NCBI RefSeq assembly: GCF_004010195.1
Contig: NC_057749.1
Span: 9,373,492 to 9,437,491, forward strand
DNA from: Chiloscyllium plagiosum
Taxonomy: Eukaryota
DNA length: 64,000 bases
Direction of reading: 5' to 3'
Both the position numbers and the translations under genes were made by a program. Positions 1 to 64,000 of this stretch are shown piece after piece. The notes beneath the pieces are model-generated. The model made no database searches and was not told the origin of the DNA. It saw nothing but the letters and a program-made list of their open reading frames with translations. Positions within the stretch are counted from its first letter, which is position 1; every line of letters starts with the position of its first letter.

Positions 1-214
1 GTGGGACTCATTGGTTAGCATTCAAAAATGTAACACAGGCATTTGTCTGAATTGGTTCCCTTTTGTACTGCGTGATATTAGGGTTAGTAAATAATACTTT
101 GCTCCCCTCAATCCTGCCTCACTTTAAAATGTCTGAAAGCTTTCCTTTTTTAGATCGAGTCTGAAACATACTTTGCAAGAAGCTAACAAAATATGCCTTC
201 AATCCTTACAGCAA

Positions 215-600
215 CAGCAAGATGCATTACATCATGCCTTTAACATTAAAATCCCCAAGATGCTTCAGAGGACTATTATTGGACATTTTTCACCATGCCA
301 CATATGGAAAAATTAGGAGAAGCGACTAAAAGCCTGGTCCAGAAGGCCAGTTTTAAGGAACATCTTAAGAAGTGGAGATTTTTGCGGGCGATTTCCACAA
401 CTTGGAGGTAATAGGCAGCTGAAGTCACAGCCACCAATGGAGGGGCAAAGAAAGTCACAGGTGCACAGGAATCCCAGAATTGGAGAAATGCAGGCATTTT
501 TAAAGGTTGTAGAATAAAGTTGGAATGGATGAGTGTTTGGACAGATTTAAGCATACAGATGACTTGTTTTAAATTGAGGCTTTGCTGGGCTGTCCTCATC
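215..600 (-). mobile_element. Old L2-like LINE 3' remnant
   Basis: Degenerate 'gcattacatcatgcctttaacattaaaatccccaagatgcttcag...ttttaaggaacatcttaa' pattern, related to segments at ~25.7, ~26.65, ~49.05 and ~59.8 kb; no intact ORF. Confidence 0.4.
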
Positions 601-1039
601 AATTGCAGTTTCCTAACAGATCTGCCATAAAAGCTATTTAGACTGTTTATTCTGTCATTCTGCAGAATGGAATGCTTCCTGTTTCCAGAGGCAGCAGCTT
701 ACAAAGCTCTGTTGAACCAGTGTTGATTTTCCCTGAAGCAATCCAAACCCGTTTCTTTCAGATTCCCACTGATTTGCAGTTTGCTACTAGCTTGTAGCCA
801 GTTAGCAAGATTCACCCCCATATTGTTTTACACAGTATGTTAAGAACCAGAGTTGAAATTCTATGGAAAATAAACCTATTTCTTTCCCTAACAGCCATAA
901 TTCAGGGATGTCAGTTCAAATAGCCATTTCCAGTTAATAACAGAAAATACTTAGCGCCTTACATGACTACCAGATGTGTCAATATGGTGAATTAAATAGT
1001 TTTGATGTATATAATAGTCGTTGTTGTAATTTAGAAAAG

Positions 1040-1400
1040 CTGGAATTTGCACACATCAAGTTTCCACACACAGCAACATGATAAAGACCAAACAATTGGT
1101 TCTTGTGATATTGATTGAGGAATAAATACTGACAATGTTACCAGAGATAACACCACTGCTCATTTTTGACATTGCACCATGTGATCTCTTACATCCACCT
1201 GACAGAGAAGGTAAGGCCTCAGTTTTGCATCTCATTTGAAGATTAGAACTCCCAACAGTGAAGTAGTATCTTTGTACCTTCCTTGTCTGTCAACCTTGAT
1301 TTTGGTGCACAAATCTGTACTTTGACACGTGAACACAAAAGCTTCTGGTTTAAGGGTTGAGAGATCCACTATCACCTTATAGCTTAAATGATGAAGCTCA
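1040..1400 (-). mobile_element. Old Deu-domain (SacSINE/AmnSINE-like) SINE remnant
   Basis: 'gattgaggaataaatactgac...ccatgtgatctcttacatccacctga' resembles the reverse complement of the Deu domain. Similar relics at ~8.5, 23.1-23.5, 28.6-28.8, 39.7-39.9, 41.7, 49.8 and 58.4 kb. Recognised by eye. Confidence 0.45.
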
Positions 1401-1799
1401 ACCTTCACATAAAGGTGTTCAACTTGGAGGGGTTAGGTATGGGGTGTTAAACTATGGACAATTCACTGATGAATTGTTTGACTTGAAAATGCTTCCAATC
1501 CACTTCAGTGTTATTGGCAGCAATAAGAACAAGAGAGATACTTGGCTGCCCGTGTGTGAGAGAGAATGTTGTACCCTCTACCATCATTTTCATAAGTCCA
1601 GACTACAAGATGCCACTAAATGTTGCAGCAGAAATCCAGACTCCTTGAGTGGAACTGTAACCTTGTTTCCTCGCTTTAACTCACAGGTGCTGAAGCCAAC
1701 TGTAGAACATTCTTTTCCTTTCGGAAGGTTAATTAACTGTTTATAGATCCAGGCTCAGACCTGGACATTTTTGGTTGTGCTCTTCATTAAAAAGTGTTC

Positions 1800-2130
1800 T
1801 TTTTCTGGCATGACATTGCATTTATTGTACATCCTTTAACTGAGCTTGGGAAGTAGGTGGTGAGCTATTGCCTTGACCTGCTACTGTTCATGTGGTGAAA
1901 TGCTCAAACAGTTTTGTTAGGCAAGGAGTTCCAGGATGTTGACCCAACATGATGAAGGGAAGGGGATATATTTGCAGAGTGGAATGTGGTGTGGCTTGAA
2001 GGAAATTTATTCGTGGTGATCCTCCTGTGTATCTGCTGTCTTTGTCCTAATCAGTGAAAGTCATGGATTTGGGAGCTGTTGTCAGTTAAGCCTTGGTGAC
2101 TAGGTACAAATGGCATGGCTCATACCCAGT
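1800..2130 (-). mobile_element. CR1/L2-group LINE 3' remnant (family of 24266-25030)
   Basis: Degenerate reverse-complement similarity to the 3' end of the LINE at 24266-25030. Confidence 0.55.
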
Positions 2131-2729
2131 GATGCGTTGATTCAATGGGGGAAGTTTTTTTTTAAACTATGATTTCATGTCAGCTGAGTTCTGGAGCTCA
2201 TAGAGAATCACGTAGAGTTATGAATCAGCATGGAGTGAAGGGACTTTCCAGAATGGAGTTAAACTGAAGCTTGAATACTCGTCCAGTTCCTTGAAACCCA
2301 CTTAAAACAGTATTAGTTGAAACGGGTAACATGCTATCCTTGGCAGACTGCTTTTGAAACTGTAGACTTCACAGGATCAGAGACCAACAGTTGTTTAGTT
2401 TCACAAGCAACTATTGAGAGTCATTAAACCTTTTGAGTAGAGTTTAACTGCATGTAATAGAGTTTAACCGCAAGTTTTTTATTCACTCATGGGATGTGAA
2501 TGTTGCTGACTGGAATAGCATTTATTGACCCATCCCTAGTTGATCTTGAGAGATGGTGGTAAGCTACCTTTTTGAACCACTGCAATTCACATGCTGTAGA
2601 TAGGCCAATAATATCATTAGAAAGGGGATTTCCACAATTTTGACCCAGGGACACAGAAGTAACAGCAATTTATTTCCAAGTCAGAATGTTGAATGGTTTG
2701 GAGGAGAACTTGCAGTTGGTAGTTTTCCC

Positions 2730-2763
2730 TTCCTGAAGAAGGGCTTATGCCCGAAACGTCGAT
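2730..2763 (+). ncRNA. Minimal type-I hammerhead ribozyme, family A, intact core
   Basis: CUGAAGA (2733-2739), A, GGGC-uuau-GCCC, GAAA-CG-UC; palindromic ACGU stem III; short stem I. Confidence 0.8.
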
Positions 2764-2859
2764 TCTCCTGTTCCCTGGATGCTGCCTGACCTGCTGCGCT
2801 TTTCCAGCAACACATTTTCAGCTCTGATCTCCAGCATCTGCAGACCTCACTTTCTCCTC
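2730..2859 (+). mobile_element. Solo PLE terminal repeat, family A, 130 bp
   Basis: Same sequence as the terminal repeat on the PLE RT/GIY-YIG body at 8315-8405. Perfect 11-bp TSD gtagttttccc at 2719-2729 and 2860-2870. Confidence 0.9.
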
Positions 2860-3229
2860 GTAGTTTTCCCATGCTTCTGCAACCCTTGTCCTTCTAGATG
2901 AAAGTGCTTGTGAGTTTGGAGGGCCTTTGGTGAATTCCTGCAGTGCATCTTGTAGATAGTATACACGGCTTGTATTGGGCAATGGTGGCTGAGGGAGTGG
3001 ATATTTGTGAATGTGAATCAAGTGATCTGCTTTGTCCTAGATGGTGTCAAGCTTTTTCAGTGTTATTGGAGCTGCCCCCATCCAGGCAAGTATCCTAAAT
3101 ACGATATTTTCTAAGGTACATTTGCACCATTAAACACAAAGAAAAGCAACATGTGATGGTCCTGAATCTCTTTTTTGGTGCTTGCATTCTCAATACCTGC
3201 TAGAAAGGTTTCTATTGAGAAAGATTACA

Positions 3230-3660
3230 ACACAAACGCTTTGCACTTTGAGGTGATATCATGCAAAATGCACCAGTTAATGATGATTGACAGCTAACAA
3301 GCAGACTCTGCAAAGCATGCAACAAAGTGTTCAATATATGTGATTCTGCAATTGGATCACAGTTCCTGGATAATCCTAAGTGTGCAAAGAATTACATTGA
3401 CAACTGATTTAGAATTGTCATAATATTGTGCGCTGGACTGTGCATTGAAGCTATATATATTGTAACAGTTGATCTTTGCAGACAGAAAGAACATATACAT
3501 AGACTGTGCTTGTTTCAAATCAACAAAATATGGTGAGAACTATTCTCCAGTTCATTTCTAAGACAATATTTTGATAGTTCACAATTAACCTGCCTGTTTT
3601 AATAGTTAAACAATGCCTGGCATTTAACTGTCATTCGTCATTAACTGATGCCTTTTCCAT
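3230..3660 (+). mobile_element. Old PLE GIY-YIG C-terminal remnant (separate family)
   Basis: Manual translation in pieces: CDSAIGSQFLDNPKCAKNYIDN*FRIV...IEAIYI...DLCRQKEHIHRLCLF, typical of PLE endonuclease C-termini. Confidence 0.6.
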
Positions 3661-3744
3661 GGCAACTGGTTGGGAGGTTAGACTTGTGCTGATGGGAAGT
3701 GTTAGATTTTTCCTTTTTATACCAACCTATTCAGAGACAAAGTA

Positions 3745-3985
3745 TAACATCACACAACACCAGGTTATAGTCCAACAGGTTTATTTGAAATCGACTTTCC
3801 CAGTGCTGCTCCTTCATCAAGTGGTTGTGGAGCAGGATCAGAAGACAGAATTTATAGCAAAAAGATTCTGAGTGTTATGGTCCGAAAGCTAGTGCTTGCA
3901 AATAAACCTGTTGGACTATTATCTGGTGCTGTGTGATTTTTAACTTTGTCCACCCCAGTCCAACACTGGCTCCTCCACATCATGG
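3745..3985. mobile_element. Fold-back mini-element, family C
   Basis: Inverted arms 'tcacacaacaccaggttatagtccaacaggtttattt' and 'aaataaacctgttggactattatctggtgctgtgtga'; same family as 35322-35540; partial hammerhead remnant (ccGAAAGCUAgug). Confidence 0.75.
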
Positions 3986-4060
3986 CCTGTTCAGAGACGT
4001 TATCATACTCACTTTGAACCCAGGCCCCCCAGATCCGAGGCTGGGATACTACCACCAGAG

Positions 4061-4260
4061 ACCGAGAGTGTAGTGCTGGAAAAGGATAGCAGGTCAGGCA
4101 GCACCCGAGGAGCAGAAGAAACTGCGTTTCTTCCTGATGAAGGGCTTAAACCCGACACGTCGATTCTCCTGCTCCTGGGATGCTGCCTGATTTGCTGTGC
4201 TTTTCCAGCACCACTCTACTCTTGACTCTGATCTCCAGCATCTGCAGTGCTGACTTTCTC
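4061..4260. mobile_element. Fold-back PLE mini-element, family A
   Basis: Inverted arms; TSD ctaccaccagag (4049-4060) / ctatcaccagag (4261-4272); hammerhead GAAA mutated to GACA. Confidence 0.85.
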
Positions 4261-4699
4261 CTATCACCAGAGGCCCCAGAGTGTAAGACTTGAGCTGAGC
4301 TCCCAATGTAAATCAGCCCTTCAGTGATATTTGAGTTTCCCGTGTACATTGCAGCTCTACACTGCGTGATCTCGCCCCATTTACGTTGCCGGAAATTCTC
4401 AGCCATAATTAGGCAGCAATTAAACCAAGAGTCACTGGGCAAGATTGAAATTTGGCTGCAATAAACTCAACCCTTAAAGAAGTTGTTGGGATACATGCAC
4501 AGAGGCGTTTTGTTTTCAGCTGTTAATCCTAGTATTCCAACGTTTTGTTTGTGTTTTTTCTCTCTCTCTCTGCAAACATTCCACAGTTGTGAATTAGAGG
4601 CTCTGTGTGTACTTAGTCATGATTTTTATAGGAAATTATATCCTTGAAAAAAGTTAAGCAAAATAAAGTGAGCACTTTTTAAAATTAACTCCCCCCCCC

Positions 4700-6090
4700 G
4701 TTACAGAGGGAACAAAATCACGTTGCATTTCTGTAGCGCTTTTTCGGGATGTGCCAAATTGCCTTTGCAGCCAATGGGAGTCTTTGGAATTGTCATCACT
4801 TGTTGCAATGTCGGAAGCTGGTGCTTCGCGTGAGAGGGCCGCTGCGTGTCCGGCCCAGCAGCCGAGTGACGAGTGATACTGGTTGGCGTGCGGTTTCCGT
4901 GTACCTTTCCAAGCCAGATTTCTCATTCACACGAACATGACCCTCTTCCAACCCGGGGCTCACCGCTCACTTTCAAAATACACGACCGAGTCCAAAGCGA
5001 AACCACTTCTGCGCCTCTCCTGTGCCTTTACAACTGCGGCCCCCAAGGCGGCTGAAGGGTAAATAAATCCCTCTAATCTCTGGCTGAACCACTGAATTGA
5101 AAAAAAAATGCAAGAGTTTGAATTGAGCCAGAGAGAACATTAAGGTGACCTCCAATGCACTTGATCTGGTTTATATTTATTACCTAAAATTACTAAAGTG
5201 ACTTGTTTGTTTTTCAATGAAACGGACCTAAAAACCAAATCGCTTTTGACAGTGTGCAGTGTGTGTGTGTCAGCCTGTCAGAAGGGGTTACTGAACGATC
5301 ACGCACTGTTGAGTTAGCTCCCTGCTGCCGGACGCGGTGGTTGGGAGCTGCGTTCAACAACTCTGAGCAATGATACACTATCGAAGGTATGTGTTGTGCA
5401 CTGGCGGCTTGCATGCCAGCCACTTTGCTGACAAGTTTGTCTCGCACCAACCCCATTCACTCTGCAAAACTTAAAAAGGAATGCCTCATCTCTTGCGATG
5501 GCTGAAGCCGCAGGAACTTTCCACACACGCTCAGAAAAAAAAAAGCAAAACAAAACTCTCCCTCCTTTTGCAAAGGCGACTTTGGGTTTCTTCTCATTTA
5601 TAAAACTTTATGTAAACTGATGTCGCCCGAGGCTGAAAGAAAGCTATTGGCACCTTAGTTCCTCTGGTGATTTTCTTTAACAATTCAGCAAATGGAATGT
5701 TTCCAAGTGGCAGCAACAATAGTTGGAGGTGTATTTCGAGAGTGCAAACAGCTTTTGAAACTGCCACTTCACTCCCTCCCCCCGGCCATTCTCCTCAATG
5801 TTTGCGTGCGACCAGTTCATCACTATTCTCATCTCCCTCCTCTCTGTCTGTCACTTCTGGTTTCGGACAGAACATGATCTTCAGCGAAGTTTTATTTTTC
5901 CCTCTTGCCGAAAACGTTTTCTTTCAAACCTGTGCATCGTCTGGGAGGCACAACCAAACCACCAGCCACCCCACCCACAACCACCTCTCACTACCTTTTT
6001 GCAAAACATGAATATTCAGAGTGACAAGAGGGGGAAAGAACAAGACTTGCCGTTCATCACACCCTCCACCACGCACAATAAAGCCTCTTT
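4700..6090. promoter_or_regulatory. CpG-enriched non-repeat island, candidate promoter/first-exon region
   Basis: Visibly higher CpG density than the flanks; no recognisable repeat; donor-like AAG|gtatgt at 5386/5387. Confidence 0.4.
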
Positions 6091-6518
6091 ACATAGAAAC
6101 AAAGAGATAGGCCATTCGGCTGTTGGACCCTGCTAGGTTATTCAGTTTGACCACGGCTGATCATACACCTCAGTGCTCGGTTTCCGCTTTCTCCGCATAT
6201 CCTTTAGTCGGAAGAACAATGTATAATCTCCTTCTTGAAAGTCAGTGAAGTATTTTGCAAGTCTTGCTCCTGGAGTTAGTATGGGAATTCCATTCGTGCG
6301 CTGCAAAGTGCAATGACAGCGAGGAAGGAACTGACCAGATGATATTCTTAATCAACAGTTCAGACATGTTTCAGATCTTTGGAGCAGGTGGGACTTGAAC
6401 CCAGACCTCCTGGCTCAGAGGTGGTGCCTCAATCTCTACAGCACAACAGGCCCTGACTGGCATGACCAGATAACCTGTGTTGAAATTTTATTACTGACCA
6501 GGGCACTTGATTGGGACC

Positions 6519-6675
6519 AGAAAAGCACAGCAGGTCAGGCAGCACCCGAGGAGCAAGAAAATCGACTTTTCGGGCAAAAGCTTTTTCCTGGTCCTTGGAT
6601 GCTGCCTGACCTGCTGTGCTTTTCCAGCAAAACACTCTCAACTCTGCTCTCCAGCAACTGCAGTCCTCACTCTCA
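6519..6675. mobile_element. Fold-back PLE mini-element, family A, hammerhead largely deleted
   Basis: Inverted arms 'gaaaagcacagcaggtcaggcagca' / 'tgctgcctgacctgctgtgcttttc'. Confidence 0.8.
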
Positions 6676-6767
6676 CCCATTTGAGTGGGTCCTCAAGGTC
6701 TATATTTGAACTGGTATCTAACGAGTCTATTACATTCACCTGAAACTGCTGGTGGGGCTTGAAAATC

Positions 6768-6803
6768 ATTCCTGAAGAAGGGCATGTGCCCGAAACGTCG
6801 AAT
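6768..6803 (+). ncRNA. Minimal hammerhead ribozyme, family A, best-preserved copy
   Basis: AUUC-CUGAAGA-A-GGGC augu GCCC-GAAA-CG-UC-GAAU. Stem I AUUC/GAAU; stem II with a different loop from other copies; all core nucleotides intact. Confidence 0.85.
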
Positions 6804-6895
6804 CTTCTGTTCCCTAGATGCTGCCTGACCTGCTGTGCTGTTCCAGCAATAAAGTTTCAGCTTTGATCTCCAGCCTCTGCAGACCTCACTTTCTC
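6769..6895 (+). mobile_element. Solo PLE terminal repeat, family A
   Basis: Perfect 11-bp TSD cttgaaaatca at 6758-6768 and 6896-6906. Confidence 0.9.
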
Positions 6896-7007
6896 CTTGA
6901 AAATCAGGTCTCATCTGAATGACAGGGTCTACAAAACTGCAGCTCTCTCCTCAGTACTCAATTTCTAATGTCAGGCTGAATTATGTATTGACATCTCTTG
7001 GATTGGG

Positions 7008-8405
7008 AGAAAGTGAAGACTGCAGATGCTGGAGGTCAGAGTTCGAGAGTGTGGTCCTGGAAAAGTCCATGAATCCCGCACCAACTGATTCTACCTCCCG
7101 AAGATTCACAAACCCGACTTCCCCAGTCAACCCATTGTCTCAGCTGGCTCCTGTCCCACTGAACTCATTTCTGCATACCTTTACACCATCCTGTCCCCCT
7201 TAGTCCAGGAACTCCCCACCTACGTTCAGGACACCACCCACACCTTTCACCTCCTCCAAGACTTTCGATTCTCCTTCTCTTTTGATGCTGCCTGACCTGC
7301 TGCGCTTTTCCAGCAACACATTTTTAAGCTCTGATCTCCAGCAGCTGCAGTCCTCACTTTCTCCCACCTGCATGGGCCCCAGCGATGCCTGCCTCTTTGT
7401 TGGGTACATGGAACAGTCCATCTTCCACACCATTCTCCACCTTTTCCTCCACTACACTGATGACTGTATCGGTGCTACCTCGTGCTCCCATGAGGAGATT
7501 CAACAGTTCATAAACTTCACAAACATCTTTCACCCCAACCTCAAATTCACCTGGACCATCTCAGACATTTTCCTCCCCTTCCTGGACCTCTCCATCTCTG
7601 ACGACCAACTAAACATGGACTCCCACAAGTACCTGGACTGCACCTCCTCCCACCCTGCCTTGTGTAAAAGCACCATCTCTTATTCCCAATTCCTCCACCT
7701 CCGCCAAATCTGTTTCAGGACGATGACATTACCACTAAAGCTAAAGTCAAAGGAAGGCTCCAAAGGATCCTTCCACATCCGACAGAAATTTACCTGTACC
7801 TCCACAAATGTTGTCTACTGTTTCCGTTGTACCCAAAGTGGTCTCCTCTACATCGGGGACGCCAATTTGTGGATCATTTCAGAGGATATCTCTGGGACAC
7901 CCGCACCAACCAACCCCACCGCCCTGTGGGTGAACATTTCAACTCACCACCCCCCCCCCCACAACTTCGCAAAGGACATGCAGGTTTGCCTCCTCCATTA
8001 CCAAACCCTAACCACCCGATGCCTGGAGGAAGAATGCCTCCATCTTCCGCCTTGGGATCCTACAACGACATGGGATTAACGTGGATCTCACCAGTTTCCT
8101 CATTACTGCTCCCCCGACCTTATTCCAGTCCCAAGCCTTCAACTCAGCACCACCCTCTTGACTTGTCCATCATTTTTCCCATCTATCCACTCCACCCTCC
8201 TCTCCGACCTATCACCTTCTCCCCCACCTTCATCTATCGATTGTATTCTCAGCTACCTTCCCCCCAGCCCACCACCTCCTATTTATCTCTCAGCCCCCCA
8301 GTCCACAAGCCTCATTCCTGAAGAAGGGCTTTTGCCCGAAATGTCGATTCTCCTGCTCCTCAGATGCTGCCTGACCTGATGTGCTTTTCCAGCAACATAC
8401 TCTCG
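7008..8405 (+). mobile_element. Penelope-like retroelement, internally deleted (RT + GIY-YIG + terminal repeat), with an inverted terminal piece
   Basis: ORF 7282-8079 has MGPSDACLFVGYME...YTDDCIG...HPNLKFT...LPFLD...YLDCTSSHP (PLE RT/thumb) and FTCTSTNVVYCFRC..LLYIG (GIY-YIG). TSD atctcttgga(t/g)tggg at 6993-7007 and 8406-8420. Confidence 0.92.
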
Positions 8406-11400
8406 ATCTCTTGGAGTGGGGTTTGAATTCACAATCTTCTGTAACCTGGAGACAAGAGTTCATCCAGTGAGACAATGCTAACATTGTGCTGTTGTATTAT
8501 CCGTTTGTGATGGGGGAGAGGGGCTGCAATGCCACTCTTTGGATGAGATGTTAAACTCATGCTTTAGGCAGGGCTTTAGGCCATCCCATGGAACTATTTG
8601 AACAGTCAGTGGCAGCAAGATGTTGAATTGATTGATTAGCATTCTCTTTTTTTTGTCTGCGATCTTGCTACGCAGCCGATTGCCTCATTGGCCCACAGAA
8701 GAGGTCAGTGCACTTTAACGCGATTCATTCTGTGTGCAGCAGTTTCAAATGTTTCTTTCAGACAGGATGTATGATTCATCAAGGCAAGGCTTCAGTTCCC
8801 ATGCCTGTCTCCTATTTCTTCATTTTTGAAGATTCCCTGTGTTTTTACATTGCAGCAGACACCATCTATGAAGTCCTGCGCCAAGTAGAATTTCCTGGCA
8901 TCAGACTTGGACTTCACAGAATCACAGAATGGTTAAAGCTCAGGAGGTGGCCCTTTGATCCATCGTGTGTGCTCACTCCCCACAGGAGAAACTTACTCTG
9001 TGTCACTCTTCATTACCCTGTATATTCTTCCTCTTCAGATAATAATCCAGGTTACTCTTGAGTGTCTCGGTTGAACCTGCTTCAACCACAATAAGGCAGC
9101 ACATTCGAGATCCTAAACACTCACTGTGTGAAATAGTTCATATCTCCCTTGGCTTTTTTTGCTAATCACCTTAAATCTGTGCCCTCTCGTCGCCATTCAC
9201 TAATTTGAATCTGCTATTTCTTGTCTTGAAATGTTGATTTAAGTTGCAATACCTTCTTTAAGCTGTCTGAAAACTCAGGCAGGTAGCTGAAGTTTGGGTT
9301 GCAGCCAGGCAGAACCATGTTTACATAGTTTGGCTCCAGCCTGACTGGAATTCTGATGGTCCTTCTCAGGAGAGAGCTGGTGCATACGTGCACTTCTCCA
9401 GACAACTGGAAATTTAAGCTGAGGTCAGGTAGGCTCAAAAAATGCCTTTGGTCCAAGGGAATACTTACTGTAAATCATATTTTGATGCCACAGTTGATTG
9501 ACAGCCCCATGTGGTTTCAAGTCAAATTGATAGGAGTCTGTGGCCCAGGGAGCCTCTTTGCTGCCTCTGTCCAGAATCACAACAGGCCCCAGACCCCAGA
9601 TCCATATTGTAAATTATGAAGTGCAATGGAAGGCATCAGACCTACAGAGTGCTTCTCTTAAGGTCAGTTCAGTCACCTTCTGAAGATTGTGAAGCATGTT
9701 ATTCCAATCTGCAAGCACTTTGTTTCTTGTATTTGAAAGTCATAAAATAAAAAAAAGTGCTGAGCGAAAAATATGTGTTAAACTTCTTTTTTGACAGAGA
9801 CCTTAAGGTTATGGATCAGTGACTTCAGCAATGATCTTCTCAACAGATTTTGATGGGATTGTGCTTTACATGACCTCATTAAAAGACCTTGATGCTGCTT
9901 TCAAAACAATGGTTAATGATTAGTGCCTTTCTGGAGTATTGCCTGTGGACCAGACTGCACTGGCTTAGCTTCTCACGCAACAGGTCAAGCAATTCAAGGA
10001 CAGCACTTCAGTTAACTACCAAACCGTTGTTCTAAACAAAACTTTATCATAACCGCTGCAACCCTTTAATTCTCTGGCTGTGGTGTGGTGTGCTTAGATT
10101 AAAATTGGTTTTAAGTAAGTCAGGATGCTCATCTGCAATGAATGAAAAGTCTCATCAAACTGGAATTCCAAATTACTGTTATACCACTTGCATGTGAAAG
10201 GAAAGGGATGTTACCCAATGCACACACCATTCAGTAGAATTTAATTTGATTTGATTTATTGTTGTCACATGTATATAAGTTCAATGAAAAGTTTTGTTTT
10301 GTGTGCAGCACAGGCAGATCATAGCAAATAAGGACATACAGATGGTAGGTTGAAAGCAGAGTTCCTGAATATGAACATTAGTGAAATATGTTTTTTAAGG
10401 AATTTGCCGATTTCCTGTAAATTATGATGGAACATAGAATGGAAAATTAAACCCGTGTCTGTGGTATGAATGTTTTTGATCTTTATGCAGATTAATTTAA
10501 TGTCAGGACTGGGCAAAGCAGCTTTGTCATATCCAGATTCCCAGGATCTGCAAACGAGGTTTGATTTTGAAGAGAATGGAATAAGCATCAGAATATTCAG
10601 TTGGTGTCACTTGTTGTGATAAGGAAGGGGAGACCATGGAGAAATGTGTAGATAAGGAATGTCCATTATCCTGTTGGTGGGGAGGAGAAACAGTTAATCG
10701 AGATTGGTGAGGACAGGAATGAATGGTAAGCTGGACACAATGCAGGATAAGATGTTGACTACAGGACTTTGGACAATCTGTGGCTCACGAACAATGAATC
10801 TTGGGCAGAGCATTGAAGAAATTGAGCCAGGAGATGATGAAAGAACCCATCCGAATATCACTGACAGAGAAGTATGTGGGAATGCTGTGGAGCTAGAATC
10901 GGAAAGCTTTGATGATGAATATGATAGGAGTTTGAATGATCAGCACTAAGCCAAGAGATGACAACAGGATTGTATACTGTTAGTTTCAGCTTGTGAGAAT
11001 CACTGGGAACAGGATCAGGATCAGGTTTGGAGTTTAAAGCCTCCAGGTGCAGTATGGCCAACTAACATTTCCTCTGATCTTTTCCAACCTCAGAGTGTAC
11101 CTAAGTGATGTACTTTGCTTCCAAATTATGCAGCATCATATCAGCATTGCAACGGCCTTCCCAAACTGTACATGAATTTGCAAGTGTTGGTGTTGCTGGA
11201 GACCTGCATATATAGACATAAAAAACCTGATGGAACTCTTGACTGATCAGACAGGCACTCCAACACCAAATGAAAGTTTTTAAACTTAACATTGAACTTT
11301 CTGCCCCCACTCATTCCTGTCTTTACACTAATTAAGGTGGTCATCTGAATGAGATTTCATGATGCATGGCTCCAACTTGTGAGGAGGGCTGAGCTCACTT

Positions 11401-11676
11401 TTAATGTTCCTTTCCTTAGTGATTCAACTGGATGTGTATAATCCCATGGCATGGTGCAATGAGCAGTAAAGTGTTCATTTTCTGTCTTGACCTATGTCCT
11501 GAACATTTGAGCAGCCCCACCAAAAATATGTTCAATGTCAGTGCACAGAAACGTGTACAGAAAGGTTGATGTATCTGCTTACAATATAATTTTCTTTTGC
11601 ACTTCAAAGTAATTCATTATACATTGAGGTGCTCTGACATTACTGACAGATGAATCAAAAAAACTATGTAGATATT

Positions 11677-11778
11677 GTTCTGAGGAAGGGGTCACTCAAC
11701 CCGAAACATTAACTCTGATTTCTCTCCACAGATGCTGCCAGACTTGCTGAGCTTTTCCAGCAATTTCTGTTTTTATTT
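11677..11778 (+). mobile_element. Hammerhead-type terminal-repeat unit, family B
   Basis: cUGAGGA-aggggtcactcaaccc-GAAA-ca-UUa followed by the family-B body 'actctgatttctctccacagatgctgccagac'. Confidence 0.75.
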
Positions 11779-12152
11779 ATTTATGTAGGTGCACTGTTTC
11801 TCTCAAAAGGTCCCATTTTCCTTTTCACGCCCCCTTTTGGTAGCCTCCTATATAATCCAACCTCTGTAAGTTAATCATTGGAATAAAAACTCTTTTATGA
11901 GTAATCTACCATTCTGTTAATGTTCAAGAAAGAAGACAGATGGGATGAGTCTCAAGGTAGTAACAGATGTGAGTATTCACATGATCCTAAAGCACTTTCA
12001 AGGATTATTTTTGAAGTTTGTAATTTTATCTGGCAAAGACTTATTATGAATTTGCTGTGGACTTGCAATTCATTTCACATGATCCCAACTTTCAGGGTAA
12101 ACTTGTGTTTTTGCACTGTGCAGCTGGCCAGGAAATTGGAGGTCTGTTGTCT

Positions 12153-12253
12153 CGAAACAAAAACAGAAATTGCTGGAAAAGCTCAGCAGGTCTGGCAGCA
12201 TCTTTGAAGAGAAATCAGAGTTAATGTTTTGGGTCTGATGACCCTTCCTCAGA
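12153..12253 (-). mobile_element. Family B unit
   Basis: Reverse complement of 11677-11778; hammerhead degenerate. Confidence 0.75.
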
Positions 12254-12536
12254 CACCTCCTCACCTGTTGTCGAGAAATCCCAACAAGGCACAGAAAGCC
12301 ATGCATTCATGTAGACAAACTCCACAAAGGAACCATGTAGACCTGTTAGTCAAAAACAAATGTGATCTGTCATACTGTTTATGGTTTGCCTTGTATATTC
12401 AGTTGTAGCAGCTTTGGATTGTTTCAGATTACTGAGGGATTAATGTAAGATACTCTTGTACAGTGGAGCAAGGAACAGGAAAGTGCAGAGATTTCTCAGC
12501 AGCCTATTTAACAAGTGATTTGCTTTAGTTTGCTTT

Positions 12537-12834
12537 GGGCGGCACTGCTGCCTCACAGCGCCAAAGACCCGGGTTCAATTCCCGCCTTAGGTGGCTGACT
12601 GTGTGGAGTTTGCACGTTCTCCCCGTGTCTGCGTGGGTTTCCTCCGGGTGCTCCGGTTTCTTCCCACAGTCCAAAGATGTGCAGGTCAGGTGAGTTGGCC
12701 ATGCTAAATTGCCCGTAGTGTTAGGTAAGGGGTAAATGTAGGGGTATGGGTGGGTTGCGTTTCAGCAGGTCGGTGTGGACTTGTTGGGCCGAAGGGCCTG
12801 TTTCCACACTGTAATGTAATCTAATCTAATCTAA
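12537..12834 (+). mobile_element. HE1-type tRNA-derived V-SINE with CR1-type tail
   Basis: B-box ggttcaattcc, central 'gtgtggagtttgcacgttctccccgtgtctgcgtgggtttcc', tail 'gggccgaagggcctgtttccac' and (taatc)n. The A-box segment is deleted relative to the copy at 63901. Confidence 0.9.
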
Positions 12835-14267
12835 AGTTTGCATATTAAATGAGTTGTGCTCATATTAAGGAAAGTGAAATTGAACCAAACCCATTCATAC
12901 AATGAAATCCAGTTGAGAATGAATGCAAATTGAGTCAACTGGGATACAAACATGACAGAAATCCTACAGGGAAGGTCTGTTTACACTTTAGAGTCTGCAA
13001 AGATCAGGTTCTGCTGAGTCAGCCTAACAAAAAATTTAATGCAATCTCCAGTGTTTTCCCTTGTGCATGTGAAGGATTGTCCATAAGTACCAGTTGGAGA
13101 AAAATAGATCAAGAGAAATTAATTGGGAGAGTCATAGATGGAAAATATTCCAGGATTGCATAGATCTCACTGTCTGTACTGATGAGACTGTCTTTCTATT
13201 GTGATTCCAACTTTCAATAATTTGTTTATACTTTGTTTCTGGCATTCATAGCCACTTTATCTTGGGTGCCAAAATTGATGCCAAATGCAAATATAAATCA
13301 ACCTGGAGTGCAGTGCAGAAACAGCAATATGATTGCTTGAGATAGGTGGACTCCTGCTGATAAGTTGGTCTCACACTGATAACGACAGTGTTCGTGAGAA
13401 ACATTACTCATTTGGCGCCAGTGTGAATGTGACAGTGAATAACTCTGTTGCATCACTGAGATATGAAAAATGTTCCATTCTGACTTGTGTGGTGTGCAAA
13501 ATGTCTGGCAGTAGGGTCACCATTTTTATCCACTATACTGATGCCACAAAGTCTATCCAGACACCATCACTAGATTTCAAAATTGACATTGAGCCAAATG
13601 AGGAGACTTTATGGAAGATTATGAAATCCTTGGTCAAAAAGTTAGGTTATAAGAAGCATCTTAAGGGGAATGAAGTGGCAAATCCATTTGAGACTAAGTC
13701 GAAGGCAAGACCTTCAATGTTGCAGTGAGTAGAAGTGGGGAAGTTGACAAATGTTGAAGGAATACCAACATTTTAAAAATGTATTTGCAAAAATATACTT
13801 TATTCATAAGTTAGAGATACAATACAAAAGTTTACTTCAGACATGCCTTGGAATACAGTGAAATTATGACATTCCTCATTTTGTGCTCCAATCCATTTCA
13901 AGAAAAATAACCTTTACTAAACATGACAATAAATATCTACATTCCAATTAAAGCGATGAGGGTATCTTGAATATAACAGACCTTCACTATATTTTACATC
14001 AGAGTGTCTAGGGCTGTAAGAAGTTCCATCACCAAGACCTTTCTTAAAACAGAGTACTTGAAACAAGCAACTTGAAGCAAATCTGACAGGTTTCTTAGAT
14101 GTTGATGATCCCTGCACCAGCCTTTCACACCCATCTACCTGCAACCAATGAGAATTACTTTAAAACAAATGTGGCATCACTTTTTTTATTTCATAAAAGT
14201 TCATTATATATGTTCATTGTCACTGGAGCAGGTCAGTTCTGTGCAGTCTTTGCATATGGAGAACAAA

Positions 14268-14684
14268 GCCTAAAATGTGTTGCTGGAAAAGCGCAGCAGG
14301 TCAGGCAGCATCCAAGGAGCAGGAGAATCGACATTTCGGGCATGAGCCCTTCTTCAGGAATGAGGAAAGTGTGTCCAGCAGGCTAAGATAAAAGGTAGGG
14401 AGGAGGGACTTCGGGGAGGGGCATTGGAAATGCNNNNNNNNNNNNNNNNNNNNNNNNNNNNNNNNNNNNNNNNNNNNNNNNNNNNNNNNNNNNNNNNNNN
14501 NNNNNNNNNNNCTATCGCATTTCCAATGCCCCTCCCCGAAGTCCCTCCTCCCTACCTTTTATCTTAGCCTGCTGGACACACTTTCCTCATTCCTGAAGAA
14601 GGGCTCATGCCTGAAACGTCGATTCTCCTGCTCCTTGTATGCTACCTGACCTGCTGTGCTTTTCCAGCAACATATTTTTGGCTC
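14268..14684. mobile_element. Inverted pair of family A PLE ends around an assembly gap
   Basis: Near-perfect ~165-bp inverted arms flanking Ns (14434-14511). Perfect 15-bp TSD catatggagaacaaa at 14253-14267 and 14685-14699. Hammerhead core at 14593-14620. Confidence 0.88.
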
Positions 14685-15004
14685 CATATGGAGAACAAAC
14701 AAATATTGGAGTTTGACTTTCCCAACAGTTCCAACAATCAAACCCAAAGAATTTTCTTACATATGCCAAATCTTATTTACATATATTGGAGGCACTGGGA
14801 GGGTCTGATAACTGAATGGACCCCCATTGCATTTTGGCTGAAAGATCTTAGATAGTGATCTTTCCCCACTGCAACTTGGATTGTGCCAGCCTGCCACATT
14901 CAATCGAGGTCAACGCCTTGAACTGGAAGACCAACAGGATTCAGGCAGACTAAAGAGTGTCTTTCACTGAGTTGACAGTCCTCCATGTGAGGTTAATGTT
15001 TGTC

Positions 15005-15640
15005 TCAGTGTGCGTTCAGGGGAACAGCCCACAGAGTAGAGTCTTGTGTCACGGAACTGCTTGGGACAAACCTTAACAATAACCATTGCATCTCTCTCCT
15101 GACTTCCTTTGCAAAGGTACATCCCAGAAGGAGATGTACCCACCCCTGAGGTGCTTCAAAGGCAATGTGCAGTTGCACATGGAAACAAAGCATATGTGAA
15201 GGATATGATGGGTACTGCCCTTCTTACCATCAGCCAAGGTATGTTTTGGTGCTTGTTGGAAAGTTCTGGCGATAAGGAATTCTGCCAAATGACGTTGCCA
15301 GCCTGCTCAGGGAACAACTCGACAGGGTCTCACGGATCCTAAGTACTGACCACTTCCTGATGGACTTGTGGTCAAATGTAGTTTACTTTGCAAATTTCTT
15401 CATGAAGGACTGGTGATATGGGATGGTCCAACTACTTGGAGTGTTCCGCAGTACTGAGGCCAGTCCCATCCTTTGCAATACTGGGGATAGGTAGAAACTC
15501 AGTACACAGCGACACTTGGTGTTTGTGTACTGAGGCTCCAGTTTTGATTTGTGGCACAAAATCCACAATCCACAATTCCAGTAACGGTTGAGTTTGTTCA
15601 AATTAAGAATGCTGAAGTAGAGGAAAAGTAACTTTCTAGT
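15005..15640 (-). mobile_element. Tx1/L1-group LINE ORF2 C-terminal remnant
   Basis: HLLLGCTFAKEVRREMQWLL..FVPSSSVTQD (zinc-knuckle region); overlaps in protein similarity with the 16283-16531 ORF. Confidence 0.65.
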
Positions 15641-16074
15641 CATTCTATTATCTCAGGGCTACAAACAGAGATGACAGTCACTGTCAAACAGCAATCCAAT
15701 CTAAATACAAATGCTTCAAGTTGGAATCACCATTGAGTAATATGTGTAGTATGGATGGTCCTAAAAGAAATACTGCAGCATCTGCAGCATCAAGCCTCTG
15801 CAGGATTCCAGCATCTGCAGACCTCACTTTCTCCTAAAGGAAATAGTAACAGACCAATACCATTGATAGATGACTGAGATTGCAATGATTAAGTTAGATA
15901 ATTGTGTATGTGAATAACAATTGATCATTTGTATGTGTGAAATAGTCAATGAGCTGTGGATTTCCACTATGGAAAACTTAAAGCAACCTGGTGAACTTTG
16001 CTTAGTCCCAATCAACCTGGGCACATATTAGAGACCAGAACATTGCATGTAGTCAGTGGAGCTTCCCAGTGATT

Positions 16075-16570
16075 TTCTTTCCAAAAATACACTTTATTCA
16101 TAAAATTTGTCAACAAATTATTTAGATTAGGTAGAGAACATGGTCATCTAATTTGCCTCACTGCACTTCAAATGGAACGTCCACTTATATTTACATGTCA
16201 GTAAATGCTTCATGATGCATACAGCCCAAGCCCTTATTCAAGCCCTATTGTGTATATATCATGATGGGAGGGTGATTCCCTATTAAGCTTTTACAGTGGC
16301 AGCCCAATCTACAGTGTGTCTCTCGACACATTGTTGAATTTTGGAATGTAGCTCCTTTGAATGGCAAATTAAATAGCTTCTGGCAGACAAAAGAGCAACT
16401 TCCACCAAGCTGATGGCCTTCCAACAGCAGCTGATGTTTGCCTCATTGTGCGTCTCTGAAAACAGTCCAGAGCACAGTCCAAGGAGCACAGTGCCCGGTG
16501 TTATGGAACTGCTTGGAGTGAACCATGACAATGAAGTACCGCATCTCTTTCTGGAATATGCTTTTGTAAA
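16075..16570 (-). mobile_element. Tx1/L1-group LINE 3' end
   Basis: FTPSSSIT...CCWKAISLVEVALLSARS, homologous to 32790-33000; 3' end 'ttatgaataaagtgtattttt'. Confidence 0.65.
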
Positions 16571-16910
16571 GGGGGCAGTGATGGCCTCGTGATATTATCA
16601 CTGGACTGTTAATCCAGAGACCTAGGTAAAGTTCTGGGGGCCTAGGTTTGTATCCTGCCATAGCAGATGATGGAACTTGAATTCAACAAAAAATCTGGAA
16701 TTAAGAGTCTAAAGATGACAATGAATCCATTGTCAATTATTGGAAAAACCCATCTGTGTCGCTAATGTTCTTCAGGGAAGGAAATGCTTACCTGATCTCG
16801 GCTACCAGACCCACAGCAATATGGTTGACTCTTAATTGCCTTCTGGCCAATTAGGGATGGACAATAAATGCTGGTCTAGCCAGCAACACTCTCATGAATG
16901 AATATAATAA
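16571..16910 (+). mobile_element. tRNA-headed SINE sharing its tail with the 24266-25030 LINE family
   Basis: Head 'gggcagtgatggcctcgtg...ggtttgtatcctgcc'; tail 'ttagggatggacaataaatgctggtctagccagc' matches 24970-25010. Confidence 0.6.
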
Positions 16911-17343
16911 CGAATGCAGAAAGAGTTGCATTCTCTTCAGGGCACACATCACAAATCTCCAGAGCATTTCCACCCAGATTACTGATTTGCATACCAGCTG
17001 CATAGTGTAAGTAGCAAATGTTGTGCAACTAAATCTTCCAATGATACCAGGGTCACTTTATTGATTCAATACTGACTGCCATATCCAGGCAACAACTGAC
17101 TGTAATGCCATGACTTCTAAACATCTTGTTGCTGTCCTATGTCACACCTTCCTGTACATTCCAGATTTAATGTCATGTCATCTAGCAGATCCAAGTTGCA
17201 ATTAGAAAAAGACAAAGCACCAACTTGGAAGTTTTGCAATGATGAGATTTTTGCAACCTTTATAGGAAAGGAGATTTATGAAATTACTTTCATAAAATGC
17301 ATTAGTTAAGGGGTGTATGGGTATGGAATGATGGGCAGTTGCA

Positions 17344-18361
17344 CATAGAATATGGAACATTACAGCGCAGTACAGGCCCTTTGGCCCTTGATGTCACACC
17401 AACCTGTGAAACCAATAGGAAGTCCAAATATCCTACACTATTCCATTTTCATCCATATATTAATCCAATGACCATTTAAATGCCCTTAAAGTTGGCGAGT
17501 CTACAACTGTTGCAGGCAGGGCATTCCACACCCTGATTACTCTCTGAGTAAAGAAACTATCTCTGACATCTGTCCTATATCTATCACCCCTCAATTTAAA
17601 GCTATGTCCCCGCATGCTAGCCATCACCATTCAAGGAAAAAAACTTTCACTGTTCACCCCATCTGACCTTCTGATTATCTTATACGTCTCAATTAAGTCA
17701 CCCCACAACCTCCTTCTCTCCAACGAAAACAGCCTCAAGTCCCTCAGCCTTTCCTCATAAGACCTCCTTTCCATACCAGGCAACATCCTAGCAAATCTCC
17801 TCTGAACCTTTTCCAAAGCTTCCACATCCTTCCTATAATGCGGTGACCAGAGTTTTGTATGTGATACTCCAAGTGCGGCCGCACCAGAGTTTTGTACAGC
17901 GAAAGCATGACCTCGTGGCTCCGAAACTCAATCCCTCTACCAATAAAAGTGAACATACCATATGCCTTCTTAACAACCCTTTCAATCTGGGTGGCAACTT
18001 TCAGGGATCTGTGTGCATAGACATCAAGATCTCTCTGCTCATCTATACTACCAAGAATCTTACCATTAGCCCAGTACCCATTATTCCTGTTGCTCTTTCC
18101 AAAGTGAATTACCTCACACTTTTCTGCATTAAACTCCATTTACCACCTCTCAGCCCAGCTCTGCAGCTTGTCTATGTCCCTCTGTAACCTGCAACATCCT
18201 TCAGCACTATGCACAACTCCACCAACCTTAGTGACATCTGCAAATTTACTAATCAATCCTTCTATGCCCTCATCTAGGTCATTTATAAAAATGACAAACA
18301 GCAGTGGCCCCAAAACAGATCCTTGGGGTACACCACTAGTAACTGAATTCCAGGATGAACA
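17344..18361 (-). mobile_element. CR1 LINE, 5'-truncated, decayed
   Basis: RT C-terminal ORFs MEFNAEKCEVIHFG...LYKTLVRPHLEY and LEKVQRRFARMLPG..LERRRL.GDLIE.YKI; CR1 3' tail. Confidence 0.95.
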
Positions 18362-18665
18362 GTTTAATACAATATGTGCTAACCATCCCTTCTACATAAC
18401 AGGATAAGAGATGAGCTGTCTCCATCTTTTAATAGCTCATGAATCCAACACATTCAGGGGAGAGATTTGTCTTGGGCAATGAAATGAAAATCGCTACCAG
18501 GTCAGTTGGCTGATATTCAGTTCTATTGTAGTGAAAGAGAGTATTTTATACTCTCAGTATTTTAACTACTTTAGTGATGACATTACAAAGAATTATCAAA
18601 TGAACCTTGCCCAGGTAGTGGTTTTATGGCATTAAAATTCACCTACCTAAACTTTGTTAGCTCAG

Positions 18666-18887
18666 ATTCTGGATCAGTGGTGCTGGAAGAGCACAGCAAT
18701 TCAGGCAGCATCCAACGAGCAGCAAAATCGACGTTTTGGGCAAAAGCCCTTCATCAGTTTATTCCTGATGAAGGGCTTTTGCCCGAAACATCGATTTTGC
18801 TGCTCGTCGGATGCTGCCTGAATTGCTGTGCTCTTCCAGCACCACTGATCCAGAATCTGGTTTCCAGCATCTGCAGTCATTGTTTTT
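18666..18887. mobile_element. Fold-back PLE mini-element, family A, with a hammerhead on each strand
   Basis: ~92-bp near-perfect inverted arms with a 7-nt spacer; TSD actttgttagctcaga on both sides. Confidence 0.92.
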
Positions 18888-18954
18888 ACTTTGTTAGCTC
18901 AGAGCATGTGCTCACCCAAGGAGCAATCGTCTTCTTCAGCTGTACGCTCATTAC

Positions 18955-19312
18955 ATCCAGCTGAGGTTACCATGAAGGATTTGCCATCTCAATCTCTCTC
19001 CTCACCTAAGGAAATGGTGACCCTCAGGTTAAACCACCACCAATCAGCTCTCTTTAATGAGAAATGGTAGCACAGTGGTCTGGAAGGTCTATGCTAACAT
19101 AACTTTAAGGGGATTGGTTTAGCTCAGTTGGCTGAACAGTTGATTCAGTGTGGGTTCAGTTGCTGCACCAGTTGAGATTACCATGAAAAATTCTCCTTCT
19201 CAACCTCTCCCCTTTGTCTGAGCCATGGTGACCCTCAAGTTAAGCTAACACCAGTCATATCTCTGTAATGAAAAAGCAGCCCTAAGATCTGGTAAGACTT
19301 TGATGACTTTAA
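18955..19312 (+). mobile_element. Two adjacent diverged copies of an old tRNA-headed SINE
   Basis: 'gaggttaccatgaa...atggtgaccctcaggttaa' occurs at ~18963 and ~19174. The second copy has A/B-box-like 'tagctcagttgg...gggttcag'. A related relic lies at 60645-60860. Confidence 0.55.
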
Positions 19313-19389
19313 CTTGACATTCTCAAAATGCTGGTTTCCTTCAATTACGAAGAAAGTGATTCTCAGTTTCAAACTGTTGTCTGACTTAA

Positions 19390-19625
19390 CAGAGTCAAAA
19401 AGGGTAGTGCTGGAAAAGCACAGCTGGTCAGGCAGCATCTGAGGAGCAAGAGAATCAACATTTTGAACATAAACCCTTCATCAGGAATGGGCCTTATTCC
19501 TGATGGAGGGCTTATGCTTTAAACATCGATTCTCCTGCACCTCAGACGCTGCCTGACTGGCTATGCTTTTCCAGCACCACACTTTCTGACTGTGATCTCC
19601 AGCATCTGCAGTCCTCACTTTCTCC
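19390..19625. mobile_element. Fold-back PLE mini-element, family A, older
   Basis: Inverted arms; both hammerhead motifs degenerate. Confidence 0.8.
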
Positions 19626-20498
19626 ATCTGACTTAATAAACAAGATTGAAAAACTGCCAAATTGTAACTCAATATTTGCCAGTTTACAATGATGATTTCG
19701 TACTGGCTGACCTACTATTATTTAGCTATTGATTGAAAACGAAGTCAGTAGATCTCTTGCTGTACATATTCTATTTCCAAAATTTGTAAATATTCACAGA
19801 CATTTGACGCATTTGTTGATATAGCACAGATTTTTTTTGAAACTCAATAGACATGGGGTAATTAGCTTCTCTTATTAAAACATATTAATATTTCTGTCCT
19901 GGAATTGCACTGGCTCCTTGTCATTCTTTTTTGCATTATAAAAGGGCCTTTGTCCGTGCAAATCTCCCAATTGTTGTGGAGTCATTGTGGTGTAAGAAGT
20001 GAAAATGAGTTACCAAAATTTAAACCCTGAAGAATTAGAGAATTGAATTGGCTTGGATTTCTGAAGAGTTTACTAAAAGTAACATAGATAAGAATATCAT
20101 TGTAAAAAACTTAATTTTATAAGCCAAATGTGTGATAAGCTGTGACCTCTTTGGCAATTTGTTTTGTCAAACAAGCAAAGATGAGTCAACAATGCTCTTG
20201 CTTTTTTCACATTGTAAATGGCAGGGATCCAAGTTAATTTGCTCACAGAGTTGGGAATGAGAATCAAGTTTAAGACCAACAATAATATTTTCACTAATGG
20301 GTACAATAAAACAATTTTCTACCTCGTGTGGAGCATAGTCTAAGTTGACTATGATTACACTGTATTTTGCCAATAAGACAGAGGATGGTATGGACCAGAC
20401 CAGGCCCCCTCAAAATGTTTTTATGAAGGTGCCTAGATCTTAACTTATTCTTATTTTAAAGGTGGATGTGACGTCCATGTTCCAGATGCAATGCAAAT

Positions 20499-22223
20499 AG
20501 AAGTGATTGCTGGGCCCATTGCTGAGATATTTGTATCATTGATAGTCACAGGTGAGGTGTAGGAAGTCTTGAGGTTGGCTAATGTGGTGCCACTATTTAA
20601 GAAAGGTGCTAAGAAAAAGCTAAGGGACCTATAGACCGGTGAGCCTGACATCGATGATGGGCAAGTTGTGGGAGGGAATCCTGAGGGAAAGGATTTACAT
20701 GTTTTTGGAAAGGTAAGGACTGATTAGGGACAGTCAACATGGCTTTGTGCATTGGAAATCATGTCTCACAAACTTGATTGAGTTTTTGAAGAAGTAACGA
20801 AAAGGATGATAAGGGCAGAGTGGTGGACATGATCTATATGGATTTCTGTAAGGCATTCGACAAGTATCCTTATGGTAGACTGATTAGCAAGGGTAGATCT
20901 CATGGAATACAGGGAGAACTAGCCATTTAGATACAGAACTGGCTCAAAGGTAGAAGGCAGAGTGTGGTGGCGGAGGGATGCCTTTCAGACTGGATGGGAG
21001 TGGTGTGCCACAAGGATCAGTGCTGGGTCCACTGCTTTTCATCATTTATGCAAATGATTTGGATATGAATATAGGAGCTATAGTTAGTAATTCAAAGTTT
21101 GGGAGAAGATTTGTAGCTCGGGTACTCGTTGTTGTGGTTCTGTTCGCCGAACTGGAAATTTTTGTTGCAAACGTTTCATCCCCTGTCTAGGTGACATCCT
21201 CAGTGCTTGGGAGCCTCCTGTGAATTGCTTGTCGTCTGCGTGTGTGGCTACTAAGGATAGCTGGTCGTGTCATTTCGTGGCTAGTTGATATTCATGGATG
21301 CAGATCGTTAGCTGTCTTCCTATTTGTCCTATATAGTTAGTAAGTTTGCAGATGACACCAAAATTGAAAGTGTAGTGGACAGCGAAGAAGATTACCTCAG
21401 ATTACAACAGGATCTTGATCAGATGGGCCATTGGGCAGAGGAGTAGCAGATCGAGTTTAATTCAGATAAATGCAAGATGCAGCATTTTGGAAAAGCAAAT
21501 CAGAGCAGGACTTATACACTTAAGGGTAAGGTCCTGGGGAGCATTGCTGAACAAAGAGACCTTGGAGTACAGGTTCATAGCACCTTGGAAGTAGGGTCGC
21601 AGGTAGATAGGATAGTGAAGAAGGCGTTTGGTATGCTTTCCTTTATCGGTCAGAGTATTGAGTACAGGAGTTGGGAGGTCATGTTGCGACTGTACAGGAC
21701 ATTGATTCAGCTACTTTTGAAATATTGTGTGCAATTCTTGAAAGGGTTCAGAAAAGATTTACAAGGATGTTGCCAGGCTTGGAGGATTTGAGCTATAGGG
21801 AGAGGCTGAATAGGCTGGATCTGTTTTTCCTGGAGCATCAGAGGCTGAGGGGTGACCTTATATAGGTTTATAAAATCTTGAGGGGGGGATGGATAGGGTA
21901 AACAGACACGTTATTTTCCCCAGGGGAGTCCAGAACTAGAGAGCATAGGTTTAGGGTGAGAGGGGAAAAATTTGAAAGGGACCTAAGGGGCAACGTTTTC
22001 ACGCAGAGGGTGGTGCATGTATGGAATGAGCTGCCAGAGAAAGTGGTGGAGACCAGTACAATTACATTTGAAAGACATTTATATGGATACATGAACAGGA
22101 AGGGTTTAGAGGGATATGGGCCAAGTACTGGCAAATAGGACTGGATTAGGTTAGGATATGTGGTCAGCATGGATGAGTTGGACCAGAGAGTCTGTTTCCA
22201 TGCTGTACATCTCTATGACTCTA
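20499..22223 (+). mobile_element. CR1 LINE, 5'-truncated RT region
   Basis: [28 protein letters not shown] and C-terminal motifs; (ctatgact)n tail; frameshifts and stops. Confidence 0.95.
21091..21331 (-). mobile_element. PLE fragment, family D (GIY-YIG piece + hammerhead terminal repeat)
   Basis: Minus strand 21231-21333 translates IGQIGRQLTICIHEYQLATK*HDQLSLVATHADD (GIY-YIG). Hammerhead at ~21167-21206. TSD tatagttagtaa at 21079-21090 and 21332-21343. Confidence 0.88.
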
Positions 22224-22827
22224 CTCAACATTAAGCAAAACAGAAATTATTTAAACACTATAGTTAAAATAAAAACAGAAGAATGAGGAATTTAGAATAA
22301 TTTAACAATTGGAAAACTTAGCCAAATAATATATACAGTACCTATTACTGATTAACTGTCCCAGTACAGTAACATCCCATAAACACTCCCCTTGACAAAA
22401 AGGAAACTTCAGACACAGATTCTTAGTGCAATTCTTCAATCCAGGAAGGAAAAAAACATCAAGAGAAAATTCAGACAGTGTAACAGCCAGGAGACATTCA
22501 CTGAAGCTTCCAATTCTTTTGAGACCACAAAGCTGTCTGCTTAAAACTAAACATAACAACTTAGAAAAAAAACTGGAAAGTCTAATCTTTGAGAACTGGC
22601 CACACCCAGGCTGCTCCAATTGTTTTAACTTAAAAAAAAATCCCAAAGGCCTCACATATTATTGGTTTTCTCTGAGACAGCTCAGCACCTCTGCCTTACA
22701 ACTTCGTTTAAAAATCAGGACAAAATAATCTCTTAAAGTGACAACATCATCACAAGGAGCATAATTGGTTTTGGTAATATCAGTAATAAATACTTAATAT
22801 TTCTGTTCTTAACACATTTTTAATTCA

Positions 22828-22960
22828 TTCTGAAGAAGGGTCACTGGACTTGAAAACCTTAACACTGCTCTCTATTCACAGATGCTGCCAGACTTGCTGA
22901 GTTTCTCCAGCAATTTCTCTTTTTTGATTGTTTCTCCAGTACCCTCCAGGTTTCTGTTTT
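22828..22960 (+). mobile_element. Family B unit, degenerate
   Basis: ctgaagaagggtcactggacttgaaa...cacagatgctgccagacttgctgag. Confidence 0.7.
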
Positions 22961-23697
22961 ACCTTACTTAATACATTCTTGTGTCTTACTTCTGATGACT
23001 CAGTTAGAGGTATTAATCACTAAAATAGGAGGCAAAAAATTATCTTATGCCATATGAAATTTCTATTGATTTTCGTATTGCTCACAGTCAATGTAAGGTG
23101 TGCCTATATCTTTATGTGGTTTAGGCATTAATGGCAGCACTGTTGTCTCCCAGTTGAAAAAGGTATAGGTTTAAGCCTCACTCCAGAGATTTGAACATAT
23201 AATCTTGAGTACAGACGAATACCTTGGTGCAATAATAAAGGATTGTTGCACTATTGCATGTACGGTTTCTTAGCTGTGACACTAAACCATGACACTAAGA
23301 AGAGCAAGGAAGATTCCAGATGTTTTGACCAACATCTATCCCTTAACAAACATTGTCAAAAACAAATTATCTGGCCATTTTTCTCTCTAACTCATTTGGA
23401 CAAATTACTATTGGCCGCTCTCCATTAACATATATTATAAAGTAACCACTTCAAACTACTTAATTTGCTGTGAAGCATTTTGGCAGAGTCCATTGTAGTG
23501 AAAGATGCTATGGAATGGAAGTACTTTTTCCCTACTTGGGAGTTCATGTCTAATGAAACACTCTTGTAACTTCTTGTCTGACATTAGAAAATTAATTAAT
23601 AAGAATGTCCATAGAAAGGATTGTGTTGACATTTGAAACCTGTAAGTGATGTTCTTTGTAGACCCTATATGCAACTATTGCGTAAAGGTTCTCAATT

Positions 23698-24266
23698 AGA
23701 GTCATAGAGTCATAGAGATGTACAGCATGGAAACAGACCCTTCGGTCCAACTCATCCGTGCCGACCAGATATCCCAACCTAATCTAGTCCCAACTGCCAG
23801 CACCTGGCCCATATCCCTCCAAACTCTTCCTATTCATATACCCATCCAAATTGTAATTGTTGCAATTGTACCAGCCTCCACCACTTCCTCTGGCAGCACC
23901 AGCCATACACGTACCACCCTCTGTGTGATAAACTGGCCCCGTAGGTCCCTTTTATATCTTTCCCCTCTCACCCTACACCTATGCTCTCTAGTTCTGAACT
24001 CCCCAACCCCAGGGAAAAGACTTTGCCTATTTACCCTATCCATGCCCCACATAATTTTGTAAACCTCTATAAGGTCACCTCTCAGCCTCCGACACTCCAG
24101 GGAAAACAGCCCCAGCCTGTTCAGCCTCTCCTAATAGCTCAAACCCTCCAACCCTGGCAACATCCTTGTAAATCTTTTCTGAACCCTTTCAAGTTTCACA
24201 ACATCTTTCCGATAGGAAGGAGACCAGAATTGCCCGCAGTATTCCAACAGTGGCCTAACCATGTCC
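23698..24266 (-). mobile_element. CR1 LINE 3' fragment
   Basis: (gagtcata)n tail; GMDRVNRQSLFP...RGQFITQRVVRVW. Confidence 0.93.
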
Positions 24267-25030
24267 TGAAAGTTATTATTGATCAGAAACTCAACTGGAG
24301 TCACCACATAAACATATTGGCTACAAGAGCAGGTCAGAGGACCAGAATTGCATGCAATATTCCAACAGTGGCCTAACCAATGTCCTGAAAGTTATTATTG
24401 ATCAGAAACTCAACTGGAGTCACCACATAAACATATTGGCTACAAGAGCAGGTCAGAGGCTAGGAATATTTCAGTGAATAGCACACTCCTGACTCTCCAA
24501 AGCCTGTTCACCATCCACAAGTCCCAAGTCAGGAGTGTGATGAAATGCTCCTCACTTCCCTGGATGAGTGCAGCTCCAAAAACACTCAAGAAGCTTAACA
24601 CCATCCAGAACAAAGCAGCCCACTTGATTGGCACGACATCCATAAACATCCACTCCCTCCACCACCGATGCTCAGTAACAGCAGTGTGCACCATTGACAA
24701 GCTGCACGGCAGAAATTCACTGAAGATCCTCAGACAGCACCTTCCAAACGCATGACCACTTCCGTCTAGAAGGATAAAGGCAGTAGATATATGGGAACAT
24801 CACTACCTTCAAGTCCCCACTCCAAGCCACTCACTGTCCTGACTTGGAAATATATCAGCATTCCTTCACTGTGGCTGGGTCAAAATCCTGAAATTCCCTT
24901 TCGAAAGGCATTTTGGGTCAACCCAGACCAGGTGGACTGCTGCGGTTCAAGAAGGCAGTTCTCAAGGGCAACAAGGGACGGGGAATAAATGCTGGCCCAG
25001 CCAGTGATGCCCACATCCCACAGAATAAAT
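24266..25030 (+). mobile_element. CR1/L2-group LINE 3' fragment (second family)
   Basis: IDQKLNWSHHINILATRAGQR...LFTIHKSQVRSVMKCSSLPW...LNTIQNKAAHLIG RT C-terminus plus 3' UTR. Confidence 0.85.
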
Positions 25031-25689
25031 ACATTTTTAAAACTGTTGCCAATAGATCTGAAAACCCCAATTTAAAAGCTTAAATGTTCAGTGCAGTAAA
25101 ACAACTGCGTCATCCTCCCTCAGTTTGCTCAGTCTTTGAATTCTTCACAAGACAATGAGGTTCTTTCCTTCAATGTTACATTGTGTGGCAATTTTATTGT
25201 TTTCAATGACAAAAGATAAAGAAGATTTATGGGCATACGAAATGCCCAAACATTGTTCATCTACATATATTATCTGGCTACTGTCTCAGGGGCTTTTCCA
25301 TAAATGTCCCTGAAAGTTTACCTGCTGATTATGAGATATGGTTACTGGCTCAGAATATCCTAAGTTCCTGATATACTGCTTGGTGCATTGCCAATCAGAT
25401 ACCGCCTTCAACAATAACTAGTAACAGACATATATCTCTATTATTGATTGTGACCAGTTTCACCATAATATGCCAGTCTTGACAATAATGAATTCATTTC
25501 AAAAATGCTTTAGTTCAGAAAAATGACCCAAAACATGTCGGAGGCCTAATCAAACTAAAAACACATGACAAGCCAAGAAAGGGATTAAAAGGGAGGCAGG
25601 AATGTGAAGATAAAGGCCAAAGGCAGATCTGCCACAATCTTATTGAATACAGCATCAGGCACGAAGGTCTGAATGGCTTACTCCTCCTC

Positions 25690-26330
25690 TTAATTTAAAT
25701 ATTCACAGGAGCTGTTGGCTTGGTCAAGAGGCCAGTTTTAAGAAAAATCTTAAAGGAGGTTTGAGAAAGAAATCTGAGAGCATAGGCTGAAGGCATAGTT
25801 GCCAAAGCTAAAATAAGATGAGGGACTGCAAAGAGCAGAACACAAAGAAATGTTTGGAGGAATATGGGCCAAATGCAGGCAGGTGGGACCAGTTTATTTG
25901 GGATTATGGACTGGTGGGACTGGAGAGTCTGTTTCCGTGCAATATGACGGTATGACTCTCTGACAAGAGCTGCACAAGAGCAGAGAGTGAGAGAGCAGAG
26001 ATCTGGTAGGATTGAGGGGCTGGAGGAAGTTACAGTAATTCAGAGGGGAAAGGGCATGAAAGCAGGTAAGTGGAAGGATGGGAGGTGCAGGAAGACTGGG
26101 GCCAGTCCAGGTTAGGGTAGGCAAGGGAGATTAGTGAATAGGACTTGGTGTGGGTTTATATACAAAAGCAGATTTTTGGATGAATTCAAGTTTATGGAGA
26201 ATGGGAGGCTTGGCCAGAATAGCACTGAAATAATTAGGTCTGACAATGAAATGGGCTGAAGACTGGTGAAAGTAGGTGATGTCATATTGAGCTGGATGTT
26301 GGAGGCCAATGTGATGGAGAGAATGTGACA
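25690..26330 (-). mobile_element. Old L2 LINE remnant
   Basis: RPNYFSAILAK..ILHKLEFIQKSA resembles the L2 motif SRLDYCNALL..L.KLQ.IQNSAA; a short CR1 tail is embedded at 25860-25960. Confidence 0.55.
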
Positions 26331-27870
26331 ACCATTTGTGGCCCCTAATATTCTCTAACTTGATTACAATTATATTTGACTATCCAATTAGACATGTTTA
26401 GGCAAGTTCCTTAAAATGCTTTCCATCAACAAAATCTTCTTGTGTCTTTTAGCCTCCAGTCTCTTACTCATTCACAAATGATCTCAAGGCAATCTTGCTC
26501 TGCTTGTTGCATCTCTCTGGCCCTTCTCCCTTATTTCTTCTGAAATGCAGAAAGATCTCCATGATCTTCTTTCTGTCTGAATACTATCACTAGTCAAATG
26601 AGTACTACATGGATTCCTATAGCAGTTCCTTCACAGGACTGGAAAACAATAACAATCTGCATTTATGCAGCACATTTAACACCGTAAAAAAGATAGTAAA
26701 ATACATCACAGAGTGTTGCCAAGTAATATTTGACACCAGGCTATTCGAGGACAGGTGAAAGGTAAGTTTTGAGGAGCAAATCTCAAGAAGGAGATTGAGT
26801 CAAAGGAGGATTAGAGAATGAATTCTGGAGTATAGGGTTAGGTGGATGAAGGCATAGCTGGCAGTGGTAGAGTGATTAAAATCATGAAACCAGATTTGCA
26901 GGAACTGTCAAATTCTTTGCCTCATATGAGCCTCTCTTCCATCAGCTAGCCACAGGTCTTTATAATTCAAGCTTGGTGTCATCTAGCAGTTATTATTTGA
27001 GTTACCTTTCCTTTCCACCATTCTGTTCAAACTGAGTGTTGTCTTGCTGTTCATTGTGCATGCTGTCGACAAATTTAAAATGATCTACAGAACATACAAC
27101 ATTAGCAAAAAACAAGTAAAAGCATGTCTGAAACTTTCCAGTACTGCAAGGGAAATGAAAACTAAAATTGGATGCATGTGCAATGGCTATTCTATAGTTT
27201 GAAGCAATGAAGGTGAAATTGGATGATGGTTACAAAACTATTATTACTTCACCTGTCCAAACTTGGGTTTGAATTCAATCCAGGGTTATATAATGAGCGT
27301 CAATGCTCTCTATCACAGATTAAGCTTTCAAATGAAAAGACCTTTGATCATTCATGATATAAATTGCTCTGGGTATCAACCTACAGGGTTTCCTTTCACC
27401 ATTTTTAAATTGTAATTTGTTTCCCTTTAACCATGGTCAATATTCATGCATAACAAATAGGATGTTTATGAGATTATTTCAGGACTGTGTACATAACTTT
27501 GGATAAATTGGAGAAATGAAGAGATAATGTGACCTGTTCTAAATTCTGAGTGACTTGGCTGCTAAAGGTTAAGAGGAGGATTCAGCTTGGTCTCCTGGTA
27601 AGAAGTGTAACACATTCATATCTGTAAGCAATGATCAGAGGGGCTGTGTTGACAGTACATAAACTGATAGTCTCTGAGTTCCATATTAGGAATTTCAGAT
27701 TTTGCCAACAGTTATACTTTAAACAATGTTTTTAATTCCATGAAAGAATGCAGTTGAGGTATCCACTGGGTGGTTAATTAGCTGTTTTACCTGGATACAA
27801 AGCCCCTGTAATTCATGTTGCTATGTTTTTGGGGCTTTGAGAAAGGATACTCCAAAGGAAACCATTGCTG

Positions 27871-27967
27871 AAAGAAAACCAGAAATTGCTGGAGAAATTC
27901 AACAAGTCTGGCAGCTTCTGTGGGGGGAAAAGAGAGTCAATATATTGTGTCCAGTGACCTTTCTTGA
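27871..27967 (-). mobile_element. Family B unit, degenerate
   Basis: Family B body; TSD gaaaccattg(c/t)tg at 27858-27870 and 27968-27980. Confidence 0.7.
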
Positions 27968-28824
27968 GAAACCATTGTTGGATTGGGTTCCTAAAATAGA
28001 CTGAACCTTATAGACAGGCAGAGTTGGTTGAAAGAATGACAGAGGAGAGACGATAGAGATAGAGGCAGTTTCAATTGGTCATTTTGCATAATGCACTTAG
28101 GAGCTCATATTGACCAAGTTGCTGTGGTCTAAAGGAAGCTAGAGATTTTTTGAGACTTGACCCGGGGGAGCGGGGGGAGGGGTGAGTGGGGTGGGGGGGT
28201 GCGGGGGGGAGAGAGAGCTCTACAAGGTAACCCACAATATGAAAGTTGATTCTGGGAAGAGAGGTTATATGGCTGGAAAAAGGAGCTAAGAATCAACTGG
28301 GAGCAGTTCCTGGTAGAAGAAATGTACAAGTAGGAGCTAAAATATAACCACAGAAGGAGATTTTGGTCATTTTTAAAGGGAAACTATTTTCTGTAGTTTG
28401 AAATTTCCTCCCGAAATACTGTTTAGTCAATGTAGCTTTTACTTCAGTTGTTACAGTAAAAGTCTGAAAAAAAATCTGAATCTCATGATTTGATCATTTC
28501 ATTGTACACTAGGAACTTAAATTTCATTTGAAGAATTACCTGTGTCAAAAGAGATTGTACCCCATATCTCCAAATAGTAGCCACAATCCGTCCTCAGTCT
28601 GAAAGTTGTGGGATCAAGTCATACTCCAGAGAGCAAACAAAATTGGGGGAAACTCCAGCGAGGTATCAGGGATGGATACATTGTGGACAGTATCACCTTT
28701 TAAATTGTATGTTAAACCAAGACTCTTGTGTATAAACAATCTCAGAGTATTATTATGAAGTAGAGCAGTGGAATTAACCCTTGTGACCACACTAATACTT
28801 TTCCCTCAGTCAATATCACATTGA

Positions 28825-29425
28825 CAGTCAGGATGTCACGTCACAACTTTATAAGACTTTGGTTAGGCCATATTTGAGTATTATGTTCAGTTCTGGTAGC
28901 CACATTACAGGAAGTATGTGGAAGCTTTGGAGAGGGTGCAGAAGAGGTTAACCAGAATGCTGCCTGGATTAGAGGGTATGAGCTATAAGGGAAGGCTAGG
29001 AAAACTGGCTTGAGTGGCAGAGGCTGAGAGGAGACTTGAAAGAAATCTACAAAATTATGAGATGCATTCATAGGATTGATGGTCAGAATCTCTTTTCCCA
29101 GAGTTGAAACATCTAAAATGAGGGAACATGCATTTAAGAGGAAGGGGGGAAAGTTCAAAGGAGATGTGAGGGGCAGGTTTTTTACACAGAGAGCAGTAGG
29201 AGTCTGGACTGTGCTGCCAGGGGTGGCACTGGAGGCAGATATTATAGAGGCGGTTAAGGGATTTTAGGTAAGCACATAAATATGTAAGGAGTGGTGGGAT
29301 ATGGACCAAGGGCAGGCAGAAGAGATTAATTTAATTTGGTATCATGTTCAGCACAACATTGTGGGCTGAAGGGCCCACTCCTATTCTCTGTAGTTCAATG
29401 TTCTGTGTTCTATGTTCTATGTTCT
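28825..29425 (+). mobile_element. CR1 LINE 3' fragment
   Basis: RT C-terminal remnant and (ttctatg)n tail. Confidence 0.9.
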
Positions 29426-29465
29426 AATATCTGGTCCTGAACACATTGCGTTTTGTAAGCTCTTA

Positions 29466-30190
29466 TAGAACATAGAACATTACAGCGCAGTACAGGTCCT
29501 TTGGCCCTCGATGTTGCACCAACCTGTGGAACCAACCTGAAGCCCACCTAATGTACACTATTCCATTTTCATCCATGTGTTTATCCAATGACCATTTAAA
29601 TGCCCTTAAAGTTGGTGAGTCTACTACGGTTGCAGGCAGTGCGTTCCACACCCCTACTACTCTCTGACTAAAGAAACTACCTCTGACATCTGTCTTATAT
29701 CTATCACCCCTCAATTTAAACCTATGTCCCCTCGTGCTAGCCATCACCACCCGAGGAAAATGGCTCTCACTGTCCACCCTTCCCAAACTGCTGATTATCT
29801 TGTATGTCTCAATTAAGTCACCTCTGAACCCTCTTCTCTCCAACAAAAAACTGCCTTAACTCCCTCAGTCTTTCCTCAAAAGACCTTCCCTCCATACCAG
29901 GCAACATCCTACTAAATTTCCTCTGATCCCTTTCCAAAGCTTCCACATCCTTCCTATAATGTGGTGACTGAAATTGTACACAATACACCAAGTGCAGCCG
30001 CACAGAGTTTTGTACAGCTGCAACGAAACTCATTCCCTGTACCAATAAAAGCTAACACACCGTATGCCTTCTTAACAACCCTATCAACCTGGGTGGTAAC
30101 TTTCCGTGATCTATGTACATGGAGACCAAGATCTCTCTGTTCATCTAGACTACCAACAATCTTACCATTAGCCCAGTACTCTTTATCTCT
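29466..30190 (-). mobile_element. CR1 LINE 3' fragment (same subfamily as 17344-18361)
   Basis: LERRGFRGDLIETYKI...FFSQRVVGVWNALP; high similarity to the 17.3-18.1 kb copy. Confidence 0.93.
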
Positions 30191-31427
30191 CTTTCTTTGT
30201 GTAAATTTAGTGCCGCATTGCCGAATTACAAAAATAACTTTAAAAGTAATTAATCGACACAAATATATTTGGAACATCCTTGGCTCACAAACAACAACAC
30301 TTAAATACAAGGTTTTCTTCCTTGCCTCCACCAGAACCATCAAAAAATATTATCCTCCCACTTATCTCATTTACAATGTCTGAGATCTGCTGTATGGAGT
30401 GTTGGAATATACCTGTCTACCAACAGCTAGGAGAAAGATTTGCGCTCATGGAATGTCTTACAATGCTAGCCTGTTACAAAGTGTTTTGTCATGACTTAAG
30501 TCTTTTTTTATGTATGTGTACTTTCTTCTGGAATGACAGCAAGCAATCGTCAAATTCCATAAATTGAGGTTCCATAAACAGAAATTTTAAAAAAATGACA
30601 AGACAGTCTGTTTTAAGTGTTGACAAAGAGAATGTGAGATCTCCACAACTCCTCTTTGAACAGTGCTATATTGGTGCTTTGCTACTGGTGCTTTTCCAGC
30701 CACCTGAGAGGAAAGAGGGAGTCCTCTATTTAATGTCTAATCCAAATTTCCTCAGTACAGTGATGGAGATTCAGCTTATGTATGTGTTCAATATATATTT
30801 TATGTCTAGGTACATAGGTAGTATTCCTGTTAGGACATTAATTCATAATCAATAAATTACTTTTTAAGCGCAGCAGCGTCAGCGGAAAGAACCAAAGAGA
30901 AGAAAGGGAGAAAGACAGAGAGAGAAAAGAAATAGAGGCAGTAAGTCTCAATTGGTCATTATATAAAATGCAGGTGGGAGTTCATATGAGGATTGATGTG
31001 ACCAAGTGGCCTGGGTTTAAATACAGTAGTGGTGCTGTACAGAGCAAATCTGACAGCAAAGAATGCAGCTTGATGGACAGCTGTCACCATTTTGAAGGGT
31101 TGGTAGCAAATCCCTCCCAGTTATTAATGTCAAAGTTGACAAGTTTCAAGGAGAGCCTAAGCGTGCCTTTGTGAAGTTTTGCTGTGCCCGACCTGTAATG
31201 CTGGCCATTTGAAAGTGGAGGAAAAGGACCTGGCTGGAGTCATGTTTCTCAGCCATATGGGCACAGTATCAAGGCCACAAGCTGAACCCCAGTCTCGTTG
31301 ATGCTCTCTCCCCAACCCCCTTTCTCTGATAGGTCTCCTCCCCACGCCCTCTACCGCTCAGTTTTCCCCAAGTGGGTCACAACAATTTTCTAAATTTGAA
31401 ATGGGGTCACCGAGGGGAAAGGCTTGG

Positions 31428-31786
31428 AATGTTGCCAGGGTTGGAGGATTTGAGCTACAGGGAGAGGCTGAACAGGCTGGAGCTGTTTTCCCTGGAGCGT
31501 TGGAGGCTGAGGGGTGACCTTATGGAGGTTTACAAAATTATGAGGGGTTTGGACAGGGTAAATAGGCAAAGTCTATTCCCTGGGATTGGGGAGTCCAGAA
31601 CTAGAGGGCATAGGTTTAGAGTGAGAGGGGAAAGATACAAAAGAGCCCTATGGGGCAACTTTTCACACAGAGGGTGGTACAAATGTGGAATGAGCTGCCA
31701 GAGGAAGTGCTGGCAGGTGGGACTAGGTTGGGTTGGGATATCTGGTTAGCATGAAGTTTCCATACTGTACATCTCTATGACTCTAT
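31428..31786 (+). mobile_element. CR1 LINE 3' fragment
   Basis: MLPGLEDLSYRERLNRLELFSLERWRLRGDLMEVYKIM; internal deletion near the tail. Confidence 0.92.
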
Positions 31787-32147
31787 AAGACAAATGAAGA
31801 TAGGGAGAAATTGTATTCATTGGCAGAAGGGTTGAGAACCAGAGGACGCCCATTTAAGGTGATTGGCAAAAATGCCATGGCGAAATTAGAGAAGAGAGCT
31901 ATTCACAAAAATGCAACAAGAGGTTAGGATGTAGAACACACTGTCTGTGTGTGTGGTGGAGGCAGACTCAGCTCAAGCTTTCAAAAGGAAATTGGATAAG
32001 CTCATGAGGGCATAAGAAACATTCAGGATGACGAGAAAGAGTAAGGTTGCCCAAGTTGGTCTTGCAGATAGACACACAAATGGACCAAATATATTATAAC
32101 CATTCTCTGGAGTTGTGGTCCTGTTCGCCGAGCTGGGAATTTGTGTT

Positions 32148-32186
32148 GCAGACGTTTCGTCCCCTGTCCAGGTAACATCCTCAGTG
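32148..32186 (-). ncRNA. Minimal hammerhead ribozyme, family D, intact core
   Basis: Minus strand: ca-CUGAGGA-U-GUUACCU ggac AGGGGAC-GAAA-CG-UC-ugc. Confidence 0.75.
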
Positions 32187-32497
32187 ATTAGATTAGATTA
32201 GATTACAGTGTGGGAACAGGCCCTTCGGCCCAACAAGTCCACACCGACCCGCCGAAGCGAAACCCACCCATACCCCTACATTTACCCCTTACTTAACACT
32301 ACAGGCAATTTAGTATGGCCAATTCACCTGACCCTGCACATCTTTGGATGGTGGGAGGAAACCGGAGCACCTGGAGGAAACCCACGCAGACACGGGGAGA
32401 ACGTGCAAACTCCACACAGTCAGTCACCTGAGGTGGGAATTGAACCCGGGTCTCTGGCGCTGTGAGGCAGCAGTGCTAACCACGGTGCCACCGTGCT
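32187..32497 (-). mobile_element. HE1-type SINE
   Basis: Reverse complement of the 12537 family with an (attag)n tail. Confidence 0.92.
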
Positions 32498-32789
32498 GCT
32501 TCTGTGATCTTTCCTCTGCCATTTGTAGCACTTAAGCACATCGACCTGGACCCAATATACCCGACCATTGCAACGGACAGCTGGAACTGACAACCGGAAG
32601 CGGCAGATTCAAACCACTACAAATGCCAGAGGAAAGATCACAGAAGCGCTTCACAGGAGGCTCCCAAGCTCTGAGGATGTCACCTAGACAGGGGACGAAA
32701 TGTCTGCAACACAAATTCCCAGCTCGGCGAACAGGACCACAACAACGAGCACCCGAGCTACAAATCTTCTCACAAACTTTGAACATTCT

Positions 32790-33225
32790 CTGCAGTGCCT
32801 GGAGGGGACCATCAGCTTGGTGAAAGATGCTCTTTCGTCTGCCTGAAACGTGATGGTCTTCCAGGAATGGACTTCGACAGAATGTTGCAGACTGGCATAT
32901 TCCAAGGTCCAGGGCTACATGCTGAGGGACATACTAAAGCTTGGGGCAGCTGCCACCAAAGCACAGTGGGGAAACACCAATGTCTGAGGTCTTGCTGCCG
33001 AAATTGAATGGGGGTCTATTCAGTTCTTGGACACCCCCTCCACCCCACGTCAAATATATGTAAATACAGTCTTGTACAAGTAAGAAATGCATTGGGTTTG
33101 TTGTTAGATAGAATCAAACTCCAATACTTGTTTGTTTCTTCACATGCTACTGTACAAAACCGAATTGCTTTAGTGACTATGTATGTGAAGATATTTTAAT
33201 GAATAAATTAGATTTTGAATTTTTT
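32790..33225 (+). mobile_element. Tx1/L1-group LINE 3' end
   Basis: AW..TISLVKDAL...ECCRLAYSKVQGYMLRDILKLGAAATKAQWG*, followed by a 3' UTR ending near 'aatgaataaa'. Confidence 0.65.
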
Positions 33226-34171
33226 TTCAAATCCCTGATTTGAAAAATTTGCAATAATCAAGTTGTGGTTGGTCCAGATGTAAACAACAATGAGCACGGG
33301 CAAAGTAAAGATTTAATTTGTCAGCTACTTTCGGGAGTTTGTTACTTGGACTAAAAAAGTCCCTGAAACCTGCCTTTGCGAGGAGAGACTGTGTTATCAT
33401 CAGGTCTCATTGATATGCTCAGTGTAGCGTGATGAAGCCACACACAGACAAACACACCAATTTCATTCACACGCGAAACTCCAGCCTTTGAAAGGCTTGA
33501 TGTGCCTGTTCAGCAACAATGCGGTCAGAGCCAAGTGTGTCAGGTATGTTGTGTCGAAAGGCAATTGGGAGGAACCAGAACATCAAACGCCGCTGGTCCT
33601 CTCTCTCTCTCTGAAGCTTTGGAAGTAAATAAGCTTACGGTAGACCGCAAGTAAACCACGCAAGTATGGGGCCACGCTTCCAAAAACCCAGAAAGTCTTG
33701 ATGACAAAGTCATGTGCAGAGATCCCTCTTTGACTAGCATGACAGAAAATAATTTGCGAAATGCAACTTCTTTACAACCCGCCAGAAGTTGCAATATTAA
33801 AACTACAACACATCTGGCGGGGCTCGCTATCTCAGTTTATAGTTATTGCAGGTGCTAAAAGACCTTTATTGTTGATTGTATCTTGTAACAGTGTTTCCTT
33901 CTTAATTCCAGGCGTGTAATGGAATCGAGAATCTTAAATCTTGGCTTGAGTCCCTGTATTATACATGATTTTATTTTAAAAATGCGATAGCTTAACAATA
34001 GAAAGTTGATTGTGTACTTTCCATAGTTGGTAATTGACAATTGTTGACAAGGTTGTTCTGTAACCTGAACCTCTCCCGTCTCACCAATTACCTCTCAAAG
34101 AGGAGGTAATTTATATGTCAGGGAACCATGATTCGGTGCAAAAGCTTCCTTTTTCCCCCAAAGCTTCTGTA

Positions 34172-34535
34172 GAAACAAGAAAAAAACAAAAGTTGCTGGA
34201 AAAGCACAGCAGATCTGGCAGCATCTGTGCAGAGAAATTAAAGTTAACGCTTCGGGTCCGATGAAGGGCTTTTGCCCGAAACGTCGATTTCGAAGCTCCT
34301 TGGGCGCTGCCTGAACTGCTGTGCTCTTCCAGCACCACTAATCCAGAATCTGGTTTCCAGCATCTGCAGTCATTGTTTTTACCTCGTTTCGGGTCCGGTG
34401 ACCGTTCTAAGGAAGGGTCACCGGACCTGAAACGTTAACTCTGATGTCTCTGCACAGATGCTGCCAGACCTGCTGAGCTTTGTCAGCATTTTTTCCCCTC
34501 TGATTTACAGCATCGGCAGTTCTCTCGGTTTATCT
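34172..34535. mobile_element. Fold-back family B element with a nested family A unit (34261-34384)
   Basis: Family B inverted arms; family A unit inserted with duplication cg(c/t)ttcgggtccg at 34248-34260 and 34385-34397. Confidence 0.88.
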
Positions 34536-35007
34536 TTTCTGTAGGTGCAGCCTTTGACATTTTTAAATAACTTTCAAGGGACAGATCACGTCATTGTAAT
34601 ATGCTGTCAAATTTTGCATTCGAGCAGTTTCTATGAAGTGCCCCTTGGGAATTGTTACTCTTTTAAAGTAAAATGCTGTTGCAGAGCAATATCTGGACCC
34701 AGATAAAACATTTGACTTTTTGTGCCGTCCTTATTGCTGATAAGATAATGTTGTATTGTGCTAAATCAATTTCAAAACACTATAAACAGGAATACTAAAG
34801 AAGTGCAAAGAGCAGATTAGAATCACATTGAAGGAAGCCGCTGAGTGAAGTTCAAGTTAATGATGTGTAAAACTTGCCAAATGGCGTGGTTTTGGTGTGT
34901 TCAGTTAGAATATAATTAAATGACGCAGGGCCTAACCCTGATGAAGCCACCATTTCACCTGCTAGTGTCCTCATTTTTTGAGGGAGAAAGGAAACGTAAA
35001 TGGGAGC

Positions 35008-35312
35008 AGAATCATAGAATCCCTACAGAGTGGAAGCAAGCCATTTTGCCCATCGGGTCCACACTGACCCACCCCCATCCCTGTAACCCTGCATTTTCCA
35101 TGGCTAGTCCACCAACCCTGCATACCCCTGAACACTATGAGCAATTTAGCATGGTCAGTCCATCTACACTGCACATCTTCGGACTGTGGGAGGAAAGCCA
35201 CACCAATATTAGCAGAATGTGCAAACTCCATGCAGTCACCTGAGGGTGGAATCAAACTTTGGTCTCTGGCACTGTGAGGCAGCAGTGCTAACCACTAAGC
35301 CATAGTGCCTCC
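35008..35312 (-). mobile_element. HE1-type SINE, diverged
   Basis: Family similarity in head, central domain and tail. Confidence 0.85.
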
Positions 35313-35321
35313 CAGAAATAG

Positions 35322-35540
35322 TCATGATTTGGAGATGGCAGTGTTGGATTGGGGTGTACAAAGTTAAAAATCACACAACCCCAGACTATAGTCCAACAGG
35401 TTTAATTGGAAGCACTAGCTTTCAGAGAACTGCTCCTTCATCAGGAGGTCAACCACCTGATGAAGGAGCAGTGCTCCAAAAGCTAGTGCTTCCAATTAAA
35501 CCTGTTGGACTATAACCTGGTGTTGTGTGGTTTTTAACTT
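35322..35540. mobile_element. Fold-back mini-element, family C, with a hammerhead on each strand
   Basis: ~85-bp inverted arms. Minus strand reads CUGAUGA-A-GGAG caguu CUCU-GAAA-GC-UA (35413-35447); the plus copy at 35454-35488 has GAAA changed to AAAA. Confidence 0.85.
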
Positions 35541-35687
35541 CTCAGAAGTAGGTGATTCCTCCTGTTAAGCCTGTTCCACCATTCAATGTATCTTGTCATT
35601 GTCAGATTTCTAAATACCAATCTCTAATCATACTCAGTGACTGAGTTTCCACAACAATCCGTGGTAGACAATTGCAAAGTTTCACAA

Positions 35688-35830
35688 ACAAAAACAGAAA
35701 CTGCGAAGAAAAGCTCAGTGGGTTAACGTTAACTCAGCAGCATTTGTGGAGAGAAATCACAGTAAACGTTTCGGGTTCAGTGACCCTTCCTCAGAACTTT
35801 TTCTAGCATCTGCAGTTCTTTTGGTTTTTC
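35688..35830 (-). mobile_element. Family B element with intact hammerhead core
   Basis: Minus 35764-35796: CUGAGGA-A-GGGUc acug aACCC-GAAA-CG-UU. Perfect 13-bp TSD caaagtttcacaa at 35675-35687 and 35831-35843. Confidence 0.85.
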
Positions 35831-35905
35831 CAAAGTTTCACAACTGTCCATGTTAAAAAAAAATATTTTCTTCTCTGTACTAAGTGACCTTCTCCCTGTG
35901 AAATT

Positions 35906-36005
35906 GTTGAGAAGGGTCACTGGACTCGAAAGATTAACCCTGCGTTCTCTCCACAGATGCTGCCAAACCTACAGAATTTCTCCAGCACTTTCCGTTTCTG
36001 TTTCA
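35906..36005 (+). mobile_element. Family B unit, degenerate
   Basis: gaagggtcactggactcgaaagattaa...ccacagatgctgcca. Confidence 0.7.
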
Positions 36006-36099
36006 AATGATGTCCCCTGTTGGCAGGTTGACAAACAAGAGAAAAATCTTAACTGCATCTATTGCTCTCTATCTATTGAAATATTTTGTAGGTTACAAT

Positions 36100-39000
36100 G
36101 AGTCATAGAGTCATAGAGATGTACAGCACGGAAACAGACCCTTCGTCCAACTCGTCCATGCTGACCAGTTATCCTAAACCTTCTTCGCTGTCCACTACAC
36201 CTCCAATTTTGGTGTCATCTGCAAACTTACTAACTATATCTCTTATGCTCATATCCAAAACGTTTAAATAAATGACGAAAAGCAGTGGACCCAGCATCGA
36301 TCTTTGTGGTACTCCAGTGGACACAGGCCTCTGGTCTGAAAAACAACCCTCCACCACCCCCCTCTGTCTTCTACCTTTGAGCCAGTTCTGTATCCACATT
36401 GCTGTATTCCATGAGATCTAACCTTGCTAACCAGCCTCCCATGGAGAACCTTGTCAAACGTCTTACTGAAGTCCATCTACCGCTCTGCCCTCATCAATCC
36501 TCTTTGTTACTTCTTCAAAACACTCAATCAAATTTGTGAGACATGATTTCCCACGCACAAAGCCATGTTGACTATCCCTAATCAGTCCTTGCCTTTCCAA
36601 ATACATGTAAATCCTGTCCCTCAGGATTCCCTCCAACAGCTTGCCCGCCACCAATGTCAGGCTCACTGGTCTATAGTTACCTGGCTTGTCCTTACCATCT
36701 TTCTTAAACAGTGGTACCACGTTAGCCAACTTCCAGTCTTCTGGCACCTCACCTGTGACTTTAGATGATTTAAATATCTCAGTAAGAGGCCCAGCAATCA
36801 CTTCCCTAGCTTCCCACAGAGTTCTAGGGTACACCTGATCAGGACCTGGGGATATATCCACTTTTATGCATTTCAAGACATCCAGCACTTTCTCCTCTGT
36901 AATATGGACATTTTGCAAGATGTCACCATCTATTTCCCTACATTCTATACTTCTATGTCCTTTTCCATAGTAAATACTGATGCAAAATACTCATTTCGTA
37001 TCTGCCCCATCTCTGCTGCTCCACACAAAGGCCGCCTTGCCAATCTTTAAGGGGCCCTATTCTCTCCCTAGTTACCCTTTTGTCCTTATTGTATTTGTAA
37101 AAACTCTTTGGATTCTCCTTAACTCTATTTGCCAAAACTATCTCATGTCCCCTTTTTGACCTCCTGATTTCTCTCTTAAGTATACTCCTACTGCCTTTAT
37201 ACTCTTCTAAGGATTCACTTGATCTATCCTATCTATACCTGACATATGCTTCCTTCTTTTTCTTAACCAAATCCTCAATTTCTTTAGTCATCCAGCATTC
37301 CCTATACCTACCAGCCTTTCCTTTCACCATAACAGGAATATACTTTCTCTGGACTCTCGTTATCTCATTTCTGAAGGCTTCCCATTTTCCAGCCGTCCCT
37401 TTACCTGCTAACATCCACCCTCAATCAGTTTTTGAAAGTTCTTGCCTAATACCGTCAAAATTGGCTTTTCTCCAATTTAGAACTACAACTTTTAGATCTG
37501 GTCTACCCTTTTCCATCGCAATTTTAAAACTAATAGAATTATGGTTGCTTGCCCCGAAGTGCTCCCCCTCTGACACCTCAGTCATCTACCCTGCCTTATT
37601 TCCCAAGAGTAGGTCAAGGTTTGCACCTTCTCTAGCAGGTACATCCACATACTGAATCAGAAAATTTTCTTGTACATACTTAACAAATTCCTCTTCATCT
37701 AAATCCTTAACACTATGGCAATCCCCGTCTATGTCTGGAAAGTTAAAATTCCCTACCATAACCACCCTATTATTCTTACAGATAACAGATCTCCTTACAA
37801 ATTTGTTTCTCAATTTCCCTCTAACTATTAGTGGGTCTATAATACAATCCCAATCAGGTGATCATCCCTTTCTTATTTCTCAATTTCACCCAAATAACTT
37901 CCCTAGATGTATTTCCGGTAATATCCTCCCTAAGTACAGCTGTTATGCTATCCCTTATCAAAAATGCCACTCCCTCTCCTCTCTTGCCTCCCTTTCTGTC
38001 CTTCCTGTAGCATTTATATCCTGGAACATTAAGCTGCCAGTCCTGTCCATCCCTGAGCCATGTTTCTGTAATTGCTATGATATCCCAGTCCCATGTTCCT
38101 AACCATGCCCTGAGTTCATCTGCCTTCCCTGTTAGGCCCCTTGCATTGAAATAAATGCAGTTTAATTTATCAGTCCTACCTTGTTCTCTGCTTTGTCCCT
38201 GCCTGCCCTGACTATTTGACTCACCTTTGTTCTCAACTATACCCGTTGATGAATGCATGGCTGAGGAGCTGGGAGAAGGATTCACATTTTTGGATCCCCA
38301 CTATCTGCTCTATCCTTCTATTCCTGTACCAGGAGTAATCCAGATATTACTACTCTTGAGGACCTCCTTTTTAACTTCCTGCCTAACTCTCTATAATCTC
38401 CATTCAGAATCTCAACCTTTTCCCTTCCTATGTCATTGGTTCCAATGTGTACAGTGACCTTCTGCTGGCGCCTCTCCCCCGTGAGAACATTCTGCACCCT
38501 CTCTGAGACATCCTTGATCCTGGCACCAGGGAAGCAACACACCATTCTGATTTTTCACTGCTGGCCACAGAAATGTTTGTCTGTACCTCAGACTAGAGAG
38601 TCCCCTAATACAATTGATCTCTTGGAACCCGACATGCCCCTCATTACTTTAGAGCCAATCTCATTGCCAGAAACATGGCTGTTTGAGCTACATTCCCCTG
38701 AGAATCCATCACCCCCTACATTTTCCAAAAAAGCATATTTGTTTGAAATGGAGATAGCCTTTGAAGTTTCCGGCACTACCTGCCTACCTCTCTTACCTTT
38801 CCTGGAGTTAACCCATCTATGTGACTGTAACTGAGACATTCCCCTTCTTTAATTGCCATGCGTCACATCCCCTTGCTCTTGTAAATTCCTCATTGTCTCT
38901 AACTGTCTCTCTAACTGATCCATTTGATCCGATAGGATTCGCAACCAACAGCATTTATTGCAGATATAATCCTCAGTTAACCGATAAACTCTCCCTAAAC

Positions 39001-39660
39001 TCCCACATCTAACAAGAAGAGCTTATCACTCTACTAAAGGCCATTTTTGCTTCTTTCAATCTACAGACCTAGCAAATAGCACTGTCTTATACCTCTACAA
39101 ACACTTCTCCAGGTTAAATTAATACTTCTGGCTTATATTTTAAGTTTAATCAAGAGACAAAGCTCAACAAAACATATAATCAAGAAAGAACCTACTCTAC
39201 TCATTACTGCAAACTTATTGTAAGGCCACGCTTAAAATATCCACTTATCTGTTTCTCTGCTGTGATCTCTCCTAAACAGGTTCCTGCAAGATTGGTTGTG
39301 AATTTCACTGTTTGATAATTTTCCCAGACTCACTCCGATGTCCAGCGATACATGAATTCAACAGCAAAGGTGATAACTGCGCAGGTTCACTGCTCTGTCA
39401 GTTAGCAGTGTGGGTTTATTTCTCTCTCTCTTTCTCTCCTGCACCGACCTCACCATGTGCTTCCTTTGTCTGTTCTTCTCCCTTTTAAAACTGCTGTTGT
39501 TTTGACTTTATTTTCCTCCAAAGTTCTAAAACAATGCAACAGCATATAAAAAAAAATTGCTGCTCCTGGAATTCGAGGAAATCCCCTCCAACACCTAAAA
39601 TACCTCAAAAAAGGAGCAGCTGTTACAGCCAGAAATTTTTCCCGTCCTCCATCTTGGATT
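36100..39660 (-). mobile_element. Near full-length CR1 LINE (5' UTR, ORF1, ORF2), inactivated
   Basis: ORF1 from ATG at 39044: Zn-finger/coiled coil (ICNKCC.LRIL..Q..QLERQLE), then SGNH esterase (IVLGDSLV, CCFPGA, VHIGTND). ORF2: APE (CIYFNARGL, DIIAITETW, VMVGNFN) and RT (SPGPD, NYRPVSLT, QHGF, DFSKTFDKV, GVPQ, FADDTK). Multiple frameshifts; the region after FADDTK is deleted up to the tail. Confidence 0.95.
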
Positions 39661-40269
39661 ACATGTTCATGTTCATTGGACATGATTGAACAAGGAGTCT
39701 ACCGCCACTATGTCCAAATGAGAATGTGGACAGTTTCTTGGTTTAGCACTCCTTCCGAAAGATAGCCTCTCTGACAGTGTAGTGTATGCTCAGTATATAG
39801 CACTGAAGTGTCAGCTGTGATTCTTGTGTTCAATTCTTGGCATGGGACGTGATTCCACAATTATTTGACCAAAATGAGAGTTCTACCAAATGAGCCACAG
39901 ATGTCACTGTCAGGTGGAGAGAAACTGACAAAGCAAAGGAGCGCTGAGAATTTCACATCAGGTGTAATAACATCAGAATAATGATTCTATTCTAAGATCT
40001 GATTAGATGTAATAACTAAGCGACCATACCAGATTCTGTCCTCAGTCTTTACTCACTTGTGGTAACACGATTGTGTTCATTCTGAAGCTTTCTATGTAAA
40101 TCTAAAGATTCTGTGCTTTCATTTCATAATTGTCATAAAACTAAGAATGCCATTTTTAGAAAAAAGCATGACCATTTTTATAACCTTAAAGCTGAATCCC
40201 CAGAAAAGAGCAGTTTCCAACACTTAACACAACTGTATTCTGAAAATAAAACAAAGAGCTACAGTATGT

Positions 40270-40400
40270 GAAAATCAGAAACAAAAACAGAAATTGCTGG
40301 AAAAGCTCAACAGATCTGGCAACAGGTCTGTGGAGGGAAAGCAGAGTTATTTTTTTGGATCAAGTGACGTTTCTTCAAGATCTTTTTCAGCAGTTTCTAG
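40270..40400 (-). mobile_element. Family B unit, degenerate
   Basis: 'aaacaaaaacagaaattgctggaaaagctcaacagatctggc'. Confidence 0.7.
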
Positions 40401-40633
40401 TCTGACAACAGTAAACAGCTCACTTCAGTTGGTGGGGTGATCTTTAATTCAGCTGCTCCAAGGCTGACAAATCTGATACTGCATTGAACTGGCTGGGTTT
40501 AATATTGTATGTCACGGGAAAGTGAATTCTAGTTCCTGGTAATATAAACCAAACATGCACTCTTGAAAAAAACAATCTTTAGAGTTTAGATCCACAGTCT
40601 GCTTACCCACACTGAAAACTGGTCAGATAGAAT

Positions 40634-40821
40634 CACAAACAGAACTTGCTACAAAAGCTCAGTAGGTCTGGCAGCATCTGTGGAGAGAAATCAGAGTTAA
40701 GATTTTGGGTCCAGTTAACTCTGATTTCTCTCCACTGATGATATCAGACCTTCTGAGCTTTTCCAGAAATTTCTGTTTTTGTTTCTGATTTCCACTATCT
40801 GTAGTTCTCTCGGCTTTTATT
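40634..40821. mobile_element. Fold-back family B element, hammerhead centre deleted
   Basis: Inverted arms; perfect 14-bp TSD tggtcagatagaat at 40620-40633 and 40822-40835. Confidence 0.88.
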
Positions 40822-41016
40822 TGGTCAGATAGAATGTTTAGTATTCAATCTGCAATCTCTTGTATTTATCCAAAGTTAGTGCTTTAATTTGAGGGAACAG
40901 CTTATTTTGGCTTCGTCAGGAACGGAATATTGTCATTTTGTAAGCAAGTTTTTTGTAAATTAACCTATATTTCCTAATCAACCTGTTCAGAGATGTTATT
41001 GCATTCCTCTGTGTCA

Positions 41017-41324
41017 AGGGCAATATGGTGGCTCAGTGGATAGCACTGCTGCCTCACAGCTCCAGGGTTCCAGGTTCAATTCCAGCCTTGGGAGACTGCC
41101 TGTGTGGGTTTCCTCCGGGTGCTCCGGTTTCCTCCCACAATCCAAAGATGTGCAGGTCAGGTGAATTGGCTGTGCTACGTTGTCTATAGTGGTCAGGGAT
41201 GTATAGCTCAAGTGCATAAGTCAGTGGTAAATGCTGGGGAATGGGACTGGGTGTGATACTCTTTGGAGGGTCAGTGTGGACTTGTTGGGCTGAAGGGCCA
41301 ATTTCCACACAGTTGGGATTCTAA
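41017..41324 (+). mobile_element. HE1-type SINE
   Basis: A-box tggctcagtgg, B-box ggttcaattcc, central domain with a deletion, CR1-type tail. Confidence 0.9.
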
Positions 41325-42528
41325 GTGGGACTTGAATCAAGGCCTCACAGTCCAGGGATAGAGACATTAGCACTGTGCTACAAGAGGAATGAAGGTGAAG
41401 TATGTACGCCTGTGTGAGGTTGTAATGCTAAGCTTTCTATGTTGTCATGTGTGAAAATGAAAAGTAGAAAAGTTGGCACTGTTCAGGTTGGAATTTGGCC
41501 TCAGTTAAGGCTGGCTATCTAAATGCAACAGTGGTTCTCTGTGCATTGCATTTTTGTCCTCTGGATCCAGAAATTGCCACCCCAAATGCAAAAGCTGTCT
41601 GTATAGTATGAAGGCATAGTTGGGGTTCTGTTCTGTACTTTTTCTTTGGATAATTGTCTTCAAAAAATACAAAATATCCAACACCATAATTCACAGATGA
41701 GCCATGGAGATGTTCCAGGTGGCCAATATTTATCCCTAGATTAGGTCATTATCACATTGGCCATATCACATTTAGTGGGTCAAAAACAGTTAACATATTA
41801 TCGCAATGACTACGTTTTGAAAAACATCACACTGGTTAAAGCCACTCCCGGACATCCTAATCTCAAAAGTGATGCCATATAAACAGACATTTTTGTTCTC
41901 GAGATCATTAATTTATGTTTTTACAAACACTCGATGTCCATTTTCCATCTTACTGGTATTACAGCTTTCAACATTCTTGCATCACTAGCTCACAATAACT
42001 TCCTCCTTAATTGAAAAAAGTTTGCTTCTGTCTGCAGTACAGCTGATAGAACTTCCTTGTATTATAACAAAGTGTTAGCATTTTTTCATTAGCACATTGT
42101 AGATGCTAGTACATTTTGAAGTCTATTGCCATTATTTAAAATTGCACAGTGGGGAGATACTAGAGTTTGTTCTTAAAGTAGTTTGTAACAATTTACTTGA
42201 ATTAAAAAAAACTATAACTGAATTAAGTACAGGTTGAGATGGATTTAGGAATGGAAATAATACGCAGTGGCATTTTTAATTAAGCAACCAAGTTAGCATT
42301 GAAAAATATGAACTTTATACTGAACATTGTGATTTTCCTTAGGTATCAGAGCTAGACTGCTTACAAGTGTGAAAATTCATGGAATAACTGAGGAGGTGGC
42401 CAATCAAACAGAAAATTGGCTTGAAAATCAATTGACATAAAGCGCAATACTTAAAAGTGGCAGTGACTGGTTTCGTCTCACAGAATCTGTGTCCTAAGCC
42501 ACTCTCCAGTGTTGACTCAGCGTAGATT

Positions 42529-42729
42529 CATAGAGTCACACAGTATGGAAACAGACCTTTCAGCCTAACTCATTCATGCCATCCATGTTTCCGAAGCCGA
42601 ACTAGTCTCATTTGCCAGCATTTGGCCCATATCCCTCTAAACCTTTCCTATCCATGTACCTGTCAAAATGTATTTTAAATGTTGCAATTGTACACACCTC
42701 CTCTGGAACCTCATTCCACACATGCACCA
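42529..42729 (-). mobile_element. CR1 3' tail fragment
   Basis: Similarity to 23698-23915. Confidence 0.85.
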
Positions 42730-42791
42730 GATTGATGTATTTTTAAAGAGAGGAGACAAATCAGTCTGAGTCCAGAAATTCCAATTAAAGA

Positions 42792-43137
42792 TTATTGACC
42801 AGAGTATTGAGTATAGGAGTTGGGAGGTAATGTTGCAACTGTACAGGACATTGGTTAGGCCATTTTTGGAATGTTGTGTGCAATTCTGCTTTCCTTCGTA
42901 TCAGAAGGATGTTGTGAAACATGGAATGAAGCTGGCAGGGGAAGTGGTGGGGGCTGGTACAATTGCAACATTTAAAGGGCATCTGGATGGGTATATGAAT
43001 AAGAAGTTTTTCGAAGGCTATGGGCCAAGTGCTGGCCAATGGGACTTAGATTAGATTGGGATATCTGGTCAGCATGGATGAGTTGGACTGAAGGATCTGT
43101 TTCTGTGCTGTACATCTTTATGACTCTATGACTCTAT
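42792..43137 (+). mobile_element. CR1 3' fragment with internal deletion
   Basis: MLQLYRTLVRPFLECCVQF..YQKDVVK joined directly to the last ORF2 segment and tail. Confidence 0.9.
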
Positions 43138-43434
43138 ATTTCTTTGTTATTACAGTGCCAATAGCACAAATGTAACTGTTTTTAAACATTGTTGAAGAGA
43201 AAGGCACATTTTCTTCTTGCAGCCATCAAGACAGATGTATTATTCCATCCCTCAGCAAATCAGAGCTGACTTTGCAGCATCTCTTTTCTCCTGAATAATT
43301 ATGGTTGTTTAAAAATGTACACTTATGTAGCTATACATTCATAAGAAATTTGAAGTTTAGAATGTTTTATTCTTCTATCAAAGATGTGTGATCTTACTTG
43401 GTTAATGTGGAGATACTTTGGAAGAGAATGAAGA

Positions 43435-44296
43435 AGTGGAAGAGTGGGTTAGTAAGTTTGCCGATAACACAAAGGTTAGTGGTGTTGTAGATAGTGTGGA
43501 GGTTTGTTGCAGGCTAAAACATGACATTGACAGGATGCAGAGTGAGGCTGATAAGTGAGAAGTGATTCATTTTGAATGGTTGAATTTGAATACACAGTTA
43601 AAGACAGGATTCTTGGCAGTGTGGAGGAACAGCGGGATCTTGGGGTCCATGTATATAAATCCCTCGAAGTTGCCACCCAAGTTGATAGGGTTGTTAAGAA
43701 GACATATGGTGTTTTGGCTTTTATTAACAAGAGGATTGAGTTTAAGAGCCATGAGGTTTTGCTGCAGCTCCATAAAACTCTAGTTATACCACACTTGGAA
43801 TCCAGTTCTGGCCGATTCATTATGGGAAGGTTGTAGATGCTTTAGAGAGGGTGCAGAGGAGATTTGCCAGGATGCTGCCTCGATTGAAGGGCTTGTCTTA
43901 CAAAGAGAGATTGAGTGAGCTGGGGCTTTTCACACTGGAGAGAAGGAAGAGTGGTGACTTGATAGAGGTGTACAAGGTAATTAGAGGCATAGATAGAGTA
44001 GATAGCCAGAGACTTTTCCCCAGGGCAGAACTGGCTGTCATGAGGGGTCATAATTTTAAGGTGATTGGAGGAAGGTATAGGGGAGTTGTCAGAGGTAGGT
44101 CTTTACGCAGAAAGTGTTAGGTGCATGGAAAGCTCTGCCAGTGGTGGTAGTAGAGTCAGAGACATTAGAGACATTTAAGCAATTGCTGGACAAGCACATG
44201 GACGGCAATAAATTGAGGGTAGTGTAGATTAGGTTGATCTTAGATTAAGATAAATGCTCAGTACAACATCATGGGCTGAAGGGCTGTTCTATGTCC
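43435..44296 (+). mobile_element. CR1 LINE 3' fragment
   Basis: FADNTK...VEEQRDLGVHV...QRRFARMLP. Confidence 0.92.
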
Positions 44297-44912
44297 TACA
44301 AGACTGCTTTTCCTGATGAGTGCAAGATGAAAAACTTTGATCTTTTCAATAATATTGATGTCTGTTGGATCATTATAAGTATTTACTAACTACATTTCTA
44401 AAAGGTCTGGATCAGCATATGGACCAGTCAGTTTGACCTCTGTAGTGGGAATGTTGCTGGAGTCAATCATAAAGGCAAAAAGCTTTGCAAATTACTTGTC
44501 ATTTTTCTAATACAACTGAATTGTGTAGGAAAAGAAGATAAGTATCAAACCAGCTGATAAATACATTGTCAATTACATAGGCCTAAGCTCACTCCCCAGT
44601 CTTCTCCTGCTCTGTCTAACCTCCTTTAAAAGGCTCTTTAAAATTTACCCTATTGACCCATCCGATTTCAATTGCTGTGATTGGATAAATGCACTGGATA
44701 TGAGGCTTTCAGCTATTAATTGTGTCTGTCCTTTAAAGACTATTGTTTTCTATTGCCAAAACCAGGTAATTGATCTCACCAGTTTACAGATATAATCAGA
44801 TGGTGACTAGCTGCAAATGTAATGGAATGCTCTTGTTAAGAATACTATTTGTAATCTCACTTTAGAAGCATATATTTGTCTTTGAATTGCATTGATCACA
44901 CTATATATTTTG

Positions 44913-45175
44913 GAATCATAGAATCCCTACAGCGAGGAAACAGGCCATTAGGCCCAACAAATCCACACCAATCCTCTGAAGAGTATCCCACCCAGACCCA
45001 TTCCCCTACCCTATTACTTTATGTTTCCCCCTGATTAATGTACCTAACCCACACATCCCTGAACATTCTGGGCAATTTAGCACAGCCAATCCACTAACCT
45101 GCACAGCTTTGTACTGTGGGAGAAAACAGGAGCACCCAAAGGAAAGTCACGCAGACACGGGAAGAATGTTCAAAC
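44913..45175 (-). mobile_element. HE1-type SINE, 5'-truncated
   Basis: Tail and central domain only. Confidence 0.85.
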
Positions 45176-45358
45176 ACTGATCTTCAGTTGTAGCAAGACT
45201 TTTTATATTTTTAGTCCAGTTATATTCAGGCCAATGGATGCTGATGGTGGTGAAGTCCAGAGAATACACAAACCCTACACAGACAATTGCCAGTGAATAT
45301 GGAATTCACAGTGGAAGGCCTCAGTGGCTGAAGAAGGGTGATGTACAACAGACTTGAA

Positions 45359-45676
45359 TTAGATTAGATTACTTATAGTATGGAAACAGGCCCTTCAGCC
45401 CAACAAGTCCACACCGACACTCCGAAGAGCGACCCACCCAGACCCATTCCTCTACATTTACCCCTTCACCTAACACTACAGGCAATTTAGCATGGCCAAT
45501 TCACCTAACCTGCACATCTTTGGACTGTGGGAGGAAACTGGAGCACCCGGAGGAAACCCACGCAGACACGGGGAGAATGCGCAAACTCCAAACAGACAGT
45601 TACCTAAAGCGGGAATTGAACCCGGGTCTCTGGCGCTGTGAGGCAGCAGTGCTAATTACTGTGCCATCGTGCCACC
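45359..45676 (-). mobile_element. HE1-type SINE
   Basis: Full-length family match. Confidence 0.9.
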
Positions 45677-45699
45677 CAATCAAAGAATGCAGAGACTGG

Positions 45700-46390
45700 G
45701 AGCTGGAGACAATGAATAATCTCATTCTCAATGATGGCACAGCCCTGCACATCAGTGCCAAAGCCAAAGCTAAATCATTTGCAACTGTCTTCTGCCAGAA
45801 GTGCTGATCTTAAGCCCATCTTAAGCCAATTTGATTCACTCCATATGATATCAAGAAATGCTGAGTGAACTGGATAAAGAAAATACCATGGGTCCCAGCA
45901 CAATTCACAGGGCAGTTTAGAGTTGTCCTGATGAAGGGCCTATGTCTGAAACGTCGACTCTCCTGTTCCTCGGATGCTGCCTGGCCTGCTGTGCTTTTCC
46001 AGCACACACTTTTCGACTCTGATCTCCAGTATCTGCAGTCCTCACTTTCTCCGAGTCCCTAGCATACCATAGGTGCAGTGTGTTGATGCACTGGTGCAAT
46101 TTGTGAAGGTTACGTCAACAGTCCACAATCGATACCATCCTAAAGGACAAGGGCAGCAGACGAATGGAAACCCCACCACCTCCAAGTTCCCCTTCAATTT
46201 GGAGCCAAATTGTCATTCCATCACAGCCGGTATGTCAGAATCCTGGGACTTCTTCACTGACAGGATTAGGGAGCACCTTCAGCACAGAGGTGGAAGCAGT
46301 TCAAGAAGTAATGCTCACCACAAGTTTCTCAAGGGCAATCAGGAATGGACAATAAGTGCAGTCTTGCCAGGGGCAGCCACATCTTATAGT
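45700..46390 (+). mobile_element. CR1/L2-group LINE fragments (second family) interrupted by a family A unit at 45925-46052
   Basis: LILNDG...SAKAKAKSFATVFCQKC matches ORF 63221-63868; the 3' part matches 24660-25020. Hammerhead GUC-CUGAUGA-A-GGGC cuau GUCU-GAAA-CG-UC-GAC at 45925-45958. Confidence 0.8.
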
Positions 46391-47169
46391 CAATTGTTTA
46401 GAAAAAGAAGACCACACAAAAATAATTGTAGCTGTCAGGCCTTGGTGGGAGATAACCAGTTGCTTGTGCTTCTTTAAGCATTCGATAAAGTTAAATTTTG
46501 AAGAATTGGCTAAGTATATCAATGGAAACAAAGGAAAGAATTTATCCCTGGATATTGTTTCAAAATATTCTTATCTCATATTACAGTTCTTATTCCAGTG
46601 CTGTAGACGATGATTTATTCGATGTTGGAAAATCAAGCTGCTTTGTGTGTATCTAACTATAAAATGATTTGATTCTTCCTTTGACCTATTGCCTTAAACA
46701 ATGTTCCATTGTCCTGTCAAAATAACAATGAAAAACAGTGTGTTACAAGATGCATTTGTTTTATGATTCAGGTGATGTTTATGACCCACTTGTGTTTTGT
46801 GTAATCACAGCATCTTGGCATAGTAATTTCCCCATAATTTAGTCATTTTATAACTGTTAGAGAAGGAACTTGCATTTATATAGGATGTTTTTGTAAATCT
46901 TCAGGGTGTCCTACTAGCACTTTAAAGCCAACCAACTCTTTGAAGTATAGTGACTGGGAGAATCATAGAATGATTTAACACTAAAGGAGGCCATTTAGTC
47001 AATTCAGTCTATGTTGGTTCTTTGATAATGCTTTCTAAATAGTCCTATGACCCTGCTTTTTTTTCCCCACGTCACTGCATATGTTTTTGATTCAGACCTG
47101 TCAGGAATCAGAGGACACAGTTTTAAAGTAACTTTCAAAACAGAGGTGATGTGGAAATTTCGATAATAC

Positions 47170-47800
47170 ATAAGAGTCATACAGTCATACAGCATGGTCC
47201 AACCAGTCCATTGCCAGCCAAAATCCCAAACTAAACTAGTCCCATCTGACTGCGCTTGGCCCATATCCCTCCAAACATTTCTTATTCATGTACTTATCCA
47301 AATGTCTTTTAAATGTTGTAATTGTACCCACATGCACCATTTCCTATGGAAGTTCATTCCACACACGAACCACTCTGTGTAAAAAAAAGGTTGCACCTCA
47401 TTTCTTTGCAAGTGACACTTGAATTGTTTGTGAAAGCTTAGTGGCTTCAGTAAAAAAATATTTAATTGTAGAAAGAAATATAGTGGGGAACAGAAAATGT
47501 GAATCAATCGATGAAGCTAATCATTTTGAAAGAACACTCTTTCTCCTCTCACCTTAAAAATATGCCCCCTCTTGTTGAAATCCATCATCTTAGGGAAAAG
47601 AACCAGTCATTCACCTTATCTAAACTCCTCAGTATTTTACAAATCTTGATAAGGTCACCCTTCAACCTCCTATGCTCCAGTGAAAAAAGTCCCAGCCTAT
47701 CCAGCCCCTCCTTAGAACTCAAACCCTCCATTCCTGCCAACATCCTGATTGATCTTTTCTGAACCCTCTTAACTTAATAATATCTTTCTTCTAACAGGGC
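47170..47800 (-). mobile_element. CR1 3' fragment containing a ~130-bp foreign insert
   Basis: CR1 tail and ORF2 end, interrupted at 47404-47536. Confidence 0.88.
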
Positions 47801-48518
47801 AAAATGGAATGACTGAAAAATATTGGAAGTATAGGTGTTGGAATTGTGCAGAGCTATGGTCAAAGGTGAGGGAGTGGAATTAATTGGAGTTGATTAATTT
47901 TGCTATCAACTTTTTTCAATCCTTGATACTCTGCACTACTACAGATGGGGATCTTGGCTTTTCACCTTGAGGTGCATTTCTGCTCTGACATTCTGGAAGG
48001 TGACTATAAATGTACAAAATTGATCAAAACCCATTGTCTCCAAATACAACATCCACGGACAGACTTCCATCGAGTTACACACTGAAAATGTTCACCAATG
48101 GTAACCATTACCTGTGGTTTCAAAGAGTATGAATGACTGACAAACATTGAATATTGTACAAGTTGATTACTTTAGAAAGTATAGAGCAGGTTTCCCAAGA
48201 AAAAAAAGATAAAAGCCAGCTGATTTAAAGGTTTCTGCCTGAGCAATTGAATGTAAAATTCACCTTCACATCTTAACTGAATAAGGCAGCGGATAGGATA
48301 TCTATAAGATAAGGATAATCTCATGTAAAATGTAAGACTTGTAGTTTCAAATGAATGTCTTTGCAAGTGACACTTGAATTGTTTGTGAAAGCTTAGTGGC
48401 TTCAGTAAAAAATTTATATTTAATTGTAGAAAGAAATATAGTGATGAACAGAAAATGTGAATCAATCAATGATGCTAATCATTTTGAGAGAACAATTTAG
48501 AATAATGTAGTGCCTTTG

Positions 48519-49000
48519 TCATAGAATCATAGAGTCGTAGAGATGTACAGCAATGGGATCTTGATCTGGTGGACCAATGAGCTGAGGAGTGATAGCTGGA
48601 GTTTAATTTAGATAAATGCGAGGTGCTGCATTTTGGGAAAGCAAATTAGGGCAGAACTTACATACTCCATGGTATTGTCCTGGGAAGTGTTGCTGAATAT
48701 CCTTGGAGTGCAGGTTCATAGTTCCTTAAAAGTGGAGTCACACATAGATACGATAGTGAAGAAGGCGTTTGGTATACTTTCCTTTATTGGTCAGCGTTCT
48801 GAATATGGGAGTTGGGAGGTCATGTTGCAATTGTACAGGATATTCGCTAGGCCACTTTTGGAATATTGTGTGCAATTTTGGTCTCCCTCCTATCAGAAAG
48901 ATGTTGTGAAACTTGAAAGGATTCAGAAAAGATTTACAAGGATGTTGTCAGGGTTGAAGGATTTGAGCTGTAGGGAGAGGTTCAATAGGCTCTTTCTGTT
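48519..49000. mobile_element. CR1 fragment: short minus-strand tail joined to a plus-strand RT segment
   Basis: 'catagaatcatagagtcgtagagatgtacagca' followed by an ORF with LGVQVHSSLKV...LEYCVQFWSP.Y.KDVVKLERIQKRFTRM. Confidence 0.88.
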
Positions 49001-49339
49001 TAGCTTGCTGCCTTAAAGTGCCTTGGGAGGTTCAAATGTGTTAACATTAATAGATAAATGCAATCTTGTGTTGTCATAGAACATCCCAAGGTGCTTCCCA
49101 GGACCATCATCGAACAAAATTTGACATGGAACCAAAAAGGAAGTAACAGGATGAATGACCAAAGAGAGGGAATTCTAGGACCCAGCTGCTGCAGACTGGT
49201 GAAGACAACACAAAAGGACTACTGGGTGGAGGAATGGAGAAGAACATGGAACAGCCATCAAACAAAATACCAAATTGGTGAAGAAAATAAGCCAATGGAT
49301 AGCAAGTGAAGACAAAGATTTATATTCATAAGACCTTTC

Positions 49340-49780
49340 TTTGATTTGATTTGACTTGATTTAATTTTTTATTGTCACATGTACCTAAGTACAGTGAAAG
49401 GTTTTGTTTTGCAAGCTGTACAGACAGATCATAACAAACAAGGACATACAGATTGTTTAGACAGAGTGAGGCATACAAGCTTTTGGTGCACTAAAGCAAG
49501 ATCAACATTAGATTTGAAATTAGAGAGGTCCATTCAGCAGTCTAATAACAGGGATAAGAAGCTGTTCTTGAACCAGTTGGTGTGTAAGCTTCTGTATTGT
49601 ATGCCTGATGGAAGAGGTTGGAAGAGAGTATTACTGAGGTGAGAGGGGTGTTTGATGATATTGGTAGCCTTTCCACTGCAATGAAAAATGTAATTAGAGT
49701 CCATGGATGGGAGGTTGGCTTCCATGATGGTCTGGATGTGTACACAACCTTCTATAGTTTCTTATTGTCCTGGGCAGAGT
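49340..49780 (-). mobile_element. Rex1/Babar-type LINE 3' end
   Basis: LPSMDS..C..KATNIIKHPSHL..TLFQPLPSG..YRSL..NWFKNSF; (caaat)n tail; a related tail is at 10240-10380. Confidence 0.75.
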
Positions 49781-51053
49781 ACTTGACGTCAGTGAAGTGT
49801 TTTTGAAGTGTAATTACTTTTTTAATGTAAGATGTGCAGCAGACAGTAAACTTCCAGAAACAACGTGATAGCAATCAGATCATCTGTTTTTGGGAAGTTA
49901 ATTTGACGCATAAATATTGACCAAGTCATCAAGACGTCTTGCTCACCAGAAGCACTATTTCAAGGTGTAATATGGAAATATCAAACAGCTTGAATAGAAT
50001 GATATGTCTCCCTGGGCTGGGGCTGCAGCTTAGACCAGGTGTAGAATAAGTGCTTGATCACTTTGCCAGGAGGCTATTATTCCAACTCTCATCATGGAGA
50101 CAGTTTCACATTTGTCTTCCTGTCATTGATCTGTACAACAATCAAAGTCAAATACATAACAGCCTTATTTAATGCTTCAACCATTGCACAGCTTGCAGGA
50201 ATTTTCTTTTAATAACAGTTATTTATGATTTTTCAGAGAATTCTTCTTGCAAAAATTAACCCTTCCAGAACCGTGGGTGAATTTATTTGTCCTGGGAGCT
50301 GCTGGGTTAAGGGAACGAGGTTGCAGGGGGAGGGAGGCAGGGAGCTATGTGGATTGATGCATCTTCCTCTACATTTAGCGTATACAATCACACCTAAAGA
50401 TGATTCAGGCTGCAACAGATTGGGTTAGTTTAAATCGGCCAACAGATTTCAAACTCACAATGTTGAAATAAAAACAAGGAAATGTTGGAATTATGCAGAA
50501 GGGTAAGCCGTAAAAAGGGTTAAAGTTGGGTTATGACAGAGTGGGTGTGTTACCCTTTATTAGAAAACAAACATTGTCTGAAAATCACGTTTAACGTTGA
50601 ACAAAAAGATTTCGTTCGGATCATACTTTGGAAGTGAACAATAGGTTTCAGGAAGAATGAAGAATAAAGAAGGGAAATGAATTAAACATTTGATTCAATC
50701 AACGTAAAATGTAATGGATAAGGGGATCAAGTGTGTGAAGGCAAAGAACAAGAAAGTGAGAAGTGTTTGTGACGTAGGAACAAGAGTAGGCAAAACTGCT
50801 GCTTGTATTATTTCTAATTAAATCAAATGATTAACCTGTAATCTGTAGCAATATCATCTGAGAAGATAATAGTTACACTGTGATGGTTAACACTTTGTTA
50901 AGTATTGCCTGATCAGGCACAGAATTCCTCATTCTGGCATTGCAGTCTCTGCTGCACTCACTGAAGAGAAACACAGAGAGCTGAGAAGGGGCAGGTTTTG
51001 TCAGTGTCCACTTTGTCTAGACCTCCTCAGCCAGTTGAGCTTTTTGCTTTCAC

Positions 51054-51932
51054 TTGCCTCCACCACAGAACACACCAGATGGCTTCCTTCTTTAGAGACC
51101 GCAATTTTCCTTCCCACGTGGTTAAAGATGCCCTCCAACGCATCTCGATCTCGTCCACATCCCACACCTCCACCCTCAGACCCCACCCCTCCAACTGTAA
51201 CAAGGACTGAACACCCCTGGTGCTCACCTTCCATCCTGCCAACCTTCGCATAAACCAAATCATCCGCCGACATTTCCGCCACCTCCAAACAGACCCCACC
51301 ACCAGGGATATATTTCCCTCCCTACCCCTTTCTGCCTTCCGCAAAGACCGTTCCCTCCATGACAACCTGGTCAGGTCCACGCCCCCCTACAACCCACCCT
51401 CCCATCCTGNNNNNNNNNNNNNNNNNNNNNNNNNNNNNNNNNNNNNNNNNNNNNNNNNNNNNNNNNNNNNNNNNNNNNNNNNNNNNNNNNNNNNNNNNNN
51501 NNNNNNNNNNNNNNNNNNNNNNNNNNNNNNNNNNNNNNNNNNNNNNNNNNNNNNNNNNNNNNNNNNNNNNNNNNNNNNNNNNNNNNNNNNNNNNNNNNNN
51601 NNNNNNNNNNNNNNNNNNNNNNNNNNNNNNNNNNNNNNNNNNNNNNNNNNNNNNNNNNNNNNNNNNNNNNNNNNNNNNNNNCCACCCTCCCCCCACCTAT
51701 CACCTTCATCCCCTCCCCCACTCACCTATTGTACTCTATGCTACTTTCTCCCCACCCCCACCCTCCTCTCACATATCTCTCCACCCTTCAGGCTCTCTGC
51801 CTGTATTCCTGATCAAGGGCTTTTGCCCGAAACGTCGATTTTACTGCTCCTCGGATGCTGCTTGAACTACTGTGCTCTTCCAGCACCACTAATCCAGAAT
51901 CTGGTTTCCAGCATCTGCAGTCATTGTTTTTA
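51054..51932 (+). mobile_element. Penelope-like element fragment, family A, spanning an assembly gap
   Basis: QMASFFRDRNFPSHVV...LTFHPANLRINQIIRRHFRHLQTDP..PLSAFRKDRSLHDNLVRS (PLE linker); terminal repeat at 51805-51932 with CUGAUCA (mutated core). Confidence 0.9.
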
Positions 51933-52374
51933 TCTCTTTCAATACCCTTTCAAACATTCAGCGTCAGAAAGTCAAAGTGACTGCCTCCCAGTTGTCATTG
52001 AAAAATGTTGCCCCATCTTCACAGCTTGTTTGTTAGTGATCCTTGGAGGTCTGGACATCAGGAATTTGTCACCAGTGGAAAATTCACATGTCTTTGAGTA
52101 GACAGCTGCCACCCCAGTCAATGGACATAGTCGAGCTAGAGTAGATTTTATTTGCTTAGCAATGAGCATACACTGAATGGAATTAGCATCATTTGTTTAG
52201 CATTACTTTCACAATATCAACCCTCTTCTATCATTGTATGTTGTACTGACTTCTAACACTCTGTATCGCATCCACTCTTGATAGTGTGTGTAATGCCAAT
52301 ATGACCCTTTGATTTAGCATCACCGTGAAATAAAAAGTCTAAGCAGGGAGACAAGAACCTCCTTCATTCTCTTC

Positions 52375-53340
52375 TGATGATCCTTAGGCAATTCCTCAGG
52401 ATTGAGAATGTTTTGTTTCCACTCCAGCTCAAGTGGGTTCTAAGATGTGTAATAAATCCAATGTGCAATTCACGGACTGCAATTTGTGGTGTAAGTGGGT
52501 AGATGAATTATTTGGATGTTTATGTGCTCCCTTCCGCACCTTGACTCTCTTCTACATATTCCCAAGTACATCTTTTGATGTGTTTAATGCCTTCCTTAGT
52601 GAATCTTCCCTACTTTGGTCTATCACAAGCCAAAGTCTCTCGTGACTCAGCAGATATATTTGTCACCTTGAGGGTTGCTTCCTGGAATGCTTCCACTCTG
52701 CTTCTGAGAGTTTCCTGCCATGACATTGTTCTGGATGGAGCAGTTACTTCGGATCTCTGGTGTCAGTCCCTATGAACAACATGTTCTTTTGGGTAGAGCT
52801 GTCTTTGAGAGATTCGCACCTCAGTGTTGGATAAGTTGGTTGCCAAAAGGACGTTGCTGTTGGTCCACCTTCCTGGTCACTGGATTTAGAGGATGTTGTG
52901 GATCCCTACAGAGTGGAAACAGGACCCTTGGCCCAGCAAGTCCATACTGACCCTCCGAAGAGTAACCCACCCAGACCCATTCCCCTACATTTACCCCTGA
53001 CTATACATCCCTGAACACTATGGGCAATTCAGCACAGCCAATTCACTGAACCTGCACATCTTTGGATTGTGGGAGGAAACTGGAGCACCTGGAGGAAACC
53101 CACACAGACACGGAGAGAAAGTGCAAACTCCACACAGACAGTATGGAATTGAACCCAGGTCCCTGGTGCTCTGAGGTAGTAGTGTGAACCACTGAGCCAC
53201 TGTGCTGCCCATTACTAGATAGTAATGATGGTAGCTTTCCAACGCATTTGAAGTGATTACAATATTTTATCTTAGCCTCTGAAGCATATAGGACTATGTG
53301 GATCACTGCTCCATAGCAAAATATGTCCATAATCTTGGAT
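52375..53340 (-). mobile_element. Old RTE-like LINE 3' remnant interrupted by a SINE
   Basis: Degenerate resemblance to RTE 3' ends, by eye only. Confidence 0.4.
52900..53212 (-). mobile_element. HE1-type SINE
   Basis: Family match. Confidence 0.9.
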
Positions 53341-53617
53341 TTGAGTCAAATGAACGCTGAACTTGCGCAATGAAAATGATAATGTAGTAGTTCAACATCA
53401 ATGTCTATTCTGCATCAAGAGGAGATTTTTGATGGGGAAACAATCTACTTTTACAATTTTTCCTAGATCTCACCTCAATCTTAACAGTAGGATTAGACTT
53501 TTTTGTGGGAGCTGGTTGGAAGAGGATGAGAGGTTTCTGGGTGTTTAGGGAAAAACTAATTTTCACATATGTCTCACAGAATGAATCAACATTGTCCCAG
53601 AGATTAATATATTGAGA

Positions 53618-54139
53618 TCTGTAGGAAAGATGTTGTGAAACTTGAAAGGGTACAGAAAAGATTTTACAAGAATGTTGCCAGGGATGGAGGGTTTGAGCTA
53701 CAGGGAGAGGCTGAATAGGCTGGGGCTGTTTTCCCTGGAGCATCGGAGGTTGAGGGGTGACCTTAAAGAGGTTTATAAAATCCTTGGGTCATGGATAGGG
53801 TAAATAAACAAGGTCTTGTCCCTGGGGTGGGGGAGTCCAGAACTAGAGGTATGGGTTTAAGGTGGGAGGGGAAAGATATAAAAGGGACCTAAAGGGCAAC
53901 TTTTTCATGCAGAGGGTAGTGCGTGTATGGAATGAGCTGCCAGAGGAAGTGGTGGAGGCTGGTACAATTACAACATTTAAAAGACATCTGATGGGTACAT
54001 GAATATAAAGGGTTTAGAGGGATATGGGCCAAGTGCAGGCAAATGGGACTAGATTAATTTAGGATATCTTGTCAGCATGGATGAGTTGGACTGAATGACC
54101 TGTTTCCGTACAGTATATGTTTATGACTCCATGACTCTA
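53618..54139 (+). mobile_element. CR1 3' fragment
   Basis: Similarity to 21740-22223. Confidence 0.93.
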
Positions 54140-55139
54140 AAAGGGAAAACACAAAAGAAAAATGTGGCAATTCCTGTCTTTGTGTTCCAAATTTAAAGTA
54201 ATTCCAACCATTCTATCACTTTTGAATTCTAACAGTTGTCAACATGCGGAAGGGTGAACCTGTTGAATGGGGAACATAGGAACCTTTCCATGTCCCTTTG
54301 GTGCTGTTAAACTGTTCATGAGGAATAGGTCCAACACAGCCCACTGAGGAAATATTCCCTGACTGTGACCGATGTTCCATATCCTCCTCCAGAGCCGGAC
54401 TATAACTCACTCTGATTTGGCCTCTCCTGCGTTTGCAGGTCAACTGCCTATTCCAATTGGAACTATGTCCTCCTGGTCGTGTATCCTGCCTGTGTGGAGC
54501 TGCTGGGTGCACTGGCCTGTGACACCTTTCCATTAAAAAAAATCAGAGTAAACGGAAATGCGTATATTTTTCATTTTTGGGGAAAAAAAAATTCTTTTAA
54601 TTTTTTCTTTTTTAAAAAAAAGTCATTCCCAGGTGTGCACTCTGATGACACGCAACTCATTAAACTAACCCCCCTTCCCAAAAAAAAAGCCCTGTCTGAC
54701 ACACATCCTTCACACCTGCCTGTGCAATATTACAAACACGTTTCTCGTTCATTTGGGAACAATAGAACAACCCTGGATATAGACATTTAACTTTTTTCTC
54801 TCTAAAAAATTGTAAGTACAGGAGCTGATTGGCCGATGGTCGCGTGCGAAGCCTCCCATGCTTAGGGTTTACCTAAGGGGAAAATTCACAATGAACTTTA
54901 AATCCTTTGCACGCAACTTTCAAAACCTTACTCCCTTCGATGAGGCGAGACTGAACTTTTTTTCCCTTTCTCTTTTGGAAACACGATATCACATTTTTTT
55001 CCTCCCCCTCAAAACATTTGTCCGCTTCCTTTTATTCCCCCTTTGTTGGTGGTCTTAGAAATTGCATTTTCCTTTTCTCCAAAGCTTGGCTGTTTAATGA
55101 CTCTGAAATGTGTCACTTCAATGAACAAAGATTGTATTT

Positions 55140-55705
55140 TTATAAAATAAAAGAAATATTTAGAGTAATAGTATCAAGTGAAAAATATTTAATCAATAAA
55201 ATAATATGTAAAATAATATAAAAATAAAAATGTTTAATAAATACAGTAAGCATTTAAATAATATAAAATAAGAATCTTATAAATAAAATAAATATTCAAA
55301 ATAATATAAAATATAACGTTTCTAATAAAATAAATATTTAAAACAATATTATAAAATTAAGAATACTTTAAATAGAATAAATAATTTAAACAATATAATG
55401 TAAAACATTTTAATAAATAAAATAAATATTCAAAACATAAAATAAAATATATATTAATAAAATAAATAGTTAAAACACTATTATAAGGTTAAAATATTTT
55501 AAATAGAATAAATAATTAAAATAATATAATATAAAATATTTTTAAAATAAAGTAAATATTCAAAATATAAAATAAAATATATTTTAATAAAATAAATATT
55601 TAAAACACTATTATAAAAATAACAATTTTAATATAAAATATTTAAAACAATATTATAAAATATTTTTTTTATAAATAAATATTTAAAATAATACTATGAA
55701 ATAAA
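55140..55705. repeat. AT-rich degenerate minisatellite with ~130-bp higher-order period
   Basis: 'aatattcaaaa' at 55291, 55425 and 55555; 'taaatagaataaataatt' twice; ~30-bp sub-repeats. Confidence 0.85.
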
Positions 55706-56402
55706 CCTTTCTTTGTTTTGTAAAGATCACCAGTAACATCAGACACAGACGGGAGACACCTAAGTTTGGTTTGTTTTAACTTCTCACTGTCAGATTTAAA
55801 TGCAGAGTCAAATTCGTTGGACGCCTCAACCAAATTCCTGATCCACAGTTGGTGATTTGACCTGTGTTTTCCAAAATTTTGTTCAGGTTGCTCGTTGAAT
55901 GCACACAGTTACAGTTAAAATCCGCCTTTTTGTTTCCTTGAGACCTTTTGTGCTCCTCTTGCTAATTCCTCGGTGCGGGTGATTTCAAAATTCGCTTTCA
56001 GCTCTGATGGTTCTGTTGAGGAACAAACTCTTTAACTGGGCGCATTCTGCGTTCGTTGCTTAACGCAGCTCAGTATCGCATTCAAGGCAACAACTGAAAC
56101 TCTGCGGGGACAAATGTCTAGTTAAATTCTATACTTTTCGGAACACGTTATTAACAAAAAAGTGGATGATTTGCAAAACCCGTTTCCGAAGATGAATCGA
56201 AGTGAGAAAGAGGGAAACGGGACACAAAATTAACTAAATCCTGTTTGAAATTGATTTATTCCGTTCTGCTGTTGCACAAAGTAAATTTGTGATTTCCTTT
56301 TCCCCACAATGCGTACATTGGCAAATGTTAATCGGTGACTTGCCTATAAAACAAAAATCTTCACGCCTGTCTTTTTCTGTGTTTTTTTATTATTTTGCAA
56401 AG

Positions 56403-56512
56403 AATATGCCTCCGAAAATCGAATGTGTGATAGGGAGCGAAGGCGCGGAGAGGAATATTTCGCAAATGATTGATGAGGTTGCGAATCCGGACCCAAAGCG
56501 AGTGAGGGAACA
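56403..56512 (+). other. Candidate exon in CpG-rich unique sequence
   Basis: Long pyrimidine tract ending 'gcaaag' (AG at 56401-56402) and donor CA|gtaagt (56513). One frame is open (NMPPKIECVIGSEGAERNISQMIDEVANPDPKRVRE); the product is not recognised. Confidence 0.45.
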
Positions 56513-56807
56513 GTAAGTAATTCTTGGTTATCGCAACAAGGTCGATCAGAGGGACTGTCACAGAAAGACACGCCTGACCTCAGCTATGACCAGGGCTGAT
56601 CCAGAGATTCTTGTCACCGCTTATAGGCTTGTAAGGTCACCCCCTGTAGAATTCAACTCCAAGACGTACCAGCTTCAGTAACCATCCCTCCTGATCTCAA
56701 TTCCTCCAGTTGGCTCAGTTCCTGGAGATACTTTTTAATCAACCTGGTCAGACATCATGCCACACCTGTGGAGCATGTGGGACTTGAACCCAAACTTCCT
56801 GGCCCAG

Positions 56808-57154
56808 AGGTCATAGAGATGTACAGCATGGAAACAGACCCTTCCGTCCAACCCATCCATACCGACCAGATATCCCAACCCAATCTAGTCCCATCTGCCA
56901 GCAACTGGCCCATATCCCTCCAAACCCTTCCTATTTATATACCCATTCAGATGCCTCTTAAATGTTGCAATTATACCAGCCTCCACCACTTCCTCTGGCA
57001 GCTCATTCCATACACGTACCACCCTCTGTGTGAAAAAGTTGCCCCTTAGGTCTCTTTTATATCTTTCCCCTTTCACCGTAAACCTATGCCCTCTAGTTCT
57101 GGACTCCCCGATCCCAGGGAAAAGACTTTGTCTATATATCCTATCCACGCCCAT
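56808..57154 (-). mobile_element. CR1 3' fragment
   Basis: Close similarity to 23705-24050. Confidence 0.93.
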
Positions 57155-57437
57155 CGAGGTGTTACCACTCTCTACAGTTTCTGTATCTGGCTCTTCTCTT
57201 GTTAGCAGATTGGGATTTTGGAAATGAAGAGTCAAGAAGAAGGGGAAACTTTCATTGAACCTTTGTTTTCTTCCAAAAATATACTTTATTCATAAAATTT
57301 TCTTTGTATACATATATTATATATCTATATATAGTCACAAATGCAGTTCAGTTCTGCACAGTAACATAGCAAGGAAACAAACATTAGAGTTTGACTCGAT
57401 CCAAACAAAGCAAAGGCTTGAACCAGACTATATTCAC

Positions 57438-57500
57438 ATGACACCAGGTTATAGTCCAACAGGTTTTATCACAAGCTTTTGGAGCAGGGCTCCATCATCA
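57438..57500 (-). mobile_element. Family C fragment inside a Tx1-like 3' UTR remnant (57270-57580)
   Basis: 'acaccaggttatagtccaacaggttt...agcttttggagcagggctccatcatca'. Confidence 0.65.
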
Positions 57501-58969
57501 CCCAGTCCAATACCGATACCTCCACATCATATTTACATGCATTGGAGGGTCTGCACACCTACAGTTCACTTTGCTACGTAACAGGGAGGCAGTGGGGAGA
57601 AAGGTTACAAGGACATACCAGAAAGGTGTAGGGATAAATATTAGAAAAGGATCGACAGGCTAGGTCTGTTCTCCAGGGTTGACCTTGAGGTCTTTGAAAT
57701 TACTGAAGATTTTGATGAGCGTGGACACAGAGAGAATATTTCCTCTTGCGGGGAAGAATGGAGGCATTTTTTATATCCAGAAGTACTCTTACACACAACT
57801 ACTTGTTTTTGTTTCCTCCGTCACCAAATCACTGGTGGTATTTCATTAATCTATTAATGACCACCAGTAAATCACTGGTTTTTCCAATTGATTAATTGAC
57901 ATGTAAAATCCATTTTAAGGGCGGAGGTGAGAGAGCATGGAACGGCTAAATCAAAATGGAGATTGATGGAGCGATAAAGCACTATCCCATGCAGGTAGTG
58001 AGGTATTGAGAGTAGTGGTGGACTCTGCATGCTCTGTCCCAAAGGATACAAAGCATAAATGCAGCTGCAGAAGAGGGGCTGACTGTCAGCAGTTATGATG
58101 CCTTCTGCTGCCCACTGGACCTGTTAATGACCAACTTGTCCAAGCCCAGGAGCTGCCCACAAGGAAGTCCGCTGACTTGCCCACACCCTTTCACACACCA
58201 GATGCTCAAAGATCAAGAGCATGGGGTTCAAAGATATCCAAAAGTACAATGATAGATTTTTCAAATAACTAAAAGATTGGTGGCCAACAACCAATATATA
58301 CATGCCCATGGATTCCAAAGCATCATAGAGTAAACAGTTAGTCTGGGAGTCTAAGCACAAGAGGCTAAGCGGCCTGGTCAATATTTACCCTTCAATTGAC
58401 AACAGTGAATGTGGTTTCTTCCTCATTATCTAATTTCTGTGGGATCTTGCTGTACTCAAGCTGGCGTCTGTGTTTCCTACAATTGTAACAGTGACTGATC
58501 ACATCTTTTGAACTTCTCAGCATTGTTTCCTGACATGGTAAAATGCTGTGTAATTCTGATTAACAAGACAAAATCAGAAGCAATTTTGTGCCCAACATGA
58601 TCAATTATTAGTAAATGGTGAGGTAATCTGCCTTTGGTGGGCCTGGAGGGGATGTTATCTAGGACAAGAAATTTGGAGACAAGGGCTCCTCTTCAATCCC
58701 TTTCATTCTGCACAACATATGACAGGGCCTTGTTTGAGAGGCAGTTTCCTTTTGGAAAGACTTGCTGAATAAGTGCTACTCAAGCACACAACTGGTCAGT
58801 GGCAGATCTATTCTGCTACTCACTAACAACTAGGAATAGCCCAGTAAGCACGCAAACAAACTCAACGGGATTTGCCTTTTGGAATTCCAGTGTAGCCATT
58901 TTCCATTGCCTGAATATCAACAGTGGTAGGAAAAGACCCTTTGGTTGGCATTAGTACCCATAAGGACCT

Positions 58970-59670
58970 CCATGAGACCATAAGACATAGGAACAAAAGT
59001 ACACCATTCATGCAATTGAGTCTTCTCTGCCAATCAATGAAATCATGGATGATCTGATAATCCTCAATTCCATTTTCCTGGCTATTCTCCACAACAGCTG
59101 ATTCCTTTTCTGATTAAAAATGTGTCTATCTCAGCCTTGAATCACCTACCCTCTGTGGTAAATAATTCTCTAGATTCACAATCCTTTGAGAGAAGAAATT
59201 CCTCCTCAGCTCTGTCTTAAAATAAGACCCCTTATTGTGAGATTATTCCCTCTGGGCCCAGATTCTCCCACAGGGGAAACAATCTTTGTGCATCTACCCT
59301 GTCAAGTCTCCTTAGAATCTTGTATATTTTAATAAGATTACCTCTCAGTCTCCTATATTCCAATGAGTACAGACCCATTCTATTTGTCATCTCCTCATGA
59401 GACAGTCCCTCTATACCTAGTATCAGCCTAGAAACACTTCTCTGGACTGCCTCCAATGCCTGTACATCTTTCTTTAGATTAAGGGCCCAAAACACTAATC
59501 CAGGTGTTGTCTGACTAGTGCCTTGTATGGTTTTAGCAAAACCTCCCTGCTTTTAAACTCCATTCTCTTTGAAATAAAGGCCAAATATTAATTTGCCCTC
59601 CATATTATCTGATGAACTTGGATGCTAGCTTGTTATGATTCATGGACGAGAACTCCGAAATGCCTCTTAT
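58970..59670 (-). mobile_element. CR1 LINE 3' fragment, older subfamily
   Basis: FWALNLKKDVQALEAVQR...GLYSLEYRRLRGNLIKIYKIL. Confidence 0.88.
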
Positions 59671-59896
59671 GTAGTTGGTGGTATGGCAGGAAGGCTGTCC
59701 ACAAGTCTTCCTGCCTTGGACTTGATCAGTATAAGGGTGAGATGGGATCAGGGTGTTCACCCACCACCTTCCAACTAAATTAAATGTCCCAAAAGAGCAT
59801 TAGATTCCAAGCCCTTGCATTTATATAGTGCCTTAAGCTTAACAAAATACTCCCTGGAGTTTCCCCACACATTAAAGCAAGACTCCATCACTCTAA

Positions 59897-60054
59897 GGCA
59901 AAACTGAGGACTGCAGAAGCTGGAAATCAGAGTCTAGATTAGAGTGGTGCTGGAAAAGCACAGCAGGTTAGGTAACATCCGAGGAGCAGGAAAATCGACG
60001 TTTCGGGCAAAAGCCCTTCATTAGGAAGGGCTTTTCCAGCACCACTCTAATCTA
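59897..60054. mobile_element. Fold-back PLE mini-element, family A
   Basis: Inverted arms; degenerate 16-bp TSD gactccatcactctaa / gaccccaccaccctaa; core CUAAUGA mutated. Confidence 0.82.
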
Positions 60055-60889
60055 GACCCCACCACCCTAACCCTGCCTGTAGTTGAATGTGGAGTAACAA
60101 ACTGCAAGACCACACTGCACATTCACAATAGGAAACATTTAATGTTGTTGACTTCCTTAAAAAATTAGCACTGCGCTTTTAATGCAAGCTTGTCCTTTCT
60201 TTCACTTCCTTTTTGACCCATAGTTTGACAAGTTTGTGTGTTGCTTATTCATATAAGTGTGTGAAAATGTGAAAGTGATAGGCATGAATAATGGTTTTCA
60301 AAGTGCAAAAGGTTCATCAGAGCAGCAGGACAGTATAACTCCAGTCTCTTTAATGATTCACATGATTCATGGAGAATGACCGCACCCTTGTTGATCTTTT
60401 CGCTGCTTCTGTAATGCCAAATTCTTTTGTTTATTATTATTTTTCTATTGTTATTTGCTTTATTTCAGTTTGTGAAGGATGAAATTTGGAGAGTTTTGCA
60501 CGGCAAAGGGTGCAGTATGGAGTTCAATTGCAGAGCAATCAGGATATCACTGAATGGCAGAACAAGCTTCAGGGACTGAATGCTCTCCTGCTGTACATTG
60601 GTACATCTTTCAAGCTTTGAATAATTTGTCAAATTTAGAGTTCAGTTCAGTTTGCTCAGTTAATGAGCTGACGAGAATGGGATGCCAATGGCTCAGGTTC
60701 AATCTCCATACTGGCTGTTGTAGCTCAAGGATGTCTGCCTTCTCAGGTAACCCCACACTTGCAGAGTTGTGCCCTTAAAATTATGCATATAAAACCAATT
60801 GTGCATTCTCATGGAAAGAGGTGCCTATGGACATTTGTCGGCTAGGGTTAAATACCTTACCAAATTTGGTTAATCAATATGAAAATCAA

Positions 60890-61236
60890 AGACTCCCTAC
60901 AATGTGGAAGCAGGCCATTCAGCCCAATGAGTTCACACTGCCCCTCTGAAGAGTATCCCACCCAGACCCCTATTCTATCCCTGTAACCCTGCACTTGTCC
61001 TGGTTAATCCACCTAACCAACACATCCCTGGACATATGGGCAATTTAGCATGGCCAATCCATCGAATTTGCACAGGTTTGGACTGTGGGAGGAAATCAGA
61101 GTATCCAGGGGAAATCTACCCAGACATGGGGAGAACACGTAAACTGCACACGGACAGTCACCCGAGGCTGGAATCAAACCTGCATTCCTGGTGTGGTGAT
61201 GCAGCAGTGCTAACCACTGAGCCACTGTGCCGCCCC
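60890..61236 (-). mobile_element. HE1-type SINE
   Basis: Family match. Confidence 0.88.
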
Positions 61237-61254
61237 CACTAGTTAATTTTATAC

Positions 61255-61672
61255 TCGAAAAGCTTGACGACATCGAGGACAAATAATCCTGCTTGATCAG
61301 CACCCTATCCTTCAACATTCACTCCACTGACTGTACAATCTACAAGAGGCACTGCATCAACTCACCAATGCTCTTTTGGTTGCACCTTCCAAACCCACCA
61401 CCTGAAAGGGCAATGGCAGCAGACTCATGGAAACACCATCTGCACACCTACCTTCAAGCCACACTTGCCTTGGAACTATATCACTGTTCCTTCACTGCTA
61501 CTGGGTCAAAATCCTGGAACTCCTTTGCTTGCAGCGCTGTAAATGCTTCTACACCACATGGACTGCAGCAGTTCAAGGAGACATCTCACCACCATGCTCT
61601 CAAGGGCAATTATAGTTGGTCAATAAATGTTCCCTGAGCTAACAATGCCCACATCCCCGATCGAATAAAAGA
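61255..61672 (+). mobile_element. CR1/L2-group LINE 3' end (second family)
   Basis: Similarity to 24585-25030. Confidence 0.8.
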
Positions 61673-61721
61673 AAAAAAAGCTAAATTTGATAAAGTTATA
61701 GTCCATTTGGATGTTTCCGAA

Positions 61722-62146
61722 GGATGAGCTATATGGAAGGATTGAATAGGCTGGGGCTTTTTTCCCTCGAATATCGGAGGCTGAGGGGTGACCTTATAGA
61801 GATTTAAAGAATAATGAGGGGCATGGATAAGGTAGATAGCCAACATCTTTTTCCTAGGGTCGGGGAATCCAAAACTAGAGGGCATAGGTTTATGGTGAGA
61901 GAGGAAAGAAAGGGATCTGAGGGGCAACTTTTTCACACAGAGGGTTATGCAGGTATGGAATGAGCTGACAGAGGAAGTGGTGGAGGTTGGTACAATTGCA
62001 CATTTAAAAGGCATCTGGATGGGTATATGGAAACAAACTGTTTAGAGGGATATGGACCAAATGCTGGTAAATGGGACTAGGTCAGATTGGGATGAGTGAG
62101 TTGGACCAAAGGTTCTGTTTCTATGCTGTAAGACTCTATGACTATG
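61722..62146 (+). mobile_element. CR1 3' fragment
   Basis: Similarity to 21785-22223. Confidence 0.9.
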
Positions 62147-62164
62147 AGCAGAAAGGGTCAAATA

Positions 62165-62278
62165 GCTTTCTGAAATAAAAATAGAAAGTGCTGGAGAAAC
62201 CCAGCAGGTCTGACAACATCAGTGGAAAGAGAAACAGAGTTAACATTTGGAGTCTGGTATGACTCTTCTGAGGAACCT
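62165..62278 (-). mobile_element. Family B unit, degenerate
   Basis: 'gtgctggagaaacccagcaggtctgacaacatcagtggaaagagaaacagagttaacattt'. Confidence 0.7.
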
Positions 62279-62889
62279 TTGTTCCAAATCTTAGCTTTTG
62301 CTAATTCTCTGACAGTCTGTGTTAAAATTCTCAGGGAAATGCAAAGGGACTGTTCTCCAAAATAGTTCTCATTGACCATTTTAACCAAGTTTATAAACAA
62401 GTATGTTTAAAGTGTGATGTGTTATTACAGCAACAATTTTGGCAAAGAACATTTTTGGAACATTCTTGGGGGAATGGAGATTTCCTCCAGTGCCTGTTTT
62501 CATGACACTGTAAAAGGAGCTAGAAAATTTTCCTTTGATCACTCGCTAGAAAACTTTAAACATTTTTACTGGAAATAGCAATCACAGGAAATAGTTTGCT
62601 ATGTTAAGACGAGATCACAAGATAAATACAGATGAGGTGGATAATTCAGCTCATCCATCTAAAAACATCCTACAATCTCTGTGCACTTTCAATTCAACAA
62701 TTTAAAGAAGAAAAATCATTTCAGGCTTTTATTTCCATGACATTACCAAACTGAAATCCATTCCCAAGTGTTGATTACTCTTGAAGACGTTTCCCTTGGC
62801 ATCTATGGTAAAGGAACAATTTTTAAAATTCACTCTTGGGACAACATGACCATTTTCCTGTGCACCAGATGTGACTCCAACCAGTGGAG

Positions 62890-63900
62890 AATTTGTCCCC
62901 ATTGACTCCAGTTAGTCAAATGCAGCCTTGACATTAAGGGCTGTCACTCTTACCTCACCTCTGGAATGCAGCTCTTTTGACCATCTTTAAACTAAGGCTA
63001 TAATGAGGTCAGGAACTGAGTGGCACTTGTGGAACCCAAACTGGGTGTCACTGAGCAGGTGCTGCTTGATAGTACTGTAGCTGACATCTTCCATCACTTT
63101 ACTAATTTTCGAGAGTAGATTGAAGGGCCAGTAAATTGGCTGGGTTGGATTTGTCCTGTTCTTTGTGTACAGGACATATCTGAGCCATATTGTTGGACAG
63201 ATGCCAATATTGGAACTGCACTAGAATAGCTTGGCTCGGGGAGCAGCAGGTTCTGGAGCACGGTTATTCAGTACTATTGCTGGAATGTTGTCAGAGTCTA
63301 CAACCTTTGCCATATCCAGCATCTCCAACCATTTCTTGATATCACATGCAATGAATAGAATTGGCTGAAGGCTGATATCTGTAATGCTGGGGACCACAGG
63401 GGAAGGCCAAGATAGATTATCCACTTGACACTTCTGGCTAAAGTTTGCTGCAAAAGCTTTAATCTTATCTTTTGCACTTACGTACTGGGCTCTTCCATCA
63501 TTGAGGATGGGAATATTTGTGGAGCCTTCTCCTCCAGTCAGTTGTTTGACTGTCCACCACCATTCAAAGTTGGATGTAACAGGACTGCAGAGCTCCATTG
63601 GTTTTTTTGATTCCCTAGCTCTGTCTATCACTTGCTGCTTATACTGTTTGGCATGCAAATAGTCCTGTTTGGTAACCTCACCAGGTTGACACCTCATCTT
63701 CAGGTATACCTGGTGCTGCTCCTGGCATGCCCTCCTGTAGTCTCCATTGAACCGGGGTTGATCCCCTTGCTTAATGGTACTGGTTGAGTGGGGGATATGC
63801 CGGGCCATGATGTCACAGATTGTGTTGGAGTACAATTGTGTTGCTGCTAACGGTCTACAGTGCCTCATGGATGCCCAGTCTTAAGTTGCTAGATCTGTTA
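62890..63900 (-). mobile_element. CR1/L2-group LINE ORF2 internal fragment (second family)
   Basis: ORF 63221-63868: EN-RT linker (DQPRFN..RRAC...WWWTVKQL...IPILND...AFAANFSQKC) leading into the RT start (LDMAKVVDSDNIPAIVL). Confidence 0.85.
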
Positions 63901-64000
63901 GGGGCGGCACAGTGGCTCAGTGGTTAGCACTGCTGCCTCACAGCACCAGGGACCTGGGTTCGATTCCAGCCTCAGGCAACTGTCTGTGTGGAGTTTGCAC
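63901..64000 (+). mobile_element. HE1-type SINE 5' part (runs off the window)
   Basis: A-box tggctcagtgg, B-box ggttcgattcc. Confidence 0.9.

Follow-up and report, generated by a model that had tools for sequence, protein, structure and literature searches.

Hammerhead-like motifs had been read from the letters of a 64,000-nt stretch of Chiloscyllium plagiosum DNA (hereafter the window) and assigned to the repeats of four retroelement families. We asked whether these motifs are real, how the families that carry them are related, and which kind of element left them in place.

Recognition and structure of the motifs

The descriptor search proposed by this sequence-only reading was run on the window. 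A strict minimal-hammerhead descriptor, which required the exact core, no fewer than 4 bp in helix II, an A-NN-U whose NN is self-complementary, and H17, matched 8 sites distributed over all four families (A 4, B 1, C 1, D 2), compared to none in 300 dinucleotide shuffles. The loose pattern CTGANGA-N6-30-GAAA was found 21 times, compared to 7.2 ± 2.6 (largest 12) in 100 shuffles. A covariance model built from 22 copies and used to search the window with filters off returned 24 sites at E ≤ 6e-5 in 64 kb (A 14, B 5, C 2, D 3), plus about five weaker, degenerate sites (6559, 62237, 35904, 3788 and 57474). These numbers agree with the roughly 25 units first estimated, and the motif positions and every quoted family A loop-2 variant were recovered. 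The hammerhead-like motifs in the window are real. None of the Rfam hammerhead families (types I, II, III, HH9, HH10) matched the window at the gathering threshold, and the 17 Rfam matches obtained at E ≤ 10 did not include a hammerhead family. A motif that has neither helix III nor loop contacts would not be expected to match; recognition therefore depends on the home-made descriptor and model. The loci are listed in Table 1.

Table 1. Hammerhead-bearing units and PLE remnants in the window, by family.
Family	Position	Strand	Feature	Details
A	2730-2860		solo unit, ~128 bp	11-bp target-site duplication
A	2733..2760	+	hammerhead, core intact, helix III ACGU	5′ tip of unit 2730-2860
A	4134..4161	+	hammerhead, core substitution (GACA replacing GAAA)	right arm of inverted pair 4039-4262
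A	6769-6897		solo unit with hammerhead 6772	11-bp target-site duplication
A	6772..6799	+	hammerhead, core intact, helix I 4 bp
A	7006..8406	+	composite PLE insertion	flanked by 15-bp direct repeats with 1 mismatch; contains successively an inverted unit tail, RT pieces, an A-unit piece 7265-7364 (begins at predicted cleavage site), RT and GIY-YIG remnants, A hammerhead 8318-8345, short tail
A	8318..8345	+	hammerhead, helix III decayed to AUGU	~160 bp downstream of GIY-YIG remnant, same strand
A	14330..14357	-	hammerhead, arm of inverted PLE 3′-end pair	pair spans assembly gap 14434-14511
A	14593..14620	+	hammerhead, other arm of 14330 pair	10.1-11.1 pair is G-U
A	18660..18889		head-to-head inverted pair	hammerheads 18730-18757 (-), 18765-18792 (+); 16-bp exact target-site duplication; short left arm, long right arm
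A	19388..19625		head-to-head inverted pair	degenerate hammerheads 19457-19484 (-), 19500-19527 (+); 10-bp target-site duplication; both arms begin at ATTC, the helix I 5′ strand
A	34258..34285	+	unit within helix II region of inverted B pair	first bases (CCGATGA) may be target duplication, not mutated core
A	45928..45955	+	hammerhead, core intact, two G-U pairs in helix II	solo unit
A	51058..51396	+	PLE ORF remnant	82% identical to residues 549-651 of P0005; downstream, gap 51410-51681, then A hammerhead 51809, same strand
A	51809..51836	+	hammerhead, C at core G8	3′ end of second PLE remnant
A	59997..60024	-	hammerhead, A at core G5	full unit 59896-60027
B	11680..11710	+	intact-core hammerhead with helix III decayed to ACAU	short 3′ end
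B	12223..12252	-	hammerhead, A at G12	short 3′ end
B	22830..22859	+	hammerhead, degenerate 3′ half	long 3′ end
B	34170..34535		inverted pair	right-arm hammerhead 34407-34436, A at G5; later split by A unit 34256-34384
B	35765..35794	-	hammerhead	sole B copy passing strict descriptor
B	40633..40816		inverted pair of 5′-truncated units	14-bp exact target-site duplication; right arm begins at most 3 nt from predicted cleavage site
B	62169..62280	-	degenerate unit	model score 12.9 bits, E 0.13; end of the range first described
C	3737..3984		second inverted pair	degenerate hammerhead 3788-3825 (-); plus arm truncated inside helix II; between 13-bp direct repeats (1 mismatch)
C	35300..35545		inverted pair	hammerheads 35416-35444 (-), 35457-35485 (+); long minus arm, short plus arm
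C	57430..57505	-	fifth copy, degenerate
D	21091..21331	-	insertion	12-bp target-site duplication; ~130 nt pseudo-LTR, hammerhead 21170-21203, ~80-nt tail
D	32112..32783		inverted pair	hammerheads 32151-32184 (-, short arm), 32671-32704 (+, long arm); between 9-bp direct repeats; tRNA-derived SINE later inserted at ~32187-32502
D	32622..32784	+	open frame through hammerhead	start 32622 read by eye; searched part 32647-32784; ATG overlaps A9, bulge and G10.1

The motif comprises a helix I of 3-4 bp, CUGANGA, one extra base, a helix II of 4-7 bp closed by G10.1-C11.1, GAAA, a helix III formed by A15.1-NN-U16.1, and then H17. The self-complementary NN gives ACGU or AGCU in helix III, and the predicted cleavage site is GUC, GUU or CUA, triplets that are all present in the window. 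The catalytic core (C3 U4 G5 A6 N7 G8 A9 ... G12 A13 A14) is found in every family consensus. Every core base is kept in 13 of the 24 copies and the other 11 carry a core substitution; core and palindromic helix III are both kept in 8. Since the copies are decaying, the constancy first ascribed to the core belongs to the family consensus and not to the individual copy. Indeed, neither of the family C copies listed at the outset is free of defects: G12 is replaced by A in one, and helix II is weakened in the other.

Each of the 24 aligned copies has one unpaired base separating A9 from G10.1; this base is U in family D and A in the other three families. The adjoining G10.1-C11.1 pair (pair 14-31) is G-C in 18 copies and G-U in 6. 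Family C has AGCU as helix III and the other three families have ACGU; the sequence is palindromic in 15 of 24 copies. With the exception of the degenerate copy at 22830, the non-palindromic copies read AUGU or ACAU, and all departures from ACGU are C-to-U or G-to-A changes at CpG.

Over the 24 copies, 75% of the cells pair, compared to 63.9 ± 1.7 after shuffling (reached in none of 500 shuffles), and the covariation score is 0.431 compared to 0.228 (0/500). Slid controls were all at or below 52% paired. Changes on both sides occur in 7 of the 8 pairs, including 4 of the 5 pairs of helix II, where 80.8% of the cells are paired; in family D, this helix contains one internal A-G mismatch. Helix I (65.3% paired) measures only 2-4 bp in the majority of copies and 0-1 bp in 7 of 24, though all three of its pairs covary from family to family (A UUC/GA-, B GUU/AAC, C CAC/GUG, D GCA/UGC). 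Thermodynamic folding of monomers, which is silent on catalysis, formed helices I and II for 6772 and 35794. The genuine covariation is found between families and not in the family A loops, where it had been placed: loop differences within families are neutral decay or subfamily marks.

Family relationships and link to PLE coding sequence

An HMM of the A units matches the B copies with E-values of 4.5e-12 to 6.8e-15. The two families are homologous over the whole unit of about 127 nt and have the GGG/CCC of helix II in common. As judged by sequence, A and B represent two branches within a single repeat family. Four unrelated families, as originally described, were rejected on the strength of this HMM match; homology along the whole unit leaves three unrelated lineages (A+B, C and D).

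A tblastn search with 4 PLE proteins located PLE coding pieces in the window only at 7065-8155 and 51058-51396. RT and GIY-YIG remnants lie upstream of a hammerhead, on the same strand, at two family A loci. The family A coding matches to shark PLE proteins reach E 5.6e-48 (E 2.9e-12 for the GIY-YIG stretch), and the coding frame of P0004, a zebra-shark protein, runs through an A-type hammerhead at its C-terminus. Near family D, the window search gave no PLE coding match better than E 8.8. The D unit itself encodes the N-terminus of P0008, a bamboo-shark PLE protein of 656 aa that contains an RVT_1 domain (E 4.9e-17, 93% identity). Family D is connected to PLEs only by way of this outside protein, and through RT only. 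The link of family B to PLEs comes from its homology to A. No linked ORF was found for families B and C, and a search for their autonomous partner returned none. The tie of A and D to RT/GIY-YIG sequence within the window, part of the first description, consequently holds for A at its two loci but not for D, which has nothing beside it there.

Insertion architecture and origin of the units

Of 14 insertions tested, 10 are flanked by an exact repeat of 9 bp or more (random-pair control, P = 0.0095). Nine head-to-head inverted pairs were found among families A, B, C and D. In each pair the two distal ends differ in length, one being shorter and the other longer, and five of the pairs lie between exact flanking direct repeats of 9-16 bp. 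This asymmetry matches the inverted 5′ copy and one-sided tail of 30-40 bp described for PLEs in the available part of PMC8557442. All four families therefore display PLE-type insertions, with target-site duplications, head-to-head pairs that stem from a single insertion event, and short and long distal ends. The proposal of minimal hammerheads on PLE repeats in four families is thus supported by the statistics, the compensation between families and the insertion architecture, and is amended as to the independence of the four families, the family D link and the loop covariation.

Short and long ends are about 35 nt apart in family B (8 short and 4 long among 12) and differ by about 38-40 nt in families C and D. 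In family A, long ends fall at position 128-130 in 13 fragments, and the shorter ends, at 78-112 in 7 fragments, are less discrete. Ten fragments are truncated on the hammerhead side while their far ends fall into the short and long classes, which identifies the far end as the priming end. The A/B unit is a compact piece of about 127 nt beginning exactly at helix I. No head-to-tail tandem of one family was detected among the 34 A-model matches or the family query matches, so that the loci of the window would be unable to form a double hammerhead in cis. Adjacent units on the same strand were limited to the A unit within the B pair (34258/34406) and the unit piece joined to a truncated ORF at 7006-8406.

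Very probably, these loci are fossil 3′-terminal (pseudo-LTR) pieces of PLEs from three unrelated lineages, each with a master copy that carried a minimal type-I hammerhead. According to published work on other PLEs, two motifs of a multi-unit transcript would join by way of their palindromic helix III to form a double hammerhead, which would self-cleave slowly, probably with the help of the element's protein. Reverse transcription would start internally, about 60-100 nt downstream of the cut, with priming on both strands of the nicked target. Such a mechanism would place the hammerhead at the 5′ edge of the unit, give it a tail of about 60 or about 97 nt, duplicate the target site and produce inverted pairs arranged head to head. 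The inserted copies would then decay neutrally, which would account for the loss of a core base in about half of them.

Three other explanations were weighed against this one. The motif could be a selected RNA structure kept as a 5′-terminal fold or protein-binding platform, its likeness to a hammerhead being a legacy. In the three inverted pairs with both arms complete (18660-18889, 19388-19625 and 35300-35545), both arms end within a few bases upstream of CUGANGA, and solo units likewise begin just upstream of it; the template RNAs thus held an uncleaved hammerhead at their 5′ tip. Moreover, hammerhead mutants of the Anolis PLE showed unchanged insertion in vitro, the main substrate being unprocessed RNA (PMC11167929). 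We nevertheless consider this explanation unlikely. The catalytic positions are kept in three unrelated lineages though the stems change, and G12, A13, A14 and a non-G at 17 are conserved although superfluous for a mere hairpin. In addition, fungal PLE hammerheads cleave well and metazoan ones weakly, as dimers (PMC4209133).

Alternatively, the short units might be non-LTR retrozymes, that is tandem hammerhead repeats spread via small circular RNAs copied by rolling circle. A unit extending from the start of the hammerhead to the start of reverse transcription would correspond to one turn of a circle of about 127 nt, and retrozymes are PLE derivatives that occur in the only cartilaginous fish sampled, according to the accessible part of a preprint (bioRxiv 10.64898/2026.07.22.740005). 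However, no two neighbouring A-model or family query matches on the same strand form a head-to-tail tandem of one family, and the discrete 5′ end shared by the inverted pairs points to a linear template with a fixed 5′ end, which makes this origin highly improbable. A chance likeness, or a LINE/SINE 3′ stem-loop seen from the opposite strand, would agree with the hammerhead end being the constant end in many copies, as is the 3′ end of an ordinary retroposon, and with the silence of Rfam. It has next to no probability and is already contradicted by the absence of strict matches in 300 shuffles, by the PLE ORF upstream on the same strand at two loci and by the D unit, which codes in sense for the N-terminus of a PLE protein. 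The 10 hammerhead-side truncations and the short and long far ends, indicative of priming at the far end, argue against it as well.

Comparison with known systems

The shark motifs belong to a known kind, the minimal hammerheads of PLE pseudo-LTRs. Such hammerheads (min-HHR) were described in metazoan PLEs by Cervera & De la Pena 2014 (PMC4209133) and treated by Lunse, Weinberg & Breaker 2017, as cited in a portion of PMC6765202. Both sets share the core, the extra base between A9 and G10.1, the G10.1-C11.1 pair, the short helix I and a helix III built as a 2-nt palindromic insert. In both, many consensus families with compensatory changes exist per genome, and the motifs are mostly solitary or in opposite-strand pairs near truncated PLEs. 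The window differs by its host, a cartilaginous fish, which is not named in the parts of PMC4209133 consulted, by its density (24 sites in 64 kb) and by the compact A/B unit of about 127 nt starting at helix I.

The closest functional data concern PAc, the Poseidon PLE of Anolis carolinensis (Frangieh et al. 2024, PMC11167929). In family D as in PAc, the start codon is located at the start of helix II. The predicted cleavage site of D lies 28 nt into the frame, compared to 26 in PAc, and the D unit ends about 107 nt into the frame, where PAc has its reverse transcription starts at 111-118. Both classes of ends of the shark units, short and long, fit two neighbouring start sites in the PAc model, and the inverted pairs fit its priming on both target strands. 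In contrast, the hammerhead of families A and B follows the end of the ORF, whereas that of PAc overlaps the ORF start. Protein and in vitro data exist for PAc, whereas the shark elements are known here from their sequence. For PAc, no read was detected that ended at the cut site; given also the mutants that did not affect insertion, the role of cleavage is only a putative one even for the PLE family.

Animal non-LTR retrozymes (Cervera & De la Pena 2020, PMC7229834; Li, Clavereau & Pollet 2026, preprint) resemble the shark units, as far as the available parts of these sources go, in being short, non-autonomous, hammerhead-bearing pieces derived from PLE pseudo-LTRs, with dispersed "monomer" copies reported. 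They are defined there by head-to-tail arrays and circular RNAs, whereas the shark window contains no tandem array. The Sm-alpha and Sj-alpha elements of schistosomes are SINE-like hammerhead elements (PMC6765202, PMC6155905). According to the accessible portions of these papers, they are, as are the shark units, short dispersed non-autonomous retroposons with a type-I hammerhead that needs a dimer. Their motif is described there as a canonical hammerhead with loop-loop contacts, placed behind a promoter, whereas that of the shark units has the minimal form and is located at the extreme 5′ edge.

Minimal hammerheads, their pairing and the state of the copies

The window is repeat-rich vertebrate DNA with two assembly gaps (14434-14511 and 51410-51681). 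A strict descriptor of the minimal hammerhead (exact core with or without a bulge, at least 4 bp in helix II, GAAA, then two self-complementary bases, U and any base but G) was matched at 8 sites, and at none in 300 dinucleotide-preserving shuffles. The descriptor check proposed in the sequence-only reading, run here on the window, thus confirmed the motif in each of the repeat families A, B, C and D. The looser pattern CTGANGA-N6-30-GAAA was found 21 times, compared to 7.2 ± 2.6 (maximum 12) in 100 shuffles. A covariance model, seeded with 22 copies obtained by fuzzy matching and searched without filters, returned 24 sites at E ≤ 6e-5 (A 14, B 5, C 2, D 3), including the pair 19452-19489(-) and 19495-19532(+), which was new relative to the seed. 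Lower-scoring degenerate copies at 6559, 62237, 35904, 3788 and 57474 are by alignment members of the same repeat families. Rfam gave no hammerhead match in the window, at gathering or at E ≤ 10, as expected for a motif that has neither a closed helix III nor loop contacts.

Features of the hammerhead-bearing repeats and of SINE copies (window positions)
Feature	Family	Positions	Remark
Inverted pairs	A	4039-4262, 6517-6677, 18660-18889, 19388-19625	
Inverted pairs	B	34170-34535, 40633-40816	
Inverted pairs	C	3737-3984, 35300-35545	
Inverted pair	D	32112-32783	
Arm junctions of complete inverted pairs		18757-18765, 19486-19498, 35444-35457	
Strict-descriptor sites	A	2733, 6772, 14593, 45928	
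Strict-descriptor site	B	35794(-)	
Strict-descriptor site	C	35444(-)	
Strict-descriptor sites	D	32184(-), 21203(-)	
Core substitutions		18757(-), 12252(-), 35457(+)	A at G12
Core substitutions		60024(-), 34407	A at G5
Core substitution		51809	C at G8
Fragments starting at most 3 nt from predicted cut		7265-7364, 6583-6677, 40715-40816	
Composite block		7006-8406	bounded by 15-bp repeat with one mismatch
tRNA-derived SINE copies		32187-32502, 45374-45678, 52907-53211, 60898-61236, 35160-35314	5-nt repeat tail

When the 24 copies were aligned with the model, 75% of the cells were paired, compared to 63.9 ± 1.7% after shuffling, and the covariation score was 0.431 against 0.228; neither value was reached in 500 shuffles. 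Slid controls were all lower, with at most 52% paired. Two C rows of this alignment are off by one column, so that both figures are conservative. As copies within a family are kin, the informative comparison is between the family consensus motifs. For helix II these sequences are GGGC/GCCC (A), GGGUC/GACCC (B), GGAGC/GCUCC (C) and GUCACCU/AGGGGAC (D), and all have G-C at 10.1-11.1; for helix I they are UUC/GA(U or A), GUU/AAC, CAC/GUG and GCA/UGC, in the same order. The loop-2 differences inside family A, which had also been counted as covariation, are not covariation. Co-folding of two copies produced trivial hairpin-hairpin duplexes only and was set aside.

The constant core claimed earlier holds for the consensus of each family but not for individual copies, 11 of the 24 sites carrying a core substitution (examples in the table). 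All invariant core bases are intact in the other 13, of which 8 also have a palindromic helix III. Where helix III is not palindromic it reads AUGU or ACAU, i.e. ACGU altered at the CpG, with the degenerate copy 22830 as the exception. The copies are therefore insertions in neutral decay. The two family C copies cited in the sequence-only reading are both defective, at different places; the intact C consensus is backed by three more copies (3827-, 3878+ and 57500-).

Minimal hammerheads in the terminal repeats of Penelope-like elements (PLEs) have been in print since 2014, and their presence here is expected, not surprising. PMC4209133 places them in all PLEs examined there, with thousands of copies in coelacanth and Xenopus (4,000-9,000 reported), and describes covarying families that are often solitary or arranged as opposite-strand pairs. 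PMC8455134 lists Penelope elements for whale shark. The specific shark families described here appear undescribed in the literature searched, where the paper found on the combined subject uses 'shark' only for the shape of the motif. If 24 sites per 64 kb were typical, the hammerhead motifs of a 3-4 Gb shark genome would number in the order of a million, which, if true, is far above the coelacanth and Xenopus counts. About 10% of the window derives from PLEs. The shark copies also constitute a clean natural data set, in which three unrelated lineages occur together with compensatory changes in both helices.

Lineages and their relation to Penelope-like elements

The four families had been taken as unrelated in sequence, and this number is reduced to three. 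An HMM built from nine full A units (the unit being the piece of about 127 nt that carries the hammerhead at its 5′ edge in A and B) matches the B copies at 11678 (E 4.5e-12), 34406 (E 6.8e-15) and 22829 (E 7.4e-8). Conversely, B queries match A copies with E down to 4.6e-11, and the central and distal blocks of the unit are common to both. A and B are thus two branches of one repeat family in which helices I and II have co-varied. Queries made from C and D matched only their own copies, which leaves three unrelated lineages.

The proteins closest to the retroelement remnants of the window come from the carpet sharks Chiloscyllium punctatum and Stegostoma tigrinum, which makes a cartilaginous fish the most likely source of the DNA. 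With four PLE proteins as tblastn queries (P0004-P0007), coding remnants were found only at 7065-8155(+) and 51058-51396(+). Among these queries, P0007 carries RVT_1 and GIY-YIG domains, both above the Pfam cut-offs, and the terminal stretch of P0004, from zebra shark, reads by eye through an A-type hammerhead. The first remnant contains the YxDD region and a GIY-YIG stretch and is followed on the same strand by the A hammerhead at 8318; the second is followed by a gap and then by the A hammerhead at 51809. Relaxed tblastn with the same four proteins detected no coding remnant near B, C or D, where the best E was 8.8, or 0.5 for an unrelated N-terminal piece. The tie of A and D to PLE reverse transcriptase (RT) and GIY-YIG sequence, as asserted from the sequence alone, therefore stands for A at two loci, but not for D in the tblastn search of the window.

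Family D is linked to PLEs by another route. Over the 46 aa of the frame through its hammerhead (32647-32784), identity to the N-terminus of P0008 is 93% (E 4.9e-17). P0008, from bamboo shark, is 656 aa long, has an RVT_1 domain and motifs of PLE type, and shares 28% identity with the A-type protein P0005. The ATG of the D frame covers A9, the bulge and G10.1; from the frame start it is 28 nt to the cut and about 107 nt to the unit end, compared to a cut at 26 nt and a reverse-transcription start at 111-118 nt in PAc, the PLE of Anolis carolinensis, whose ORF starts at helix II (PMC11167929). A protein search with the 42-aa frame of one B unit gave no match, which is weak evidence. The Pfam search of 40 stop-to-stop frames missed the decayed PLE ORF; its sole find was an unrelated LINE remnant on the minus strand (36463-38300), with an AP-type endonuclease (Exo_endo_phos, E 3e-11) and an RVT_1 piece.

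P0010, annotated as isoform X2 of the host gene NUDT6 of Chiloscyllium punctatum, matches the window at 32530-32720. Its last ~70 residues are encoded by a D pseudo-LTR including the hammerhead; this is a PLE end that has been either exonised or mis-annotated.

Insertion architecture

The solo A units at 2730-2860 and 6769-6897 begin with the 5′ strand of helix I, end at a constant 3′ position and are each enclosed by an 11-bp target-site duplication (TSD). Of the 14 insertions tested, 10 had exact flanking repeats of 9 bp or more, compared to 0.95% of 2000 trials with random position pairs. Nine inverted pairs of head-to-head units were found in the window. Five are enclosed by a single TSD (exact repeats of 16, 10, 14, 9 and 9 bp), and each of these thus arose from one event. 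On the distal side, one arm is short and the other long in all nine pairs; the end classes of family B are discrete, 8/12 being short and 4/12 long, about 35 nt apart. The composite block contains an inverted unit tail, two RT pieces split by a unit fragment, and a 3′ hammerhead.

The window insertions show the marks of PLE insertion given in PMC8557442, namely an inverted 5′-truncated copy, a partial tandem and a one-sided tail of 30-40 bp. This architecture is the sole evidence that family C is PLE-borne. The footprints are likewise compatible with reverse transcription primed on each of the two target strands and starting at two adjacent internal sites, and the TSDs around inverted pairs and the short and long ends agree with this two-site, two-strand reverse-transcription model, which was proposed from one lizard element in vitro (PMC11167929). 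Retrozymes, head-to-tail hammerhead repeats that spread via circular RNA, are reported in the one cartilaginous fish sampled in bioRxiv 10.64898/2026.07.22.740005. Among the window matches of the A model and of the family queries, no units of one family form a head-to-tail tandem, so that the copies found there fall outside the retrozyme definition.

Within 14253-14683, two inverted PLE 3′ ends, with at least 40 bp of identical upstream flank, are separated exactly by the gap 14434-14511. The position of the gap fits a published comment that assemblies are interrupted by inverted PLE structures; alternatively, it may be an artefact of assembly. At 34258, an A unit has interrupted a B hammerhead in its palindromic helix II. 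The target duplication of the A unit (34251-34264 and 34388-34401; 14 bp, 1 mismatch) resembles a mutated CUGAUGA box, so that the apparent hammerhead at 34258 may be a unit truncated by about 10 nt. One SINE copy lies between the arms of the D inverted pair and directly abuts a D hammerhead. At 55255-55706 there is an AT-rich array resembling a minisatellite, its units irregular and roughly 15-47 nt long.

Copy ends, template RNA and cleavage

Three of the inverted pairs have both arms complete, and in these each arm stops no more than a few bases upstream of CUGANGA. These shared ends imply that the template was a linear RNA whose 5′ end was fixed and still bore the hammerhead, uncleaved, at its extreme tip, which agrees with unprocessed RNA as the main substrate reported for the Anolis PLE (PMC11167929). 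An orientation in which the hammerhead end is the 3′ end of an opposite-strand element was rejected: the PLE ORF lies upstream on the same strand at two loci, the D unit codes in sense for the N-terminus of a PLE protein, and 10 fragments are truncated on the hammerhead side, with the short and long classes at the far ends.

Among the 10 internally truncated fragments, 3 start at most 3 nt from the predicted cut (binomial P 0.015) and in 7 the start falls in the stretch from loop 2 to the cut (P 1.3e-4). Such starts could reflect cleaved templates, and could then be the first traces of PLE hammerhead cleavage in an animal genome. They could equally result from template switching at palindromes, namely helix II and the GTTAAC at the B cut site, ten fragments being too few to decide. 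Published RNA-seq of the Anolis element did not detect hammerhead cleavage (PMC11167929). The window itself establishes the motif and its covariation, places the motif at the 5′ edge of the unit and shows insertion of the PLE type; judging from the literature, multi-unit transcripts would self-cleave as double hammerheads through the palindromic helix III. For PLE double hammerheads, cleavage is described as slow in vitro, and in PAc as assisted by protein (PMC4209133; PMC11167929; PMC6765202). That the shark copy ends record the handling of PLE RNA in vivo, with an uncleaved 5′ tip and cut footprints, and that the motifs are as abundant genome-wide as extrapolated above, seems to us rather unlikely. 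The copies hint at a clustering of ends at the ribozyme, and copy ends collected genome-wide could cheaply tell whether and when PLE hammerheads cut in vivo.

In the unit tail (2778-2845 and its A/B equivalents), blocks are conserved between A and B as much as the hammerhead core. RNAalifold predicted for the A/B units a long-range helix (GAUGCUG with CAGCAUC) and a small tail hairpin (UGCUG/CAGCA), with almost no covariation. The conserved tail blocks are candidates for a structure involved in RT binding or initiation.

Follow-up and report, generated by a model that had tools for sequence, protein, structure and literature searches.

At positions 18651–18903 of a 64,000-nt stretch of the Chiloscyllium plagiosum genome (contig NC_057749.1; this stretch is the window, in whose coordinates all positions without a prefix are given), a short insert folds back on itself, with a hammerhead motif in each arm and a tail at one end only. 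Is such a fold-back a mobile unit that is transcribed and copied as a whole, or is it made anew when a larger element integrates? The first-pass annotation of this DNA had offered both readings: repeated products of 5′ inversion during integration of a Penelope-like element (PLE), or an independently mobilised class of "retrozyme-like" hairpins. We conclude that the insert is very probably a dead-on-arrival, extremely 5′-truncated insertion of an endonuclease-encoding PLE, both arms of which were created de novo in one integration.

The insert, its flanks and its hammerhead motifs

The insert between the two 16-bp direct repeats is 221 bp long (18667–18887), against the 222 bp first claimed, and the 16-bp target-site duplication had been read correctly (Table 1). 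The near-perfect inverted repeat of ~92 bp with a single tail was also borne out: a repeat finder returned arms of 95 nt (18663–18757 and 18765–18859) that are 97% complementary and separated by a spacer of 7 nt, with a tail of ~32 nt on one arm. CAGA, the end of the left duplication, pairs with the start of the tail and forms a 4-nt microhomology at the outer junction of the inverted arm. Once it is set aside, the arms proper are 18667–18757 and 18765–18855. They differ by three mismatches, every one a CpG transition. The unpaired centre, TTTATTC, is also found in long copies of the element, which read ...CTGCCTTTATTCCTGATGAAGGGC. Since the centre is the element's own sequence, with no filler, the arm with the tail exceeds its partner by 7 nt. 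The tail at this locus measures 32–35 nt; the family form ends in ...TTTTTACC, and its final AC may overlap the target duplication here. The predicted RNA fold of the insert is one uninterrupted 95-bp hairpin (−181 kcal/mol, z = −24).

Table 1. Components of the fold-back insert and of the duplication that encloses it
Feature	Position	Strand	Remarks
Left target-site duplication copy	18651..18666		Exact direct repeat ACTTTGTTAGCTCAGA; the final 4 nt (CAGA) match the element too
Inverted arm without tail	18667..18757	-	Antisense copy of the PLE 3′ module, from the inner RT (reverse transcription) start site to the CUGAUGA box
Unpaired centre TTTATTC	18758..18764	+	Element sequence immediately upstream of the CUGAUGA box
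Sense arm, CUGAUGA box to ...CCAGAA	18765..18855	+	Minimal hammerhead motif at 18765-18792
Single tail TCTGGTTTCCAGCATCTGCAGTCATTGTTTTT	18856..18887	+	PLE-type 30-40-bp tail, at one end only
Right target-site duplication copy	18888..18903		Exact direct repeat, 16 bp

Public sequencing runs, represented by contigs from organism A and the related organism B, were compared with window positions 18450–19100. In a 472-nt contig of run X9 (organism B), 18450–18650 joins 18888–19038 directly, with one 16-mer and no insert, as in an empty site. The exact 16-bp duplication together with this empty site shows a single insertion. The junction between left flank and left arm is present in contigs of the organism-A runs X1 and X5, which belong to different studies and reach 18690 and 18689, respectively; run X1 may be the assembly's own source sample. 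The centre and right junction are bridged by no read and by no contig among those listed from the runs examined, so this part of the structure is as given by the assembly alone. An assembly artefact, in which a chimeric or collapsed read gave a false palindrome, would be compatible with that gap and with the N runs at the centre of some fold-backs (14434–14511 in the window, and loci L007 and L061). It is nevertheless extremely improbable, given the left junction in runs from two studies, the exact duplication that brackets the whole structure, the empty site in organism B and the existence of 1,549 loci that share the design, each with its own flanks (see below). Just to the right of the insert, at 18956–19065, the depth climbs to thousands in all three DNA runs, which indicates a second high-copy repeat there.

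A ribozyme had been assigned to each strand of the insert. At the level of the family, the motif reads CTGATGA-A-GGGC-TTTT-GCCC-GAAAC-GTC, and many copies read CTGATGA-A-GGGCTTTTGCCC-GAAAC-GTC; the family motif has the features of a minimal PLE hammerhead, which neither copy at 18667–18855 retains in full. The plus-strand copy reads CTGATGA-A-GGGC-TTTT-GCCC-GAAAC-ATC, with a G>A change at position 16.2 (18790). In the minus-strand copy, which reads ...GCCC-AAAAC-GTC, the change affects G12, a catalytic residue of the hammerhead, and is seen as a T at 18737, where C is common in family reads of the runs examined. The exact pattern CTGATGA..GAAAC is found in the plus-strand arm only. Thus, the assignment holds for the motif but not for an intact core, a CpG transition having damaged each copy. 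Neither arm includes sequence upstream of the CUGAUGA box, and the predicted long hairpin would bury both motifs. We regard the hammerhead motifs at 18667–18855 as relics and the element as one without function of its own.

The minimal hammerhead (min-HHR) of metazoan PLEs has been described as having an extra base between positions 9 and 10.1, a G10.1–C11.1 pair, no helix III and a palindromic 15.2–16.2 (Cervera and de la Pena 2014, PMC4209133). As far as the portion of that paper used here allows a comparison, the family motif shares the CUGAUGA box, one extra nucleotide ahead of helix II, the G10.1–C11.1 pair, a 4-bp helix II, the GAAA, a palindromic ACGU without a helix III loop and the GUC cleavage triplet. 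Unlike the published motif, the locus has A at 16.2 (plus-strand copy) and A at G12 (minus-strand copy), and helix I pairing is weak (~2 bp), long copies included, with no match to an Rfam model: a scan of the whole window returned no hammerhead family at gathering score or at E ≤ 10. The hairpins gave weak Rfam matches to microRNA precursors (E 0.009–0.2, far below gathering scores); we treat these as chance products of any long hairpin, and a microRNA-precursor identity was rejected.

The parent family

An exact-pattern search of the 3.56-Gb genome counted 14,371 perfect matches to the 41-nt tail, compared to 0 for the reversed control, and the family has at least as many tail copies. Many copies in a genome-order sample extend upstream of the hammerhead through ~200 nt of common non-coding sequence, and then into N runs. 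Such runs, 0.3–3 kb long, lie just upstream of the 3′ non-coding part at 51410–51681 in the window and at seven loci elsewhere (L041, L050, L055, L057, L069, L134 and L135). They occupy the place where the remaining reverse transcriptase and the endonuclease should be in long copies.

Two long copies (L086 and L087) contain ORF remnants with reverse-transcriptase sequence just upstream of the N region, hammerhead and tail. The L086 fragment matches the Pfam family RVT_1 at E 0.0012, below the curated cut-off. The L087 fragment has no Pfam match of its own; in a protein search it matched 165 proteins at E ≤ 1e-5, the best with 90% identity. RVT_1 is present in most of the longer proteins among the L087 matches listed, and RVT_1 and GIY-YIG (PF01541) occur together in 23 of the 120 matching proteins listed (120 of 165). 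In one homologue (P0034), RVT_1 (389–576) is followed by GIY-YIG (809–888), both above their cut-offs. In all long copies fetched, the endonuclease stretch of the family's own ORF consists of N; GIY-YIG is thus seen only in homologues and in another nearby PLE, from which we infer it for the family. That other PLE, an unmasked ORF remnant situated a few kb away from a long family copy (L089:435–1211, plus strand), matches GIY-YIG weakly (E 0.015). A UPRTase match on an ORF piece ahead of the N stretch (L049; Pfam E 0.011) was judged to be due to chance.

Based on these data, we interpret the insert as the 3′ end of an endonuclease-type PLE, with the GIY-YIG assignment resting on the relatives named above. 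Each arm is a copy of the ~90 nt that immediately precede the inner RT start site. The family may be undescribed in open papers, as a search for shark Penelope-like hammerhead elements gave one review only.

An open frame of 44 codons runs through arm and tail (18758–18889, plus strand, frame 0). Its sole protein match is a predicted centrosomal-protein isoform of a bamboo shark, with 88% identity over 75% of the query. This isoform looks like an exonised or mis-annotated copy of the element. A coding role for the frame was rejected, the single match being a predicted host protein with an incorporated copy and no evidence of coding having been found in it.

Fold-backs in the window and across the genome

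The design of the insert had been reported to recur at eight further sites in the window. Six of these (4061, 19390, 59897, 40634, 3745 and 35322) are indeed fold-backs with one tail each and with different turning points; the target duplication is readable at 4061, 19390, 40634 and 35322, and was not read at 59897 and 3745. A seventh, at 34172–34520, is a fold-back of family B with a single arm of family A nested in its centre (34260–34382, 92% like the query arm), the nested arm being flanked by a 13-bp duplication. The description proved too broad at two sites: at 40634 neither arm has a complete hammerhead, and at 32113 a gap of ~470 bp, which holds other repeats, separates the arms.

The interval between the family-D arms at the last site (32187–32650) contains a short (ATTAG)n run and sequence resembling a tRNA-related SINE. 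It also includes a 31-nt inverted repeat with 97% complementarity (32498–32528 and 32617–32647). A larger fold-back of an older, related family (14267–14683) is located at 14254–14700, with a 15-bp target duplication (CATATGGAGAACAAA). Its arms are at least 167 nt long and reach ~110 nt upstream of the hammerhead; neither has a tail, and a 78-nt N run (14434–14511) lies exactly at its centre.

Three samples independent of the query structure were taken from the genome: tail sites in genome order, CTGATG-to-CTGATG loci and a marker lineage. The genome-order sample consisted of 70 tail sites along one contig (C1) and was classified partly by eye; a permissive alignment over-extended the arm ends and a single reference under-extended them, and the final classes used visual inspection too. 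So classified, 22 of the sites are fold-backs, 36 hold single or long copies that lack an inverted arm, and the other 12 adjoin N runs. An inverted arm is thus present in about a third of the sampled tail-bearing copies, no two of them with the same inner junction. Total length varies from 105 to 259 bp among the 22 fold-backs, in 17 of which the tail-less arm stops 32–38 nt before the tail end. Target duplications of 9–15 bp were found by script at 18 of 23 loci (the 22 fold-backs and L048), and they vary from 9 to 17 bp over all fold-backs read.

The second sample rests on an exact-pattern search, which identified 1,549 loci whose two arms both extend to the CTGATG box, the gap between the arms being no more than 20 nt. 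Among the first 50 listed, 46 different centres were observed, one of which (GAATTC) was seen three times and two of which were seen twice. All 15 loci that were fetched have exactly one tail. Flanking repeats of 10–17 bp were read at 14 of them, the repeat at L076 being ambiguous. Some centres (L011, L040 and C1:82129532) hold an extra short inverted piece, CCCTTC between two CTGATG boxes, as if the template had been switched more than once.

The third sample is defined by a rare 24-mer duplication junction, found at 32 sites, that marks one source lineage. It includes six head-to-head pairs, spaced by 86, 99, 281, 1,442, 2,291 and 3,187 nt. Those spaced by 86 and 281 nt are fold-backs that turn at different points and have separate target duplications, and both marker loci that were checked (L131 and L132) have target duplications of their own. 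The 2,291-nt (L134) and 3,187-nt (L135) pairs have N interiors of 1.9 and 3.0 kb, respectively. The tail is on one arm only in the 3,187-nt pair and in the 1,442-nt pair (L133), which is without an N run. We read the kilobase-spaced pairs with N interiors as long copies with an inverted terminal arm, and one lineage gives a series from kilobase-spaced inverted pairs down to mini fold-backs. Since the inner junctions differ between copies, each fold-back appears to have been made anew at integration.

These samples decide between the two readings of the first-pass annotation. Its observation that breakpoints differ per copy was confirmed for centres, total lengths and the arm spacings within one lineage. 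The independently mobilised class, for which shared inner junctions were sought and not found, is abandoned; repeated production by PLE 5′ inversion is upheld by the variable breakpoints, by the separate 9–17-bp duplication of each fold-back and by the PLE parentage. Copying of the whole fold-back as a unit, as a SINE-like or retrozyme-like ORF-less hairpin that propagates itself by being transcribed and copied by the PLE machinery, is thereby largely refuted, and we consider it very unlikely. It would explain why the 221-bp query matches the best 40 of 1,630 candidate loci over its full length at 91–97% identity, why these 40 loci have identical outer ends and two recurrent arm-specific CpG differences, and why a few centres recur (GAATTC three times among 50). 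However, what singled out these 40 loci was their close match to this very copy, so that the recurring arm asymmetries reflect ascertainment bias. At one CpG, A was frequent in the arm with the tail and G in its partner, with the opposite at a second CpG. The recurring CpG states are the query's own and the genome-order samples show mixed states, and arm asymmetry was rejected as a sign of unit propagation. In the unbiased sample the centres are nearly all different (46 of 50), and neither the range of fold-back lengths nor the six arm spacings of the marker lineage agree with a copied unit, the RNA of which would, moreover, have to begin precisely at the hairpin base. The two RT start sites of PLEs account for the fixed outer ends, on the evidence drawn from PMC11167929. 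No evidence of unit copying was found in the three genome samples.

An origin at the DNA level, with no reverse transcription, is suggested by the long terminal inverted repeats, the short centre and the flanking direct repeats, which are reminiscent of a MITE, a Foldback-type DNA transposon or a palindrome arising from replication or repair. This origin is contradicted by the flanking repeats, which vary from 9 to 17 bp and have no fixed length, by the asymmetric ends with a tail on one side only, by the identity of the arms with the 3′ end of a reverse-transcriptase element and by the single-arm, 5′-truncated copies, which are commoner than fold-backs; we regard it as highly improbable.

Formation of the fold-backs and their significance

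A PLE protein from the anole has been reported to cut and extend both target strands in vitro (Frangieh et al. 2024, PMC11167929). In the part of that study drawn on here, the RNA has two neighbouring internal start sites for reverse transcription, set apart by the length of the tail, and the hammerhead lies ~100 nt upstream of the start sites, its cleavage being unnecessary for insertion (PMC11167929). Leaning on this in vitro work, we propose that the PLE protein would cut the two target strands 9–17 bp apart, and that DNA synthesis on the template RNA would begin at two internal sites close to each other, the outer giving rise to the tail-bearing arm and the inner to the tail-less arm. Both syntheses would often halt at the 5′ edge of the hammerhead, and the two cDNA ends would then be joined with little or no extra sequence.

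The 5′ ends of 12 of 35 single or long copies are located 120–140 nt from the tail end, where they form a cluster at the 5′ edge of the hammerhead. A second accumulation of 5′ ends, 98 nt from the tail end where the hammerhead is predicted to cleave, was considered and dismissed, as the individual junctions scatter over 72–108 nt. In hand-curated coordinates, the inner ends of the two arms are coupled: in 13 of 21 fold-backs no more than 12 nt separate them, compared to 5.7 expected with shuffled pairing (P ~0.0003). Both arms share rare lineage markers, and the unpaired centres consist of the element's own sequence, from either arm. The arms being nearly always of the same source lineage and their inner ends coupled, either the two cDNAs were synthesised alongside each other on a single RNA species, or one arm served as the template for the other. 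Chimeric fold-backs, with arms from different subfamilies, were found among the 40 best matches (L005) and among the 15 fetched loci (L080). Exceptions to the single tail are L007 and L025, each with two tails, and the fold-back at 14267–14683, with none.

In a snap-back of the same PLE origin, a single cDNA would turn and copy itself, with only one target strand priming on the RNA. The coupled inner ends, the centres made of element sequence from either arm, the markers common to both arms and the exactly one tail in 15 of 15 loci are all as expected of such a course, as are the inverted arms that do not start at an RT start site (L075, 17 nt long; L052, L080 and L096). An independent choice of start site on each strand, such as is reported by Frangieh et al. 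for the anole PLE, would make fold-backs with two tails or none common, and the one-tail count in the centre-sampled loci speaks against it. The coupled inner ends and perfect palindromes also fit copy-back better than two independent syntheses. In contrast, the chimeric arms of L005 and L080 are impossible by copy-back and fit two templates instead. Perfect palindromes without an unpaired centre (e.g., GGAATTCC and ...AAAAGCTTTT...) would be sterically awkward for a cDNA that turns on itself. In addition, the inner RT start site is the exact end point of 17 of 22 inverted arms, which priming at that site would predict and a copy-back along the first cDNA would not, and the anole PLE extends both strands in vitro, according to the data consulted in PMC11167929. 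The coupled ends and the single tail speak for copy-back or for two syntheses in tight coordination; chimeric arms, palindromes without a mismatch and the exact inner-site start of most inverted arms speak for priming of both strands. On balance, the snap-back seems to us possible but unlikely.

We tentatively suggest, as a reading that may well prove wrong, that the fold-backs of this genome, thousands in number, are a fossil record of PLE integration in vivo, in which a dimeric particle copies one RNA species from both broken ends, starting at the outer site for one strand and at the inner site for its partner, after which the two cDNAs prime on each other. The same lineage in both arms, the coincident inner ends and the single tail would, if this is true, all follow from such a particle, and the rare chimeras would mean that two template molecules are possible.

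Among known systems, 5′ inversions of L1 reportedly arise by twin priming (Ostertag and Kazazian 2001), in which the second target strand is said to prime on the RNA via microhomology. As in twin priming, the inverted part lies within one target duplication, and a 4-nt microhomology is present here at the outer junction of the inverted arm. Unlike in L1, where the inverted part is said to derive from upstream of the direct part, both arms here cover the same region of the element, which calls for two template copies or copy-back.

The closest counterparts are PLEs themselves; the kind of arrangement is already known, and what is found here is a very abundant shark family of that kind. PLE units have been described with an inverted 5′-truncated copy adjacent and a 30–40-bp tail at one end only (Craig et al. 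2021, PMC8557442). The shark family resembles endonuclease-positive PLE units (Penelope/Poseidon/Neptune; Evgen'ev and Arkhipova; PMC8557442), as characterised in the sections of this source drawn on here, in its high 5′ truncation and head-to-head inverted 5′-truncated copy, in the one-ended tail of that length and target duplications of variable length, and in the hammerhead motif of the terminal module, the reverse-transcriptase ORF and the GIY-YIG domain of its homologues. It differs in that both arms are cut to ~90 nt, which leaves only the hammerhead-to-tail module; the arrangement is published there for longer units, and minis are not singled out in the same sections (PMC8557442). With anole Poseidon it would share the two neighbouring start sites spaced by the tail, the cutting and extension of both strands, a hammerhead ~100 nt upstream of the start sites and an insertion that does not depend on hammerhead cleavage (PMC11167929). 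No joined head-to-head product is reported in the part of the anole work drawn on here, and neither start site showed a strand preference there, whereas the genomic copies in the shark almost always have exactly one tail (PMC11167929). Non-LTR retrozymes of animals, tandem hammerhead repeats that are regarded as non-autonomous PLE derivatives (bioRxiv 10.64898/2026.07.22.740005), are similarly short, ORF-less, hammerhead-bearing and related to the PLE terminal module. In the portion of that preprint used here, they are direct tandem repeats that can yield a unit-length circular RNA after two cleavages, in contrast to the inverted pair with decayed cores of the shark fold-backs (10.64898/2026.07.22.740005).

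A role of the hairpins as dsRNA, in siRNA production or as ADAR substrates, is plausible by analogy. For rearranged Penelope copies with inverted repeats in transformed D. melanogaster, siRNAs have been reported to map to the inverted regions, in the part of PMC3681739 drawn on here. No RNA run was listed as containing the locus. In a poly-A single-cell run (~2% of the run), the element is covered in both orientations and its flanks are not, with 768 of 771 reads only partly on the element. These reads come from other copies of the family and were set aside as evidence on this locus.

For annotation, the analysis implies that such hairpins belong with truncated PLE insertions and should not be labelled a MITE, a microRNA-like gene or a mobile element of a new class. 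How PLEs integrate is still poorly understood. The young tail copies of this family, which exceed 14,000 and have an inverted arm in about a third of cases, are an inexpensive source of statistics on the choice of start site, on turning points and on the use of templates, and these could guide in vitro work. If the fold-backs are indeed a fossil record of integration in vivo, they would capture a joining step so far unseen in vitro. By analogy with the Penelope case, perfect hairpins of ~95 bp inside transcribed regions would be candidate sources of siRNA in sharks, and, should the fossil-record reading be true, at least 1,500 loci with near-perfect hairpins of 90–110 bp could feed small-RNA or editing pathways.
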